NCBI RefSeq assembly: GCF_030684315.1
Contig: NC_081371.1
Span: forward strand, 51,156,390-51,220,389
Source of the DNA: Stegostoma tigrinum
Taxonomy: Eukaryota
Direction of reading: 5' to 3'
Length of the DNA stretch: 64,000 bases
Shown: in pieces, positions 1 to 64,000 of the stretch
Position numbering within the stretch: position 1 is the first letter of the stretch
Layout of the letters: every line of letters starts with the position of its first letter
The notes under the pieces: model-generated
Database searches by the model: none
Seen by the model: only the letters and a program-made list of their open reading frames with translations
What the model was told of the DNA's origin: nothing
Translations under genes and position numbers: made by a program

Positions 1-745
1 TATCGCAGGAGGGAAGTACATAGTTAATAGAAGCATTAACATACAGAGGGATCTAGGTGTACAGGTCCACAGTTCCAAAAGTGGCAGTACAAATGGATAA
101 AGTGGTTTAGAAGGCATATAGCATGCTTGCCTTCATCAGTCGTGGCATAGAAAATACACTCAACAAGTCATGTTGCAGCCACATTTGGAATATTATTCAG
201 CCACATTTGCAATATTGCTTACAGTTCTGGTTGCTACACTACCAGAAGGATGCGGAAGCTTTGGAGTGGGCTTAGAAAAGGTTTACCAGATTTTACCTAG
301 TTGGGAGGATAATAGCTGTGAGAAGAGTTTGGACAAACTTGGCTTGTTTTCACTCGAACATCAGAGGCTGAGGGACAACCATATAGAAGTTTTCTAAATT
401 ATGAAAGGCATGGATAAAATAGATAGTCGGAGCACTTTTCCTAGAGTAGAAATGTCAATTGCTAGGGGGCATAGATTTAAGGTAAAGCAGAAAAAGTTTA
501 ACGGAGACGTGAGAAGCAAGTGTGTTTTGTTTTACACATAGTAAATGCCCAAAACAAGCCACCAGAGGAGTTGGTGAAAACAGATATAATAGCAATATTT
601 AAGAGGCATCTTGTCAGATATATGAATAGGCAGGGAAGAGGAATACAGACTGTGTACGGGCAAGGATTTTTTCGTTTAGAAATGTATGATGTGTTGGCGC
701 AGGCTTGGTGGGCTGTATGGCCTATTCTTGTGCTGTACTGTTCTT
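1..745 (+). mobile_element. Degenerate CR1-clade LINE, 3' part of ORF2 plus 3' end
   Basis: Translated remnants PHLEY and [17 protein letters not shown] (typical CR1 ORF2 C-terminus); 3' tail ggcttggtgggctgtatggcctattcttgtgctgtactgttct. Confidence 0.8.
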
Positions 746-2029
746 TTTCAGTGTCACCAGTTGTTCTCAAAAATTTATATACAGATGCTACACAAGAATC
801 TTCATTTAGCATGCATTTTTGATTGCTCAAACATTTAAAAACCCAGTATAAGAGGCAACTGTAAACTTGTAGCAGATAATCTACCAATTTCTGGAAGTCA
901 AAATGCATTATACATTTTAAACTACGAAATTGTATACCTTTCTGAGCAGCATTGAGCTACATTAGGCTGTAGCAGTTGAAAGCAGCAGCTGATCAGGACC
1001 TTCTCTACAACAACTAGGAACTGGTAGCACATCTAAGGCTTTGCCAGTGTTGCTCGTATTCCGTGTAAAAATTTGTAACTATTATATTACGTTCCAGTGT
1101 ACATATAGGAGCAGATTTCAGAATCTTTCAGATTGGATGTAGAGCAAAAGTATACTATATTCTTATTATTTTTCAATCAGAATGCTGTGAAGCACTGAAA
1201 TTCACTATCCAAAATGGCTGTGGATGCTCAGTTGTCAAGTAGTTTAAGACTGAAATGGAGAGATTTTAGATTTCTTTCAGAATAAAGATTTAGCAGAAAC
1301 GTAGAGTGGATGTCAGTCTCAGCAAGGAATTAAACTTTTGAATGGCAGTATACTCCCAAGCTCCTACTTATGACTGCCAGGAATATAGCACATTGTAAGC
1401 TGAAATCAGCTTAAAATCAGCTGCTTTCTCAATCTTTTTTTTAAACACTTGGTCATATTTTCCCTCTGGGGAACTGATACATCAGCAGTGTAGCTGTGAT
1501 TACAGCTGGAGGTTTCTTTACATGGGCAGTTGCACAACTCCTTGAAGGAGATGCTAAACTATATCGGAAAAACAAGGAAGGAAATAAATTTATTTTTCAA
1601 TTTTTTAATTTGTTTTAAAAATTCACTTGGGAGTTTTGCATGTTGGAATATTCTGTATGCAGGAGATGGTATTAATTGAGTCTAACAAATTAACTACGAT
1701 TTGCATAGCATCTTCCTAATATTCAGGGTATATTTCACAGATGTCAGCTGCCTGTAAGCTCCTGAATATTTTGTGCGTTTTGTTTTCAGATCTGTATTAA
1801 CTTGCCTGTACTTTGCACAAAGCCTACCTGACTTGCCAATTATTGGCAACATCAGCAATGGTTTTGCTTTATTTAATGCACCATCTGTTCATATATTATA
1901 ATGAACTGAGGCACTCAGGTCACTGGACTGCTGATGGAGCAGGTGATACTTTGACCATGGAGCATGTATTGTAGATTTACCAGAACAGTATTTGGGCTAC
2001 AAGGGTAAAATTACAAGGACAGCACACAT

Positions 2030-2352
2030 GTGGGTGGCACAGTGGTTAGCACCTTGCCTCACAGTGCCGAGTTCAATTCCAGCCTTGGGTGACTGTCTGT
2101 GCAGAATTTACATGTTCCACCCATGTCTGTGTGAGTTTCAGCTAGGTGCTTCAGTTTCCCCCCACAGGTTACGTGGATTGGCCATGCTAAATTGCCTGTA
2201 GCCTCCATGGATGTGCAGGCTGAGTGGATTAGCCATGGGAAATGCAAAGTTGCATCAATATGGGGAGACGGGTCTGGGTGGGATGCTCTTCACAGGATCA
2301 GTGTAGATTCAATGGGCTGAATGGCCTACTTCCACACTGTAGGGATTCTATG
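2030..2352 (+). mobile_element. tRNA-derived SINE (HE1/V-SINE-like)
   Basis: Head gtggcacagtggttagcac...gttcaattcc (A/B boxes), body ggattggccatgctaaattgcc, CR1-like tail gggctgaatggcctacttccacactgtagggattctatga; several copies in the window. Confidence 0.85.
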
Positions 2353-3234
2353 ACTTTAGGATTTATAAGGTTAAAAATGACGACCAGCGTTTCCAAAACA
2401 TTAAGGGGGACAGATATGGTAGTTAAGATAAACTATTTCTGCCAGTCGAGGAGACTTAGGATTCGGGTTATAAAGACCGAAATCAAGTTAAATAAATTCA
2501 CACAAAAAGTGGAAGTTGTTTGAATCTCTTCCGCAAATTTATTTTACGTCAGATTGTTATCGACAAGTATTAAATGATATGAGGCAATGCGAGCCAAGAT
2601 TACACAAGATGCACAGCACAGAAACAAGTACATGGTTTGCTGTACTTGTGACGGGACGGTGCACATCATTTAAATATCAGCCTCATCCGCCATTCCCTTC
2701 TACCTCGCATAGTCATCAGATTTCCCCTCAAATGCATCGAAACTACTTGCCTCCACTACTCCTTGCGGGAAGGAGTTCTACATCTTCATCACCGGCCGAG
2801 TGAAGAGAATTTCACAGTCATAGGGTCAGTGACCTTTTGTGTCGACACTGATCATCAAGCATCTACTCTAATCTTATTTTATCCACATTTAGCCCCGAGT
2901 CTTGCATGCTATAGCGTTTCAACTGCTCATCCAAATACTTAAGTGTCTTTCGGATTCTCACCTCTACCAAAGTTTAAGGCAGTGAGTTCCAGACACCCAG
3001 CTTCTGGATGATTTCCTCCTCCTTCACCTTCCTTTCCACTCCAAACCACTTGTTCTTTACCTTAACGGTGCCTTCGGTTGTCCCGTATCTAATTTATCCG
3101 TTTATAGGTTTATGCACCTCAAGCCTTTATTCTGAATTTCCAGGTTATTGAACAAGCAATTCGTCGACCAGCAGAGCGGCCCAAAGAAGTCGCACCGAGG
3201 AAGGCACAGCTCCCATCGGATCTACAGCATTACA

Positions 3235-3360
3235 AGATAATAAAATGTGAGGCTGGATGAACACAGCAGGCCAAGTAGCATCTCAGGAGCACAAAAGCTG
3301 ACGTTTCGGGCCTAGACCCTTCCTCTCTGATTCTCCAGCATGTGCAGTTCCCATTATCTC
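3235..3360 (-). mobile_element. Short Penelope-like hammerhead-motif element (family A), rearranged copy
   Basis: Matches the repeat also seen at 8123, 30110, 33433, 44367 and 60006 (gctggatgaacacagcaggccaag...gacgtttcgggcctagaccc). Confidence 0.75.
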
Positions 3361-3405
3361 GGATCTCCAGATTTACAGTTTAGGTGGAAGTGGGGAAGCA
3401 CTTAC

Positions 3406-3640
3406 CAGTTCCCTGTCGTCCCAACTTTACAACCTTCAACTTGTTGTTGGGGGATGGAAGATGATGCTTCACTCACAATCGTCCCTCCTGCCGTAACGAA
3501 GCAACAACGTTCGTTCCGCCCTTCAATATGCACACACAGACCTTCACTCCACGGATCGTTCAGCGACTGCATCCTCCATCCGTTAACCACAACGAACTTT
3601 AAAACAACCACCGAGATAACATGCGCTGCCGGAAAGGCCC
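3406..3640 (-). other. Candidate first exon of a divergent gene (possibly UQCC6/C12orf73 by synteny)
   Basis: Consensus donor CTG|GTAAGT on - strand at 3406/3405 in CpG-containing unique sequence just upstream of TDG; in human C12orf73 is head-to-head with TDG. Its coding exons were not found; the 5' end is a guess. Confidence 0.35.
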
Positions 3641-4052
3641 ATTTCCCTCTACATCCACTGACAATATTTGCCTTACCTCCCTTCGACTCTGAGCCGCCGG
3701 CAACAGAAACCGCTAGGAATGGAACCTCCAGCTCAGAATCTATTAATGGTGACAAGGGGGGGCAGAATAAGAGATATGAGATGTGAATGATCTTTAATTT
3801 AATGTAGAGAATGACTAAAAAATAACTAGTTATAGAATATTTTATTTATATTAAATGAGGAACTTTGAGTGCACGTCTTTGACCTTAATGACGCATACAA
3901 TTTCTGTAGGTTCAGTCTCCCACCCCTCCTTCTTGCGCGGAAGCACGTTATTTGGTGGGGTCTGGGCCTCGTGCGCCCCCTGTAGGAGCGGGCGGGCGGC
4001 CCCTTTTGTTTGGCGGGGTTGACGAGCTCCCACTTTTCCCTCAGAAACGGCG

Positions 4053-4111
4053 ATGGAGGCGCAGAGACTGCTCGAAGGCCCGAGGCTGTCGTCCGAGTAC
4101 TTTCAGAATTG
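4053..4111 (+). CDS. TDG: TDG coding exon 1 ([20 protein letters not shown])
   Basis: ATG in strong context (gcgATGG), donor TG|gtgagc, phase 2 fits exon 2. Confidence 0.8.
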
Positions 4112-7100
4112 GTGAGCGAGCGAGCGGCGGCCGGGGGATGAGGGGGAAAGCAGCCAGCCGCTGCGGGGCTCAGGCCTCGGTCTTTACCTCCTCGAACACT
4201 TCCGCATTTCTGTCGATCCTGGCGCACGGTCTCAATTCTCTTCCCCTCTTTGTGTTCACCCCTAGGTACGGGAGCTCCGACCCGCTGCCGCCGCGTCTCC
4301 AGCAGGCCCAGTCAGCCACAGGGCCCGATCCCGACAGTCTGGAGGAGGCCGCAGCCCCGCCGACAGAGGCCGGACAAGGTAAGCGTGTCCAGGACTGAAT
4401 GGAAGTATTTTCTCTTCCGAAATTCGCCGCAGAACATCAACAATAAAACTAAAACTCCGCCTGGAAAACAGATGTTAAACATAAAATTGCACCTCTTTCT
4501 GCGGCCTGTTGACTGTCTGAATAAGGCCAGGAAACTAGATTTCTTCTGTTTAGACGAGCAATGACCCGTTTTACACCTTTGGTAAAAAGAAATCTCAAGG
4601 CGCTTTACAGGAATATAAGATAAATTTACACCTAGCCACGTAGAGTGTTGTTATATCAGGTGACCGAGAGCTTGGGCAATGGAGTTGGTTTTAAGGACTG
4701 CCTTCAGAGAGGAACGCAAGGAAAAGAGGATTATGAGACCTTGATAGTTAGGGAACAGCCGCCTTTGGTGGCAAAGCTAAAATCAGGCATGTTGAAGAGA
4801 TCACAATTGGAGGAGTGCAAGTATGTCAGAGGGCTGGAGTTTCCATAGAAGGGTGAGGGGCTCAAAAACAGTGGGAATTTTTTAAATGGGATGTTACTCA
4901 AAGGTGAAAGCAAAGTAGGTGAGTGAACACAGGTGAGGGGTGAACAGGACTTGGTAAAAGTCACAGGCACAGCTTTCAATTGCTTCGAGCTTATTTGGAA
5001 TGGAAAGTCTGAGGCTCAGTACATCAGGAGCTTATTAAAACAGTTGATTCTAGAGCCTACAAGCATCAATAACAACAACAGAAGGACTATGGTAGCAGGG
5101 TAGGTTTGGAGATATACATTCATATCATGCTTTGATATAACACCAAGGTTACGAAGAGTCTGGTTCTACCTCGTAGTTGCCAGGGAGAGGGGCAACATTA
5201 AAGGCTAGGGGGTGAAATTTGGGTTGATGTTTGATAATGGTTTTTGCCTTACCACTGTTTAATTGAATGAAATTTGTGCTGATTGAACTCTGTCAGACAA
5301 GCAGTTTGAAAATGAGAGAAGATGGTGGGATCAAGTGAGGTATAGCTTTGTCTCATCAGCGTGTATGTGGACAGCAAAACTATATTTCTGGATGATGTTG
5401 CTGCAATGCATATGTAAGTGAGAAACAAAACATGGTCAATTATAGACTCTTGGGGACACCCAAGGTACAGTGGCACAACTAACAGCTATTGTAGATGATC
5501 TGTTGACAATGATAGATGAGTAAGAGTGGAGCTGGGTGAGAGTGGCCCCGTCTGTTTTGGAAGAAGGTTTGGTTAATCCAAGTGCTTGCAAGCATCTCAA
5601 GAGGTTGACAAGAGATCATCTATCATTGTCAAAATTACTTAGGATATTTGAATAAGGCAGGCAGCAGCGTATTCACAGACTTGAGAGAGTAAAGGGATGT
5701 TGGAGATGGGTAGTTTTAGAGCTGAAGAAGTCAAACTTATGGGGTCTCAAACTTGATTGAGTTTTTTTGCGGAAGTAACATAGATGATTGATGAGTACAG
5801 GGCAGTGGATATTGTCTGCATGGACTTTAGCAAGGCCATTGACAAAGTCCCTCATGGCAGCCTGATACTGAAGTTGAAGTCACATGGGATCCATGATGAG
5901 CGGTAAGATGGATACAGAATTGGCGACATCGTAGAAAACATAACATAGCTGGTGGAGGGGTGTTTTTCTGACTGGAGATCTGTGACCAGTGGTATTCCAC
6001 AGGAATCAGTGCTGAGACTGCTGTAGTTTATATATTTAAATATAGTAATATATTTAAATGATTTGTAGGAGAAAGTAGATGGTCTGTTTAGTAAGTTTGC
6101 AGATGACACAAAGATGGGGCAGCTGCGGATAGTGGGGAGGATTGCCAGAGGATACAACAGGGTATACATAGGCTAGAGGCTTGTGCCGAGAAATGACAGG
6201 TAAAATTTAATTAGGACAAATGCGAGATCGTACATTTTGGAAGGCGGAGCTGATTCTCAGAAAGATCAGCCATGATTTTCGTGAATGGCGGGGCAGGCTC
6301 GAGGGGCCAGATGGCCTACTCCTGTTCGTAATTCTTATGTTCTTATATGATTTCATGATGTTGCCTCCAAACAAAATCTACAACATCATTATATTTTTAA
6401 TCATTTTACCATTTTGTTGCATCATGGATAATTCTTTTTAATTGCATGATATTTAAGTATTGCTGAAAAAAGACACATCTTGTTGAAATTTATGACATAC
6501 TTTCTTGCAAAAAATACTAAAATAAAGGAAACACAATATTTTTACTAAGAAGACAGTGCTTATTGTTTGGTTTCTGGACACTGATTGGTATTACCATGGA
6601 CAGTTCACTATGAATTGAAACAAAAACAGAAGTTGCCAGACCTGCTGAGCTTTTCCAGCAGCAGCAACATCACAGATTCCCTGTGGTGTGGAAACAGGCC
6701 ATTCGGCCCAACAAGTCCATACTACCCCTCCGAAGAGCATCCCAACCAGACCCATTCCCCTACCCCTGATTTTCCCCATGCCTAACCCACCTAACCTAAA
6801 CATCCCTGGGCACTATGGGCAAATTAGCATGGCCAATCCACCTACCCTGCACATCTTTGGACTGTGGGAGAAAACCGGAGCACCCGAAGGAAACTCACGC
6901 AGACATGGGAAGAACGTGCAAAGTCCACACAAACAGTCACCCAAGGCTGGAATTGAACCCGTGTCCCTGGCACTGCGAGGTCGCAGTGCTAACCACTGAG
7001 CCATTGTGCTTTCCCAAACCCCCACAGACAGTTGACCAAGGCTGGGATTGTACCCGGGTCCCTGGGTGTTGTGAGGCAGCAGTGCTAACCAATGAGCCAC

Positions 7101-10100
7101 CATTGCCACCCAAACTATCAGCTGCACTCGAGGCAGAACTGAGGGAGGATCACCAGACTCGAAACATTAACTTTAATTTCTCTTCACAGATGGTATCAGA
7201 CCTGCTGAGCTTTTCCAGCAACTTCTGTTTTTGTTTCTAATTTACAGCATCTGCAGTTCTTCAGGTTTTCACTAGATATTAATACTTGACAATTAACTGT
7301 CAAGGTTTGTTTAAATTTTTAAACTAGACAGGTTGACTCTGTTTGGTCGAGACATATCATTGGGTTCCATGAGCGATGTGTCTTCAATGGAATGACACCT
7401 AATTTCCTATGCCTTGCAAATTTCTGATTCATAGATGATTCATATATGCATCTGCAGCTGCGTATAAGCATTTCCTCACATGTCATATTGGGCTGCATCT
7501 TGTGCTCAAAGTCATCTTTGAAATGGAACAGTCATTTCAGCTGTTTTTCTGCAATGTCCTAGTTAAGAAATCAGTCTTTTCTGTACTGCTGTCTACCACA
7601 TACATACCTTCACTTGTCAATGTGTGTTGGATTTGAGCCACTTGTTCAATCCGCAAGCTTGATGCTGAAACAGGCACATTGGCACTCTGTGTAATTTAAT
7701 TGCTAACCTGATCAAATCATTTCTCACTGTGTATTCTACATAGTCATAAGTGTGCTTAACACCATCACTTTTGGTATTGGAAAGTATCCATTCTTCCTCT
7801 GATTACCTGGAAGGTAACCACAAGTAATTTTTGCCTCAAGCTGGATGCTGCAGTCAAGCCAAAAGAATGTTTTGCTTATCACACAAATGAATATTGTGGT
7901 AAAACAAAATTCGGTGCCATCTTAATGCTAGGCCTTCCTGCAATATTACAGGTTATGTTAAACTGTGTATCCTTTTACCTGTTTTACAACTTCAAGGTAC
8001 TCACTAACCCAACCAGCTAAACTCAGTGTCCAAGATTAGACTTGATTCTACAAATAGACAACATTTACTACATTTTCTTGTATGTGTGAAGCATTTTGCT
8101 GAAAACCAACTGTTGTAGTAATAGAGATAATGGGAACTGCAGATGCTGGAGATTCCAAGATAATAAAATGTGAGGCTGGATGAACACAGCAGGCCAAGCA
8201 GCATCTCAGGAGCACAAAAGCTGACGTTTCGGGCTTAGACCCTTCATCAGAGAGCAATGTTGCTGTTGCATTTGGGTAATGCTGCTGTGAATCTGACTGT
8301 TGAATTTTTTTAAACTCTTTTGCCCTCTCTTGATGCTATCCATTGAGTATTTTAGCAAACTAAGGAACTATAAGTATTAATTCTGCATTATTCACTGGAA
8401 TATGTCATATCTTAACTGGCAGAAATCAGAAATAATTCACCTTTTACATTCCTGGTGCTATGTGCACAGTTAATCAGCTAATCCTGTATGCTTGCTAATA
8501 TATCATCCACAACATCATGAGCTCTTATCTTATGCAGTAATCTTTAATGTGGTACTTTATTGGATGCCTTATGGAAATTAAATACATCACATCTACTAGT
8601 TCCCCTTTATCCACCCTGCTTACTACATCCACTGAGAACTCTAATAAATCAGTCAACTGTTCCTCTCTTAAAGCCACGTTAACTTCTTGGTTTTTTTTGA
8701 TTTTGTAAATGTCCTGATGACCCTCCTCAACATTGTATTATAGCGTTTTCTGAAAGACTGATAGATCAACTGGTCTCTTATTCCTGCTTAAATATAGGCA
8801 AAACACTGTAGATGCTGTAAAGCCGAAACAAGCACAGGGAATGCTGGAGAAACTAACCAGGTCTGGTAGCATGTTTGTAGAGAGAAACTGAGTTACCATT
8901 TTGAGTCTTCTTTTTGACTCTTCTGAAACGTTAATTCAGTTTCTGTCTCTACAAATGCCGCCAGACCTGCTGACAATTTCCCTAGCATTCTCTGTTTATA
9001 CCATTCCTGTTTTCTGTCTGTCTTCTTTCTTGCATAAGTGTGCCACTTTTCAAATCCACTTTGATCCTTCCAGAGTCTAGGAAATTTTAAGCTACATGCA
9101 AAAATCACAATCATTCAGGACTTGGTGCTACTATGCTCTTTCAGCAGCTCAAAAACGTAAAAGAGGAAGACCTCCAGGACAACAAAAAAATAAGACTGAG
9201 AAAAATAAGTCTGAGGGTGCAAGCACCAAACGAAGCAAAACCAATGGGAACTCGGGAGGCAAGCAAGAAAAAATCACTGATGCTTTTAAAGTCACAAAAA
9301 GAAAAATCGATCGTTTCAATGGAACAACCGAAGCTGAGCTTTTAACAAAAACCTTACCAGATATATTGACCTATGGTTTAGACATTGTGATTGTAAGTTA
9401 TGTTTCTCATTATTTTAATGAATTTGACTTAGTCTTAAGAAAAAATTACAGATTTTTAGTTCAAAAGCAACACATTCTGAAACAAAACGGTGTCAGATTT
9501 TGAAATGAATGATACAGATTCTTGTGTGTTTCAACAAAGTAGCCAAACATAAGGGTGGCTTTTGTTAGCTTCCTTTAATGGGGATGATAAAGATTAACTC
9601 TAAGGAAGTGGAATTATGCAATTATTCATTCCACTAATAATCCATTTTTATAGGTCTGCAGTTTAAGTGTGATCATATTGAAAAGCAGCCTTGGAACTGT
9701 GGCTGTCACCATAAATCAATAATTTCAATCATTTTGGTCTAGAAATTGTTAAATGTTCATATGTTTCAATTAACAGAATTTCATTGTCTATAATTGTTTA
9801 CTTAGGTAAAGTCTCGCTTTTCAAATTTTATGGTTTAGTTTTTTTAAATGATTGCTGTATGATACAAAGATACAATGTAAAAAAGAATCCCAAAGCATTC
9901 ACAAATCTTTGCAAAATTCTTAAGCATTCACAACTACTCAAAGGAATGGTGAGTTTGATTAGACACCAAAGACAAGATCTTTGTATGGAGGCAGAGTACA
10001 GGACTAAGTGCTAAATGAGTATATTTTTTGTGACAATACCCTAAGTTGTTCTTCTGTTGGCAGCAAGTGTTTATTCCTATTTGTTTATAATTTATGAAAT

Positions 10101-13100
10101 AGCAAGACTGGCCAGACCCAATTTTCCAAAAGTTATAAATTTAGCTTAAAGGTATTTCCTTTAGGAAACAAGGTAAAACCCTGTTTTATTACACACCTCT
10201 GGAAGAGGTGGGAATTGAATCTGGACCGCCTGGCCCAGAGGTACATGCAATGCCACTACATCACAATAGCCCTAAAGATTTAGCTGAATATATAATGGTA
10301 ATGAGGGAATGGGGTTCATCTGTTGCTGGTTTGTGATTTAAAGTTCCCAGATGGAGAGGGAAACCTTTTATTGCTCAAGTTGTTAATCATAGAGGTTTAA
10401 GATTAGTTTTCTTTAGATATACTGGCAACAGAGACCATTTCCTAGACTGTTATTCAGACCAGTGCCTTGACATCTTTCCCTGTTTTCACGCTGAGATTAC
10501 TGAAATATGCTGATGGTTTAATTCTGCCTAGTAAATTTTGTGACTTTGCAAGAAGATTTGGGGCAGCATGGTGGCTCAGTGGTTGGCACTGCTGCCTCAA
10601 AGCACCAGGGACCCAGGTTCAATACCATCCTTGGGCGTCTAACTGTGTGGAGTTTGTGTCTGCGTGGGTTTCCTCCAGGTGCTCTGGTTTCCTCCCACAG
10701 ACCAAAGATGTGCAATTTAGGTGGATTGACCATGCTAAATTTCCCATAGTGTCCAGGGATGTGCAGACCTGGTAGAATGGCCATAGGCAATGTAGGTTAC
10801 AAGGATAGAGTGGGGAGATGAGTCTGGGTGGGATGCTTTTTGGAGTGTTGATGTAAACTTGATGGGCCAAATGGCCTGCTTCCACACTGTATGGACTCTG
10901 TGAAATGTGGCAGCGTAATGGAGGTGGCAGGAAAGTATTGTGCTTGGCTGGCTTAATGAAACCCAATTAGATACGGAATGGCAGCTGTAGTTTCTTATAA
11001 GGTAAATCCCTTATCTATATGGACCAGAGAAAGACCGGTGCCTTCCTGTTCATTGTCATTGTAACACGAGACCACTTAACCCATCAAGCCCATGCCAGTA
11101 CTCTAGAACAAATCAGTCAGCCCTATTCCCTCACTCTATCACCTGTGTTGCAACGTTATTCCTCTTCACTGCCTCTTCAGTTTCTTTTCAAAATCATTGT
11201 TTTACTTTCACTACCCTCAACAGTAGCAGTGGTAGAGATGAGAACATGATTGGAGTTGTTGTGGTTTTGTTGAAGCCTCTCTGGCAATGCCGACATTTGT
11301 TGCCCATCCCTTCTTGTCCGTCTGAAAGTTTTTTTTGTGAGCTGTCTTCCTGAACCACTGCAGTCCAGTGGGGGGAGTGCTTGGATTTTTAATCAACAAC
11401 AGTAAAGGAACGATGCTATAGTTTCACGTCCAGATGTGTGAGACTTGGAGGGAACTTGCGAGTGATATTGTTCCTGTGTATCTGCTTCCCTTGTTCTTCT
11501 AGACGATAGATGTTGCAGTTTTGAAAGATGCTTTTGTCTGGTCACGTCGTTGCATTGTTTACAATGATGGTACACTGCAACCACCTGAGGTTGGGGTGCC
11601 AATCAAGTGAGGTGACTTGTCCTCGGTGGCATTAGTTTCCAACCATTGGAGAGAATTCCTTCACACTCCCAATTTGTGTCGAATAGGTGTTGGGCAGCCT
11701 TTGCAGCGGCGGAGGTTGTGTCACTCACCACACAATTCCCAGCCTCCAAGACTGGTGTCGCAGATTTGGAGGACTAACTAACACAAACCATTTTTTGTGC
11801 ATCTCCAAGTATTTTTAACCACAATCATAGCTCAGCTGCAGAGGAGGGGGGAGGAGGAGTGGAAGAACAATAAAGGATTTAATAATTTTTGGAACAAGAG
11901 GACCTTTCTGCAGTTGAAGATGGGACTCCAATAACTTACTTAACCAATCCTGTCAACAGGGAGGCAATGTTGTCTAGTGACTGCAGTGTATTCTTACAGG
12001 CAGGGTGAATAGCCAGAGCTCTTGATCCACATTGGTGGCAATAACCCTATGTAGGAACAGGATGAGGTTCTGAAAACGTGTTTTAGAGAGCTACAAAAGA
12101 GATGGAAATTCAGGATTTCAATGATGTTAATCCTCAGATTACAGCCTATGCCACGTTCTAATGAGGACAGAAATAGGAGGATACACATAATGAATATATA
12201 TCTAGGATATTTGATATCTAGGGAGGAAAGGAAAAGGAGGTGGGACTGCAGTGGTTCAGGAAGATAACTCTCAAAAAACTTTCAGAACGACAAGAGGGAA
12301 AGAAACAAATGCTAGCATTGCCAGAGGTGCAAACATCCGAAGAATCAATTAAACAAAACCACATTAACTCCAATCACATTCTCCTCCTTTCTACCACTGC
12401 TACTGTAGAAGGTAGTATAAGCAGAAAGCAGTGTTGATAAAAGATGAGACCCGTACATTAGTACAAGAGGATCAGTTTGATAGAACTAAGCAATACCTAG
12501 GGCAACAAGTACATTATTGAGAGCTGATTATAGGCCCCTAAACAGTGCTGATAACATACATCATGGTATAAGTCAAGAATTTAGAATTATATGTAACAAG
12601 GCTATTGCAGTAATGCTATGGAAGATTAATTCTTGGAATGTATACAAGGTTTTTCCCCTACATTAGAACATTGAACAACCAACTGGAAATTGGGTTATTT
12701 TACATCTACTTTTGTACAGTGAGAAAAGGCTAAGGATCTCATTGCAAAGGAGCCTTTAGAAAAGAGTGAACCAAAACAAAGTTGCTGGAAAAGTTCAGCA
12801 AATCTGGCAGCATCTCTGAAAGAAAAAGCAGAGTTAACGTTTCCGGTCTAGTGACCCGAAGATTCTGAGGAAGGGTCACTGGACCTGAAACATTAACTCT
12901 GTTTTTCCCTTCTCAGATGCTGCCAGATCTGCTGAGCTTATCCAGCAACTTTGTTTTTCTTCCTGATTTACAGTGTCAGTTCTTTCAGTTTTTATTTAGG
13001 AAAGAGTGATCATGATATGCTAAAATTTTACATTTATTTTGACAGTGATGTAGCTTAATCCGTAATCAGGGTAAGGAAACTACAGTGGTATGAGGGGAAA

Positions 13101-16100
13101 GTTGGCTGTGGTAGTTCAGGAAACATTTAAAAGGTATGATGGTAGACAGGCAGTAGTTTGGATTTAAAGAATTAATGCATGCTTGAAAACAATTTTACAT
13201 TCCTTTTAATGTGGCCAAGTGCTGGAAAATGGGATAGGTGTAGATAGGTCAGTGCAAACTCAATGATCATTAGGGCCTCTTCTGTGCTGTGTGACTGTGA
13301 CTCTATAACACATAAATTCTGAATAGTGAAACGATTCTACTTTGACAAACAAGAACTTAAAGATTATGTTAGGTCAAAGGAAATGCTTTTAAACTTGTCC
13401 AAAAAAAAGTGTGCCTGGAAATTAGTATGCCTCAGAATTCAGCTAAGGAGGACTGAGGAACTGATAAAGGAAGGGAAAATAAAGCATCAATGTAAACTAG
13501 TGCAAACATAAACTATATAACATCGTACAATATGAAAAAACACTGACAGGTGTGGGTCTTAGAAGCAGGAGAATTTATAATGGCAAATAAGGAAATAGCA
13601 GCGAAATAATGCAAATACTTTGTCTTCATGGAGAAAAATACAAAATAACCTCCCACTGACATGGAGTGAAAATTAGTTAACTGAAACCAATAGAGATAAA
13701 TCTAGTAGAGTTAAATCAGCCACTCTCAGGTTGGCAGGCAGTGACTATTTAGATACTGCAAAGTATTTGGACCTCAGCTACTCAATCTATAATCAGTAAT
13801 TTGGATGTGGGGACCAAACATAATGTTTCCAAGTTGCTGGTGACCCATAACTAGGTGAGAATGTAAATTGTGTGGATACAAAGGGGCTTAAAGTAGGTTT
13901 AAACAGATTAAATGATTGTTCAAGTGCATGGCATGTGGGATGTAACATACAAAAATGTCAAGTTTTCTACTTTGATAGGAAAAAAAAAGAAATGCAGCAT
14001 TTTCTTTTTTAAAAAAAAATAAGAGTTGAGAAGTCTTGATGTCCAATGGGACCTTGGTATCCTTGTTAACAAAGTGTAGAGCTGGATGAACCTCTTGGTA
14101 TCCTTGTTCTTGAGTTACTGGAAATTAATGTGCAGATGCAGCAATCAGTTGAGAGGCAATTTTGAGCTGGCCTTTATCACTAGAGTTGTAAGTACGGGAA
14201 TAGTAATCTCTTGTTGCAGTTGTCTAAATCCTTGTTGAGATGACACCTTGCCCATGGATGGGGTGCAACGAAGGTTTGCCACACTGGTCTCTTGCATACT
14301 GGCATTGTCCTCTGGGAGACATTTAAAGTAGCTGGGCCTGTGTTTTCTGGTGTTTGAAAGAATGAGAGATAATCCCTTTGAAACATACAGAACTCCTGCA
14401 GGGTTCAACAGGGTAAGAGCAGGAAGGATATTTTCCCTCAATAAGGAGAGGAGCTATTTCGGACTGAGCAGGAATTTCTTCACTTATAAAAGCATAGAAC
14501 TCTACAGGGCGGAAAGAGGCCATTTGATCCATAGTCTGCACGAACCATCTGAAGAGCATCCCACCCAGACCCAGCCCTCTACCCCACTACCCCACATTTA
14601 CCATGACCAATCTACCTAGCTCTATGGATGATTTAGCATGACCAATCCACCTAACCTGCATATCTGTCGATTGTTGGAGAAAATCAAAACACCCAAAGGA
14701 AACCCAAGCAGGCAGTCGCCCAAGGCTGGAACCAAATCCATGTTACTGGCGCTGTGAGGCAGCAGTGCTAACCATTGAGCTGTCGTACCACACCTCAGGG
14801 CAATAAAACTTTGGCAGCCTTTACCCCAAAAGGCTGTGGAGGTTCTGATTTGAGAATGATCAACTCAGACAGAGATTTCTAGCTATAAAAGACATGAAGG
14901 GATATGGGGATAGTGTAGGAAATTGGTTAAAAAGTAGCATTCTGTGTAATTTTTCTTGCTGCTGCAAGGTACTCCAACGTCTGTATGCAACAGTGGCTTC
15001 CAGAAGCTAAATCCATGCAGTGACATGCTGATCAACGTGTATGGAACTTCCCAGCAGCTGCACGGCCACAGCTTAGAGGGAACGTTGGTTTCGAGGTAAA
15101 GAAACCATTATTTAGTTGAATGGCAAATAGCTTACTCCTAATTTCTATGTTCCACTGCTTCAAGAATACACTGAGAAATGCTTAAATGCAGGCTTTCCCT
15201 CTAACATGAAGAAAAGTATGAAGGAGAGAGTAAGTTATAACATTTGTATTGGAAACAGCTGTTAGTTACTCTTGTATTTTGTTGGCTTGCTTTAAATCTT
15301 CTATACTGGTGGCTAGAATAAGGCATTTTTGAGTGTCTGCCAAATCATTGTTTTTTTTCTACTTTTTGAAAATAGCATTTCTGAATTTGTTTTGAGTATC
15401 CTGAAGAATATAATATCTGGAAAGTTAGTTCAATGTTTTGGGTGAAAATTCCATCGAGAGCCTTTGGATATGATTGCACATTTCCTTAAGCAATGTGATA
15501 TGTTTCCTGTGAAAGTACATTTCAAAATGGAAGCATATGCTTGGCTTCCTCTTTGCTGCTGCTGAAAGTACTTAGAGCAGAATTGGGCACAATGTTGATG
15601 TTCTTTTTCCTTGTGGAATATGTTGCTAATCAATGCTGTCCCATAAATTATTGGATACTTCTGCGAGAGTAAGTAGCATGAGTGTAACTGCAGTATCTTT
15701 GTTAGTATGTGATAGTGAAAAGACTGTATTTTTCTTGCCTGAAGAAATTCTGCTGGAGCTGTGAAAGCTGAATGTCAAGTATTTTTACTTACTCATAACC
15801 TGCTGGTTATAATTTCCTTTCCATTCTAAGTTGAGTCTGTTGTTTGTTTTAGATTGGAATTAACCCAGGGTTGATGGCAGCATACAAAGGGCATCATTAC
15901 CCTGGACCAGGAAATCATTTTTGTAAGTTTTTGTATCTACACAAATTCTGTTGGCTGTTCTTAAGTCTTTTAGATATTTTAACATTTGTTTGAGTGGATT
16001 GTGTGATGAGCAAATCATACTGATTTTTACTGTTAGGTTTTTCAGAAGTGGACTATTGTCGTTTCTTAGTTATTATTCTCTAAGCTAGTTCATTTTATTA

Positions 16101-19100
16101 TGACTGTCTCTTACTTTATATTCACACTTTAACCTATACCTTTTTGTTTATAGGGAAATGCTTGTTTTTGTCTGGTCTTATTGATAAGCCTTTAAATCAT
16201 CTGGATGATGCTTCTTTACCAGAAAAGTATGGAATAGGTTTCACAAACATGGTAGAGAGAACTACTCCAGGAAGCAAGGACCTCAAAAGGTGATTCAGGA
16301 AAGCAAATTTAAAATTCATTTTTTGTTTCGGTTGGTACGAAAACATAATGTAAAAATTATTTGCATTTCAGCAAAGAGATTCGGGAAGGAGGAAAAATAC
16401 TTTTGCAAAAATTACAGAAATTTAAGCCACGAATTGCTGTGTTTAATGGGAAATGTAAGTACGCGTGAAAATTTTAAAAAGAAAGTTCCGACAATAACTT
16501 AATATTCAATTTTTTTTAAACTATGAATGTCGAGTTACCAGTACTGGGAAACCCAATTTCAATACAAAACACTCCCATTATGTATAGCACTGAATAAAGC
16601 TGCTTCTGACTTAACATGAGGACAATCAGTCTGTGACGAATGCCTCTGAAGTAAAAGGTCTCTGTACTTTCAGCTCCTCCCAGAATATGAGTTTATTGAG
16701 GTTATTGACTAGCTCGCCAAGCTGTCTTGTTCTCATTCAGACGTTTCATCACCCTGCTAGGTGACATCATCAATTGTGCCTCCGATGAAGAGGTGTTATT
16801 CTACTCCGCTTGGAATTTGTACTGTTTGGTCCATTATGCTGAGTAGTTCAGCAGGCAAATCAACAACCACATCCATATCCCAAGCTACAGATCTCTGCCA
16901 ACTGCTTACTATAATGGACCAAACAGTATAAATTCCAAGCGGAGTAGAATAACACCACTTCGTCGGAGGCACAATTGATGATGTCACCTAGCAGGGTGAT
17001 GAAATGTCTGAATGAGAACAAGACAGCCCGACGAGCAAGTCGATGACCTCACCCACGATTCTCTCTGTACTAATTGATATAAATACAGAGGGCATGTGCA
17101 TGGAAGACAACTTAAATTTATATTATCTGTCAAAAACAAATCACATTGAAAAGTTTCATTTTACACACCATTTACAGGCATCTATGAAATTTTTAGCAAA
17201 GAAGTTTTTGGAGTTAAGGTGAAGAAATTGGAGTTTGGGCAACAGCCGCACAAGATCCCTGAAGGAGAAACGGTAAGTACCTTAATATGATTTAATTTCC
17301 TTTGTACTTTTAAAATTTTGAAGTAAATAATGCTGTATTCCTATTTGGAGAACCCTTCTTCGCTTTCTCAAAGCCCCCAAACTTCTTGCTGTCTGATGAC
17401 TCTCGTCAGTGCCTCTTGAATCTTTGCTGTAGGGAAGAAAATCTTCACATCTTTTGATTAGTATTCATAGATTAGGTGAAAAAGTATTTCTAGAAGTTGG
17501 TATTTGTTTTATCAGTAGCTCTTCCGTATGCATTTTAATTCAGCACATGATGTCACAAACCTTCAGGGAAGAGTGTGCTTGTAATCAAACCCCACCATTT
17601 CATGAATGGGATATAAATGACCAACTGAATTACTATGGACAACAAGGTGTAGAGCTGGATGAACACAGCAGAGCAAGCAGCATCAGTGGAGCAGGCAGGC
17701 TGATGTTTCGGGCCTAGACCCTTCTTCAGAAAATCTTCTAACTGAACTACTAAGGTGATTAATTTGCCTGATATGACTCCTATCTACAACAAAATTAAAC
17801 TTAACTGGGTCTCATCAACAAGCAATAAACAAACATCCTATAACATGTGGGAAAACAAATTATTAATAACTACTGAGCATGCTTGAAGTACATTCTCTTT
17901 AAAGCACATTCATTCACAAATAGGAGCACCAAGACAGTTCTGCATGAACACCGTGGTGGAAAACTTGGGTAAAAAGGAGCCAGTTCTGTGGATCAAAAGT
18001 CTGTAGCTCAGGAGTGAAATGAAGTCCTCACAGTTATCATATAAGTCATAGAGTCATACGGCACGGAAACACACCCTTTAGTCCAACTTATCCATGCCAA
18101 CCAGACATCCCAGTCTGACCTAGTCCCATGTGCCAGCATTTGGCTCATATCCCAGTAAACCCTTGCTATTCATACAACCATTTAGATGCCTTTTTAAATG
18201 TTATAATTGTACCCACTGTCTCCATTTCCTCCAGCAGCTCATTCCATATACACACCCTACCCTCTGTTACCCCTCAGATCCTTTTTATGTCTTTTTTCCC
18301 CCTCACCTTAAACCCTATGCCCTCTAATTTTAGACTCGCTTCTCCAACCCCCCCCCCCCCCCCCCCCACCCTAGGAAAAATACCTTGGCTGTTGACCTTA
18401 TCCATGTCGCTTATGATTTTATAAACATCTAATTTTTCTTTTTGGAGATGAATCATATTGTTGATTGTAAGATGTTTGCAGATCCTTAGTTTGGTAGTCA
18501 GTCATTTGGACCTACAGCCATTACTTGAATGAAAAGTCATTTTCAGAATCTGAGTGGTGTTGCGAAGAACAAGAAAGAAAGAGATCTGTCTTTCTTGATG
18601 GCTTCTTGGAGGTCTACAACTTAAGTATCCAAAAGGTTTTTGCAAGGAAATGTTTCAGATCAAAGATACTTGACATCAGTTTATCTCTCAAAAGTTTCAA
18701 ACCTACTTTGCTAAAAGTTACATGACCTTACTTAACCAACAAGTGAACACCACAATGCTCTACTTTTGACCTTTGAATTGTGAAGAATATACCAGATACA
18801 TTCTCTGCAACAGCATGTTCCAAACACTCATTCTCCTTCTCACCTCCCCCCGCCCACCGCCGCCAACCCATTTATAAACTTTTTAAAGCACATCTTTACA
18901 ATTGCCAATTTTCATTATTTTAGGTCAAAAAATCTATTTCCTTAACAGAAACTTGAGTTTTCCTTTAACTGATCTTCACTTTGCTGAAGGGAATCATCTG
19001 TGGTGTCTTAGTCCAGTGATTTTTTTTTTCAAGATTACATTTGTTCCTTTTCACAATACTTTCCCACATGGTAATCCATAAACTTATCCTGGCCAGTGAT

Positions 19101-22100
19101 AAATCAAGATTAAGTGCAGAATCACTTGCTTCTCTGCAATTTCAGATTGATTTGGGAAAGAGGGGGTAAATAAACAATTTTCTTTAATTCCTTTTGTCTA
19201 CCAACCTCCATTCTCCTCAACTCGAACAGCACTTTTCGTTGTCTAACTGTCCAGTCTATCATTGAACTTGCTCATTACGAAACACAAAACAAGTTGGGTT
19301 TATGTCTTTTTTCAAAGTATCTTATCTAAATTTGAGTAAAATTTTGCCTACCCTTCCAATTGCCTTTAAGTTCTGTATTCTCTGACTTTGATTTGCCTTG
19401 AGTTCTCCATTTTTTTAAAAAATATTAGAGTATCATTACTCTCATTTTTTCTGTTAATGCCACCTTCACCTCAAATGTGCTGGCTGCGTAAGTCTTCCTC
19501 TTGCTGTTACATTTTCCTGATAATGAAATTTCTTCAGAGACAAATACATTGCTTTAACTTTATTTCCAAGGTGGTCTATGTCATGCCTTCTTCAAGTGCA
19601 AGGTGTGCGCAGTTTCCTCGGGCCCAGGACAAGGTACATTATTATATCAAGCTAAAAGAACTACGAAATCACTTGAAGGGCATTAAAACTCCTACAGAGG
19701 TCACTGAAGTAGAATACTCATTTGACTTGCAAAAAGCTCAAGGTAAGTTGCCTGTAGTTGTAATTCGGATGAAAAGTCTTTAAGAGCAACCCGTGTCTAT
19801 AACTTTTTTAAAAGTTTATTTCTTCTATTTACCAACTTCTGGTGAATTTTTTTTGATGGCACTGACTTGCTTAGATTGATTGATTGAAGTCCTACTTTCA
19901 ATTGCACAGCAACTAGGTATTAACATAGATTTATACAGCGCAGAAACAGACCAATCCAACTTGTCCATGCCGATCAGATATCCTGAACTGATCTAGTCCC
20001 ATTTGCCATGATTTAGCCCATTTTCCTTTAAACCCTTCCTATTTTTAAACCCATCTAGAAGCCTTTTGAATATTGTAGTTGTACCTGTCTACACTACCTC
20101 TGCCAGTTTATTCCATGCATACACCACCCTCTGCGTTAAAAAAAAGTTGCCCCTCAGGTCCCTTTTAAATCTTTCTCCCTCTCACCTTAAACCTATGCCC
20201 TCCAGTTTTGGACTCCACTACCCAGGGAAAAGGGCCTTGGGATTCACCCTATCCATGTCCCTCATAATTTTATAAACCTCTGAGGTCACCCCTCAGCCTT
20301 TGATGTTCCAGGGAAAATAGCCCCAGCCCAGTCATTCGCTCTCTATAGTTCAAACTCTCCAATCCCAGCAAAACTCTGGTCAATCTTTTGTGAACCTTTT
20401 CAAGTTTAACAACATCTATCCTACAGCAGAGAAACCAGAACTTAACATGGTATTCTAAAAGTGGCCTCACCAATGAAGGCAAACTTGCTAAATGCTGCCT
20501 TCGCCACCCTGTCTACCTGTGACTCCACTTGCAAGGAGCTAAGCACCTGCACCCCAATGTCTGTTTGTTTGGCAATACTCCTGAGAACCTTACCATTAGG
20601 TGTTTAAGTCCTGCCCTGGTTTGCCTTACCAAACTGCAAAGCCTCACGTTTATCTAAATTAAGTTTGATCTGCAGCTGCTCGGCCCTTGGGCACATCTGA
20701 TCAGCGTTCCATCGTACTGAGATAGTCATCATCACTGTCTACTGCACCACCACTTTTGGTGCGATCTGCAAACTTAACAACTATTCTTCCATTATTCACC
20801 TCCAAATAAATGATGAAAAGCAATGGACCCAGCACCAATCCTTGTGGCACTCTGCTAGTCAGAGGCCACCAGTCCGAAAAACAACCCTATACCACCACCC
20901 TCTGTGTGCTACCTTCAAGCTAATTTTATATTCCAGTCAGCTGACTATTTCTTCTCTTCCCACCCCACCCCGGATCCAGTACAAAGCAAAGCACGTTTGA
21001 AGAATACGTGACCAGATACAGTAAGCTCCTGTAATGTCATTTTTAAGGACATTCAGAACATAATTCTAGTTTTAGGAGTTAATAACCTGTTTACTAGTGC
21101 ACAAATTCACTCGACAGCCTATCAATATATAATGACATATCTTAAAAATAATGAATTCCCTGAAATGAATCCCATTCTTGTGGAAGGATTTTTGAACTTT
21201 AGAGCTTTGCATGTGAATTCTGTTGCATTCTGCTTTTCAAGAAAATTTAAATTCACACACTGATGTATGCATGGGTGTATATTATAACTGAGAATTCATG
21301 CCAGAAAAGAGTGTTAATCCTTTTTCTCTATATCCTTTAAATCCACTATCTGAAACTAGGTTAGACTAATTTTCAAAAATGCAATTGATCTACAAAAAAG
21401 AAATAAACCAGCCTTTTTAAGATGATAGGAAACCTTAATTCTGTGACCTCAGCTCATATGATTAGAGATTTTTGTCTGCCATTTAAACATGAAACTGATG
21501 AATTAAAATCAATGTCTGGAATAAAAGCTCAAAACTAGAACTTCAATAAATATGCCAATTCTGCTCAATCTCTCTTCGTTTCAGTAATACAAAGATCTTT
21601 AATTAGAGCTGACCTTTTCTTTGCTGAAGGATATAAGTCAACATTTTCCAACCTTATTGCTTGGGAGGCCACATTACAATTTTACACTCATTTGGGAGTG
21701 GGTAGGCAAATTTCAGAATGATGAGGTGGTCATAAGTATGAATTTCAGGGGACAATGTCTAAGATAATAGGCAATGCTTTGTAGATGCCGTTTTGGGGGA
21801 TGGGGGTTGGAAGAGAAGACTGGTTGGGTATGTCACTAAATCTCACCCAGCTGCTCAGTTAGTTGACCTGTCACTCACCCAGCCAGCCAGCTATTCTAGG
21901 CTGTAATCACCTTAGGGTTTGGCTGGTATGCACCTAGCCAGCAGGCAGGTGAGCGCATGGCTTGTTGAATGAGACACAGTCAGCCTTCTCCTCCTCATCA
22001 AGATCTCCCTGTCTCCCCTCTCTCAGAGGTCACTAAGGGGTCTTGAGGCTCGCCTTATGTACCTATGGTCCTTCTTTGGATAATAAATACTTTCACTCAA

Positions 22101-24589
22101 TGTTGCTAATTGGAAAGCTGCTGTTGCCTAATGAAGAGTTGATGTACCAGCAAAATGCTAATAACTGAAAAAAACTGTCCTTTCTAGGGCCTTTGAATAT
22201 TTTAATTGAATTCCTTGTGACAAAACGCACGTCCGATACCAGTCCCACCGGTAGAAATATTTCCTCGTGAATCAGTAGAATTATCGCTGTCACTTGCTGC
22301 CTGGGATGATGGTCAAGCAAATAGTACATGAGCATTTGCTAATGTTGTTTTGTTAAGGCACAGGTTTGACTAATATTTGCACCCCCCATGCCCCACCACC
22401 CCGCAGCAGCCGGAGGCTCATTCCAAACAAGGCAGTGTCTCACGGTTCCCATTATGCTACAGTCCCCAGCCTCTGGCTGATTCAAAGCACATGTTTTTGC
22501 ACTTTGCTCCTGCGATTACATGTAATTCCTCTCCCACATTTACTGCTGATCGTCATTCTAGTAAACTAGAGCATGATAAGAGAAAAATGACCTCCGATTG
22601 CAGGAGCAGCTCTGTTAAAAATCCCGACAAATGTAATCGGAACATTTTGAACAAAGGCTCGGCAAGCCAAGGTGAACCCCTTGCTGGGCTGCATGGTGAC
22701 TTTTGGTCTACCTGTTGGGCAAGCCCAATACAGATGTAAGTGGTTATTAAATTAATGCAGTCTGTGGGAAAATCTGCCATCAATCAGGCACTTATCCATG
22801 ACGAAACAAAGGAAAATATGCCCAAATAGTCATAATTGCAACATGCAGTGTTACCATAACTTACTACTTGTAACCATTGTAACTTTATAGCCAGTTTCTA
22901 CAGAAGTTAAAGTTAATTTGTTGTCAGTTTTCACTGATGGAATATTGAATTCCAGTTAATCGGGCAAGCTGATTCCTGGTCTTCTGTTTTATTTGTCCAG
23001 AATGGTTAAGGTTTTGGTTTGTTCATAAGTTGTAGTAGTATATTAAATTTGTTCTTTAAATTCATAGTTTTTTTTATTATTTGTTTAAAAAAAACTTTAC
23101 TGTACAATGTTCTAATTTGTCTATTAGCGGAAGCCAAGAAAATGGCAATTAAAGAGGAAATGTATGACCCTGGATATGAAGCTGCTTATGGTGGGTCATA
23201 CATTGAAAAATCCACTGAAATCAATGGGCAGTGCAGTTTTGCTACAACTGAACTAGGTAAATGAGCAAAATGATTTCATTGTGAGTAAATCATCATGGTG
23301 TTTTATATTTCATATTGATGTAATTTGTATACCGAATGCTAAACGTTAACCTGCAGGATACTACTATAAGAAAATATATAACTCTTCGGCATTTTAAAAT
23401 ATTGCTAGTGAAGGAAGACTGCTATCCCTTTCGCATACTCTCATTTTACTCTTAGAACAAAACAATTTTGTATATTAAATTATTTTTGGAGAAAGGATTC
23501 AATCTTTGTTGTGATTTCTAACCACACTGGTTTCTAGTTGAACCTTGCATGTGCAGCCTGGTAATCCCTCCCAAGGATCCATTTGTCCCTGTTTTCAAAA
23601 AAAAATTGAAGATTTCAGGATATGAAAACCTAAAGCGATGATGTATTCTATCATATATAATTTGTGCTAAGGTCTGCATTACTTAAAAATATGTAGGCAT
23701 CAGTTTTATTACAAGGAAGTAGTGACTAAATACATTTGGCCAATAAGCAATTTTAGATTGTCTATAGCAGAGATCCCAGAAATGCAGCCTGCATGTAAAG
23801 CAGGGGTTATATTCAAAACAAAAGTTCTGCTGAAATGATAATTTAGTGGCTGTAGAACAGAATTCCTGCAAAGATTGTGTCATTTAATTTTAAACAGGTC
23901 TCTTGCGGCAAACACATTTGGAATACAGGAGATGAGGAATTCAATACAAGACATGTAAATAGCAGGGGGTGCAGTTGGCATATGACTTTAGACCTTATAG
24001 CTTCCAAACTTACAGCAGAGGTTGTTTATCTGTTACTTCTGTATTTGTTGTAAACTAGTTTAAAGGATTGCTAACTAATTTTTCTTTAGTCTCTCATTGT
24101 TGTATCATGGAAACAAAAGTAATCAAGCTGGAGGACCTTTGGTATTTTTTCATCTAGCAGTTCTTTTGGTAATTTAAAGTTAAAAATATAGTGCAGAACT
24201 TAATGAATCCCATGATGACTCCAGATGGTTTCCTGATGTTTGTCTTAAAATTGTATGATGTTGAAAATGTTACCTATTTTTTGTAACGTCAATATTAAAT
24301 GATATCATGTTGATTTTACATCCTCCACTTCAATATTTTTTGACTATAGTCATATTTATTTCTATGTACAACACTACATGTTCTCGGTACGTTTTCTAAT
24401 TTACTTCAGAAAATATTAAATTGCTTTGACTAAATTTGTTTTACAGGTGCAACCAACAATTCCGAGTTCAACACTGATTCAATGTTTTGCCAAGTTCCTG
24501 ATGGCCAGTGGATGACCCAATCGTTTGCTGATCAAATTCCTTCAATCAGCAATTACTGCACAGAGTCTCAAGAAGAAAATAGCACATAA
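4053..24589 (+). CDS. TDG: G/T mismatch-specific thymine DNA glycosylase; join(4053-4111,4266-4378,9145-9392,15853-15922,16154-16289,16372-16454,17178-17272,19571-19742,23128-23256,24447-24589), 1248 nt, 415 aa
   Basis: Spliced translation matches vertebrate TDG: [107 protein letters not shown]; all introns GT-AG with consistent phases. Confidence 0.96.
4266..4378 (+). CDS. TDG: TDG coding exon 2
   Basis: Polypyrimidine tract and cctag acceptor; [15 protein letters not shown]...; donor G|gtaagc. Confidence 0.85.
4540..5600 (-). mobile_element. Old L2-clade LINE relic
   Basis: Minus-strand RT remnants GCPQES.. and [11 protein letters not shown] (degenerate YADD region). Confidence 0.6.
5745..6350 (+). 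mobile_element. CR1 LINE RT fragment followed by a CR1 3' end
   Basis: [19 protein letters not shown] and SKFADDTK motifs with frameshifts; tail ggggccagatggcctactcctgttcgtaattcttatgttctt. Confidence 0.85.
6667..7110 (-). mobile_element. HE1/V-SINE-like SINE plus a second 5' head
   Basis: Reverse complement of the 2030 family; a second tRNA-like head at 7020-7110. Confidence 0.85.
7140..7270 (+). mobile_element. Penelope-like hammerhead-motif element (family B), degenerate
   Basis: gactcgaaacattaact...cagacctgctgagcttttccagcaacttctgtttttg, same family as 12770 and 32538. Confidence 0.65.
8123..8254 (-). mobile_element. Penelope-like hammerhead-motif element (family A)
   Basis: Minus strand reads CTCTCTGATGAAGGGTCTAAGCCCGAAACGTCAGC followed by the family A body. 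Confidence 0.8.
8800..9000. mobile_element. Old inverted-pair element (family B-like)
   Basis: Arms gaatgctggagaaact..caggtctgg and ccagacctg..tttccctagcattc around gaaacgttaa. Confidence 0.6.
9145..9392 (+). CDS. TDG: TDG coding exon 3 (basic region, PIP degron, start of catalytic domain)
   Basis: tcag|cag tandem acceptor (alternative start 9148); KRKRGRPP...[20 protein letters not shown]...LDIVI; donor gtaagt. Confidence 0.95.
10560..10900 (+). mobile_element. HE1/V-SINE-like SINE
   Basis: ggcagcatggtggctcagtggttggcactgctgcctca...ggttcaat; CR1-like tail. Confidence 0.85.
11270..11760 (-). mobile_element. LINE 3' fragment (partner of SINE family 2)
   Basis: Same family as 27030 and 37540; ends in the gggatgggcaacaaatg..ggcattgccag tail shared with SINE family 2. 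Confidence 0.65.
12770..12994. mobile_element. Inverted-pair hammerhead-motif element (family B) with TSD
   Basis: Long inverted arms; core CTGAGGAAGGGTCACTGGACCTGAAAC; flanks tttagaaaagagtga (12755-12769) and tttaggaaagagtga (12995-13009). Confidence 0.8.
14068..14093 (-). mobile_element. 26-nt family A micro-insertion with 15-bp TSD
   Basis: aacaaagtgtagagctggatgaacct flanked by the perfect direct repeat cttggtatccttgtt (14053-14067, 14094-14108). Confidence 0.75.
14490..14795 (-). mobile_element. HE1/V-SINE-like SINE
   Basis: Reverse-complement copy with tRNA head ggcgctgtgaggcagcagtgctaaccattgagc. Confidence 0.8.
15853..15922 (+). CDS. TDG: TDG coding exon 4 (catalytic GINPG motif)
   Basis: ttttag|[23 protein letters not shown]|gtaagt, 70 nt. 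Confidence 0.97.
16154..16289 (+). CDS. TDG: TDG coding exon 5
   Basis: tatag|[45 protein letters not shown]|gtgatt, 136 nt. Confidence 0.96.
16372..16454 (+). CDS. TDG: TDG coding exon 6
   Basis: ttcag|[28 protein letters not shown]|gtaagt, 83 nt. Confidence 0.96.
16697..17051. mobile_element. Long inverted-repeat element (family C, hammerhead-like core in both arms)
   Basis: Arms of about 140 bp (16697-16837 and 16911-17051); each contains TGATGATGTCACCTAGCAGGGTGATGAAAYGTC. Confidence 0.85.
17178..17272 (+). CDS. TDG: TDG coding exon 7
   Basis: tacag|[32 protein letters not shown]|gtaagt, 95 nt. Confidence 0.96.
17639..17739 (-). mobile_element. Family A element with imperfect TSD
   Basis: Family A body; flanks aactgaattactatgg (17623-17638) and aactgaactactaagg (17740-17755). 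Confidence 0.75.
18045..18430 (-). mobile_element. CR1 LINE 3' end containing a C20 homopolymer (18348-18367)
   Basis: Minus ORF remnant [24 protein letters not shown]; tail gtcatagagtcata. Confidence 0.8.
19571..19742 (+). CDS. TDG: TDG coding exon 8 (SSAR base-flipping loop, SIM region)
   Basis: ccaag|[37 protein letters not shown]...YSFDLQKAQ|gtaagt, 172 nt. Confidence 0.97.
19925..20930 (-). mobile_element. CR1 LINE 3' portion
   Basis: [10 protein letters not shown] and [14 protein letters not shown] on - strand; FAD motif remnant near 20770. Confidence 0.85.
23128..23256 (+). CDS. TDG: TDG coding exon 9 (SUMO consensus IKEE)
   Basis: attag|[25 protein letters not shown]...|gtaaat, 129 nt. 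Confidence 0.95.
   Translation, partial: RKPRKWQLKRKCMTLDMKLLMVGHTLKNPLKSMGSAVLLQLN
24447..24589 (+). CDS. TDG: TDG coding exon 10 (last), stop TAA 24587-24589
   Basis: ttacag|GATNNSEF...[32 protein letters not shown]. Confidence 0.93.
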
Positions 24590-26935
24590 TGAATTGACTG
24601 GTTTGCATAACTTAATGTTACTGCAGTTTTAATGCAGTCTTAAAAGTACTGTGCCTCAGTTTTTGAACTGAAGAGGTTTTATCTTTTTACCTATTGTTAT
24701 CTAGAATTATATGTAATCTTAATGATGTAGTAAAGGTCAGAAAGCTGAATTCTTAAACTTTGAGCAAAACTGCCCAAAATATTTATAGATCAAATAAGAA
24801 ACCAGATATGGTTTGTTTTGTTTTTAACTTAATATGATCAGGTGCTCATTTTATTCCTGGAATTAATTTGGGGTTTCTAGCTAGTTCTCTTTGCTCAAGT
24901 GTTGCAATTACAAGGCTATTCAGCCATCCTGAAATTCCTTCTGTTACTGTTAGCAACAGGTTAGAATATTATCAGTTTTGGTCAAAATAATGGTGGGAGT
25001 TCAACAGAAATCTTGATCACCAATTAAACTGGATTGAAACAGCGCTTTTTAAGATCTTGCTTATTTGAAGTTCTTGTAATATTTGCATTTCTCTGGATGT
25101 GTGCACATCGGGTACTATTAATAGCAGTTTCATTTTCATGTCAGTTCAGGCCACCTTAATCTTGGGTTTATTTGACCAAAGGCGTGCTTTTTTGTTTGAA
25201 AAAAAGAATCATATTAATTATGGGTCCAGGTGTCCATTGGCTTATGCAAATTTAACAATAAAATCAGAGCAGTTTTAATTTGTTATTTTAAGTTTGTTTT
25301 GAAACGTTAGTATTGGGGGCATGTTGCTTCTCCTTTAGAAAATTGAAACTCTTGAGCAAGATGAAATTTTTTTTTCAGACTCAGCCTTTTTCTCGTGTAT
25401 TTAAGGCTGAGAAGGTGCTATAGATTTGCAAAAATAATAAGTGTAACAAATGATGTTTTACATTTGAATGGATGTTCTTTAATACTTTAATTTTTTAACT
25501 CCAAGTTGCTAATTTATTTCATATTTTAGCAATAAATTCTCCATTTGGGTTTTTATTAATATTGCTGAATACACATTATAATTCTTTCATCTTTTGCACA
25601 AATCCATTTTGAATTATTAGGAGTAGACTATAGTTTGTCAAGTTAACAGTAGTGCACAAGAAGAGCCAGAGGATAAGTTCCCTGCTAAATCATTCAATTT
25701 TGTTTTTTCAAAAATTGGAGACTCAGCAACAGTACAGTTGCCTTCAGTTTGAGGTTATAATATTTTTTCAAATATGAACTTATTTTTAAAAATGGCTTTC
25801 AACTGAAAATTGACTGTACATTAAATGGACCATTCTCAATTCTGGCATTTCAAAGCAATTTTCCCTTCAAGCTAAACTTGCACCATTTGGCATGATTCAA
25901 GTTTGAAAGAGAAAGCAACTGAAATTCTTTGCTGTGCCCTTACACTTAAGCACTTAAGTCTAGAACAATATAACTCGACCTGTTTTTAACCCTAATTCTG
26001 TCAAGAGAAATCACAAGTGCAAGGGAATTTAAACCCTGATGATAACTTACAATGCAAGCTGTGTAAGGATTGACAGATTTAACAAGTGGTGATGTGGCCA
26101 GTTAATAGCATCCTTGCACCAAAATGATGAGGGTCTTACTCCAAAATTCGTGGTGTAGTCTTTCAGACTGAGCCACCTTTCTGCTCTGGCCAACTGCTAT
26201 CAGTGCCTCGTACGGGGTTCACTAGGCATAATGGTCAAGAATAAGTAAGAAGACTGAAAAAAGCCAAAATGGTTTCATACAGATTCTACCAGGTGGGCCA
26301 AGGGCAGCAGAGACAGCTTCCCAAAGAAACCTCTGGTGTTGGGCTTGCTTCTAATTACCTCATCAGACACCATCCCCTCTCCCTCCGCTGCTTAGTCATG
26401 ATCCCTGTCTTGCTTGCATTACCCTCTTCCGCTGGTATAAAGTATTACCAAGTTAGACCAGATCTCTGAACAGACTTGGGAATAAAAATATCTCAGGTTT
26501 ACACCTGCCAACCTGACAGTTATTTTTCCTCCCTGTATTAAAATTCAGCTACTGCTTTTGAAGTAAAAGTTCACTTAACTGTGACATTATGTAAATGCCT
26601 TAAATGTTCATTAAGGAAACTATTGTAACTAATCTGCATGACTGTTTTCAACAAAGAATTTGTAATACTGTCTCTAGTGACTTAAAGCTGTTTTACAGGA
26701 AGTTTTAAAGTTACCTGTGTCATATTATCTAGTTTGTAAAATGTGCCTGTGGGAATATATACAAGTAAATGTACTCTGACTTGAAGTGAATGGGCAGCTA
26801 CTGGAAACTTTTAAAAATGTTAACATGATACTGTTTACAACTTGTAAATTTGGTGCTCAATCCTCTTGCAAGAGAGTGATAGTTTTGAAATCTGGTGGAA
26901 AAAAAATAAAAATTACAATGAATTTCTTTTTTTTC
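24590..26935 (+). other. TDG: Probable TDG 3' UTR with several poly(A) signals
   Basis: Largely repeat-free AT-rich sequence; AATAAA at 25257, 25531, 26481 and 26905, the last followed by a T-rich tract before repeats resume. Confidence 0.55.
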
Positions 26936-27029
26936 TGTTTTTAATTTTACACTGGAAATGTTACATGTTCATTGACCTGTGCCAATCTTTGAATGCATCT
27001 GGGCAATGTCTGATCACACAGCGGTACTA

Positions 27030-27355
27030 GCATTCATGATTTGCTGAGCATGTGGGTGTTACTGGCTGGGCCTGCATTTATAACCCATCCCTAGTTGCCA
27101 TGAAGAAGGTGATGTTCAGCTACCTTCTTGAACTGCTATAGTCCATTTGATGTAGATACACCCACAATGCTGTTAGTGAGGTAGTTCAGGGTTTTGAACC
27201 AGCATCACTGAAGGAATTACAATATATTTCCAAGTTGAGACGGTGAGTGGCTTGGAGGGGAACTTGCAGGTGATTGTGTTCCTGTGTAACTGCCGCTGTT
27301 GTCCTTTTAGATTGTGGTGGTCATAAATTTGGAAAGTGATGTCTTAAGAAGCCTG
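27030..27355 (-). mobile_element. LINE 3' end (partner of SINE family 2)
   Basis: ggctgggcctgcatttataacccatccctagttgcc...gggaacttgcaggtgattgtgttcc, same family as 37540. Confidence 0.7.
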
Positions 27356-27854
27356 CCAAACTTTAAGCTAAACAAGATCATTCACATTTTCTGTGCGTGG
27401 TTTGACTTTTATCTGCTGGTTTTTGTACTAAAACTGCTAGCAAAATCAATCAGAACTTTATTTTGCCCCACCAGTGAGATGATTTTGTAATGTTTATTTT
27501 TGATTTCATACATATACATAAGAGAGTAAAAGTAACAATTCTGATCTTTTCACATGAGACCTGTGTAGTTTCTTTGAAGTTTGGAAGTATTAGGGCGTAC
27601 CAAGCTTAATATTAAAAGAGAAAACAGGTTGAAGTAGCATTGGAGGAATATCTTATTCGGTATTATGTACCCAGATGTTCTTTCATTTTGACAGCTTTGA
27701 TACTTTCATACTTAAGCAGTACAATTTGCCATTAACCTATTCCAACAAATCTAAAGGATTCTGTGAAGCTGTGGTTGCATCTTTACTCTCATTTACTGTT
27801 GGATTTAGTATTAAGGTTATGCTGCAACTTTTGGGGTAAGGAAATGTCACTTTA

Positions 27855-28360
27855 AGACCATAAGACGTAGGAGCAGAAATTAGGCCATTTGGCCCATCAA
27901 ATCTGCTCTGCCATTCAATCATGGCTGATAAGTTCCTCAACACCATTCTCCTGCTTTCTCTTTTAACCCTTGGTAATCGAGAACCTATCTATCTCTGTCT
28001 TAAATGTACTCAATGACCTGGCCTCCACAGCCTTCTGTAGATTCGCCACTCTTCGGCTGAAGAAATTTCTTTTTATCTCTGTTCTAAAAGGTCTTCCCTT
28101 TTAGTCTAAGGCTGTGTCCTTGGGTCCTAGTCTCTGTTATGAACAGAAGCATCTTCCTCAACATCCATTCTCTCCAGGCCATTCAGTATTCTGTAAGTTT
28201 CAATTAGATCCCTCCTCATCCTTCTAAACTGTCATGAGTATAGCCCCAGAGTCCTCAAACGTTCTTCATATGTTAAGCTTTTCATTCCTGGGACTATTGC
28301 CATGAACCTCCTCTGAAACTGCTCCAGGGCCAGTACATCCTTCCTGAGATGTGGGCCCCA
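27855..28360 (-). mobile_element. CR1 LINE 3' end
   Basis: gaccataagacgtaggagcagaaattaggcc... same subfamily as 51340-52220 on +. Confidence 0.85.
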
Positions 28361-29517
28361 GGGAGAAAAGCTACTATTGCAATAGTACTTTCAAAACAGG
28401 TTCTTAAGCTTGTTCTGGAATAGAAGATCTATCCTGGCCTTAGACTGCTAGTTTGTTTGTAAATGTGCTAGTAATGCTGCTATACTGAGAACAAGGCTGA
28501 TGGCTTATATTTGCTCATTGGTAGATTTCTTGAATACTGCTTGACTAACTTCTCTTCCCTGAAATGCTTTTGTGAAGTAGTTACCTTTTTCGTGACAGAA
28601 GTAGGGAACAGCTTTAATGGTAATTTCTTCACAAATTATTGTGTTTTAAAATTCTGTTCCACAAGATGCTGTAGTTAATTGCAGAACACTGCATTCCCAC
28701 TTTGCAAATCCGATGCCATAACCACTGCACTACATGAGATCATGAGATCACACTGTTAGGAAGAGGAGGCGACCATTTGGCTTTTCAAGTCTGTCATTCA
28801 GTTAGGCTGAGCTGCCTTTCAAATCCAATTGTCTACTTTTGATAATCTTTAATAACTACAAAAAGTTATCAATACTCAATTTTGAAATTTTCAATAAATT
28901 CCCAGACCTCTCCACAAACTTCTGAAAAACAGAATTCCAGATTTCCACTACTCTTTAAATGAAAAATGCTTCCTGACATCATCCCTGCAAGTTCCTGCTG
29001 TAACAAGAAGGTTATTGCTCTTTGTTCTGGGTGTATGCTATTATAAAAGTTACATTTCTAAATTATAAAAAAACTTAGTGAAAATGAGGCAAGGCAGGAC
29101 CATAGCTCACATTTCGTGTTGTACGTCACTAACCTTACCTAAAGAATAGAGAAGCAAATATGAAGCTGTCTTTGCTGTCATTCAAAAATGTTAAGGTCAT
29201 ATAAAATGTTTCTTCAGCTAAGAGTTCGATTTGGCAAACTGGTTTGTATGAGATCAAAATAATGTACCTCCTGTGAAAGTACTGTTATTGTGCAAAATCT
29301 ACATTTTCTGATGTGAGAACATTTTTGCTAAATAACACTGAATTATTATATGTTTAATCTGATATCTCAATCTTGTTGCAGTAAATTCTGCTATGATTTA
29401 ATTCACAGAAACATGTCAGACGTTTGGATACTGAATAGCTTAAACCACAGCATATTTTTAAATGCATACTTAATTGGACAAAGGAGTGAGATGAAAATTC
29501 TGTATGCGATGGTGCTC

Positions 29518-29690
29518 CTAATTGTTAGGTCGTACCAATCTAAAATGTCCTGTTGGATCAGGAAGATACCACCTTTCCCAAAATTCCACATGAGCCGCAG
29601 GATAATCCCAGGGTTTATATCTTCCATTCCAATGTAGTAGTTTAGCTTCAGAAAGGAAGTGTTCTGAATATCTGGTGTCAGGACTCCAGC
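29518..29690 (-). CDS. GLT8D2: GLT8D2 last coding exon
   Basis: ctgtag|GWSPDTRYSEHFLSEAKLLHWNGRYKPWDYPAAHVEFWERWYLPDPTGHFRLVRPNN*. Confidence 0.95.
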
Positions 29691-32600
29691 CTACAGAAAA
29701 AACAATTTTTTAAAAATGTAGAAATTAGACTCAAGCTACTCTATGGCTGGAAATGTAAAACTGAAAAATGTCTTCCATTTACTAAATCTATTACATGGAA
29801 CACCTCTTGGGATTATACTTTTTTCACACTAGGTATTTTACAATCCTTTGATCACTTTGTTTTAATCAAACTGATCTTTGTTTCTTCTTGAGATTTTTCC
29901 AGCAGGTACATTTTTGCCAAGATTTTATTCTGCTGCGATATGACTGATAATAAATTCATGATAATTGTTCAGTTTATTTTTTGATATGTCTTAAGAGTTT
30001 GTTTCTCTGACATGATTAATTTTTCACCATATTTTCAAAGCTTGTGCTGTAAGTGATTGCCGTATTTCGTATTTATGTATTTGGTCAGTGAAAGTTGAAT
30101 GATTGAAACTCTCTCTGATGAAGGGTCTAGGCCCGAAATGTCAGCTTTTGTGCTCCTGAGATTCTGCTTGGCCTGCTGTGTTCATCCAGCTCCACACTTT
30201 GTTATCTTGGATTCTCCAGCATCTGCAGTTCCCATTATCTCTGAATGATTGAAACACCTGTTTTTAAGATCCGGCTAAGAGTGGATGCAGACTTTGTTTT
30301 GTTTTCTGTCAATTTTAAAAGTGTAAAGTCTACATATGTGTATTTTTAATGTTATCTTTTATCCAGAATTGTAACATGCTTCCCACTTCATATAATGTGT
30401 CCTCCCACTTCAGTTATCAGAGATGTGTGTCATATTTGTTAGCGTTATATGCAGCCAATTTGCAGGGTTCTTTTTTTAAAAAATGTTCTTTATCTACTTT
30501 TCTATTTGCCTTTGATATTTCATACAAGATCAAACTTTCTAAATTGTAAGTTCGTATCACGTGTCCAATAAATTTCAGATTCAAACTACCTCTTCCCGAA
30601 CCAGGTCAGTCGAGTTGTCTTGGTCATGGTTTAGTAAAATTACTTGCCCAAAATGGTTTTAATTCTTGTCTCAGTGCTTCTCTATGTTGCTTTGCTGATT
30701 ACCCTGCACTCATTTGATCAGTAATTGGTGTGATGTAGCTTTCCAGGATTTTCTGCTTTGTTGTCATGGCTAACTTTATGTTGATCATTTCTTTTTCACT
30801 ATTTGAAATGTATCTTTGACATTCCAATCTTTTGACTCATCTTTGTCATATGTTATGTCCAATGTTAACATTATTCCTAGATAACAAAATCTGTCTGATA
30901 TTTTCATTTCAATGCATGTAGTATAATTTCTATTTGGATACTAAGAGACACTTGGTTTTCTTACGATTTAAATTCAGCTCTTTCTCGTCACTTCCATTCA
31001 TTGCTATATCACCAACCCTAACTTTTACTAAGTTGGTTTCTGTAAGGTGTGATCAAGTTCTCACACGAAATCAAGTTCGATCTTGACCCGAAATGTCAAA
31101 CTTTCCTGCTCCTATGATGCTGCTTGCCCTGCTGTGTTCAGCCAGCTTCACACTGTGTTATCTCAGATTCTCCAGCATCAGCAATTCCTACGATCTCTGC
31201 AAGATACAGTGGCCCTGGATCTCACAACTCCTTATACTTCAATATGGCATACTGGCCTGCACTTAAAAATTTCCAGATTGCTTTAACTTGGGTTGGGACA
31301 GTTGTTGAAACACTCCTTCACAACAGAAGATTTAGAGTCCACTTTGGACAATAAGTACATGGAGAAGACTAGCCAATAGACTACATCAAGCTCCCCACCC
31401 TGTTCAAACTTATATACGAATAAGTGTCAACAACCAAGTTCTTCCACATGTTCTACTATGCTAGTAACATTTTAAGCACCATCCTTCTGTACCATATAAC
31501 AGATACTTGACAAATATGTTAGAAAAATGATAGGCAACTGCAGTACATAATGTCTCATATTGATCTCTCCAAATCCATGCCTCACTTTCTTGATTACTTT
31601 TTAACAAGTTGTGCTTTTCAATGTGTTCATCAAGCAGATCACCTAAATTCTTTTAGCACTCTTCCTGAGCCAGAAAATTACAAGTCCCAAATCATCCTAG
31701 TTTCAGTATGTAGTTGAGGCTGACTCTAGAGTTTGGTACTGAGGAAATTCTTTTTTCAAACTATCTGTGGAATAGCTCTCTGTGCCTATTTCGGTGGATC
31801 TAAAAATATCCTGTGGCACAATGTATAAGAAAAGCAGGGAGTTACCCTCGCCAGAACTCAAATCAAAATGAGTTAATTGATGTTTGTAGGATCTCAGTTC
31901 CATGAAAATTGGCCGCTGTTTTAGCTCGCAAAATAACACTCTCTATACCTCCAAGTTAATTCACGAGCTGTGCAGTACTCTGGGATGTGCAGTTGTTGTG
32001 AAAGGTGCTATGTAGCTGGAAGTCTTTTTTTCCCCCAACTATGTCCAATTTTAATTTACTAAAAACCTTTTGCGAATATTTGGCTAGCACAAGGAAATTG
32101 TGTTTTTAAAGCTGTGGGAGAAATCTGGTGAACAACTTCAAACTATTGTATGTTCCTGGCTGTGTCCTCTGCATGTACATTGTAAACAATCTGCCACATA
32201 TCACAAACTACCAGCTAAATGTAATTAGCAGCTGTGTGATCAGTGATCTGATGGCTATTCTTCTAAAGAATCCACTGATTTGTATTCCATTGATTGGTGT
32301 GTTACGAAAGGGGAATGTGCTCCTCCACCAAAGGCAATGTATCAAACTTCAACCCCATTTATCTTAAAAACTGCATGAGTCACAGTATTTTAATTCATTG
32401 CAACTTCAGGCAAATTGTTATGACTTCCAAATTAAGTCCAGTAAGTAAAATCTAATTCAACTGTGTGTAAAATATCGTTTTTTAAACCTCCATTCAAAAC
32501 TTCAGAGAGATAGTGAACAGGGCAAGAATAGGTCTTAAATAAAAACTGAAAGAACTGCTGATGCTGTAAATCAGGAACAAAACCAAAGTTGCTGGTAAAG

Positions 32601-35600
32601 CCCAGGAGGTCTGGCAGCATCTGTGAGGGGGAAAAACAGAGTTAACGTTTCAGGTCCAGTGACCCTTTCTCAGAACTCTGAATATATCTTACCAAGATGT
32701 CGAATATGCCATAAAGGGTTCACTAAGGAGTGTTTGTTGTGAAATACTATTAACATAGGAGGGGTCACTACTCCTTCGGCTAGTGCACTGCTGTACAGAT
32801 TCTCCCTATAAATGAAAAGAAACTCAATGAATGAGAAAAACATACAGACGACATTTTCATATACTGAGATAAACCCATTTCTGGTACTATAATTTCAAAA
32901 ATATACTAGAAAATGTTGCAAACCATATTTGCAAAATATATATTATTTGACACGTAATTAGCAACAAAGATTTTCATCCTAGGACTAAAATCCCCGCAAG
33001 TCTCATCTGTCTCTAATACTGTAACCTCCTCCAGCCCAACACACCTTCATTTCTGGCCTCCTGCACATCCCAATATTCCTGTTTTCCACCACTGATGCCC
33101 ATAACTTCTGCTGCTTTTGCCCGTTAAGCCACAAAATTTCCTCCTTAAACTCTCCGCATTTCTACTCCTGCCTTTAAGATTGACTTTAAAATCTAGCTCC
33201 TTTCCTGTACTAATACCTCCATGTGGGGCCCAGTGTCAAATATTGTCTGGTAAAACCCCTGTAGCATACTGACATATTACACTAGGTTAAAAGGCTGTAG
33301 GAAGTATTGAGAACTTTAGAAGATGTTTACATTTTTTTTAATTTGTTTTTGATTTATTTTTGTTTTCTGATTTTCTTTTCTGAAAGGACATGTTATTCCT
33401 ACCACTGTAAACCAAATTGATTTGAAATATTTCTGATGAAGGGTCTAGGCCCGAAACGTCAGCTTTTGTGCTCCTGAGATGCTGCTTGGCCTGCTGTGTT
33501 CATCTAGCCTCACATTTTATTATCTTGATTTGAAATATTTGCAAGGTTCCCCGAGTTTTCAAAAATTGGGATTTTGAGTTGAAAATGACTGAGCTACATT
33601 GCTGGGTCAAGAATTCTCAATGACATTTCACTATTGCTGCACTGGCACCAAGGTTTCAGTGCAAATACAATGGGTCAAATGGCATCCTGTGCCATATAAT
33701 TCTATGTAAATGGAAAATAAATGGTATCCAATTCTTCAGCTTTCTCTGTCACCTCCAAATACTACTAAGAGTTACCACTGTTTCCATTTTCCATTAAGAT
33801 GGCAGTGGAGTAGGGTTTCTGAGCCCGGGGCTCATCTGCTTTTCTTTTTGTTCCTTTTCTTCTATTTTATTTTACTTCCTACTTGGTGAAGAGATCAGTC
33901 ATGGCAACGGCATCTATGGTGGTGAGTGGGCCTAGCAGTACAGTCTTGTGTCAGTGACATCAGAGGCAGGTCCAGGTTCCTGGTGGTTTCTGCATCATTG
34001 AGGCGGTCATAGCCCTGACTCATGGCTGCTGTGGGTTTGGGTTGCCAACATCTGCCTTCAGTGCAGATTCATGAAAGCAGAGGCAGGTTTGGGCCCATTA
34101 CGAGACCTGACAGAATCAGCAGCTGCTGCGTTGGGCCCGAAGCGGAATCAAGTTTGGGCCAGTGCAGTATCAAGCAGCACTGGTAGCGTCTGCTTTCGTG
34201 AGGTCCAGCAAGGACTCTTGGTGGTGAGGGTGCTGGTGGAGGCAAGGTGGCGGCAAAGAGTTGGTGACTCTTTTTCCAACAGCAGCAAGCTGCAAAGGAA
34301 ACGTTACCCGACCACCAACCCATGGCCTATAATGGAGCAGTTAACTGTAAAGTTGAACACTTTCTTTATTTCTTCATTTCTCTGCCTTTATATTCTGTGG
34401 GTTTGGTTTCTATCTTGTACTTAAAGTTGGCGTTGGACAGTGGCAACACAGTACACATTTTGCCCTATTTTGTAAGCAGATACAAAGACAATAAATAAAT
34501 CAAACTGACTCAACTTTATAGGAAGACAGTGGCAGCGTGGTCGTGTCACTGGCTAGTGAGCCAAAGGTGCAGCTCTGGGGATGTGGGCTCAGTTCCCCCC
34601 ACAACACCCCTATCTGGTCTAGAAATTATGTGACCCTAGACCCGCAATGGTTGGCTCTTAACTGCCCTCTGAAACAGACAAGCAATCTATCCAGTTCAAG
34701 GGGAATTAGGGATGGGCAACAAATGCCAGTTATGCCCACATCCCGGGAATGCAGAAAATAATTAAACTACATGTTTATTCTATTGGCTTACAGCATCTCC
34801 ATGTTATAACAGGGAGATGTGGATAACTGATTGACAGCCCCTAAGTAAACTGTTAGCTTTAGCCTAGGAGACACATATTGCAGAAAGGATAATAAAGAGG
34901 AGAAAACAATCCTTGGCTTTTAGCAAAATTAATTCCTGACAAAAACTTAATAAGTAGCACACAGGAAGATTTCAGTTCTTAACATCAGTCTTTCTGGATG
35001 TCTCAGATTAAATAGTTGTAAGCCAACAGAACTAAATTTTTAAAAAGACTAAAATGAAAATTCTAACGCTTACTTGAGCAGCATAAAGTACCGGATCAGG
35101 AGTAGGCCATTCAGCCCTTCAAGCCTATTTGCCATTCAATGTGACCGTGGTTAATCATCCAACTTAGGATCCTGTTTTTGCTTTCTCCCAATACCCATTG
35201 ATCCCTTTAGCCCCAACAACTATATGTTACTCTTTCTTGCAAAATATTTAATGGTTTGACCCAAATCTCTTTCTGTGGCAGAGAATTCTACAGGCTCAGT
35301 GCTCTCTGGGTAACAAAACTGCTCCTCATTGCAGAATTACACGGCCTTACCTGAACCGTCACACTGTGACCAGTGATTTTGGACTCCCTGATCATCAGGA
35401 ACATCCTGTGTTTACCCTGTCTAGTCCTGTTTGAATTTTATAGTTTCTATGAGGTCACGCCTCATTCTTCTCAACTCCAGTGAATAGAATCCCTACAGTG
35501 TGGAAGCAGGCCAATAGGCCCATCAACTCCACACCAACCCTCTGAAGACCATTTCACACAGGCCCATCCCACCTCTGTAACCCTGCATTTCCCATGGCTA

Positions 35601-38600
35601 ATCCATCTCGCCTGCACATCATGGGCAATTTAGCATAACCAATCCACTTAACCTGCATCTTTAGACTACAGCACCCAGATAAAAAAAACTATGCAAACAC
35701 AGGGAGAATGTGCAAACTCCACACAGACAGTCACCCAAGGCTAGAGTCAAACCCTGGCACTGTGAGGCAGCAGTGCTAACCACTGAGCCACTGTGCCACT
35801 CCCAATCCAGTCTGTCTTCATAGTCACAGAAACTGCAGCAGAAACTTGACATACAGCCAGAAACGTGCTCAAAGATATCCAACAGCCCTGCCACAAAATT
35901 TCAACTGGAGTTTTCACTTTTTTTAAATACAGCAACAAATCCCTGCATGTCGTAAGCAGTGGAAGGAAAATGTTAAGGAACTGAATTGCCTCCAGCTAAG
36001 ATGGCTGTATTATTGAGCTTATAATCAAGGATGCATTACTGAAAGCCGAGCACCTGAAAGGGATCCCAGCTTAGGACTAAGGTTTTTTTCTCGGATTTAA
36101 TTTGAGCTGTAGGCAGGCTATATATTCAAAGCTACTAATATATTTAAAATAATGTATCTGTACTCGCGAATGTCTTACCCTCATCACAGCGCTGTCTCCA
36201 ATTTCTATAATGGGAAATGTCTGTGCAAAACTAGTCATGCTGTAATTACATCCTTTTCCCAAGGGCATAACAATACTACCACTGTTAGGATAGTACATTG
36301 AAGCAGGGCAAGTTTAAATATCAATCTCCATAATGCATGTAGATGTCTGAATTTATTATATGTACACACAGTAGGTGGGAATCTATAATTCTAAAATGGG
36401 AATCAATTATATTTGTATACCATGGTCCAATTAACCCCATAACCTCAAACTGACACAATGCAAATACTTCAGAAAGCAAGGCTGTAACTCGACTGATATT
36501 GGTGGACCTATTAACGGTTCACTGGCCCATCAACCCATTGTTGTGTGCTAAGGTATAAATACACAAGGAAAGAACAGGGCTTACTCTACATTGGCTACCA
36601 GCCATTTTTCCAACTGCTTAGTTATCCGTTGTCGTTTCCATTCTGTAACATTTGCAACAAACACACCAACATTAAAGGAACACGTCGTGGGATTTATCCC
36701 TAGACCTCTGACAGTTGGCTTCCGGTAATCCAAATGTCCCATAAATGTGGTCTGGAAAGATAAAGAGCCAAAGTTATAATTGTAGTGACTGAAAGATAAT
36801 GCCATCTAAAGGAATCTGTTCTGTGATATAAAGGTACACTTTCAATATAGATTCATGCTTTATTGTTACTGATGCCAGTTTAGGTCACCTGCATTCCCAT
36901 AGTCCGGACCATCTCATGAGTTGAGGTCAGATCACAGTCTGTTGAGAAGGCAGCAGCATGGCCAGGCTTCAGCACAGTGTCGTACAAGTCCTGGATATCA
37001 CCTGCAGTTAAAATCAGTCCAAATTCAAATAACAAGGTATAGCTACACAGAGTCAGCCAGCAGTTTAGCCAAAACATGTCTGTCAATTACTGTAATATTA
37101 AAAAAAACACGCAAGCGGGTGATCAGGCCTGATCAGATTACATAGCGAGAGCAGGCTTGATGGGCTGAATAGCCTACTCCTGCTCCTATGTTCCTTTAAG
37201 AGCTGGGCAAATGGAAGGTGGAAGAATTGGAGAAACCAAATAATTGATATGTATACAGAAATTGTAGTGCACCAAAATCTACAAACATCATCAGCATTTC
37301 AGAATCCATTAAACTAGAATGGAAATAAATCAACTTTAATCCTGAGGGACAGCCTCAGTGAGAAGGGATACAAGCATGTCTCCTGAGTTTCAAATGGGAA
37401 GATCTTCAGCTACGATTTCAAAAGTGTAAGATTAGCAAATTAATTAATAACACCATCTTCTAGCACTGCATATAGACTGGTCTCACATTTTATAATTTCT
37501 TCTGGGAATGAGTTCATCTATTCTCCTGGGAGATTTTTTAAAAAATTCATTCATGGCATCACTAGCTGGGCCATTCTGAATTGCCCTTAAGAAGGTGGTG
37601 CTGGTGACTTTCCTTTGTGAACTGCTGCAGACCACCGGCTGTGCTGTTAGGGAGGGAATTGCCAGGGTTTCGACCCAGCAACAGTGAAAGAACAGCAATA
37701 TGTTTTCCAAGTCAGGGTGGTGAGTGACTTGGAGGCAAACTTGCAAATGCTGGTATTCCCACGAATCTACTTCCCTTTTATTCTAGATGGAAGTTGTGGG
37801 TTTGGAAGGAGCTGCCTAAGGAACCTTGGTGAAATTCTGCAGTGCATCGTGTAGATGGTACACACTGCTGCTACTGAGCTTCGATGGTGGAGAGAGTGAA
37901 CAGTTTGTGGGTGTGTTGCCATTCTAGTAGGTGACTTTGTCCTGGATGATGTCAATATTCTTGTGTTTTGTTGGAGTTGCACCCATCCAGACAAGTGGGG
38001 AGAACTCCATTATACTCCTGAGTTGTGTCTCATAGATGGTGGGCAAGCTTTGGGGAATCAGGTGGTGAGTTATTTGCTGTTGGATTCCTGGCTCCTATAG
38101 CTACTGTATGTATATGGCTAGTCTAATTGGCCAATAGTAACCCCCAGGATGTTGATAGTGGCAGATTCAGTGATGGTAATATCATTGAATGCAAGAGACG
38201 ATGGTTTGAATCTCTCTTGTTGGAGCAGTCATTGCCTGGCATTTGTAATTTGCCCCTTGTCAGCCCAAGCCTGGATATTGTCCAGGCCTTCCTACATTTG
38301 GACCTGGTTCAGTATCTGAAGAGTCATAACTGGTGCTAACCATAGCAGTATCATCGACGAATGTTCCCACGTCTGGCCTTGTGATGGAGGGAAGGTCATT
38401 GATGAGGCAGCTGAAGATGGTTTGGCCTAAGACACTCCCCTGAGGAATTCCTGCAGCATTGTTTTGGAGCAGAAATGATATGCTTGATGTGAAGGGCTGT
38501 CACTCTCACCTCACTTAACCTCTGAAATTCAGTTCTTTTGTCCATGTTTGGACCAAAGCTGGAATGAGGTCAGGAGCTGAGTGGCCCTGGCAGAACACAA

Positions 38601-41600
38601 ACCAGGCGTCAGTGAGCAGGTGCTATTAGTGGCACCTTCCATCACTAAGTATCTGGGCATTACCAGATTGGAATAATAGATCATCTAACAGCATGGTGTT
38701 GAAGAGATTTAAAATAAAATATTTTCTAACCAACCTGTTCAGGGATGCAATTACACATCTCTGGGGCAGTTGGGATTTTAAACCAGGCCTCCTGGAGATA
38801 ACGTGACACCTATATTTACAAATCACAAGATGAGCTATGCTTTGCTAAACATACTCTGTTCATAAACTCGGAAGTAGACTTTTTGATAAATTGGCACTTC
38901 AATTTCAAGATCCCTCAGCAAGCTCTTTGAGCAACAGCCTCTGCTAACTCCAGTTCCTGCAAAATCATTGCCCATGTGTCCACCCTGCATTAAATTCTGC
39001 TTAACACTACATCTTCGCTATCTCCGGCAGTTCCCTGTACCCTTAGAAACCTTGAAATGGCAATCCTCATTTTCCAAACTCATCATTAAGGTGCTAATGC
39101 CTGAGCATGCAAACATCTCTANNNNNNNNNNNNNNNNNNNNNNNNNNNNNNNNNNNNNNNNNNNNNNNNNNNNNNNNNNNNNNNNNNNNNNNNNNNNNNN
39201 NNNNNNNNNNNNNNNNNNNNNNNNNNNNNNNNNNNNNNNNNNNNNNNNNNNNNNNNNNNNNNNNNNNNNNNNNNNNNNNNCCCCTCCCACATCTGAAAAT
39301 CCCATTCAAAGAGATTTACCAGGATGTTGCTGGGTATGGAAGGTTTGAGTTATAAAGAAAAGCTGGGTAGGCTGGCACGTTTTTCACCAGAGCATAGAAA
39401 GTTGAGAGGCGACCTTATAGATGTTTACAAAGTATTGAGGGGTATTGATAGAGTTAATAGTAGTTGTCTTTTCCCAAGGATGAGGATTTCAAGACTAGGG
39501 AGCACATTTCAGGGTGAGAGGAGAGAGCTTTAAAAAGATATGAGGGGCAACTCTTTTATACAGAGGGTGGTTCACAGGTGGAATGAACGTCCTGAGGAAG
39601 TGGGGGATGCAGGTACAGTTACCACATCTAAAAGGCACTTGGATAAGTACATGAATAGGAAAGGTTTGGAGGGATTCAGGGCAGGAGCCAGGCAGGTGGG
39701 ACTAGTTTTGTTTGGGATTATGCTGGAGGGTCTGTTTCTGTTCTGTATGACTCTATGACCCTGTAGCTCTTTTCAACCAGACTTTTAGTCCACCCCCTCT
39801 GCTGTGTGACCCTGGAAGAAAAACATGAAAATGAGTTATGAAAATGGTCAAATGCATCTTACTTACTTCACCCTGGAGCTCCAGTGCAGCAATTTTTAGT
39901 TGAACTAGGTTCGTCCCTGGCAAGCTCCTTGTGACATTATTTAGAGAGAAAGATCTACAGGGAACATTTTTGTATGACATAATGTGTCATCATGTTCTGA
40001 AATAAACTTTCTATTCTTCATTCTTTTCAGGGATGTCATTGCTACTGGCAAAGCCAACATTCATTCCCCATCCTTAATTGCCCTTGAACTGAGGCCATTT
40101 CAATGGGCAGTTAACAGTCGCCTACATTACTGCAGGTCTGGGGTAGGTAAGAGTGGCAGGTTTGATTTCTTTCCCTAAAGGTCATTAGTGAACTAGGTGA
40201 GCTTTTAAAATTCATCAGTGCTGATTTATTTACTTAAATTTAAAGTTGATCAGATACATTGGAATTTTAACCTACGACTGCAGAGTAACCTGTACGATTA
40301 CCAGCTGAGTGACATTTCCACCACTTCTCGCACCGTCTGAGTGGATGGGAGAAGCAGGCTTAATATTCGCTTCAAAAGAAAATTGTACACATTTTTGAAG
40401 GGAAAATATTACAAAGTTACAGACAGAGATCAGAGAAGCCACCTGTTTTTGAACTGAAACCTATGCAAAGTAGCTGGCTTGTGTGTAATGTAGCAGAGAC
40501 GGCCAGCTGAATGCTCCCATCAGGTTCTGCTTCAATGCTGCCATTCTTAATGACCAACACGAGCTCACCTTTCCCAGTTAAGAGTCAATGTACTGCTAAG
40601 TAGGGGCATGGCAATGCTGACTGAGTTTCCCAAGTTCCATACAAAGAGTAATACTCCATTCATGCATCATTCATGCTGCACATGCCTACACACACTGAGC
40701 ACCAGAGTATCGCACTTACTGCTGATCATGGTCAAGCAGGACTACATGCGGTGCAGATTCACCAGAATTCTACCACCAAAAAAAATTTTTTAATGTATCA
40801 GCCCTGTTTGTGGATTGGACTTGTAGCTCATTGAGGCTATAAAAGGGAACGGAATTATGTTATTTCAGCAAATTACAGGGTTTGACAGGGAGCATAAAGA
40901 GAATCTATTTCCTCTGGTGGAGAGTACCAAACGAGGTGGCAGAATTTTAAAAGTAGAACAAGGGTTAACACGAGGGGAGGGAGCAATTGAAAATGTTAAA
41001 ACTGTAATTAGTAGGGCTTGTTAATGAAGGGAATCAAGATTCTGGAGCCAAAGCAGGGAAGTGGAGTTAGGGGACAGTCCATGATCTCAATGAACAATAG
41101 AACAGGCTTGAAGTTGCTGAATTAGTCTTTTTCCTTTCCCTTTGAGTGTGATGCTGTTGTCTTCAAAGGTCAGCATTCTAAAGGCAGTGAATGATTTGTT
41201 TATGATGTGTGAACCCACCCTGACTTGTTATGTTATAATAGAAGTGCTATGAAAATTTTGACCATCTAGAAAATACCTTGTATAATAACATCATCGTCCA
41301 GGTATATCACCTTTTCATGATCACGAATAAGATATGGAATGAAGTATCGGACAAAGTTGAGCTGAAATAGAAAGATATTCTGTCAAATGGCAACTCTATA
41401 TGAAAATAACTGAAGAAAGGTCAGCAAGAGAAACATGAAGCAAGTCAGGATCACTGTGAAGCAGATCAGGAGAAGCAGAAATCAGACCAGGATCACCATG
41501 AGGCGGACTGGCATCAGTGTGAGGCAGATTGGGATCACTGTGAGGCAGATTGGGATCACTGTGAGGCAGACCAGGATCATTGTGAGGCAGACTGGGATCA

Positions 41601-44600
41601 TTGTGAGGCAGATTGGGATCATTGTGAGGCAGACTGGGATCAGTGTGAAGCAGATTGGGATCACCTTGAGCCAGACTGGGATCAGTGTGGAGCAGACTGG
41701 GATCACTGAAAAAGAGAAGAAAGTAAATCTAACAGCAGTGTCATAGAAAGCCGTGAGTTGATCGGTGAATTTTGCAGCTTTGTTTATTTCTCTCCGAAGT
41801 TAAACTAAAGTGCAAGGAAATTAGAAGTTTCTTGACAATGGGATTGAGTAATTTCTAATATTGCATGCAGTTCTCGTCACTACTAGAAGGACATGGTTTC
41901 TTTGGTGATAATGCAGAGAAGGTTTACCAGAATGTTGTTTGGTCTGGAGGGTTATAGTTATGAGGAGAGGCTGGATAAATTCAGATTGTTCTCACTGGAA
42001 AGGCGGAAGCTGAGGGTTGACCTGATAGAGGGCTAGAAAATCATGAAAGACATAGGGAGGGTGGACAGTCAGAGGCTTCTTCCTCAGGTAGAAAGGTCAA
42101 CTATGAGGGGGCAGACATTCATGGTGAGAGGGACAATATTTAAGGGAGAAGTGTAGGGGAAATTTTCACACAGAGGATGCACTGCCAGTGGAGGTGCTGC
42201 TAGTGGACACATTATCAATGTTTACGATATATCTTGATAGACACATGAACAGGAGGTGAATAGAGGGATGGATACTGCTCGTGGGCAATAAGTAGTGGCT
42301 CTCAATAAGTACTGGAATCTTGGTGAGCCAAAGGGCCTGTTCCTGTGCTGTATTGTATTGTATTGTACTGTGTAATACATTTCAATCAATCTCCCTGTGT
42401 CTAAGTGATGACAGAAGATGAGAACTGAATGATGAAGGGTCTAGGCCCGAAACGTCGGCTTTTGTGCTCCTGAGATGCTGCTTGGCCTGCTGTGTTCATC
42501 CAGCCTCACATTTTATTAGCCTGTTAAGTCTGTACTTTTTTAAGTCATAGACTTTATTATTTAAGACAAAGAGGAATGGCAGAGCAGCTTCAACTCCCGG
42601 CATTTTTAGGACAAAGCTTCTCTCTTTGACAATTGTGTAAATTTTGGATCCCTCTGCCTCAGAAGACAGTACAGGCACAGTCATTACATTTTTTAAGCCA
42701 GAGATAGGTTGATTCTTCTGAACCAGTGGAATCAAGGGCTATTGTGGGTCAGTAGGAATGTGGAACTCAAATAACAAAACACATCAGCCATGAGCTTATT
42801 AAGTAGCAGGACAGGCTTGATGGGCTCAATGGCCTATTCATAATACATATGTTTTGAGGAGCATGTTAAGTAAATCTGTAACACTGGAGTAGGCTTTGTG
42901 AAGGGTGTATCCCCAACCTATTATTCCGGGCTCAAAGCATTCATACTCACAGGTTTCAGTAACTCGGGTCTTGCTGAGTCTGGTCTCACTTTCCCCTGCA
43001 GTATTGCAGCATTGAATTCCATCATTTTGTAGTGGATGCCTTTCAGCTTTGTGTTTTCGATCCATTTGCTAATGGAAAGTGAGCGGGCAGGGGTGGTTGG
43101 ACAGAAAACATAATTAACCTGTTTATCTATCTGAAGAAATGATGATTCGCAGAAGTGGAGGAGAGCACACAAAAGTAAAAGCCATAATAAGGTGACGAGA
43201 AATCTTGTCCCTTTATACAATGATATCAGGTTCCTTCACATCAGCTCTTCATCCGAACTTATCTCCATTCATCCCACTAAACCTAAATAACATGATCGCA
43301 TTATGTGTTATATTCAGAATCATAATGGATGTCAATGAATAACTATCATGTTTTTGGGGCAGCAGAGCAAATGCTTCCTCCAATTTATCAGGATTCCAAC
43401 TTGTCAAAGCCATTTGACTCAGTCATTTGACTTCCATTTAATTTCGATCTACCACAGAATCCACTTCTTGTTTAGTGTGGCCTGACCTTTGGGAGTTAAG
43501 GGGCTGTCATTGGGACATGATGGAACAGGATGGGGGTCATTCCTAGGGGGCATTATGACAGAGTGGATTGCCCACCTCGTATAAAACTTGCCCAATTTTC
43601 AGCGATTGAGTTAAGACTACATCATATTCACTGCACAGAAATAGGCCATTCAGCCAATCCATGTAAGCACTTTTCTCCTCCCTTTTCTTTTGTAGGATAT
43701 AGGCAGCATTGGCAATGCCAGGATTTATTTACTATCCTTAATTGCCCCTTGGATAGAGAACCTCCCTTGATCATTTTAAAGCGTGGTTAAAAGTCAACCG
43801 CATAGCTGGAGGAGGGAGTTACATATAGGCCATACCAGGAAAGTGTGGCAGGTTTCCTTCCCTAATAATATTAGTGAACTAGGTGTGTTTTCTTTACAGT
43901 AATTGGTTACACGGTTGACATTGGATTAACTTTTAATTCCAGGCTTTTATTTATTTCAAATTTCACCATCTGCCATGATGAGGTTCAAACTGATGTCTCC
44001 ACAACAATAGTCTAAGGTTCAGGATTACTACAGTAGTGACATTTCCATAATACTTCCATCTCCACATGTCCCTGAATCCACTGTCTTGATCGGTCATGGT
44101 TTGAGCACTTTTCTACTCTCAGCCGTCTCTGCTCTAAGGAGAACAATCCCATGTTCTCCAACATCACTGACATCTTAATTCCTGGACCAATCAATCTGTC
44201 TTCTCTAAAATCTTCATGCCTACCTGAGGTGTTGTGCTCAGTTCTGAGCACCATACTCCAATTGAGGCTGAACAAGTTTGTACGGGTTTGTCCTAGTTTC
44301 CTTGTTTTTGCATTTGCTAGGCCTCTAAATGGAAAAGTCTAGGATCCCAAATGCCTCCCACATTTGTATCAGAGATAATGGGAACTGCAGATGCTGGAGA
44401 ATCCGAGATAACAAAGTGTGGAGCTGGATGAACACAGCAGGCCAAGCAGCATCTTTGGAGCACAAAAGCTGACGTTTTGGGCCTAGACCCTTCTTTTCTG
44501 ATGAAGGGCCTAGGCCTGAAACGTCAGCTTTTGTGCACCTCTGATGCTGCTTGGCCTGCTGTGTTCATCCAGCTCCACACTTTGTTGCCTCCCACATTTG

Positions 44601-47600
44601 ATGATTTGCGAATCCATACCCCAAAGCCTCTCTTGTTTGCCTTTTGGAATTGAATCCTTAATTTATATTGTTTTTTCTTTGTTCTTCCTAGCAAAACGTA
44701 AGGTGGTTATGAACATTAATTTAACAAGAATTAATTTAACAAATAATTGTAACTTCTTGTCACAATGTAAAGGCTTTATTTTCCTAACAACCTCTTTAAT
44801 GAATTTCTGGTTATCTTAAATATTTGCCCTCCCACAGAGCTGTCACCTCACTAGTTGGTAAAACTGTCATTTTTTCAGAGAAAAGAAAAGACCTGAAATA
44901 ACATGTATTAACAAGTATCTTACCTAATATGAACGAGGGAGTCTCTCAGTGTAATTATGTAGAAAATGATATTGGCATTAGTGTTGCTATAGATACTGTT
45001 GATTGTTGCAATTGTTCCACCCAATCGGTCTTCTGCAGCACAGATTATAATTGGTATCACATCTTCGGGAGCAGAATCATCAGAAGGAGGAACATTGCTC
45101 TGTTTCACAGTATGGCCTGCATTGTGAACAGTTGGAGATTCAGGTTCTTCAGCTGAATAGTAAATGTAGATAATTAGGTCATTGAAAGGGAAGAGAGGGT
45201 AACGTTCACTAATTAATTGCCACAAGACACAGAAATTGACAGCACAGAAACATTCATTTCAAAATGTCCATTCCAGGATCCTATGTACATTATATTATCT
45301 CATACTATAAGAATATCTTTCCTTCCTCATGCACTTATCCAACTTGCCCAGAAATACATCTTGAGATTGGCTAGAAAAATACCACATTTCATCAGAGATT
45401 TTTCTTTTGTACTCTTCAGGACAATTCACAAGAATACAAAAGTAGTGGGGAAAACAAGTTTAGGATGGATGAGAAAAAAATGCTGATTGCTTGGCAATAT
45501 ACTTCACTTTGATCGTTAAACCCAAATATGCAGCATTTCTTGTTTGAAATTCAGCAAAAGTCTACCCCATTAAAAACGAAAAGACAAACTAATTATGATC
45601 TATGAAGCCAGATTTCAGTCTGGGATCTGAATGATCCAGTAATAACTCATCTTGATAATCTGAGTCATAGTTGGTGATGGTGAGGGGGATTGACACCTTT
45701 CTCTGAAGCAAACACTGGCTGTTTTTCCTGCCTAGTGCCAGAATTTAGGACATCTTCTTAGGGATGGAATGGTGGTGCAAGGATCAATGGTTATGATCCA
45801 GTTCGGTACTTACAATGTAGGTAGAACTGGGAAAGAAGTTTCACGTAGAGAGAAGGGAAGCTAGGCATTTAATTAAGAAGATTTAATGGTTCTTAGTGTT
45901 CCTGATTAACAGCATCCACAGTTCTTTTGGTTTTGATTAACTAAGAAGCACAATGTCAAAGGTTATAATCTCTGGATTATTACTTAACCGATGTGCTGAT
46001 TGGCATCGGTACAAAACATGAATATATGGCTCAAAGACTGGTGTGAAAGAGTGGGTTCTCGGGCCATTTACACCAGTACTGGGGAAAGTATGAGCAATAC
46101 CATTGAATTGGTCTATATCTGACCATGCTGGGGTCAGCGTCCGTGTGAACTGAATAAATAGAGAAGTGGAGGGGTTTCAAGTGAGATAGTGAGGGCAAGG
46201 AATCAGAAATGAAAAGAGCTGTTATAACAAAGAGTAGAGACAAGGTAAGTGAGGAAAATAGTAACATGGGCAATTCGGATCTAACCCCACGTGCCTGCTT
46301 CTGGCCCCTGTCCCTCCAACCATTTCCTATTCATGTACTTATCGAAGTGTCCTTTAAACATTGTAACTGTGCCCGCATCCATCACCTCCTCAGGAATTTC
46401 AATCCGCACATGAACCACCTTCTGTGTAAAAGAATTCCCCTCATATCTTTCTTTAAATCTCTTTCCTCTCACCTTAAAAATATACACCCTAGTCTTGAAT
46501 CGTGGATAAAGACACCTACCATCAACCCTAACTATACTCCTCACCTGTCACCTGTCAATGTCCTACACTAAAAAAGTCCCAGCCTAACTAGCCTTTCTTT
46601 GTAACTCAAACCTTCCACACCCAGCAACATCCTGGTAAATTTCTTCTGAATCCTCTCTAGCTGAAAGAAAAGGACAAACTAAAGCTCTGTATCTGAATAT
46701 GTGTAGCATTCATAACAATGTACATGAACCGATATCATATATTTAAACAAATAATGTTCTGACAGCCATTATAGAGACACTGCTACAGGGTGGCAAAGAT
46801 TGGGTCTTCAATGTGAAGGGGTATATGACATTAAACTTAAACAGAAGACTAGGTGGAGGGGTAGCATTGTTAATCAAAGATGATATCCATGTAATAATCA
46901 GAGGCTGGGATATGGAATTGGGCTGCATGGAGATAAGGAATAGTCAGGGAACAGAGAAAGAACTCACTTGTGGGGTCAACAGGCTCTCTAACAGTAAGTA
47001 CAACGTTGGACAAATTAGACAAGAAGAAACATTGTGTGCTTATGATAATGGGACAGCAATAATCATGAGTGATTTTAATCTACTTGTCAGAGATAACACA
47101 GTGTAGAGCTGCAGGAACACAGCAGGTCAGGCAGCATCAGAGTAGCAGGAAAGTTGACGGTTCTGACCAGGACCCTTCATCGGGACTGGTGAAGCGTGTA
47201 AGCCCAAAACATTGACTTTCCTACTCCTCTGATGCTGCCTGACTTACTGTGTTCCTCCACCCCCACCCCCACACTGTAGAGGCTAGGATACGCTAGACTT
47301 GATACTGTGTAATGCGACAGGTTTAATTATTTTTTTAAAATTCAGTCATGGGATGAGGGAGTTTTTTTATTTCCCATCCCTACTTACCTGGAGGCCAGTT
47401 AAGAGTCAACCACATTGCAGTGGGTCTGGAGTCACAGGTAGGCCAAACCAGGTAAGGATAGCAGTTTCCTTTCCTAAAAGATATTAGTGACCCAGATGGG
47501 TTTTTCCTGACAATCAACAATGGATTTATGGTCATCATTAGACTCTTAATTCCAGATTTTTATTGAATTCAAATTCCACCACCTGTGCAGCAGGATTCAA

Positions 47601-50600
47601 ACCCGGATCCCCAGAACCTTACTTGGGTCTCTGGATTAACAGTCCAGTGATACCACTAGGCCACTGCCTCCCCTAATTACCTCAGCGTAAAGGCACCTAT
47701 AGGTGGCAGAAACAGTATGATGGAATTTTACATCCAACTAGAAAGGGAGAAGATTTTGACTAAAACTAATGTTTTAAACCCAACATGGGTCAACTACGTG
47801 GAATTCCAGAGGCATTTGCTAAGAATCCTAGAATCACAGATTCATGGTGCAGAAGGAAGCCATTCAGCCCATCAAACCTTGCTTTGTCTGTGCATCACAT
47901 TGCAAAACTGTTGCCTTTCATGTAATTTTTAAATCTTTCTCCTCTCACCTTAAAAACACGTCCCCCCCCCAAGTCTTGAAATCTCCCATCCTAAAAGAGT
48001 TAAAGGAATTTTATAATGAACTCCAAAGAGTTGAGAAAAGTTTACTTGCCTGTTCAAAAAGAGTAGAGTGAGCTTTGCTCTGTATTTAAGCCAGTGCTGC
48101 CCCTATTCCAGGAGTGCCCCGTGGGCACGGTGTTGAGGGGACCTGACTTTTCTGTTTATATCCCATTTAAAAGAGTAGGTTGGGAAGGAGAACAAGAACT
48201 GTGGCAGAGCTGACATCAAACCGTAAAATCCAACTGAATGTTAAATGGCTTCAAATCAAAATCACTGTACAATCTGGAATTCCACCGTTCCTCGAACCCA
48301 GATGAACTCCCTCCTGTAAACAACACAGGAACACTCACCTGCTTCCTCCTTGTACAGCGACATTTTGTGAAATTTGTTGTAAAGGACCAGGCAAAATGTC
48401 AAAATAACTAGGAACAGCAAGCCCTGATTAACTAGAAAAAAAACACCAAAAGTGAGAAAAAGACAAAGTATTTATCAAGGAAAGAGCAAATCCAAACAGA
48501 TTAATCAGCACTTCAACAAGTAAACAAAGCTCATTATGAAAAGCCATGAATTTCTACAAAAATATTTACAAGATACTAAAACTTGTACTTGTTTTGTGAA
48601 TATGTTATTTTATATCAATGTTGTTAAGGATAAATGCATTTTGAAATGACTGGAATATACATCAGAAATTTTGTCCCTGGAGCTTGAGATGATTATTGGC
48701 CCTACCTCCATCCCAACAATGGCCTCTGAAATGTCCAGTTTCAAAATAACACAAAATCAGGCTCGGCAGTTTATTATAGCAACAAATACAACAACAATGT
48801 GAATTTATTCAGCACCTTCCATATCATAGAAAGTCCCAAGTTGATTCCATTGGGGTGTTAACAGATAAAGTTTTGACACCAAGCCACACTTGGAGATATT
48901 GGGGGCAAATCAAAAGTTCGATCAAAGAGGGGAGCTTTAAGGAGCATCTTGAAACAGGAAAGTGAGACAGAGGGGTTGGAGAGCTTGCTATACAGAGAGA
49001 CTGCTGTGAATGGTGACGCAGTCATAGTTGGTGAGCCATGAAGGGGCCAGAATTGGAGGAGTGCAGAGATCCAACAATGCTGTCAGGCTGCATGGTAGTG
49101 CTGTGTACTGGGACTGGTAAATGAGGATTTAGACATTTGTGCCTGTAGTCCAGCTCAGGTGGAATTATTGAGAATGGCCCAGGCACCTCATTACACAAAT
49201 CTATTGAGAGCAGTAAGTTACTACAGGGGAGGATCAAGCAGCTCTTTCACACAGAATTATATAATGGCTACAATGGAACAGATCGCTTGGCCCTGTCTGA
49301 ACATCTGGGGTTCTTCCACCACATCAGCAGTCATTCCTAAACTCATGTGCCTAGCTCCAATACCTCCTTAATTCTCATCCACTTTTCTAACCTCTTCTTA
49401 AATGCTGATAAAAGATTCCTGAGGGGTTTTGACAGGGTGGATGCTGACAAGACAGGGAAAATTATAGCTGGAGACATAGGTTTAACAAAAGGGATCTCCC
49501 ATTTAATAGATAAAGAGATTTTTCATTTCTCTCAGAGGCTTATGAGTCTGTGGAATTATCTTCTTCAGAAAGCTGTGGAGGCTGGGTCATTTAGTATTTC
49601 AAAGCCAGAGGTAAATAGATCTAAACTTCTGAAGAGTTATACTGGACTCAAAACATTAACTCTGTTTCTCTCTCCACAAATACTGCCGTTTCCCCAGGGT
49701 TTCTCCAGCATCCCTTGCATCTGTTGGAGATAAATCCTTGACTGTCAAGAGTTATGGAGCAATCAGGAATGTGGATTGAAGACATGAACAAGTCAGCCAG
49801 GGTTGATTGGAAGGGGAGCCCAGCAGGGAAGACAGTGGAGCAGCATAGGCAGGTGTTTCTGGGGATAATTCGGGAAGCACAGCAGAAATTCGTCCCAAGG
49901 AAGAAGAAAGGGGAGGATTAAGGAGACGGTGAGGCAACCATGGAAGTCAGGACAGCATAAAAGAAAATGAAAAGGCATATAACATGGTGAAGATCAATGG
50001 AAGCCAGAGATTTGGGGAGCCTAGAAAAACCAGCAGAGTGCAATTAAAAACACAATTGGTGGTGGACGGTGGTAATATGATGAAATATGAGAATAAAGTG
50101 GCTAATAATATAAAGGACAGCTACAAAATTTTTGTAGATATAAATAAGGTAAGAGAGAGGCAAGATTGGACATTGGACCGCAGGAAGATGAGGTTGGAGA
50201 AGTAGAAACAGGGAACAAAGAAATGGCGGAGGAACAGGAATGGGTATTTTGCATCAGTTTTCAGGATGGAAGATAACAGCAGCACACTAGAACTTCAACA
50301 GAACCAGGAGGCAGAGGTGAGGGTAGTGGCCATCACTAAGGAGAAAGTGTTGGGGAAGCTGAAAGCTCTGTAGTGGATAAATTACCTGGACCAGATGGAC
50401 TGCACCCCAGAATTCTGAATGATTAGTTGAAGAGATTGTAGATGCATTGGTGGTGATCTTTCAGGAATCACTGGAGTAAGGGAGGGCACCAGATGATTGG
50501 AAGATGACTAATTTAATACCCCTGTTTAAGAAAATGTGGAGGCAGAAGAGAGGAAACTACAGGCCCTTAACCTGACCTCAGTCGTCAGTGAGATTTTAGA

Positions 50601-53600
50601 GTTCATATGAAAGTTGAAATCGCAGACTACTTGGAAGTGCATGGTAAAATTGGGCTGATTCAGAAGGGTTTCATCAACAACATGCCTGACAAATCTGTTA
50701 GAATTCTTTATGGAGGTTTATGGACAAGCAAGTTATACAAAAGAGAGCCAGTGGATATCACCTGTTGGGTTTCCAGAAGGCTAATGACAAGGTGCCACAC
50801 AGGAAGCTGTTAAATAAGAGCCCATAGTGTAAAGGACAAGGTAGTGGCATGGATAGAGGATGGGTAGAAGGCAGAGAGTAGGAATAAAGAGGTCTTCTTC
50901 ACGATAGCAGCCATTGCCTACAGGAGTTCTGCAAGCGTCAGTATTAGGACCACGACTGTTCATAGTATACAGTAATGATCTGGACAAAAGGAACTGAGGG
51001 CAGTATTGTAAGTTTGCAAGTAAAACAAAGATAGGTAAAGGCGCAGGTAGTTAAGAGGAATTGGGGAGGCTGCAGAAGGACTTGGACGGCATTGGACAAT
51101 GGGCAAACAAGTGGCAGCTGCAATATAATGTGGGAAATTGTGAGATTACACACTTTGGCACAAAGAACAGTGGCATCAGTAATTTTCTAAACGAGGAAAG
51201 CCTTCAGAAATCTGGACCTCAAAGGGAGTTGGGAGTCCGAGATCAGAGTTCTCTTAAGGTTGACATGCAAGTTCGATCAGCTGATAAGAAGGCAAATTCA
51301 ATGTTAGCATTCATTTCAAGAAGTCTAGAATACAACAGCAGAGATGTATTGCTGAGGCGATATAAAGTACCAGTAAGACTGCATTTAGAATATTGTGAGT
51401 AGTTTTGAGCCCCTTATCCAAGGAAGGATGTGCCAGTATTAGACTGGGTCCAGAGGAGTTTACAAGAACAATCCAAGGGATGAAGGGCTTGTCATATGAG
51501 GAGCAGTTATGGGCTCTGAGTCTGTACTCAATGGAATTTAGAAGGATGAGGAGGGAATCTGATTGAAACTTACAGAATACTGAGAGACTTGCATAGAGTG
51601 GACATGGGGCAGATGCTTCCATTAGATTAGATCAGATTCCCCACAGAGTGGAAACAGGCCCTTCGGCCCAACAAGTCCACACGGCCCCTTGCAGCATCCC
51701 ACCCCTGAAATCTACTGGCTATTTAGCATGGCTGATCTACCTAGCCTGCACATCTTTGAACTGTGGGAGGAAACTGGAGCACCCGAAGGAAACCCACGCA
51801 GAAACGGGGAGAATGTGCAAACTCCACACAGACAGTCACCTGAGGCTGGAATTGAACTCAGGTCCCTGGCGCAGTGAGACTGCAGTGCTAACCACTGAGC
51901 CACCATGCCACCCGAGTAGGAGAGACTAGGACCTGAGGACACAGGGAAAAGGGGTGGCCCTTTAGAACTGAGACAAGGAGGAATTTCTTCAGGAGGAGGG
52001 TGGTAAATCTCTGGAACTCGTTTCCACAGAAGGCCTTGGAGGCCAAATCATTGAGTGCATTTAAGACAGAGACAGATAGGCTCTTTGTTAGTGAAGGAAT
52101 CAAGGGTAATGGGGAGAAAGCAGAAGAATGGAGTTGAAAAATATATCGGCCATGATTGAACGGTGGAGCAGACTCAATGGGCTGAATGGCCTAATTCTGC
52201 ACCCATATCTAATGGTCTTAGGTTGCTGCTCTCCTGGATATCAGTGTGAAACTAGCCAGTGTGAATGCCCACTTTGATAGGCAAAACTGTTACCTGCAAT
52301 GCTTGCTCTAAAGCTGCAGGGCTGCTGCAATGTTTTGTGATCAGTAATCTCAGAGGCCCAGTAGCCAGAAAGAAAACTAGAGGAGAAGTTATTTACCTAG
52401 CGGCTGCAGTTCACTGGCATCATCTCTCGGTATCCGCGTCAGTCAACATTCCCCAACATCTCAGGGTACCATCCATGGGCAGCCTACTCTCCTCTGTCGA
52501 CACAGACAGGCGTCAGGAATGCAGCAGCCTGAATACATCATCAAGGTCCATCTCGGGCTAACCTACAACACACTTCAGCACTTCAAAGTGCAACTGACAC
52601 CTTACATTGCAAAACTGATGCCAGGCCACTTTGCCGACAAGGACAGGTGCCATTTCATGCTACAGAACAAGCTGCATCTCAGGACTCTAGAGTTTGTTGG
52701 CTTAGTGCTCAATTGCTTTGCACTTTCTTGGACACTCACAGCATCTCAGCCTTGCCTTGTTTTGTTTTCTATTGCAGATAGAAATCCAGGCAGCTTCCCA
52801 TATTTAATAATGACCAAAAATAACGACAGATGCTGTAAATCAGGAACAAACACAACTTCTGTTTTTGTCCTTCAGCTTGCCATGTTTGCCAGCAGTGAAC
52901 AGTCAGGAGAGCGGGCATGTTGATGAGTGGCACGCTGCTATATTAATGTCACACCTTCGGCATGTGGCAGCAGTTTGAATGACAAACACACTACACATGC
53001 TCCAACTAAGATGGGTGAAAGTCTAACAGGAGCTATCCTTTGTCTGTTAAGGGCAACTATGGCCAGTCAGGGGACTGGTCCATCCTCAGCTGTGAAAGGC
53101 GGTGAGATGTGCCGAATGAGTAAGTAGGAAGTACAGAGGGTAGGAAGGGTTAGTCACTTGAGTAGATGACGTGGGTGGGAAGATTGAGGGAAGATGCAAT
53201 AGTGAAGATGTTAGAGCATGGGCCTTGGTGGGAGCTGGGTGTATTCACAGAGATAGAGTGAATTGTGAAATAGCAGAGAGAGGTTGGTGGCACTTACCCT
53301 GGCAGAGCGCAGAGATCTTCCTGAAGCACTACTGCGCAATATGGAGACCGCACTGTCTCAGTAGCAGTGTGGCAGTGTATTAACTGTTGTGCAGCTGCAG
53401 TTGAAACCTGGTGCTCACCTTAAGGTCCTGACACAGGAATGTATTTCCACAGCTGCTGAGCACAAGATTGCACAAGAACAGTGCTGTGGAGGTGGTGCGT
53501 AAACTTACTGAGGTGAGCAGCACAAAATTACATGGGAAATGCCACTCATCCCTAGGAGGAAAGCTACCCATGACACACCCTGAAATTCAGTGTGTGTTTT

Positions 53601-54602
53601 CATATTAAGTAAAAGGCCAGTTTAAACTTACAATGTTTGTGAAACAATGGAATACAAATGGGAGTTTCTCATCATACACGCAGTGTTTAATTTTGCCTGT
53701 TGCAGAACTAAGCAGTTCATTCACATAACTGCTGACTGTCTTAGCTAGTGTGAATACAGCCTCCCTGACAAGTTTTTCTGTCAGTATGTCAGGAAAATTC
53801 ATTACATAATAGAGAGTTTCACTGTGATGTTCCCACATGCCAATGTCAGTAGCAGGGACAGTCACCTACTACAAGAAACAAACCATCAAACCATTTAAGT
53901 ATGAGCTTGAGTAAATCATCACTGCAAACCACCAAAGTTATAACATTTTCCAAAACCAGTTTCTGAGAGTTAGAACTGTCATCCCAACCCAATTCTCTCC
54001 AGCTACCACCCATTCTGACTCTGTGAAATGCCTCAGGATATTTTGGGAATTGTTAACTGGGACTGGGTTTGGAAAAGCTAAGCACCACATTTTTGTGACA
54101 ACAGCATGTTGAGCCTGGGCCATTTTAACCACTGGACCTTGTACACGCCCATCAACTGATAAAAAATCATATGGCCCAGGGCTGCATGGTAAGTGACGGT
54201 TAATAAGTTCCAGCGGGGTCACTTAAAGTGTAGAGATAGCAGATTTCAGGTGTGACATGGAGTGTGGGCCAGCAAAGGCTTCACTTAAAAGCATTGAGCA
54301 AACATTTCATTCAGCAAGGTACTCCCCTCAAAACACATGGTTAAAAAAATTGAATTTCTAATGGTCTAGCAGGGCACTATTTCACATTCATGTGAGAAGC
54401 TACATTCTACATTAAATGGAATTCTCAACCACTTTCAAAACACCAGTGTAAAAAAATCCCCAAGGAATGGATGGCAGGCTGATTTAGTCGCTCAAAAACC
54501 TAGTGCTATCTTTCTGAAGCATCTATCCCAACATCCGCTGAAAGTCAATGAGTATGAGAATTGTTACTTTACAGTGTACTTACTTTTTCTAATTAATGGC
54601 AT
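29518..54602 (-). CDS. GLT8D2: Glycosyltransferase 8 domain-containing protein 2; complement join(54584-54602,48339-48431,44924-45152,42951-43068,41277-41361,36889-37001,36585-36751,32693-32805,29518-29690), 1110 nt, 369 aa
   Basis: Spliced translation MPLIRKINQGLLFL..., IPIIICAAEDRLGG, KWIENTKL, LNFVRYFIP..KVIYLDDDVIIQGDI (GT8 DXD), GHAAAFSTDCD, LLHWNGRYKPW; N-terminus resembles GLT8D2 (MALLRKINQ) more than GLT8D1; tail-to-tail with TDG as in human. Confidence 0.93.
30110..30241 (+). mobile_element. Family A element with 14-bp TSD
   Basis: Core CTGATGAAGGGTCTAGGCCCGAAATGTC; perfect flanks tgaatgattgaaac (30096-30109, 30242-30255). Confidence 0.85.
31085..31200 (+). mobile_element. Family A-related element, diverged
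   Basis: gacccgaaatgtcaaactttcctgctcc...gattctccagcatc. Confidence 0.65.
31660..32020 (+). mobile_element. Old Deu-domain SINE (SacSINE1-like)
   Basis: gtggatctaaaaatatcctgtggcacaatg..gaaaagcagggagtt resembles the Deu core; related copies at 56250 and 59310. Confidence 0.5.
32538..32679 (-). mobile_element. Family B element next to a GLT8D2 donor
   Basis: Minus-strand CTGAGAAAGGGTCACTGGACCTGAAACGTTAAC plus family B body. Confidence 0.75.
32693..32805 (-). CDS. GLT8D2: GLT8D2 coding exon 8
   Basis: tatag|ENLYSSALAEGVVTPPMLIVFHNKHSLVNPLWHIRHL|gtaaga, 113 nt. Confidence 0.95.
33433..33524 (+). mobile_element. Family A element with 16-bp TSD and intact hammerhead-like core
   Basis: Begins exactly at CTGATGAAGGGTCTAGGCCCGAAACGTC; perfect flanks ttgatttgaaatattt (33417-33432, 33525-33540). 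Confidence 0.87.
33795..34505 (+). mobile_element. Unclassified interspersed repeat (non-LTR-type tail)
   Basis: Starts aagatggcag, has a GC-rich middle and ends gacaataaataaatcaaa, similar to the tail at 57120. Confidence 0.4.
35090..35490 (-). mobile_element. CR1 LINE 3' end
   Basis: ggagtaggccattcagccctt...ctcattcttctcaactccagtgaata. Confidence 0.75.
35490..35800 (-). mobile_element. HE1/V-SINE-like SINE
   Basis: ccctacagtgtggaagcaggcc...gcagcagtgctaaccactgagccactgtgcc. Confidence 0.85.
36585..36751 (-). CDS. GLT8D2: GLT8D2 coding exon 7
   Basis: ttccag|TTFMGHLDYRKPTVRGLGINPTTCSFNVGVFVANVTEWKRQRITKQLEKWLVANV|gtaagc, 167 nt. Confidence 0.96.
36889..37001 (-). CDS. GLT8D2: GLT8D2 coding exon 6
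   Basis: ctgcag|GDIQDLYDTVLKPGHAAAFSTDCDLTSTHEMVRTMGMQ|gtgacc, 113 nt. Confidence 0.96.
37540..38645 (-). mobile_element. LINE (CR1-group-like) RT 3' portion, partner of SINE family 2
   Basis: Minus remnants GIPQGSVLGQTIFSCLINDLP, TFVDDT, SLHHRSSVAAVCTIYTMHC; tail ending atgaatgaattttt. Confidence 0.8.
39122..39280. other. Assembly gap (159 N)
   Basis: Run of N. Confidence 1.
39305..39757 (+). mobile_element. CR1 LINE 3' end
   Basis: MLLGMEGLSYKEKLGRL..FSPEHRKLRGDLIDVYKVLRGIDRV; tail tgtatgactctatgac. Confidence 0.85.
41277..41361 (-). CDS. GLT8D2: GLT8D2 coding exon 5 (DXD motif)
   Basis: tttcag|LNFVRYFIPYLIRDHEKVIYLDDDVIIQ|gtattt, 85 nt. Confidence 0.96.
41436..41709. repeat. 21-bp minisatellite, about 13 units (gtgaggcagaytgggatcayt)
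   Basis: Direct reading of the tandem units; the ORF track shows 7-aa periodicity. Confidence 0.93.
41855..42372 (+). mobile_element. CR1 LINE 3' end with (tgtat)n tail
   Basis: cagagaaggtttaccagaatgttg...ctgtattgtattgtattgtactg. Confidence 0.85.
42430..42518 (+). mobile_element. Family A element
   Basis: tgatgaagggtctaggcccgaaacgtcggc plus family A body. Confidence 0.8.
42951..43068 (-). CDS. GLT8D2: GLT8D2 coding exon 4
   Basis: attag|KWIENTKLKGIHYKMMEFNAAILQGKVRPDSARPELLKP|gtgagt, 118 nt. Confidence 0.96.
43700..44060 (-). mobile_element. tRNA-derived SINE family 2, diverged
   Basis: Same body as 47335 and 61720. Confidence 0.7.
44367..44585. mobile_element. Family A inverted pair with 15-bp TSD
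   Basis: Head-to-head copies; perfect flanks tgcctcccacatttg (44352-44366, 44586-44600). Confidence 0.87.
44924..45152 (-). CDS. GLT8D2: GLT8D2 coding exon 3
   Basis: attcag|AEEPESP...EDVIPIIICAAEDRLGGTIATINSIYSNTNANIIFYIITLRDSLVHI|gtaaga, 229 nt. Confidence 0.93.
46280..46660 (-). mobile_element. CR1 LINE 3' end
   Basis: Same subfamily as 39305 (FKVRGKRF..GNSFTQKVV). Confidence 0.8.
46675..47085 (+). mobile_element. CR1 LINE endonuclease-region relic
   Basis: GGGVALLIKD and AIIMSDFNL apurinic-endonuclease motifs. Confidence 0.75.
47088..47277. mobile_element. Family A-related inverted pair
   Basis: Arms ggaacacagcaggtcaggcagcatcagag and ctctgatgctgcctgacttactgtgttcc. Confidence 0.75.
47335..47673 (-). 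mobile_element. tRNA-derived SINE family 2 (possibly Meta-domain type)
   Basis: Minus head GGGAGGCAGTGGCCTAGTGGTATC...GGGTTTGAATCC; body GACTCCAGACCCAC..ATGTGGTTGACTCTTAACTG. Confidence 0.8.
48339..48431 (-). CDS. GLT8D2: GLT8D2 coding exon 2 (type II signal anchor)
   Basis: tttctag|INQGLLFLVILTFCLVLYNKFHKMSLYKEEA|gtgagt, 93 nt. Confidence 0.94.
49900..52220 (+). mobile_element. CR1 LINE ORF2 relic (about 2.3 kb) interrupted by a SINE
   Basis: PGPDGLHPRIL, GNYRP, RLQKDLDG..QWANKWQLQYNV, VRLHLEY motifs, frameshifted; complete 3' tail. Confidence 0.88.
51625..51913 (-). mobile_element. HE1/V-SINE-like SINE nested in CR1
   Basis: Copy with internal deletion splitting the LINE sequence ttccatt/agtaggagagactagg. 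Confidence 0.85.
52230..53590. mobile_element. Possible decayed DNA-transposon (Harbinger-like) relic
   Basis: Non-LINE, moderately GC-rich block; minus strand near 53290-53340 resembles a Myb/SANT-like exon end followed by GTAAGT; family call is weak. Confidence 0.3.
54584..54602 (-). CDS. GLT8D2: GLT8D2 first coding exon (MPLIRK + 1 nt; whole exon 54584-54628)
   Basis: caacag acceptor, aggATGcca, donor A|gtaagt; 19 coding nt, phase 1 joins TT AAT CAG to give MPLIRKINQ. Confidence 0.88.
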
Positions 54603-54899
54603 CCTTTCCCCGTCACTTAGTAAATGATCTGTTGGGGTAATAAGGTGAAGAGAAGCATCAATTAACGAAAAGCCTGAAATATTAAATAGGCACCGATAAA
54701 ATCACACCGGACTCTCAACAGGATTGTGTTTATGGTGAATATGGCCACAATGTCTGCCACCATCAAATGATGCCAGCTTGCGAGTTGAGCCGAATTCCTG
54801 GCATTGGGCCTTCACTGACACGCTGCTGGCTCCTGCGGGAGATAATCAGGTAACAAGATAAGAAAACACATGACTTAGAGCCAAATGGTGTCTCATGGG

Positions 54900-55700
54900 C
54901 TGGAAATAAGAGCACAGAGGAAAGCTGGAGCAGGAGTAGTCCATATTTGAGCTGCTCCTCCATTCAACACAATCATGGCAGATCTATCAGCTCAACTCCA
55001 GGTTCCTGAATTATCCTTCAATCTCTGAATTTCCTCAGAGTCAAAAATCTGTTGTTTTCACTCCTGAATATGTTCAGCAACTGACAATTGATAAATAGTT
55101 ACAGAATACCAACCATTCACACCCATCTGAGTGAATAATTCTTTCCCCAGTTTTTTCCCTATCCTTTTCCCAGATCTAAATGGGTGACCTGTTAGCCCGA
55201 GACCCCTGACTCTCCATCTAGGGGAGGCAGCCTCTAAGCATTTAGTCTTTGAAACCCAAGAGTAATTTTAGTTTTTAAAATTCATTCGCAGGATGAGGGC
55301 ATCATTGGCTAGGCCAGCATTTATTGCCCACCTCAATTGCTCAGACAGCAGTCTGTAGTCAGCCATGTTGCTGTGGGTCTGGAGTCACATGTAGGCCAGA
55401 CTAGATAGGGATAGCATTTTCCTTTCCTAAAGGCCATTATAATTGCTATATAGATTTCAATGATTTTGTCACCTCTCATTCTTCTAAATATGAGAAAGTA
55501 TAGGTCATTCTACATTATTTCTCCTGATAGGACTGTCCTCTAATCCCAGGAAATAGTCTTGTCAACCTTTGTTGGCCCCACTTCTGAAGCAAATGTACCT
55601 TGGAGAAGGAGACCAAAGTGAGGACAGTCCTCAAGTTATAACTCCAACAAAAGTCCTACATAATTTAAGCAAGATCTACTTTGATAGCCAAAGTGCCTTA
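54900..55700 (-). mobile_element. Decayed CR1 3' end with nested SINE family 2 fragment (55278-55437)
   Basis: ggagcaggagtagtccat tail; SINE-2 fragment attcattcgcaggatgagggcatc. Confidence 0.65.
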
Positions 55701-56249
55701 TATATCCATTTTCCACCCTAATTACTTCTTTACCTGTAAATGAGTACAGGGAGCTTCAGTCACACAGACAAAAGGCCAGAATATTTTTTGGAAGCCTACT
55801 GAGAGAATCCCTGACCCTCCTACGAAGCATCCTGAAAGAAAAATCTTGCATGGTGGGAAAATTGCAGCCCTCCCCACCCTCCCCCAACATACAACAAGCC
55901 GCACCATCACCTCCATTTATCCAAATCTGCCAATACGTTTCAACACACAATGTTTCTAATGGCATGGTCCAACCATGGCCTGAAACAGAGGGATGCATCA
56001 GGGTCCAATAATCAAGGGCAAATGGCTCTAGGCAGCCCACTGTGTTCAGATCAAAGCTGCTCTGCTCAAGCAGGGAACCAGAGACAAGGCTAGGAGTAGT
56101 ACTGAGTAATGCAATTCTAGTCCCTGACCTGGATTCCAACTATAAATCCAATGATGGTTATTCTAACTGTTCTGTAATTAGCAGGAATGCTTTGTACCTT
56201 CAGTCCCAAGTAGGCATATAAGATGCCAATGTGCTGTACATGCAATGAA

Positions 56250-56510
56250 GAGCATTGTTTTTAAATGTAGTCAATGTAGCTCTAAAGGAGGAGATGTAGC
56301 AGCTAATTTAATAGAGTAAGCTCATACAAATAGCAATATCAGTTGGTTGAAGGACAAAATTTGGCCAGAAGTCTGAAGAGAACTTCCTGTTCTTCTTCAA
56401 ATTAGCGTCACGAGACATTTTATATCCACCTGAGAGGGTCACCATACGAGACATTTTATATCCACCTGAGAGGGTCCCCATGTGAAAGACTGTCCCCCAG
56501 CAGTGCAATG
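56250..56510 (-). mobile_element. Deu-domain SINE relic with internal 36-bp-period tandem duplication
   Basis: Minus CTCTCAGGTGGATATAAAATGTCTCGTG..TTTGAAGAAGAACAGGAAGTT..CTGGCCAAATT; duplicated acgagacattttatatccacctgagagggtc at 56410 and 56446. Confidence 0.6.
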
Positions 56511-56714
56511 TTTAAGGGGAAAATGGTGGCATAATGGTAATGTGATTGGACCCAGTAATCGAGAGGCCGAGACTAACGCTGGAGGGATGCAGGCCCAATC
56601 CCAGAGCAGCAGTTGGTGGAATTTAAATTGAATCAATAATCCTTGAATAGAAAGTTAGTCTTTGTAATGATAACCATGAAACAATGATCAAATATTACAA
56701 AAACCCATATGGCC

Positions 56715-57143
56715 CAGGACCATAAAAAACTAAAGACGGCTGAAAACACAACCCAATCCATCACGCAAACCAACCTTCCTTCCATTGACTCCATCGACAT
56801 TTCTCGCTGTCTCGGGAAGGCAGGCAACATAGTCAAAGACCCTTCCCACACTACTTAAAATCTCTTCCAAACTCTTCCATGGGGCAGAAGATAGAAAAGC
56901 TTAACAATCGTACCAACAGATTCAAGAACAGATTCTTCCCCACTATTATTAGACTTCTGAATGGGCTATCAAACCTAAATTTTGATCTTGCTATTTGTGC
57001 AACTTCTCTGCAGCTCTAACATTGTATTCCTCGCCGTGTTCTATTACCCTAATGCAATTTGTATGGTATGATCTGCCTGTACCGCATACAAAACAAAACT
57101 TTCACTGTACCTAGGTACATGTGACAATAAATCAAATCAAATC
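56715..57143 (+). mobile_element. Rex1/Babar-like non-LTR 3' end nested in a SINE family 2 copy (56520-57230)
   Basis: accaacagattcaagaacagattcttccc; tail gtgacaataaatcaaatcaaatc; SINE-2 sequence resumes at ccttttagggaaggaaat. Confidence 0.6.
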
Positions 57144-58002
57144 AGGTCAAATAATCCCTTTTAGGGAAGGAAATCTTCTGTGATTTCCCAGTCTGGCTCC
57201 AGAATCCAGACCCACTGCAATGTGCTTGCTTCCCAGGGTCAAACAAAAACAAAATCACCTCCAGTCCTGCATTAGCAGTATTAGGTCAATTTTATCGGCT
57301 CAAGTCTTCTGATGTAGGCACTGAATCCTTTGCCTCGGACACAGAGGGAAATGGTGTTACTTTGGAAGCGGGAGCAGAATGGTGAAATCAGTGATGGTGC
57401 AGTGAAGCCTTCATTCTCTGCCTACCTTGAAAAACTCTGTACACTACCTAAAATTAATATTAACTGTTTTACAGTTTGCACCATTTTTCAAAACTGTTGC
57501 AAGCAATAAATGGCTAAACAAGTTTCAAATGCATTTTAAAATAATCAGGTTTCTAATTGGAAAAGCAAATGGTAGAGAATGTAAGAAATAAGGGCAAGCC
57601 TGTTCCACCATTCAATAAGATCATGGCTGATCTGAACGCAGGCTCCATTCCACTTTCCTACCTGTTGCACAGACAATAATTCCAAAGATTCAAGATCCTC
57701 CAAGAGAAGGAATTCCCTTTTATCTCCATCTTAAGTGACACAACTCCTTGTTCTGAAACCATGGATCTAGATCTTCCCAGCAAGGGAAATGTCATCTCAG
57801 CGCTTAACTTAATAAAGCCCCAGAAGAACATCACATGTTTTGGCAAGATCATCTCTCATTCTTCTATGTTCCACTGAATGTAGAGACCACTGTTCTAGCT
57901 GCAAAGTCAACTGGAAAATCCTGTAACATAATACAAATCGTTGCCAAAGCTTGACCTAATTTGAGGCCATTGGACACTTTACAGTTGAATAAAGTGCCTA
58001 TG

Positions 58003-58640
58003 GCTGCCACCTCTCAGCCCATCTCTGCATCCTGTCAATGACCCGCTGCAGCCTACAACAGCCCTCTTTACTGTCAACGACACCTCCAACCTTTGTGTCG
58101 TCTGCAAACTTGCTGACCCATCCTTCAATTCTCTCGTCCAAGTCATTAATAAAAATTACAAACAGTAGAGGCCCAAGGGCAGACACCTGTGGAACACCAC
58201 TCACCACTGACTTCCAGGCAGAATATTTTCCTTTCACTACCACTTGCTGTCTTCTGGTGGCCAGCCAATTCTGTATCCAAGCAGCTAAGTTCCCCTGTAT
58301 CCCATTCCTCCTGACCTTCTGAATGAGCCTACCATGGGGAACCTTATCAAATGCCTTACTGAAGTCCATATACACCACATCCACAGCTCGACCCTCATCA
58401 ACTTTTCTAGTCACATCCTCAAAAAACTCGATAAGGTTTGTGAGGCATGACCTACCCCTCACAAAGCCGTGTTGACTGTATTTGATCAAGCCATGCTCCT
58501 CCAGATGGTCATAAATCCTATCCCTCAGAATCCTTTCTAACACCTTGCAGACGACAGACGTGAGACTTACTGGTCTGTAATTGCCGGGGATTTCCCTATT
58601 TCCTTTCTTGAAGAGAGGAATTACATTTGCCTCTCTCCAG
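58003..58640 (-). mobile_element. Young, uninterrupted CR1 reverse-transcriptase fragment
   Basis: Open frame [58 protein letters not shown]. Confidence 0.93.
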
Positions 58641-58866
58641 TTATGAAAGAAAAAGTTAGTAAAGCAAGTTCTGCAGATGAACAGGCTTACTGACCTACTA
58701 GACGACAGTATTTCCAGGTGTATAGATCATATCTTTGCATTTTCAAGAAAATGAATAGCACAGCATCACAATATTTACTAACATTTAAATGCAGACCCCT
58801 ACATTTTTTTTTAAACAGATGGTAGCCATGATGTGGAGTTGCTGGTGTTGGACTTGGATGGGCAAG

Positions 58867-59022
58867 GTCAGAAGTCACACGACACTAGGTTATAGTCCAG
58901 CAGGTTTATTTGAAAACACAAGCTTTCAGAGCACCATTCCTTCGTCAGGCAAAGAGACTTCAATAGCTTGTGATTTCAAATAAACCTTTTGGACTATAAC
59001 CTGGTGTCGTGTGACTTCTGAC
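58867..59022. mobile_element. Inverted-repeat element (family D, hammerhead-like core)
   Basis: Arms of about 58 bp (gtcagaagtcacacgacac... and ...gtgtcgtgtgacttctgac); minus core CTGACGAAGGAATGGTGCTCTGAAAGCT. Confidence 0.8.
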
Positions 59023-59114
59023 ATTCTTTTAACAGAAGCAGAGCTGCCATGGACACAAATCCATCTTCAGTATCAATCCGAACACTAAGCATTAATATAA
59101 TAATCATTTTGTAG

Positions 59115-59292
59115 TATCTGTAGTGAGAAAACAGAGTTAATGTTTCAAGTCCTGCGACCTGTCTGCAGACCCCTGTTTGAAACATTAACTCATTTTTCTC
59201 TCCACAGATGCTGCCAGACATGCTGGGTCTGTCCAGCACTTCCTGTCTTGGCTTGTTTCAGATCTCCAGCATCTGCAGTTCTTTGTTTTACA
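59115..59292. mobile_element. Family B inverted element, diverged
   Basis: gagttaatgtttc...gaaacattaactc arms plus family B body. Confidence 0.7.
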
Positions 59293-59309
59293 AATATACT
59301 GGTGGGGCC

Positions 59310-59600
59310 ATTCACTGATAGAGCTTTCATCTTTGAGTCAAAGATAATGGGTTCAAATTCTACTCCAGGGCAGTACTAAGGGATTGCACTGTTGAAGGTG
59401 TTATCGTTCAGATGAGATAAACAAAGATTTTGTCTTCCTTTCAAATGGAAGCAAAATATTCCATGATTTGATAAAATAAAAGGGAAGTTTATCCCAACCA
59501 ACATTTTTCTTTAAATTACCTAAAACAGATTATCTGATCATTATTACATTGGTGACTGTGGAGAATTGCTGTGCATAAATTGGCCTCTATGCCTTCATTT
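59310..59600 (+). mobile_element. Deu-domain SINE relic
   Basis: gggttcaaattc head; aaaacagattatctgatcattattacattgg..gctgtgcataaattggc. Confidence 0.6.
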
Positions 59601-60005
59601 TGCCTGACAACAACTTCACTGTATCTGTGGAGATCAGTGGGTATTGGCCCTGCAACCAGGCACATGCTCTAGGTTCAAATCCCACCTCAGAATCTGATTT
59701 TCACAGAAGGTGTGTCATATCACAGCCAAACAGATTAATTATCCACTGGTAAATCCTTCTGATGTGCCTACAGCAGTTGGTATGGCTTGGGAGAGTTTTC
59801 TGGTCAAACAGTATAGCTGCTGTGCTTGAGTAGGGGTTTAAAAACTCTACACACAGTGCAGTCTTACTGTGAGGGTCATCTCACTCTGAGGGACTATGAC
59901 ACACACTGCCTTTAATGGGTTCAAGGTTGTGAAAGGCACCAAGGTGCAGTGGGAAAAGACTACTGTCTGATATCTTTCTGCCAAAATTAAATGGGCTAAA
60001 TTTGT

Positions 60006-60242
60006 ATCAGTGATAATGGGAACTGCAGATGCTGGAGAATCCAAGATTACAAAGAGTGAGGCTGGATGAACACAGCAGGTCAAGCAGCATCTCAGGAGCA
60101 CAAAAGCTGACGTTTCGGGCCTAGACCCTTCATCAGATGAAGGGTCTCTCTGATGAAGGGTCTCGGCCCGAAACGTCAGCTTTTGAGCTCCTGAGATGCT
60201 GCTTGGCCTGCTGTGTTCATCCAGCTCCACACTTTGTTATCT
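60006..60242. mobile_element. Family A inverted pair, both cores intact
   Basis: gacgtttcgggcctagacccttcatcag (minus core) then ctgatgaagggtctcggcccgaaacgtc (plus core). Confidence 0.87.
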
Positions 60243-60749
60243 TAAATGGGGGTCTGTTCAGTTATCAGATACTCCCAGCACCTCAACTGTGTGTAAATAT
60301 TAGTATTGGGTATATAAGAGAGTCTTTGGTTTGTTGGGGTAGAGTCAAAGTCCAATATTTTGTGTGTTTACTTGTTATGCAACTGTACAGAAACAAACTG
60401 CTTTTATGACAATGTATATATACAAGGAGATTTTTTAAGAGTAAAACATATTTTTTGAAATTAAAAAAGGTATGAAACAGATCTAAAGATTAACATCTCA
60501 ACCAAAAGATGACACTTCCAGCAGTGCAACACTTCTTCAGAACTACAATGGATGTATGAACCTATAATCTTCTGACCTAGAGACAAAACCATAAAGCTAC
60601 AACTGTTATCCCAGTAGTGTTATTGATATTTCAGATAGAGTTTTTAAATCCATGCCTAGTTAATATATCATGTGTCTTCCTATCCCTTTTCTAACCCATG
60701 AAGTTTCTTCTCAACGCGTCATTGGCTAGCACCCAGAATTGCACCAAAA

Positions 60750-61075
60750 CACCATAAGATGCAGGAGCAGAAACATGTCATTCAACTCAGAGTTTGCTCC
60801 TAATTCAATGAGATCATGGCTGATCAGGCAATCCTTAACTCTACTTTCCTGTCTGTTCCTCATAAAGCTTGATTCCCTTACTGATTGAAAATCTGTTTAT
60901 GTCAACCTTGAATATACTTGGTGACCAGACATTTACAGCTGTCCAAGGTAAAGAATTCTACATATTCAGATCTCTCGGAAAGAAGAACCTCAGCTGTGTC
61001 TTAAATATCACAACCCTTTATTCTGAGATTATGCCCCCTGGTCCGTGGCTCTGCAACAAGGAGAAACAACCTTGA
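60750..61075 (-). mobile_element. CR1 LINE 3' end
   Basis: accataagatgcaggagcagaa...gagatcatggctgatc. Confidence 0.7.
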
Positions 61076-61714
61076 AGTTCAAAAGCAAAGTCAGCTAGCA
61101 CTTGCTGATTCAGCCTTGCACTAGGTGACTTGAAATGTAATTTCCACTGGGTCCCTGTGCAAACATTTCCTAGTCACCTAACACATGACGAGAGAACTGG
61201 ATAGCGCGTGCTGGCTGCTTCCAGCTTTCACCATGTATTTCCTGCACTATCAGGTGTCTGCTCTGGGACAATATCTCTACCCAACATCCTGTGCAATGTG
61301 CTATTCCATAAAAAATTAGAATTTTGGTCAAACTTCAGGTACCATACCATAACAACAACACATGTGATTATGTACTCCTTTTCAAAAATAAAACATGTCC
61401 AGTTGTTACATAGGAGGGCTAGCAAACAAAATAGTAGCTAATCTTAGCCACATTTTTTCCAGAAAAAGAGAAAATATGTTACTCTATTATTTTTCCTGTT
61501 CTTGAAATAATCTTAGGAAGCTGTTCAGATGTCAAAGAGTACCCAAGAAGTAGGTCATGGCATTGAGGTACAGCTATCACAGAAGCAGAGGACTGAATGG
61601 CCTCTTTCTGTGTTGTAATCATTCTATTATTCAAGGATCAGCAATGATATCAGTGAATAGAGCTGCAGGCTGAAAATGTAGGAGCTGTCTCAAGGGGCCA
61701 AATGGCCACAGTCT

Positions 61715-62057
61715 TTTTTTATTCATTCATGTAATGTGGGTGTTGCTGGCTAGGCCTGCATTTATAGACCATCCCTAATTGCCCAGAGGCCAGTTTAGAG
61801 TCAGCCACATTGCTGTGGGACTGGAGTCACATGTAAGTTAGACAAGGTAAGGATGGCAGTTTCCCTCCTGAAATGGCATCAGTGAACCAGATGGGTTTTC
61901 CAGCAATTGGTAATTGATTCGTGGTCATTATTAGATGCTTAATTCCATATTTTTTGTTGAATTCCATCATCTGCTGTGATAGGATTTGAACCCTGGTCCT
62001 CAGGACATTACCTGGTTCTCTGGATTAACAGTACTACAATAATACCACTAGGCCAGT
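61715..62057 (-). mobile_element. tRNA-derived SINE family 2
   Basis: Near full-length copy from attcattcat to aataccactaggcc. Confidence 0.8.
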
Positions 62058-62920
62058 CCAACAATAGTAAAACTTGTTCTGTGAACTGCTACAGCCTTAG
62101 CAACAGTAACAATTGACGAAGTGTCATGTATTTGTTGAAAGTCTCGATCCAACTGGACCAATTCAGTACAGCAATTAAAAAAAACAGACAAGTGGTCTCA
62201 AAGGAACAGTTAAAGTCAGCAGGCAATTAAACAGTACCCAGTGTGCAAGGGATCCTGCAGGTTTACAAGTAGGAAAATATCAGCTTGTAGTATTTACCGA
62301 GTTTTTTTCTCATTCGGTGATGGGATGTTGATGTCATTATGTCAATATTCATTTGTTGCCCTTCATAAAGTGACGAGAAGCTGCACTGCAGTCCAGGATG
62401 GTGGAGTCTTGACGGAGGGTCAGGGTGACCATTTCAAGAACTCAAGGCTTTTACATTTTACGGGAGTTTTTTTTAAAAAAAGAACGTTGTGACATTGCAT
62501 TCCCTTTAGTGAGTAATGGGTTATGATCATTTTTCTAGTCCAGAGCTCAATGAGAGCAGACTTGGTGCCAGCTATTTTAGATTTCAATGACGGAGCTATA
62601 GGTACTTCTGTTTTTCGGTGCATTTTTTAAGAAATGTTGATTCCAAAATATTGGAGCTGCCTGCAGCGCTCCACCCTCAGTCCAGAAATATGTTTTGATT
62701 CTACAATATTGTCCACAGGGTGAAACTTTGTGCTGACGTTGTGCAGTTCCAGACAATAAACCGGACTGCACAGAAGATAAAGACCTAATTATATCGTACA
62801 AAGGGTAAGGACTTGATTTAAACCCATTCAAGGCTGCAGCGGGTTACTGGGGTCTGATTGAAATTACAAGAAGGAAGAATTTGAATATTTGCAAACTGTA
62901 CAAAACTTTCTTTACTTTAC

Positions 62921-63230
62921 CTCGTCACTTCCAGACTCCAGCTCAGTACCCTCGGTGTCAGTTTTCCCTCCTCAATAAAGAACAATCTGCTGTGCGGCTT
63001 CTTTCTTGTAATATTCTCCTTTCGGTAAACAAATCAAAACTTCCCCCACAAATATTGAAAAGACGAAAGCGCAAGATATCTTTTGTCTGTTTTCCAGGCG
63101 AGCAGCCGGGGAAGGAGAGAGACAGACAGTGTAAATGAGGACCAGATGGGATTGCAATTCCCCATGCATGCATTCAGATCCTCCTATTCCATTTCAACCC
63201 CCGCCTTCCGTGCACCCTGTCCCTCCCTCT
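62921..63230 (-). promoter_or_regulatory. Candidate non-coding first exon / promoter of GLT8D2
   Basis: Unique sequence with more CpG; donor GAG|GTAAAG at 62921/62920; the ATG exon has an acceptor, so an upstream exon is required. Confidence 0.35.
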
Positions 63231-63514
63231 GAAATTTACAAATTCCATCTATGGTTTGCACATTACGTCTGACCAGGAGACGAGACTAAGTGGGAACGCG
63301 GCTCTCAGAGTGCTCAAACCACTTGCTTAAATTTCGCTTTGCACATTTTCCTAAATATTGACAGCTCGGAGGACACAACTTTTCAGATTCTTGCCGTGAA
63401 TTGATCTTGCACTCAAGAAGGAGGACTTTGCATTTATGTAGCGCCATTCACGACTTCCCTGGTTTCTTTTACAGTCAATGAAGTCTTTTGCCAAGCACAG
63501 ACCTGGAGGTGCAG

Positions 63515-63826
63515 AAGGCGACAGCACTGTGGTATTATCACTGGACTGTTTAATTCAGAGACCCAGGTAATGTTCTGAAGATGTTCAAATCCTGCCGTGG
63601 CAGATAGTGGAATTTGAATCCAATAAAAATCTGAAATTAATAGTGACCATGAAGCCATTGCTGAGTGTTGGTGAAAATCCCACCTGGTTCACTAATGCTC
63701 TTTAGGGTCTGGCCTAATGTGATTCCAAATCCACAACAGTGTGGTTGACCCTCAATCCCCTTTGGGTAATTAGGGATGGGCGATAAGTGCTGGCCTCGCC
63801 AGTGATGCCTTTATCCCAGGAATGAA
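63515..63826 (+). mobile_element. tRNA-derived SINE family 2
   Basis: gtggtattatcactggactg..gttcaaatcc head; tail agggatgggcgataagtgctggcc..atcccaggaatgaa. Confidence 0.8.
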
Positions 63827-64000
63827 GAGCACAGCAGCAGCCAAACTGTGCACAGAAAGCTCCCACGCACAGTAATGTGAGCATACTCCTTCCCCCTCAT
63901 CACTCCCTGACTTTGACGGATACAATTGGCAGGAGATCCTGCGGGCATGAACTCAAATGAGCTAGGAGCAGGATCACTCAGCCCTTTAAGTCTGCTCCAG

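What the first reader, a model, noticed from the sequence alone, without database searches (positions are those of the whole stretch)
12770..59022. Four dissimilar repeat families share the same core with different, compensatory stem II helices
Family A: CTGATGA-A-GGGT/GCCC-GAAACGTC. Family B (12865, 32640-32673): CTGAG(G/A)A-A-GGGTC/GACCT-GAAAC(G/A)TT. Family C (16735-16780, 16976-17010): TGATGA-T-GTCACC/GGTGAT-GAAAYGTC. Family D (58918-58950, minus): CTGACGA-A-degenerate stem-GAAAGCT. The stem sequence changes but pairing is kept, there is always one extra nucleotide after CTGAnGA, and a 4-nt palindrome (ACGT or AGCT) follows in the best copies. This cross-family covariation is the best in-window evidence that an RNA structure was under selection.
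Basis: partly seen in the sequence, partly recalled or inferred. Interest (0 to 1): 0.7.

Follow-up and report, generated by a model that had tools for sequence, protein, structure and literature searches.

The report
Penelope retroelement minimal hammerhead ribozyme remnants
Several short repeat families in this animal genome carry the stripped-down hammerhead ribozyme pattern already described for Penelope-like retrotransposons; they are likely truncated, decaying ends of such elements whose ancestral RNA would cut itself only as a pair, so the finding is real but mostly ordinary.

Summary
The motif is real: a minimal hammerhead descriptor finds 8 exact and 13 near-exact hits, against means of 0.015 and 0.27 in 200 shuffles. 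It fits the published minimal type I hammerhead of Penelope-like elements (PLEs): CUGANGA, one extra base, stem II opening with G-C, GAAA, and a palindrome in place of stem III. The carriers also look like PLE ends: head-to-head pairs, a ~35-nt tail on one arm only, and target-site duplications. In 19 of 35 marine metagenome matches the same motif lies just downstream of a GIY-YIG-type PLE reading frame. No PLE reading frame was found in the window. Corrections: families A and B are homologous, so there are three lineages, not four. Covariation among them is modest (p=0.019). Family C has U at C3, and family D's stem II is broken. CpG decay hits the core and the palindrome, so selection acted on master elements rather than on these copies. 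Two leads remain: A and B copies stop just upstream of the core, and some tandem junctions resume exactly at the predicted cut site. Verdict: new members of a known kind, low interest.

The parts
33433..33524 (+). Family A copy, no tail; core 33433-33460, predicted cut after 33460; exact 16-bp target-site duplication (33417-33432 / 33525-33540)
30109..30243 (+). Family A copy with tail (about 30210-30243); core 30115-30142, palindrome decayed; duplication 14 bp exact (15 of 16)
8118..8254 (-). Family A copy with tail; core 8250-8223
42429..42523 (+). Family A copy, no tail; begins one base into the core
44366..44586 (.). Family A head-to-head pair; minus arm has the tail and a truncated core, plus arm core 44498-44525; exact 15-bp duplication around the whole pair
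60004..60243 (.). Family A head-to-head pair; cores 60136-60109 (-, with tail) and 60150-60177 (+, no tail); 9-bp candidate duplication (weak)
17640..17732 (-). Older family A copy; core 17729-17702; duplication 12 of 13
3233..3358 (.). Family A minus copy with truncated core, joined to a plus arm made of the element's first bases fused to the tail
31081..31205 (+). Decayed family A copy with tail; core lost
47087..47266 (.). Decayed family A head-to-head pair; cores mutated, no tail on either arm
12768..12994 (.). Family B head-to-head pair in a TDG intron; plus arm core 12865-12894 with tail, minus arm starts at stem II; duplication 14 of 15
32537..32680 (-). Family B copy with tail; core 32673-32644 (G8 changed to A); the only window copy with a long stem I (7 bp)
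7139..7269 (+). Decayed family B copy with tail
8805..8972 (.). Decayed family B head-to-head pair; tail on the minus arm only
59113..59289 (.). Decayed family B head-to-head pair; tail on the plus arm only
49641..49710 (+). Decayed family B copy
16697..17051 (.). Family C head-to-head pair (152-nt arms, 91% complementary) in a TDG intron; cores 16773-16740 (-) and 16975-17008 (+); an ATG inside the core opens a short frame of 21 codons; 10-bp candidate duplication (16659 / 17062)
58864..59025 (.). Family D head-to-head pair; core 58948-58920 (-) followed by AATAAA; plus arm starts near the palindrome; no duplication found
9228..9401 (+). Host context: thymine DNA glycosylase (TDG) exon
   Evidence: E 7e-18
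17177..17272 (+). Host context: further TDG exon
   Evidence: E 3e-12

Best explanation
The repeats carry the minimal type I hammerhead pattern, sit as single or head-to-head insertions with an optional one-sided tail and target-site duplications, and are likely 5'-truncated ends (pLTRs) of at least three Penelope-like retrotransposon lineages whose ancestral RNA would self-cleave only as a dimer. SHOWN here: the motif, its excess over chance, A/B homology, inverted pairs, two discrete 3' ends about 35 nt apart, duplications, very high abundance and CpG decay. FROM THE LITERATURE: in PLEs the palindrome after GAAA cannot fold as a hairpin, so two ribozymes pair through it to form stem III and cut after the UH (PMC4209133). 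The PLE protein nicks AT-rich DNA and starts reverse transcription at two sites downstream of the ribozyme, which gives the optional tail; cleavage needs the protein and is not required for insertion in vitro (PMC11167929). INFERRED for these families: a PLE reverse transcriptase/GIY-YIG protein encoded elsewhere copied a pLTR RNA from one of the two start sites back to about the start of the ribozyme, often adding an inverted partial copy. The different stems II reflect selection on the master element of each lineage. The present copies are mostly inert.
For: Descriptor 8 and 13 hits against 0.015 and 0.27 by chance. All four diagnostic features of PMC4209133 are met. Eight head-to-head pairs (A 3, B 3, C 1, D 1) plus a fused arm at 3233-3358. 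The tail is present in 5 of 13 A rows (one of the 8 negative rows, A3327, has it on the facing arm) and on exactly one arm in 5 of 6 A/B pairs. Duplications of 13-16 bp in 5 of 18 units and 9-10 bp in 2 more; an exact match of 13 bp or more arose in 1 of 1500 random window pairs. The same core with a GGGT/ACCC stem II occurs at 35 places in 33 metagenome loci, 19 of them within 900 nt downstream of PLE C-terminal homology. Family C has an ATG at the start of stem II opening 21 codons, like the anole PLE and the 12-22 codons in pLTR plus tail of a rotifer PLE.
Against: No PLE reading frame in the window: Pfam on 150 of 155 open frames of at least 72 aa gave no GIY-YIG hit, and its two RVT_1 hits are not beside a hammerhead 5' end. 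A profile of 46 PLE-type proteins found nothing (one tblastn match at E 0.042, not near a core). Protein searches with translated A and C pieces found nothing, so no direct link from A-D to an autonomous element is shown. The marine loci share only the motif with A/B, not the body, and 34 of their 35 matches are one family. Family A stem I is at most 2 bp in all 8 copies with a GAAA, and C has 1 bp. No cleavage or expression was tested. 11 of 18 units show no convincing duplication.
Confidence: 0.88

Rival explanations
1. A and B are dedicated non-autonomous mini-elements of about 95-135 nt (SINE- or retrozyme-like) with their own fixed RNA start at the ribozyme, mobilised in trans by a PLE protein, rather than random truncations of long PLEs. 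This is a variant of the best explanation, not its opposite.
For: None of the A or B window copies extends as shared sequence more than about 7 nt upstream of C3. In contigs of three coded organisms the match ends at 33429-33432 (A) and 32676-32677 (B), with flank agreement of only 0.35-0.47 (table 7). By contrast most marine copies continue upstream into the element.
Against: The loose-end position is set partly by where the window's own copy ends. The weak flank consensus for B is similar in three organisms, so a minority of longer copies probably exists. The copies are not tandem arrays, which define non-LTR retrozymes (10.64898/2026.07.22.740005).
Confidence: 0.4
2. Some copies are host-adopted intronic ribozymes or hairpins that regulate TDG or neighbouring pre-mRNAs.
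For: The B pair at 12768 and the C pair at 16697 lie between TDG exons, with one arm in the sense direction, and form long hairpins.
Against: Both sense-strand cores there have lost the palindrome (ACAT, ATGT) and have 1-2 bp of stem I, and C lacks C3. Inverted arms would pair with each other and bury the core (inference). The families are very abundant and decay at CpG.
Confidence: 0.04
3. The shared core is chance, or mere common descent of repeats with no RNA structure.
For: Only three lineages; A and B share the core by descent; D is degenerate; Rfam finds no hammerhead.
Against: Shuffle means of 0.025-0.27. C and D bodies are not convincingly related to A/B yet keep the core, extra base, opening G pair and palindrome. 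The pattern equals the published consensus.
Confidence: 0.03

Closest known systems
Minimal hammerhead ribozymes (min-HHR) of metazoan Penelope-like elements, Cervera and de la Pena 2014 (PMC4209133; main text parts 1-2 of 4 and supplement file 2 part 2 read)
   Same: Type I core, one base between positions 9 and 10.1, G10.1-C11.1 opening pair, palindromic 15.2-16.2 with no stem III loop; several sequence-diverse families per genome with compensatory stems; mostly single truncated motifs, some as opposite-strand pairs 100-700 bp apart. The listed turtle motif has the same AGCU palindrome and downstream AAUAAA as family D.
   Different: No shark or Callorhinchus entry in the one supplement file searched (file 1 could not be searched). 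Family A stem I is 2 bp, short of the usual 3-5 bp, though 2-bp cases are listed. Family C has U3 with G8 rather than the described U3-A8 swap.
Complex PLE insertions with inverted pLTR, tail and target-site duplication (PMC8557442, PMC3846280: passages read; PMC11167929: parts 1-2 of 4 read)
   Same: Adjacent inverted 5'-truncated copy, 30-40-nt tail on one end only, duplication around the whole unit, reading-frame start inside the ribozyme or pLTR (family C).
   Different: Here only pLTR stumps remain, with no reading frame. A/B 5' ends cluster at the start of the ribozyme.
Non-LTR retrozymes (bioRxiv 10.64898/2026.07.22.740005, parts 1-3 of 5 read; supplements closed)
   Same: Non-coding, type I hammerhead, proposed to derive from PLE pLTRs; reported in one chondrichthyan genome; solo monomers are common.
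   Different: Defined as tandem repeats with a ribozyme in consecutive units. The window's copies are dispersed or head-to-head, and none of the 4 tandem arrays holds a core.

Membership tests
min-HHR (type I, PLE-associated) | Core CUGANGA and GAAA...UH | tested here: met
   8 exact and 13 with at most one mismatch; C has U3 in both arms
min-HHR (type I, PLE-associated) | One base after position 9, stem II opening with G10.1-C11.1 | tested here: met
   window B, C and D show G.T at this CpG, and for B the C is common in contigs (41% of X1 depth, 55% of X11)
min-HHR (type I, PLE-associated) | Palindrome replacing stem III | tested here: met
   ACGT in 8 of 13 hits, AGCT in D; the rest are CpG-decay forms
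min-HHR (type I, PLE-associated) | Stem I of 2-5 bp | tested here: inconclusive
   B32673 7 bp, D 3 bp, A at most 2 bp, C 1 bp, other B 0-2 bp; most copies end at this strand, so master elements are needed
min-HHR (type I, PLE-associated) | Self-cleavage as a dimer | not testable with these tools
   Free cofolding of two copies did not select the palindrome pairing; energy folding is a weak test for this fold
Penelope-like elements (EN+) | RT plus GIY-YIG reading frame upstream of the pLTR | tested here: inconclusive
   Absent in the window, as expected for stumps; present upstream of 19 of 35 same-type motifs in marine loci; no genome held
Penelope-like elements (EN+) | Inverted 5'-truncated partner copy | tested here: met
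   8 pairs
Penelope-like elements (EN+) | Optional 30-40-nt tail on one end | tested here: met
   On one arm only in 5 of 6 A/B pairs; not established for C and D
Penelope-like elements (EN+) | Target-site duplication | tested here: met
   5 strong and 2 weak of 18 units
Non-LTR retrozymes | Head-to-tail tandem units each with a hammerhead | tested here: not met
   No such array in the window; a few head-to-tail joints occur elsewhere in contigs
Rfam hammerhead families | Covariance-model match | tested here: not met
   0 of 9 matches at E<=10 are hammerheads; likely because stem III and most of stem I are missing (inference)

The most novel reading that the evidence does not exclude
Family A is a very abundant, roughly 130-nt Penelope-dependent mini-element whose template begins at the ribozyme, and its head-to-tail junctions that resume at the first base after the predicted cut (33461; summed depth 674, against 95 and 60 for the two other listed junctions from the same 3' end, table 5c) are a DNA fossil of hammerhead cleavage in the living animal, something RNA-seq did not show for the anole PLE.
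Probability: 0.2. Interest if true: 0.55.

Novelty: new member of a known kind. Interest (0 to 1): 0.2.

Why it matters
As filed, it adds further families, probably from a cartilaginous fish, to a class described in 2014, with the same cross-family stem variation that paper already used as its argument. I found no paper describing these particular families (searches; supplement search), but repeat databases were not available to check. The role of the PLE ribozyme in vivo is still open (PMC8557442, PMC11167929). A family this abundant lets that be tested by counting 5' ends and tandem junctions against the predicted cut site.

Tried and rejected
No genome was held, so no genome-wide consensus or end histogram was possible. 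Two pattern scans of viral contigs gave 0 loci each. Rfam's MIR821, mir-577 and mir-1791 matches lie on the inverted pairs and score far below their gathering thresholds; rejected as generic hairpin matches. Open frames of the marine loci gave no tblastn match in the window. Short PLE-type protein motifs (recalled, not from a call) gave one loose match, not near a core. Protein searches with a translated A piece, the C start and its 30-residue form found nothing (weak tests for such short queries). No RNA holder was listed, so expression is untested. The second MAFFT alignment misplaced family C and was not used. The first misplaced D by one column and was used as is, with an anchored script count as the check. 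The C spacer as a tandem partial copy was not significant (189 and 137 of 1000 shuffles). No duplication for D. Lunse et al. (PMC5785218) is not held and is known only from the citation in PMC6765202. PMC6155905 mentions shark only for the shape; PMC8455134 lists Penelope among whale shark repeats (passages only). Five of 155 open frames were left out of the Pfam scan, four of them over the 21-nt tandem array.
Full report
CONTEXT. The window is vertebrate DNA of about 40% GC. It holds TDG exons at 9228-9401 and 17177-17272 on the plus strand, a glycosyltransferase-8 exon on the minus strand and two reverse transcriptase fragments. That the host is a cartilaginous fish is my recall of these repeats. 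Two earlier notes on look-alike elements in other genomes say shark, but no call names this organism. No genome was held.

OBSERVATION. All named motifs are present. A descriptor (CTGAnGA, one base, stem of at least 4 bp, GAAA, NNTH) finds 8 exact and 13 near-exact hits. In 200 block-wise dinucleotide shuffles the means were 0.015 and 0.27; with the palindrome required, 5 and 8 hits against 0 and 0.025. The hits are repeat copies: BLAST with one seed per family finds 13 A, 12 B, 2 C and 2 D pieces, leaving out two 16-nt flank matches. A and B are homologous over body and tail (0 of 1000 shuffles); the other five pairings are not convincing. So there are three lineages. Stem II's first four pairs read GC GC GC TG (A), GT GC GC TA (B), GT TA CG AT (C) and GT GC AT mismatch (D). 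That is 15 of 16 paired; permutation p is 0.003 with A and B counted apart and 0.019 for A, C, D. The pair count on 13 related rows gave 89% paired against 70.9% and a covariation score of 0.562 against 0.236, with slid controls at most 0.227. The structure is real, but the in-window covariation alone is modest.

WHAT IT IS. The carriers also have PLE insertion anatomy as described in PMC8557442, PMC3846280 and PMC11167929. There are eight head-to-head pairs. A and B have two 3' ends about 35 nt apart; the tail is present in 5 of 13 A rows and on exactly one arm in 5 of 6 A/B pairs. Five of 18 units have 13-16-bp duplications (three with 14-16 exact bases, two with one mismatch) and two have 9-10 bp. 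Random window pairs gave 13 bp or more in 1 of 1500, 10 or more in 11 and 9 or more in 41. The duplication at 44352/44586 encloses a whole inverted pair, so that pair is one insertion. Family C has an ATG at the start of stem II that opens 21 codons before a stop, matching the anole PLE layout. A scan of metagenome contigs for an A/B-type core gave 35 matches in 33 loci; 19 of 35 have PLE C-terminal homology within 900 nt upstream on the same strand, and Pfam shows GIY-YIG in 4 and RVT_1 in 1 of 9 locus frames tested. Those loci are nearly all one family and share only the motif with A/B.

AGAINST OR UNSHOWN. No PLE frame lies in the window, and protein searches with A and C pieces were blank, so the link of A-D to an autonomous element is indirect. 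Rfam has no hammerhead match. Stem I is 7 bp in one B copy, 3 bp in D, at most 2 bp in A and 1 bp in C. C has U3 with G8. Free cofolding did not select the palindrome dimer. No RNA run was listed.

STATE OF THE COPIES. Contigs of four runs from three coded organisms were laid on 32500-33600. In X1, 123,549 contigs fit; summed depth was about 1-4 x 10^7 over A and 0.9-2.7 x 10^6 over B, against tens to low hundreds on the flanks. This is no copy number, but it shows very abundant families. CpG-type changes hit B's core G12 (16% of X1 depth), B's palindrome (36% and 38%) and A's palindrome (16%). The copies therefore decay like neutral DNA, and the conserved fold reflects selection on the master elements (inference).

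MECHANISM. Shown: motif, anatomy, abundance, decay. From the literature: dimer formation through the palindrome with weak cleavage in vitro; protein-assisted cleavage that is not needed for insertion, with two reverse-transcription starts giving the tail. Inferred: a PLE protein encoded elsewhere nicked the target, copied pLTR RNA from one of two starts back to about the start of the ribozyme, and often added an inverted partial copy. Confidence 0.88.

LEADS. First, no A or B window copy extends as shared sequence more than about 7 nt upstream of C3, and contigs stop matching at 33429-33432 and 32676-32677 with flank agreement of 0.35-0.47, whereas marine copies usually run on upstream. This suggests a fixed RNA start or a strong stop, but the reference copy's own end biases the position. 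Second, junctions from A's short 3' end resume at 33461, the base after the predicted cut, with summed depth 674 against 95 and 60 for other listed positions. Only 12 of 112 rows were shown and one amplified junction could explain it. PMC11167929 found no RNA reads ending at the anole cut site, so confirmation would be useful. I give this 0.2.

VERDICT. Observation confirmed, interpretation partly supported. These are new members of a known kind. Searches for a description of these families in sharks found none beyond one chondrichthyan genome in a retrozyme survey; that preprint's supplements are closed, supplement file 1 of PMC4209133 could not be searched, and repeat databases were not available. 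Interest 0.2.

Noticed in passing
window 33429-33432 and 32676-32677 (table 7): Contigs of families A and B stop matching 1-4 nt upstream of the core in three coded organisms. The B sequence at this boundary resembles both an initiator and a splice acceptor (recalled motifs); in D. virilis Penelope an intron ends at the same place (PMC4209133).
   Followed up: partly
window 33527 to 33461 (table 5c): Head-to-tail junctions resume at the first base after the predicted cut. Only 12 of 112 rows were shown, depth is not a count of loci, and one amplified junction could explain it.
   Followed up: partly
window 58001-58726 (-) and 38263-38499 (-): Reverse transcriptase fragments (RVT_1, E 1.5e-28 and 7e-4). 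The first looks CR1-type (recalled) and ends about 140 nt from the family D pair.
   Followed up: no
window 36584-36805 (-): Glycosyltransferase family 8 exon, on the strand opposite TDG; fits the vertebrate TDG-GLT8D2 gene order (recalled).
   Followed up: no
window 6801-7012, 14619-14791, 35587-35799, 51700-51911: A different repeat family of about 200 nt or more (D12-D19), resembling shark tRNA-derived SINEs (recalled).
   Followed up: no
window 41483-41708: 21-nt tandem array, about 11 copies, open in two plus-strand frames.
   Followed up: no
L010:118-1148 (-); L008, L016, L017, L019, L030: Marine metagenome contigs with GIY-YIG/RT reading frames ending shortly upstream of a minimal hammerhead: PLE 3' ends of animal host origin (host inferred).
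   Followed up: yes
window 39122-39280: Assembly gap (run of N).
   Followed up: no

Follow-up and report, generated by a model that had tools for sequence, protein, structure and literature searches.

Does the hammerhead-like motif at 33433-33462 represent a ribozyme acting in a shark intron, or the debris of a mobile element inserted there? The letters at this position read CTGATGA-A-GGGT(CTAG)GCCC-GAAAC-GTC-AG, and the motif lies within an intron (32806-36584) of a gene that we take to be GLT8D2. In the window (the whole 64-kb stretch of DNA analysed here), the pattern CTGATGA N8-30 GAAAC has five exact matches (8250-, 33433+, 44498+, 60136-, and 60150+), compared with 0.30 +/- 0.56 in 100 shuffles (largest 3).

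Hammerhead motif in the window

The focal motif consists of the following parts, with positions numbered according to established hammerhead knowledge and PMC4209133.

33433..33460, + strand: minimal hammerhead motif, focal copy, predicted cleavage after 33460
33433-33439, + strand: C3 to A9, followed by a bulged A at 33440
33441-33452, + strand: stem II (GGGT/GCCC) with loop CTAG, followed by GAAAC-GTC at 33453-33460

The initial annotation placed this motif at seven sites, all of which were recovered by a loosened pattern search of the window, and every core letter is kept in five of the seven copies. The copy at 30115 carries C15.2>T, a CpG change that destroys the ACGT palindrome, and the copy at 42429 carries C3>A and A1.1>G. 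Both boxes of the minimal hammerhead ribozyme (min-HHR), CUGANGA and GAAA, surround stem II in the cited copies, together with an unpaired base after A9 and the pair G10.1-C11.1. Helix III is absent; as had been proposed, its place is taken by the palindromic positions 15.2-16.2 (ACGU) and then GUC (NUH) in family A, the repeat family described below, which is the arrangement of a minimal type I hammerhead. Stem I, which had been predicted to be at most about 2 bp and missing in some copies, indeed measured 2, 2, 2, 0, 2, 2, and 1 bp (G-U counted). Further related motifs were found by the loosened search at 17729(-), 12865(+), 32673(-), 59168(-), 16773(-), and 16975(+).

The covariance-model check that had been suggested was negative, as none of the seven sites matched an Rfam hammerhead model at E<=5; the Rfam matches to MIR821, mir-577, and mir-1791 in the window are inverted repeat pairs. 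Stem II with its CUAG loop (33441-33452) is self-complementary as RNA, and a 12-bp duplex is predicted between two strands. For this duplex, the predicted cofold is -38.0 vs -22.8 kcal/mol, and stem III is not supplied by the duplex.

Anatomy of the family A insertions

A dispersed repeat of 92-132 bp (family A) carries the motif at its 5' end, and its copies end about 90 or about 130 nt past C3. The insertions and their target-site duplications (TSDs) are as follows.

33433..33524, + strand: focal family A insertion, 92 bp, short 3' site, GLT8D2 intron, antisense to the gene
33417..33432 and 33525-33540: left and right parts of the focal TSD, perfect over 16 bp
30110..30241, + strand: family A copy with tail, 132 bp, 5' TCTCT, C15.2>T
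30096-30109 and 30242-30255: TSD of the 30110..30241 copy, 14 bp
8123..8254, - strand: family A copy with tail, intact core, antisense in TDG, without clear TSD
42430..42518, + strand: family A short copy, C3 lost, TSD looked for and none found
44367..44585, both strands: head-to-head inverted insertion, 15-bp TSD; - arm with tail and without CTGAT, + arm short with core at 44498
59996..60241, both strands: head-to-head inverted insertion, 9-bp flanking repeat within chance range; - arm with tail and core at 60136, + arm short with core at 60150
3229..3363, both strands: inverted insertion, 12-bp TSD with one mismatch; short - arm without CTGAT, + arm almost tail alone
17636..17739, - strand: copy of a more diverged A-type subfamily, core CTGAAGA, with G16.2>A and a 13-bp TSD with one mismatch
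31081-31205, + strand: copy related to the 17636..17739 subfamily
47087-47266, inverted: copy related to the same subfamily

TSDs of at least 12 nt (at most one mismatch) flank 6 of the 14 insertions tested vs none of 298 random position pairs, and no TSD of this length was found at the other eight. Head-to-head pairs, joined close to the core, account for six insertions (3229, 12768, 16697, 44367, 47087, and 59996), and two of these (44367-44585 and 59996-60241) combine the long end on one arm with the short end on the other. The solo copies have no terminal inverted repeats and their TSDs vary in length; no tandem copies are present in the 64-kb window. As first annotated, the motif belongs to an abundant short element; the repeat is dispersed and very common. 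The candidate of a unit circularly permuted at the common TCTCTGAT was rejected, because two long copies continue as CTGATACAAAT.

Sister families of the repeat

Two further families carry related motifs.

32540..32680, - strand: sister family B, copy in sense to GLT8D2 with G8>A, a GUU triplet, and stems I and II of 7 and 5 bp
12768-12994, inverted: family B, 15-bp TSD
7139, + strand: family B copy
49629, + strand: family B copy
59113-59289: family B copy
16697..17051, both strands: family C inverted pair, 7-bp stem II, C3>T in both arms, unrelated tail

Family B is homologous to family A along its length and stops at the 5' edge of its own stem I; the tail motif common to both has 19 matches in 64 kb, vs 0.02 expected. 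The family B copy at 32540-32692 (-) begins 12 nt past the GTAAGA splice donor of a GLT8D2 exon, and the predicted fold of its motif at 32673 is a textbook minimal hammerhead despite G8>A. In the family C pair, which Rfam mislabelled as MIR821, an ATG starts at A9 as in anole Poseidon, preceded at a distance of about 50 nt by a TATAAAT box.

An 8-bp tail stem, AGATGCTG/CAGCATCT, is predicted at 30158-30166 and 30217-30225 and is conserved at equivalent sites in families A and B. It closes the region between hammerhead and tail and could be formed by long copies only. Covariation is almost nil (term 0.09; one two-sided change), so the stem is still a prediction, and we regard it as a candidate RT-binding structure.

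Element ends and joints in contigs

Contigs of four runs were aligned to 29450-30350, of which X1 comes from the same species, and X5 and X19 from another species. At least 158,999 contigs of X1 aligned, nearly all on the repeat; the summed contig depth (10^7 vs 22.5) should not be read as a copy number. Among the ends listed, the loose 3' ends of X1 gather at 30204, 30206, and 30207 (563, 1048, and 2830 contigs) and at 30244 (1107 contigs), and the loose 5' ends at 30111 (312 contigs) and 30114 (647 contigs). Since the flanks agree at only 0.38-0.44, and at 0.38-0.39 for the 3' ends, these loose ends are true element edges, and no common upstream body was found among those listed for X1. The two 3' end sites, 37-40 nt apart (30204-30207 and 30244-30245), are present in three of the four runs and recur in X5 and X19.

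The commonest joints listed connect opposite strands tail-to-tail, from the short end at 30206/30207 to the long end at 30242/30244, with up to 70 contigs per row, which suggests that the element inserts at its own end or that priming is paired at the two sites. Head-to-tail joints among those listed include 30207>30111 (19 contigs), 30208>30111 (14), 30241>30111 (14, and one contig in X5), and 30239>30115 (9); such tandem joints amount to tens of contigs vs thousands of dispersed ends. In the joint-letter table, 4 of the 12 rows listed rejoin at 30142/30143, the predicted cleavage site. Because contig ends also gather at 30141-30144 and the table is partly listed, these joints are only a lead, and they may be an assembly or alignment effect.

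The contigs of other species showed no empty-site joints; those of X10 reached only the exon and the repeat, and those of X5 and X19 the repeat without the GLT8D2 exon, so that the latter two runs are uninformative on expression. In the contigs, variation of at least 5% was seen at 13 tail positions (in the genome of X1 or in other runs) and, within the core and stem II, at none apart from the change belonging to the 30115 copy itself; this fits constraint on source copies.

Relation to Penelope-like elements

According to the available text of PMC8557442, Penelope-like elements (PLEs) show 5' truncation, partial tandems, inverted 5' copies, and hammerheads in a pseudo-LTR, with a tail of 30-40 bp that is often on one end only. 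In the anole Poseidon element PAc, two internal RT start sites delimit the tail (PMC11167929, in part). Family A likewise has two 3' ends (an optional tail), 5' truncation, inverted 5' copies, and partial tandems. The Penelope-like origin proposed in the initial annotation is supported by the two 3' ends 37-40 nt apart, the head-to-head pairs, and the long TSDs, as well as by the presence of the same core just past RT/GIY-YIG ORFs in other animals.

Metagenome contigs from 9 of the 64 parts of the collection were scanned with the core pattern, which gave 123 loci. A PLE-type ORF was detected at 37 of them, and at 32 of the 123 (four of which supplied or duplicate the queries) the core lies on the same strand, 66-164 nt past the C-terminus of such an ORF. 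The ORF of locus L006 gave weak RVT_1 and GIY-YIG matches, below the Pfam gathering scores, and the CX2-5CxxC linker (Zn-finger-like) of Neptune/Nematis is present in all three C-terminal queries. In the same contig, a DNA polymerase B2 (Polinton-like) ORF piece at 4108-4740 (-) adjoins the Neptune-type element (Pfam E 6.5e-08). The core pattern was absent from the viral contigs searched. Family A itself was not found among the 123 loci, and only the 39-40 nt core is common to both, so the metagenome loci show the company of the motif and not the parent of family A.

The Neptune/Nematis-type ends (L005/L006, L022, and L052) resemble family A in a near-identical core, a short GGG..CCC stem II, and the ACGU palindrome, and an inverted second copy is also found in L005/L006. 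Unlike family A, they have retained stem I, which covaries and spans 3-6 bp, with an ORF lying 66-164 nt upstream, and their tails are unrelated to that of family A. The min-HHRs in metazoan PLE pseudo-LTRs described in PMC4209133 (available text) share with it both boxes, the unpaired base after A9, G10.1-C11.1, the palindromic 15.2-16.2, and the lack of helix III, as well as thousands of single truncated copies, opposite-strand pairs, and several families per genome. The schistosome min-HHR of the same study differs in its stem II (7-8 bp vs 4 bp in family A) and stem I (4-5 bp vs 0-2 bp). As in PAc (PMC11167929, in part), two RT start sites downstream of the hammerhead would define the optional tail, and the targets are AT-rich; unlike in family A, the PAc ORF starts inside stem II, and family C is nearer to this layout.

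In the 64-kb window, the linked parent ORF (Penelope RT and GIY-YIG) that had been called for was not found for the repeat itself, and the search there for a PLE ORF of families A, B, or C was negative (best E values of 0.15 by tblastn and 0.33 by a local endonuclease HMM). A protein search with the single open frame of the family A tail returned none of 49 candidates at E<=0.001, which is weak evidence. Because no ORF remnant was found in the window and no protein for the open frame, we only infer a PLE parent for family A. The PLE minimal-hammerhead class is where its copies fit best, as truncated members. Minimal PLE hammerheads have been known since 2014 (PMC4209133, available text), and family A is another case of that known class. 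Sharks are not named as min-HHR hosts in the available text of PMC4209133 or the supplementary files searched, and no description of family A in sharks was found in the mainly open-access literature searched.

Activity of the hammerhead

Previous work reported that min-HHR monomers do not cleave and that dimers cut at a low level (PMC4209133, available text). According to the accessible part of PMC11167929, the PAc hammerhead cuts only with protein present, cleavage is dispensable for insertion in vitro, and reads ending at the cut site were not found in anole RNA-seq. Stem I of family A spans 0-2 bp, vs at least 3 bp in 93 of 121 metagenome motifs and in 23% of cross-family controls; the short helix I of about 4-5 bp, a min-HHR trait, is absent in family A and reaches 7 bp in the family B copy at 32673. 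On helix I, the family A copies are thus truncated or degenerate members of the class. A predicted CUGAUG:CGUCAG pairing covers the core and the cleavage site, with P(unpaired) of 0.01-0.19 in four of five family A copies, and the hammerhead-ready fold of the focal copy (-1.8 kcal/mol) is predicted to lie 9.6 kcal/mol above its MFE (-11.4 kcal/mol). The short stem I and the predicted pairing of core with cleavage site strengthen the doubt on activity voiced at the outset. In nearest-neighbour folding, the hammerhead fold is not the minimum in six of eight ORF-associated control motifs either; since these controls fail too and the anole hammerhead needs protein, folding alone cannot rule out activity.

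Among nine young copies, the core and stem II show 4/196 differences vs 32/720 in the tail (p=0.15), and, without four subfamily columns, 4/196 vs 16/684 private differences (p=1.0), a test of low power with four core events. Among the copies, then, the core is no better conserved than the tail, which had been named as an outcome that would speak against the first interpretation, and there is no sign of selection on individual family A copies. The core boxes are kept across families while stem II changes, which points to selection on the source elements. We consider the family A hammerhead, as modelled here, likely to be a non-cutting relic.

Host genes and orientation

We presume that the host genes are TDG on the + strand and GLT8D2 on the - strand, as placed by short peptide motifs and splice sites; the first GLT8D2 coding exon and the HCFC2 exons were not found by motif search of the window. 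The placement of the copies in TDG and GLT8D2 introns holds for the five cited copies between mapped exons; the 60136/60150 pair, beyond the last mapped exon (about 45250), is at most a candidate for an intronic position. All five are antisense to the host gene, and cleavage of host pre-mRNA is therefore not expected.

Origin of the copies

Each copy is quite probably a dead, extremely 5'-truncated insertion of the terminal repeat, comprising hammerhead and tail, of a PLE that is likely Neptune-type. The direct bases of this reading are sequence, ends, TSDs, inversions, orientation, and decay rates; the folds are predicted, and we infer the parent clade, priming, source RNA, and inactivity. 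In the proposed cycle, an RT/GIY-YIG protein would bind RNA carrying the segment and nick AT-rich DNA; reverse transcription would begin inside the RNA, about 90 or 130 nt past C3, in the manner of the anole Poseidon protein; synthesis would run back through the hammerhead and stop 0-5 nt upstream of the core; and the cDNA would then be joined to a staggered target cut, either singly or in head-to-head arrangement with another cDNA. The tandem and tail-to-tail joints would arise where an element inserts at its own end. The hammerhead would be inherited from the parent, where it may cut only as a dimer via the ACGU palindrome or with the help of the protein.

As for the source RNA, we lean somewhat towards spread from short non-autonomous source copies, which are favoured over an autonomous transcript because the recurring CTCT is non-pairing; direct run-off from the RNA of an autonomous element is possible and less probable. 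The non-autonomous status given in the initial annotation is thus a candidate reading, as no parent ORF turned up either way. The stricter version, in which all copies are abortive run-off of a Neptune-type element whose transcript starts just upstream of the hammerhead, and no non-autonomous family exists, appears doubtful. Internal priming would then copy about 90-130 nt before falling off the 5' end of the RNA. This would explain why the listed 5' ends of X1 cluster at 30111 and 30114 with unrelated flanks and why family B ends at the edge of its stem I, and it agrees with reports that PLE reverse transcription begins near the 5' part of the RNA (PMC11167929, in part); the internal promoter in the Penelope pLTR (PMC2377424, in part) keeps the model alive, and 12 of 64 metagenome copies lose agreement with their relatives within 10 nt of C3, as a rough count. 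However, the recurring upstream CTCT provides only 2 bp of stem I, unlike 93 of the 121 PLE-type motifs, the listed loose ends share no upstream body, and the D. virilis start site lies about 120 nt ahead of the intron end at which helix I begins (PMC4209133 and PMC2377424, available texts).

The initial annotation had called the elements retrozyme-like, a description that does not fit dispersed monomers with a minimal hammerhead and rare tandem joints. Metazoan non-LTR retrozymes are also short and non-coding, with a type I hammerhead and a probable PLE origin and PLE-driven spread (PMC7229834; bioRxiv 10.64898/2026.07.22.740005; both in part). Their units of 170-400 nt are arranged in tandem, with canonical hammerheads, and circular RNAs are formed (PMC7229834), whereas family A is dispersed, 92-132 bp, and minimal. 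A canonical type I hammerhead, with a 6-bp helix I, a helix III, and loop 1-loop 2 contacts, is not present in family A, nor are tandem arrays of 170-400 nt units, there being no tandem in the window and few tandem joints in the contigs; with no arrays in the window and no canonical hammerhead, family A is not a retrozyme as defined in the available text of PMC7229834. A true retrozyme, with tandem units of 97 or 131 nt released by double-hammerhead cutting, circularised, and re-inserted by a Penelope enzyme so that the window holds solo offspring, is improbable. Head-to-tail joints do exist in the contigs (9-19 contigs per row among those listed), some of the listed rows rejoin at 30142/30143 as described above, and the 2026 preprint (10.64898/2026.07.22.740005, in part) reports tandem hammerhead repeats in one chondrichthyan and retrozymes derived from PLE ends (pLTRs). 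Yet the tandem joints are far outnumbered by dispersed ends, the copies start at the core instead of the cleavage site and are never longer than one unit, the pile-up of contig ends at 30141-30144 may offer an artefactual source for the cleavage-site joints, and eight of nine predicted Xenopus dimers were uncut in the same preprint. An action of some copies on host genes, for example by cutting TDG or GLT8D2 pre-mRNA, is very improbable. Antisense orientation is found in all six solo A-type copies that lie between mapped exons (p=0.03, post hoc), as expected if sense copies were harmful, but antisense copies are not hammerheads in host pre-mRNA, the bias falls to 6/8 with family B (p=0.29), and every sense-strand copy between mapped exons is changed in its core (7139, 12865, 16975, 32673, and 44493). 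Splice-acceptor-like runs in the tail, seen by sequence inspection, could explain the bias without cleavage, and the copies decay neutrally. Least credible of all, and already largely refuted, is a chance likeness within a MITE or SINE. The lack of an Rfam hammerhead match and of a linked ORF, together with folding of the region that is no better than in shuffles (z 0.14-0.66, full copies), would be in keeping with chance. Against it, both core boxes persist in three families whose pairing stem II arms differ (4, 5, and 7 bp), stem I of family B reaches 7 bp, the tail and inversions carry the PLE signature, the solo copies have no terminal inverted repeats and a variable TSD length, and the same core is linked to an ORF elsewhere.

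Taken as truncated PLE insertions, the minimal hammerhead motifs of shark introns call for annotation as repeat debris and not as host ribozymes; the hammerhead class is already known, and the finding itself adds little to it. As a data set, family A is young and very abundant with sharp ends, so that priming sites, stop sites, and joints can be counted, which serves the still open questions of the PLE insertion cycle and hammerhead function. More speculatively, and with little expectation that it holds, family A might be a miniature non-autonomous Penelope parasite of perhaps 10^5-10^6 copies, the boundaries of which trace the Penelope RT cycle in vivo, with priming at two sites, a fixed stop at the core, and, in a minority of copies, a start exactly at the cleavage site. 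If so, the latter copies would be a genomic footprint of minimal hammerhead cutting in the germ line, evidence of a kind that the anole RNA-seq search did not find.

Other repeats of the window

Several fragments that we take, from their motifs, to be CR1-like reverse transcriptase lie at 57998-58726 (-), 51055-51402 (+), 5700-6250, and 12000-12700, and are unrelated to the hammerhead repeats. A second abundant SINE-like family without the hammerhead motif is present at 6801-7003, 14619-14791, 35587-35799, and 51700-51911. Finally, a 21-bp tandem repeat of 10.8 copies occupies 41483-41708 in a GLT8D2 intron, just upstream of an exon.
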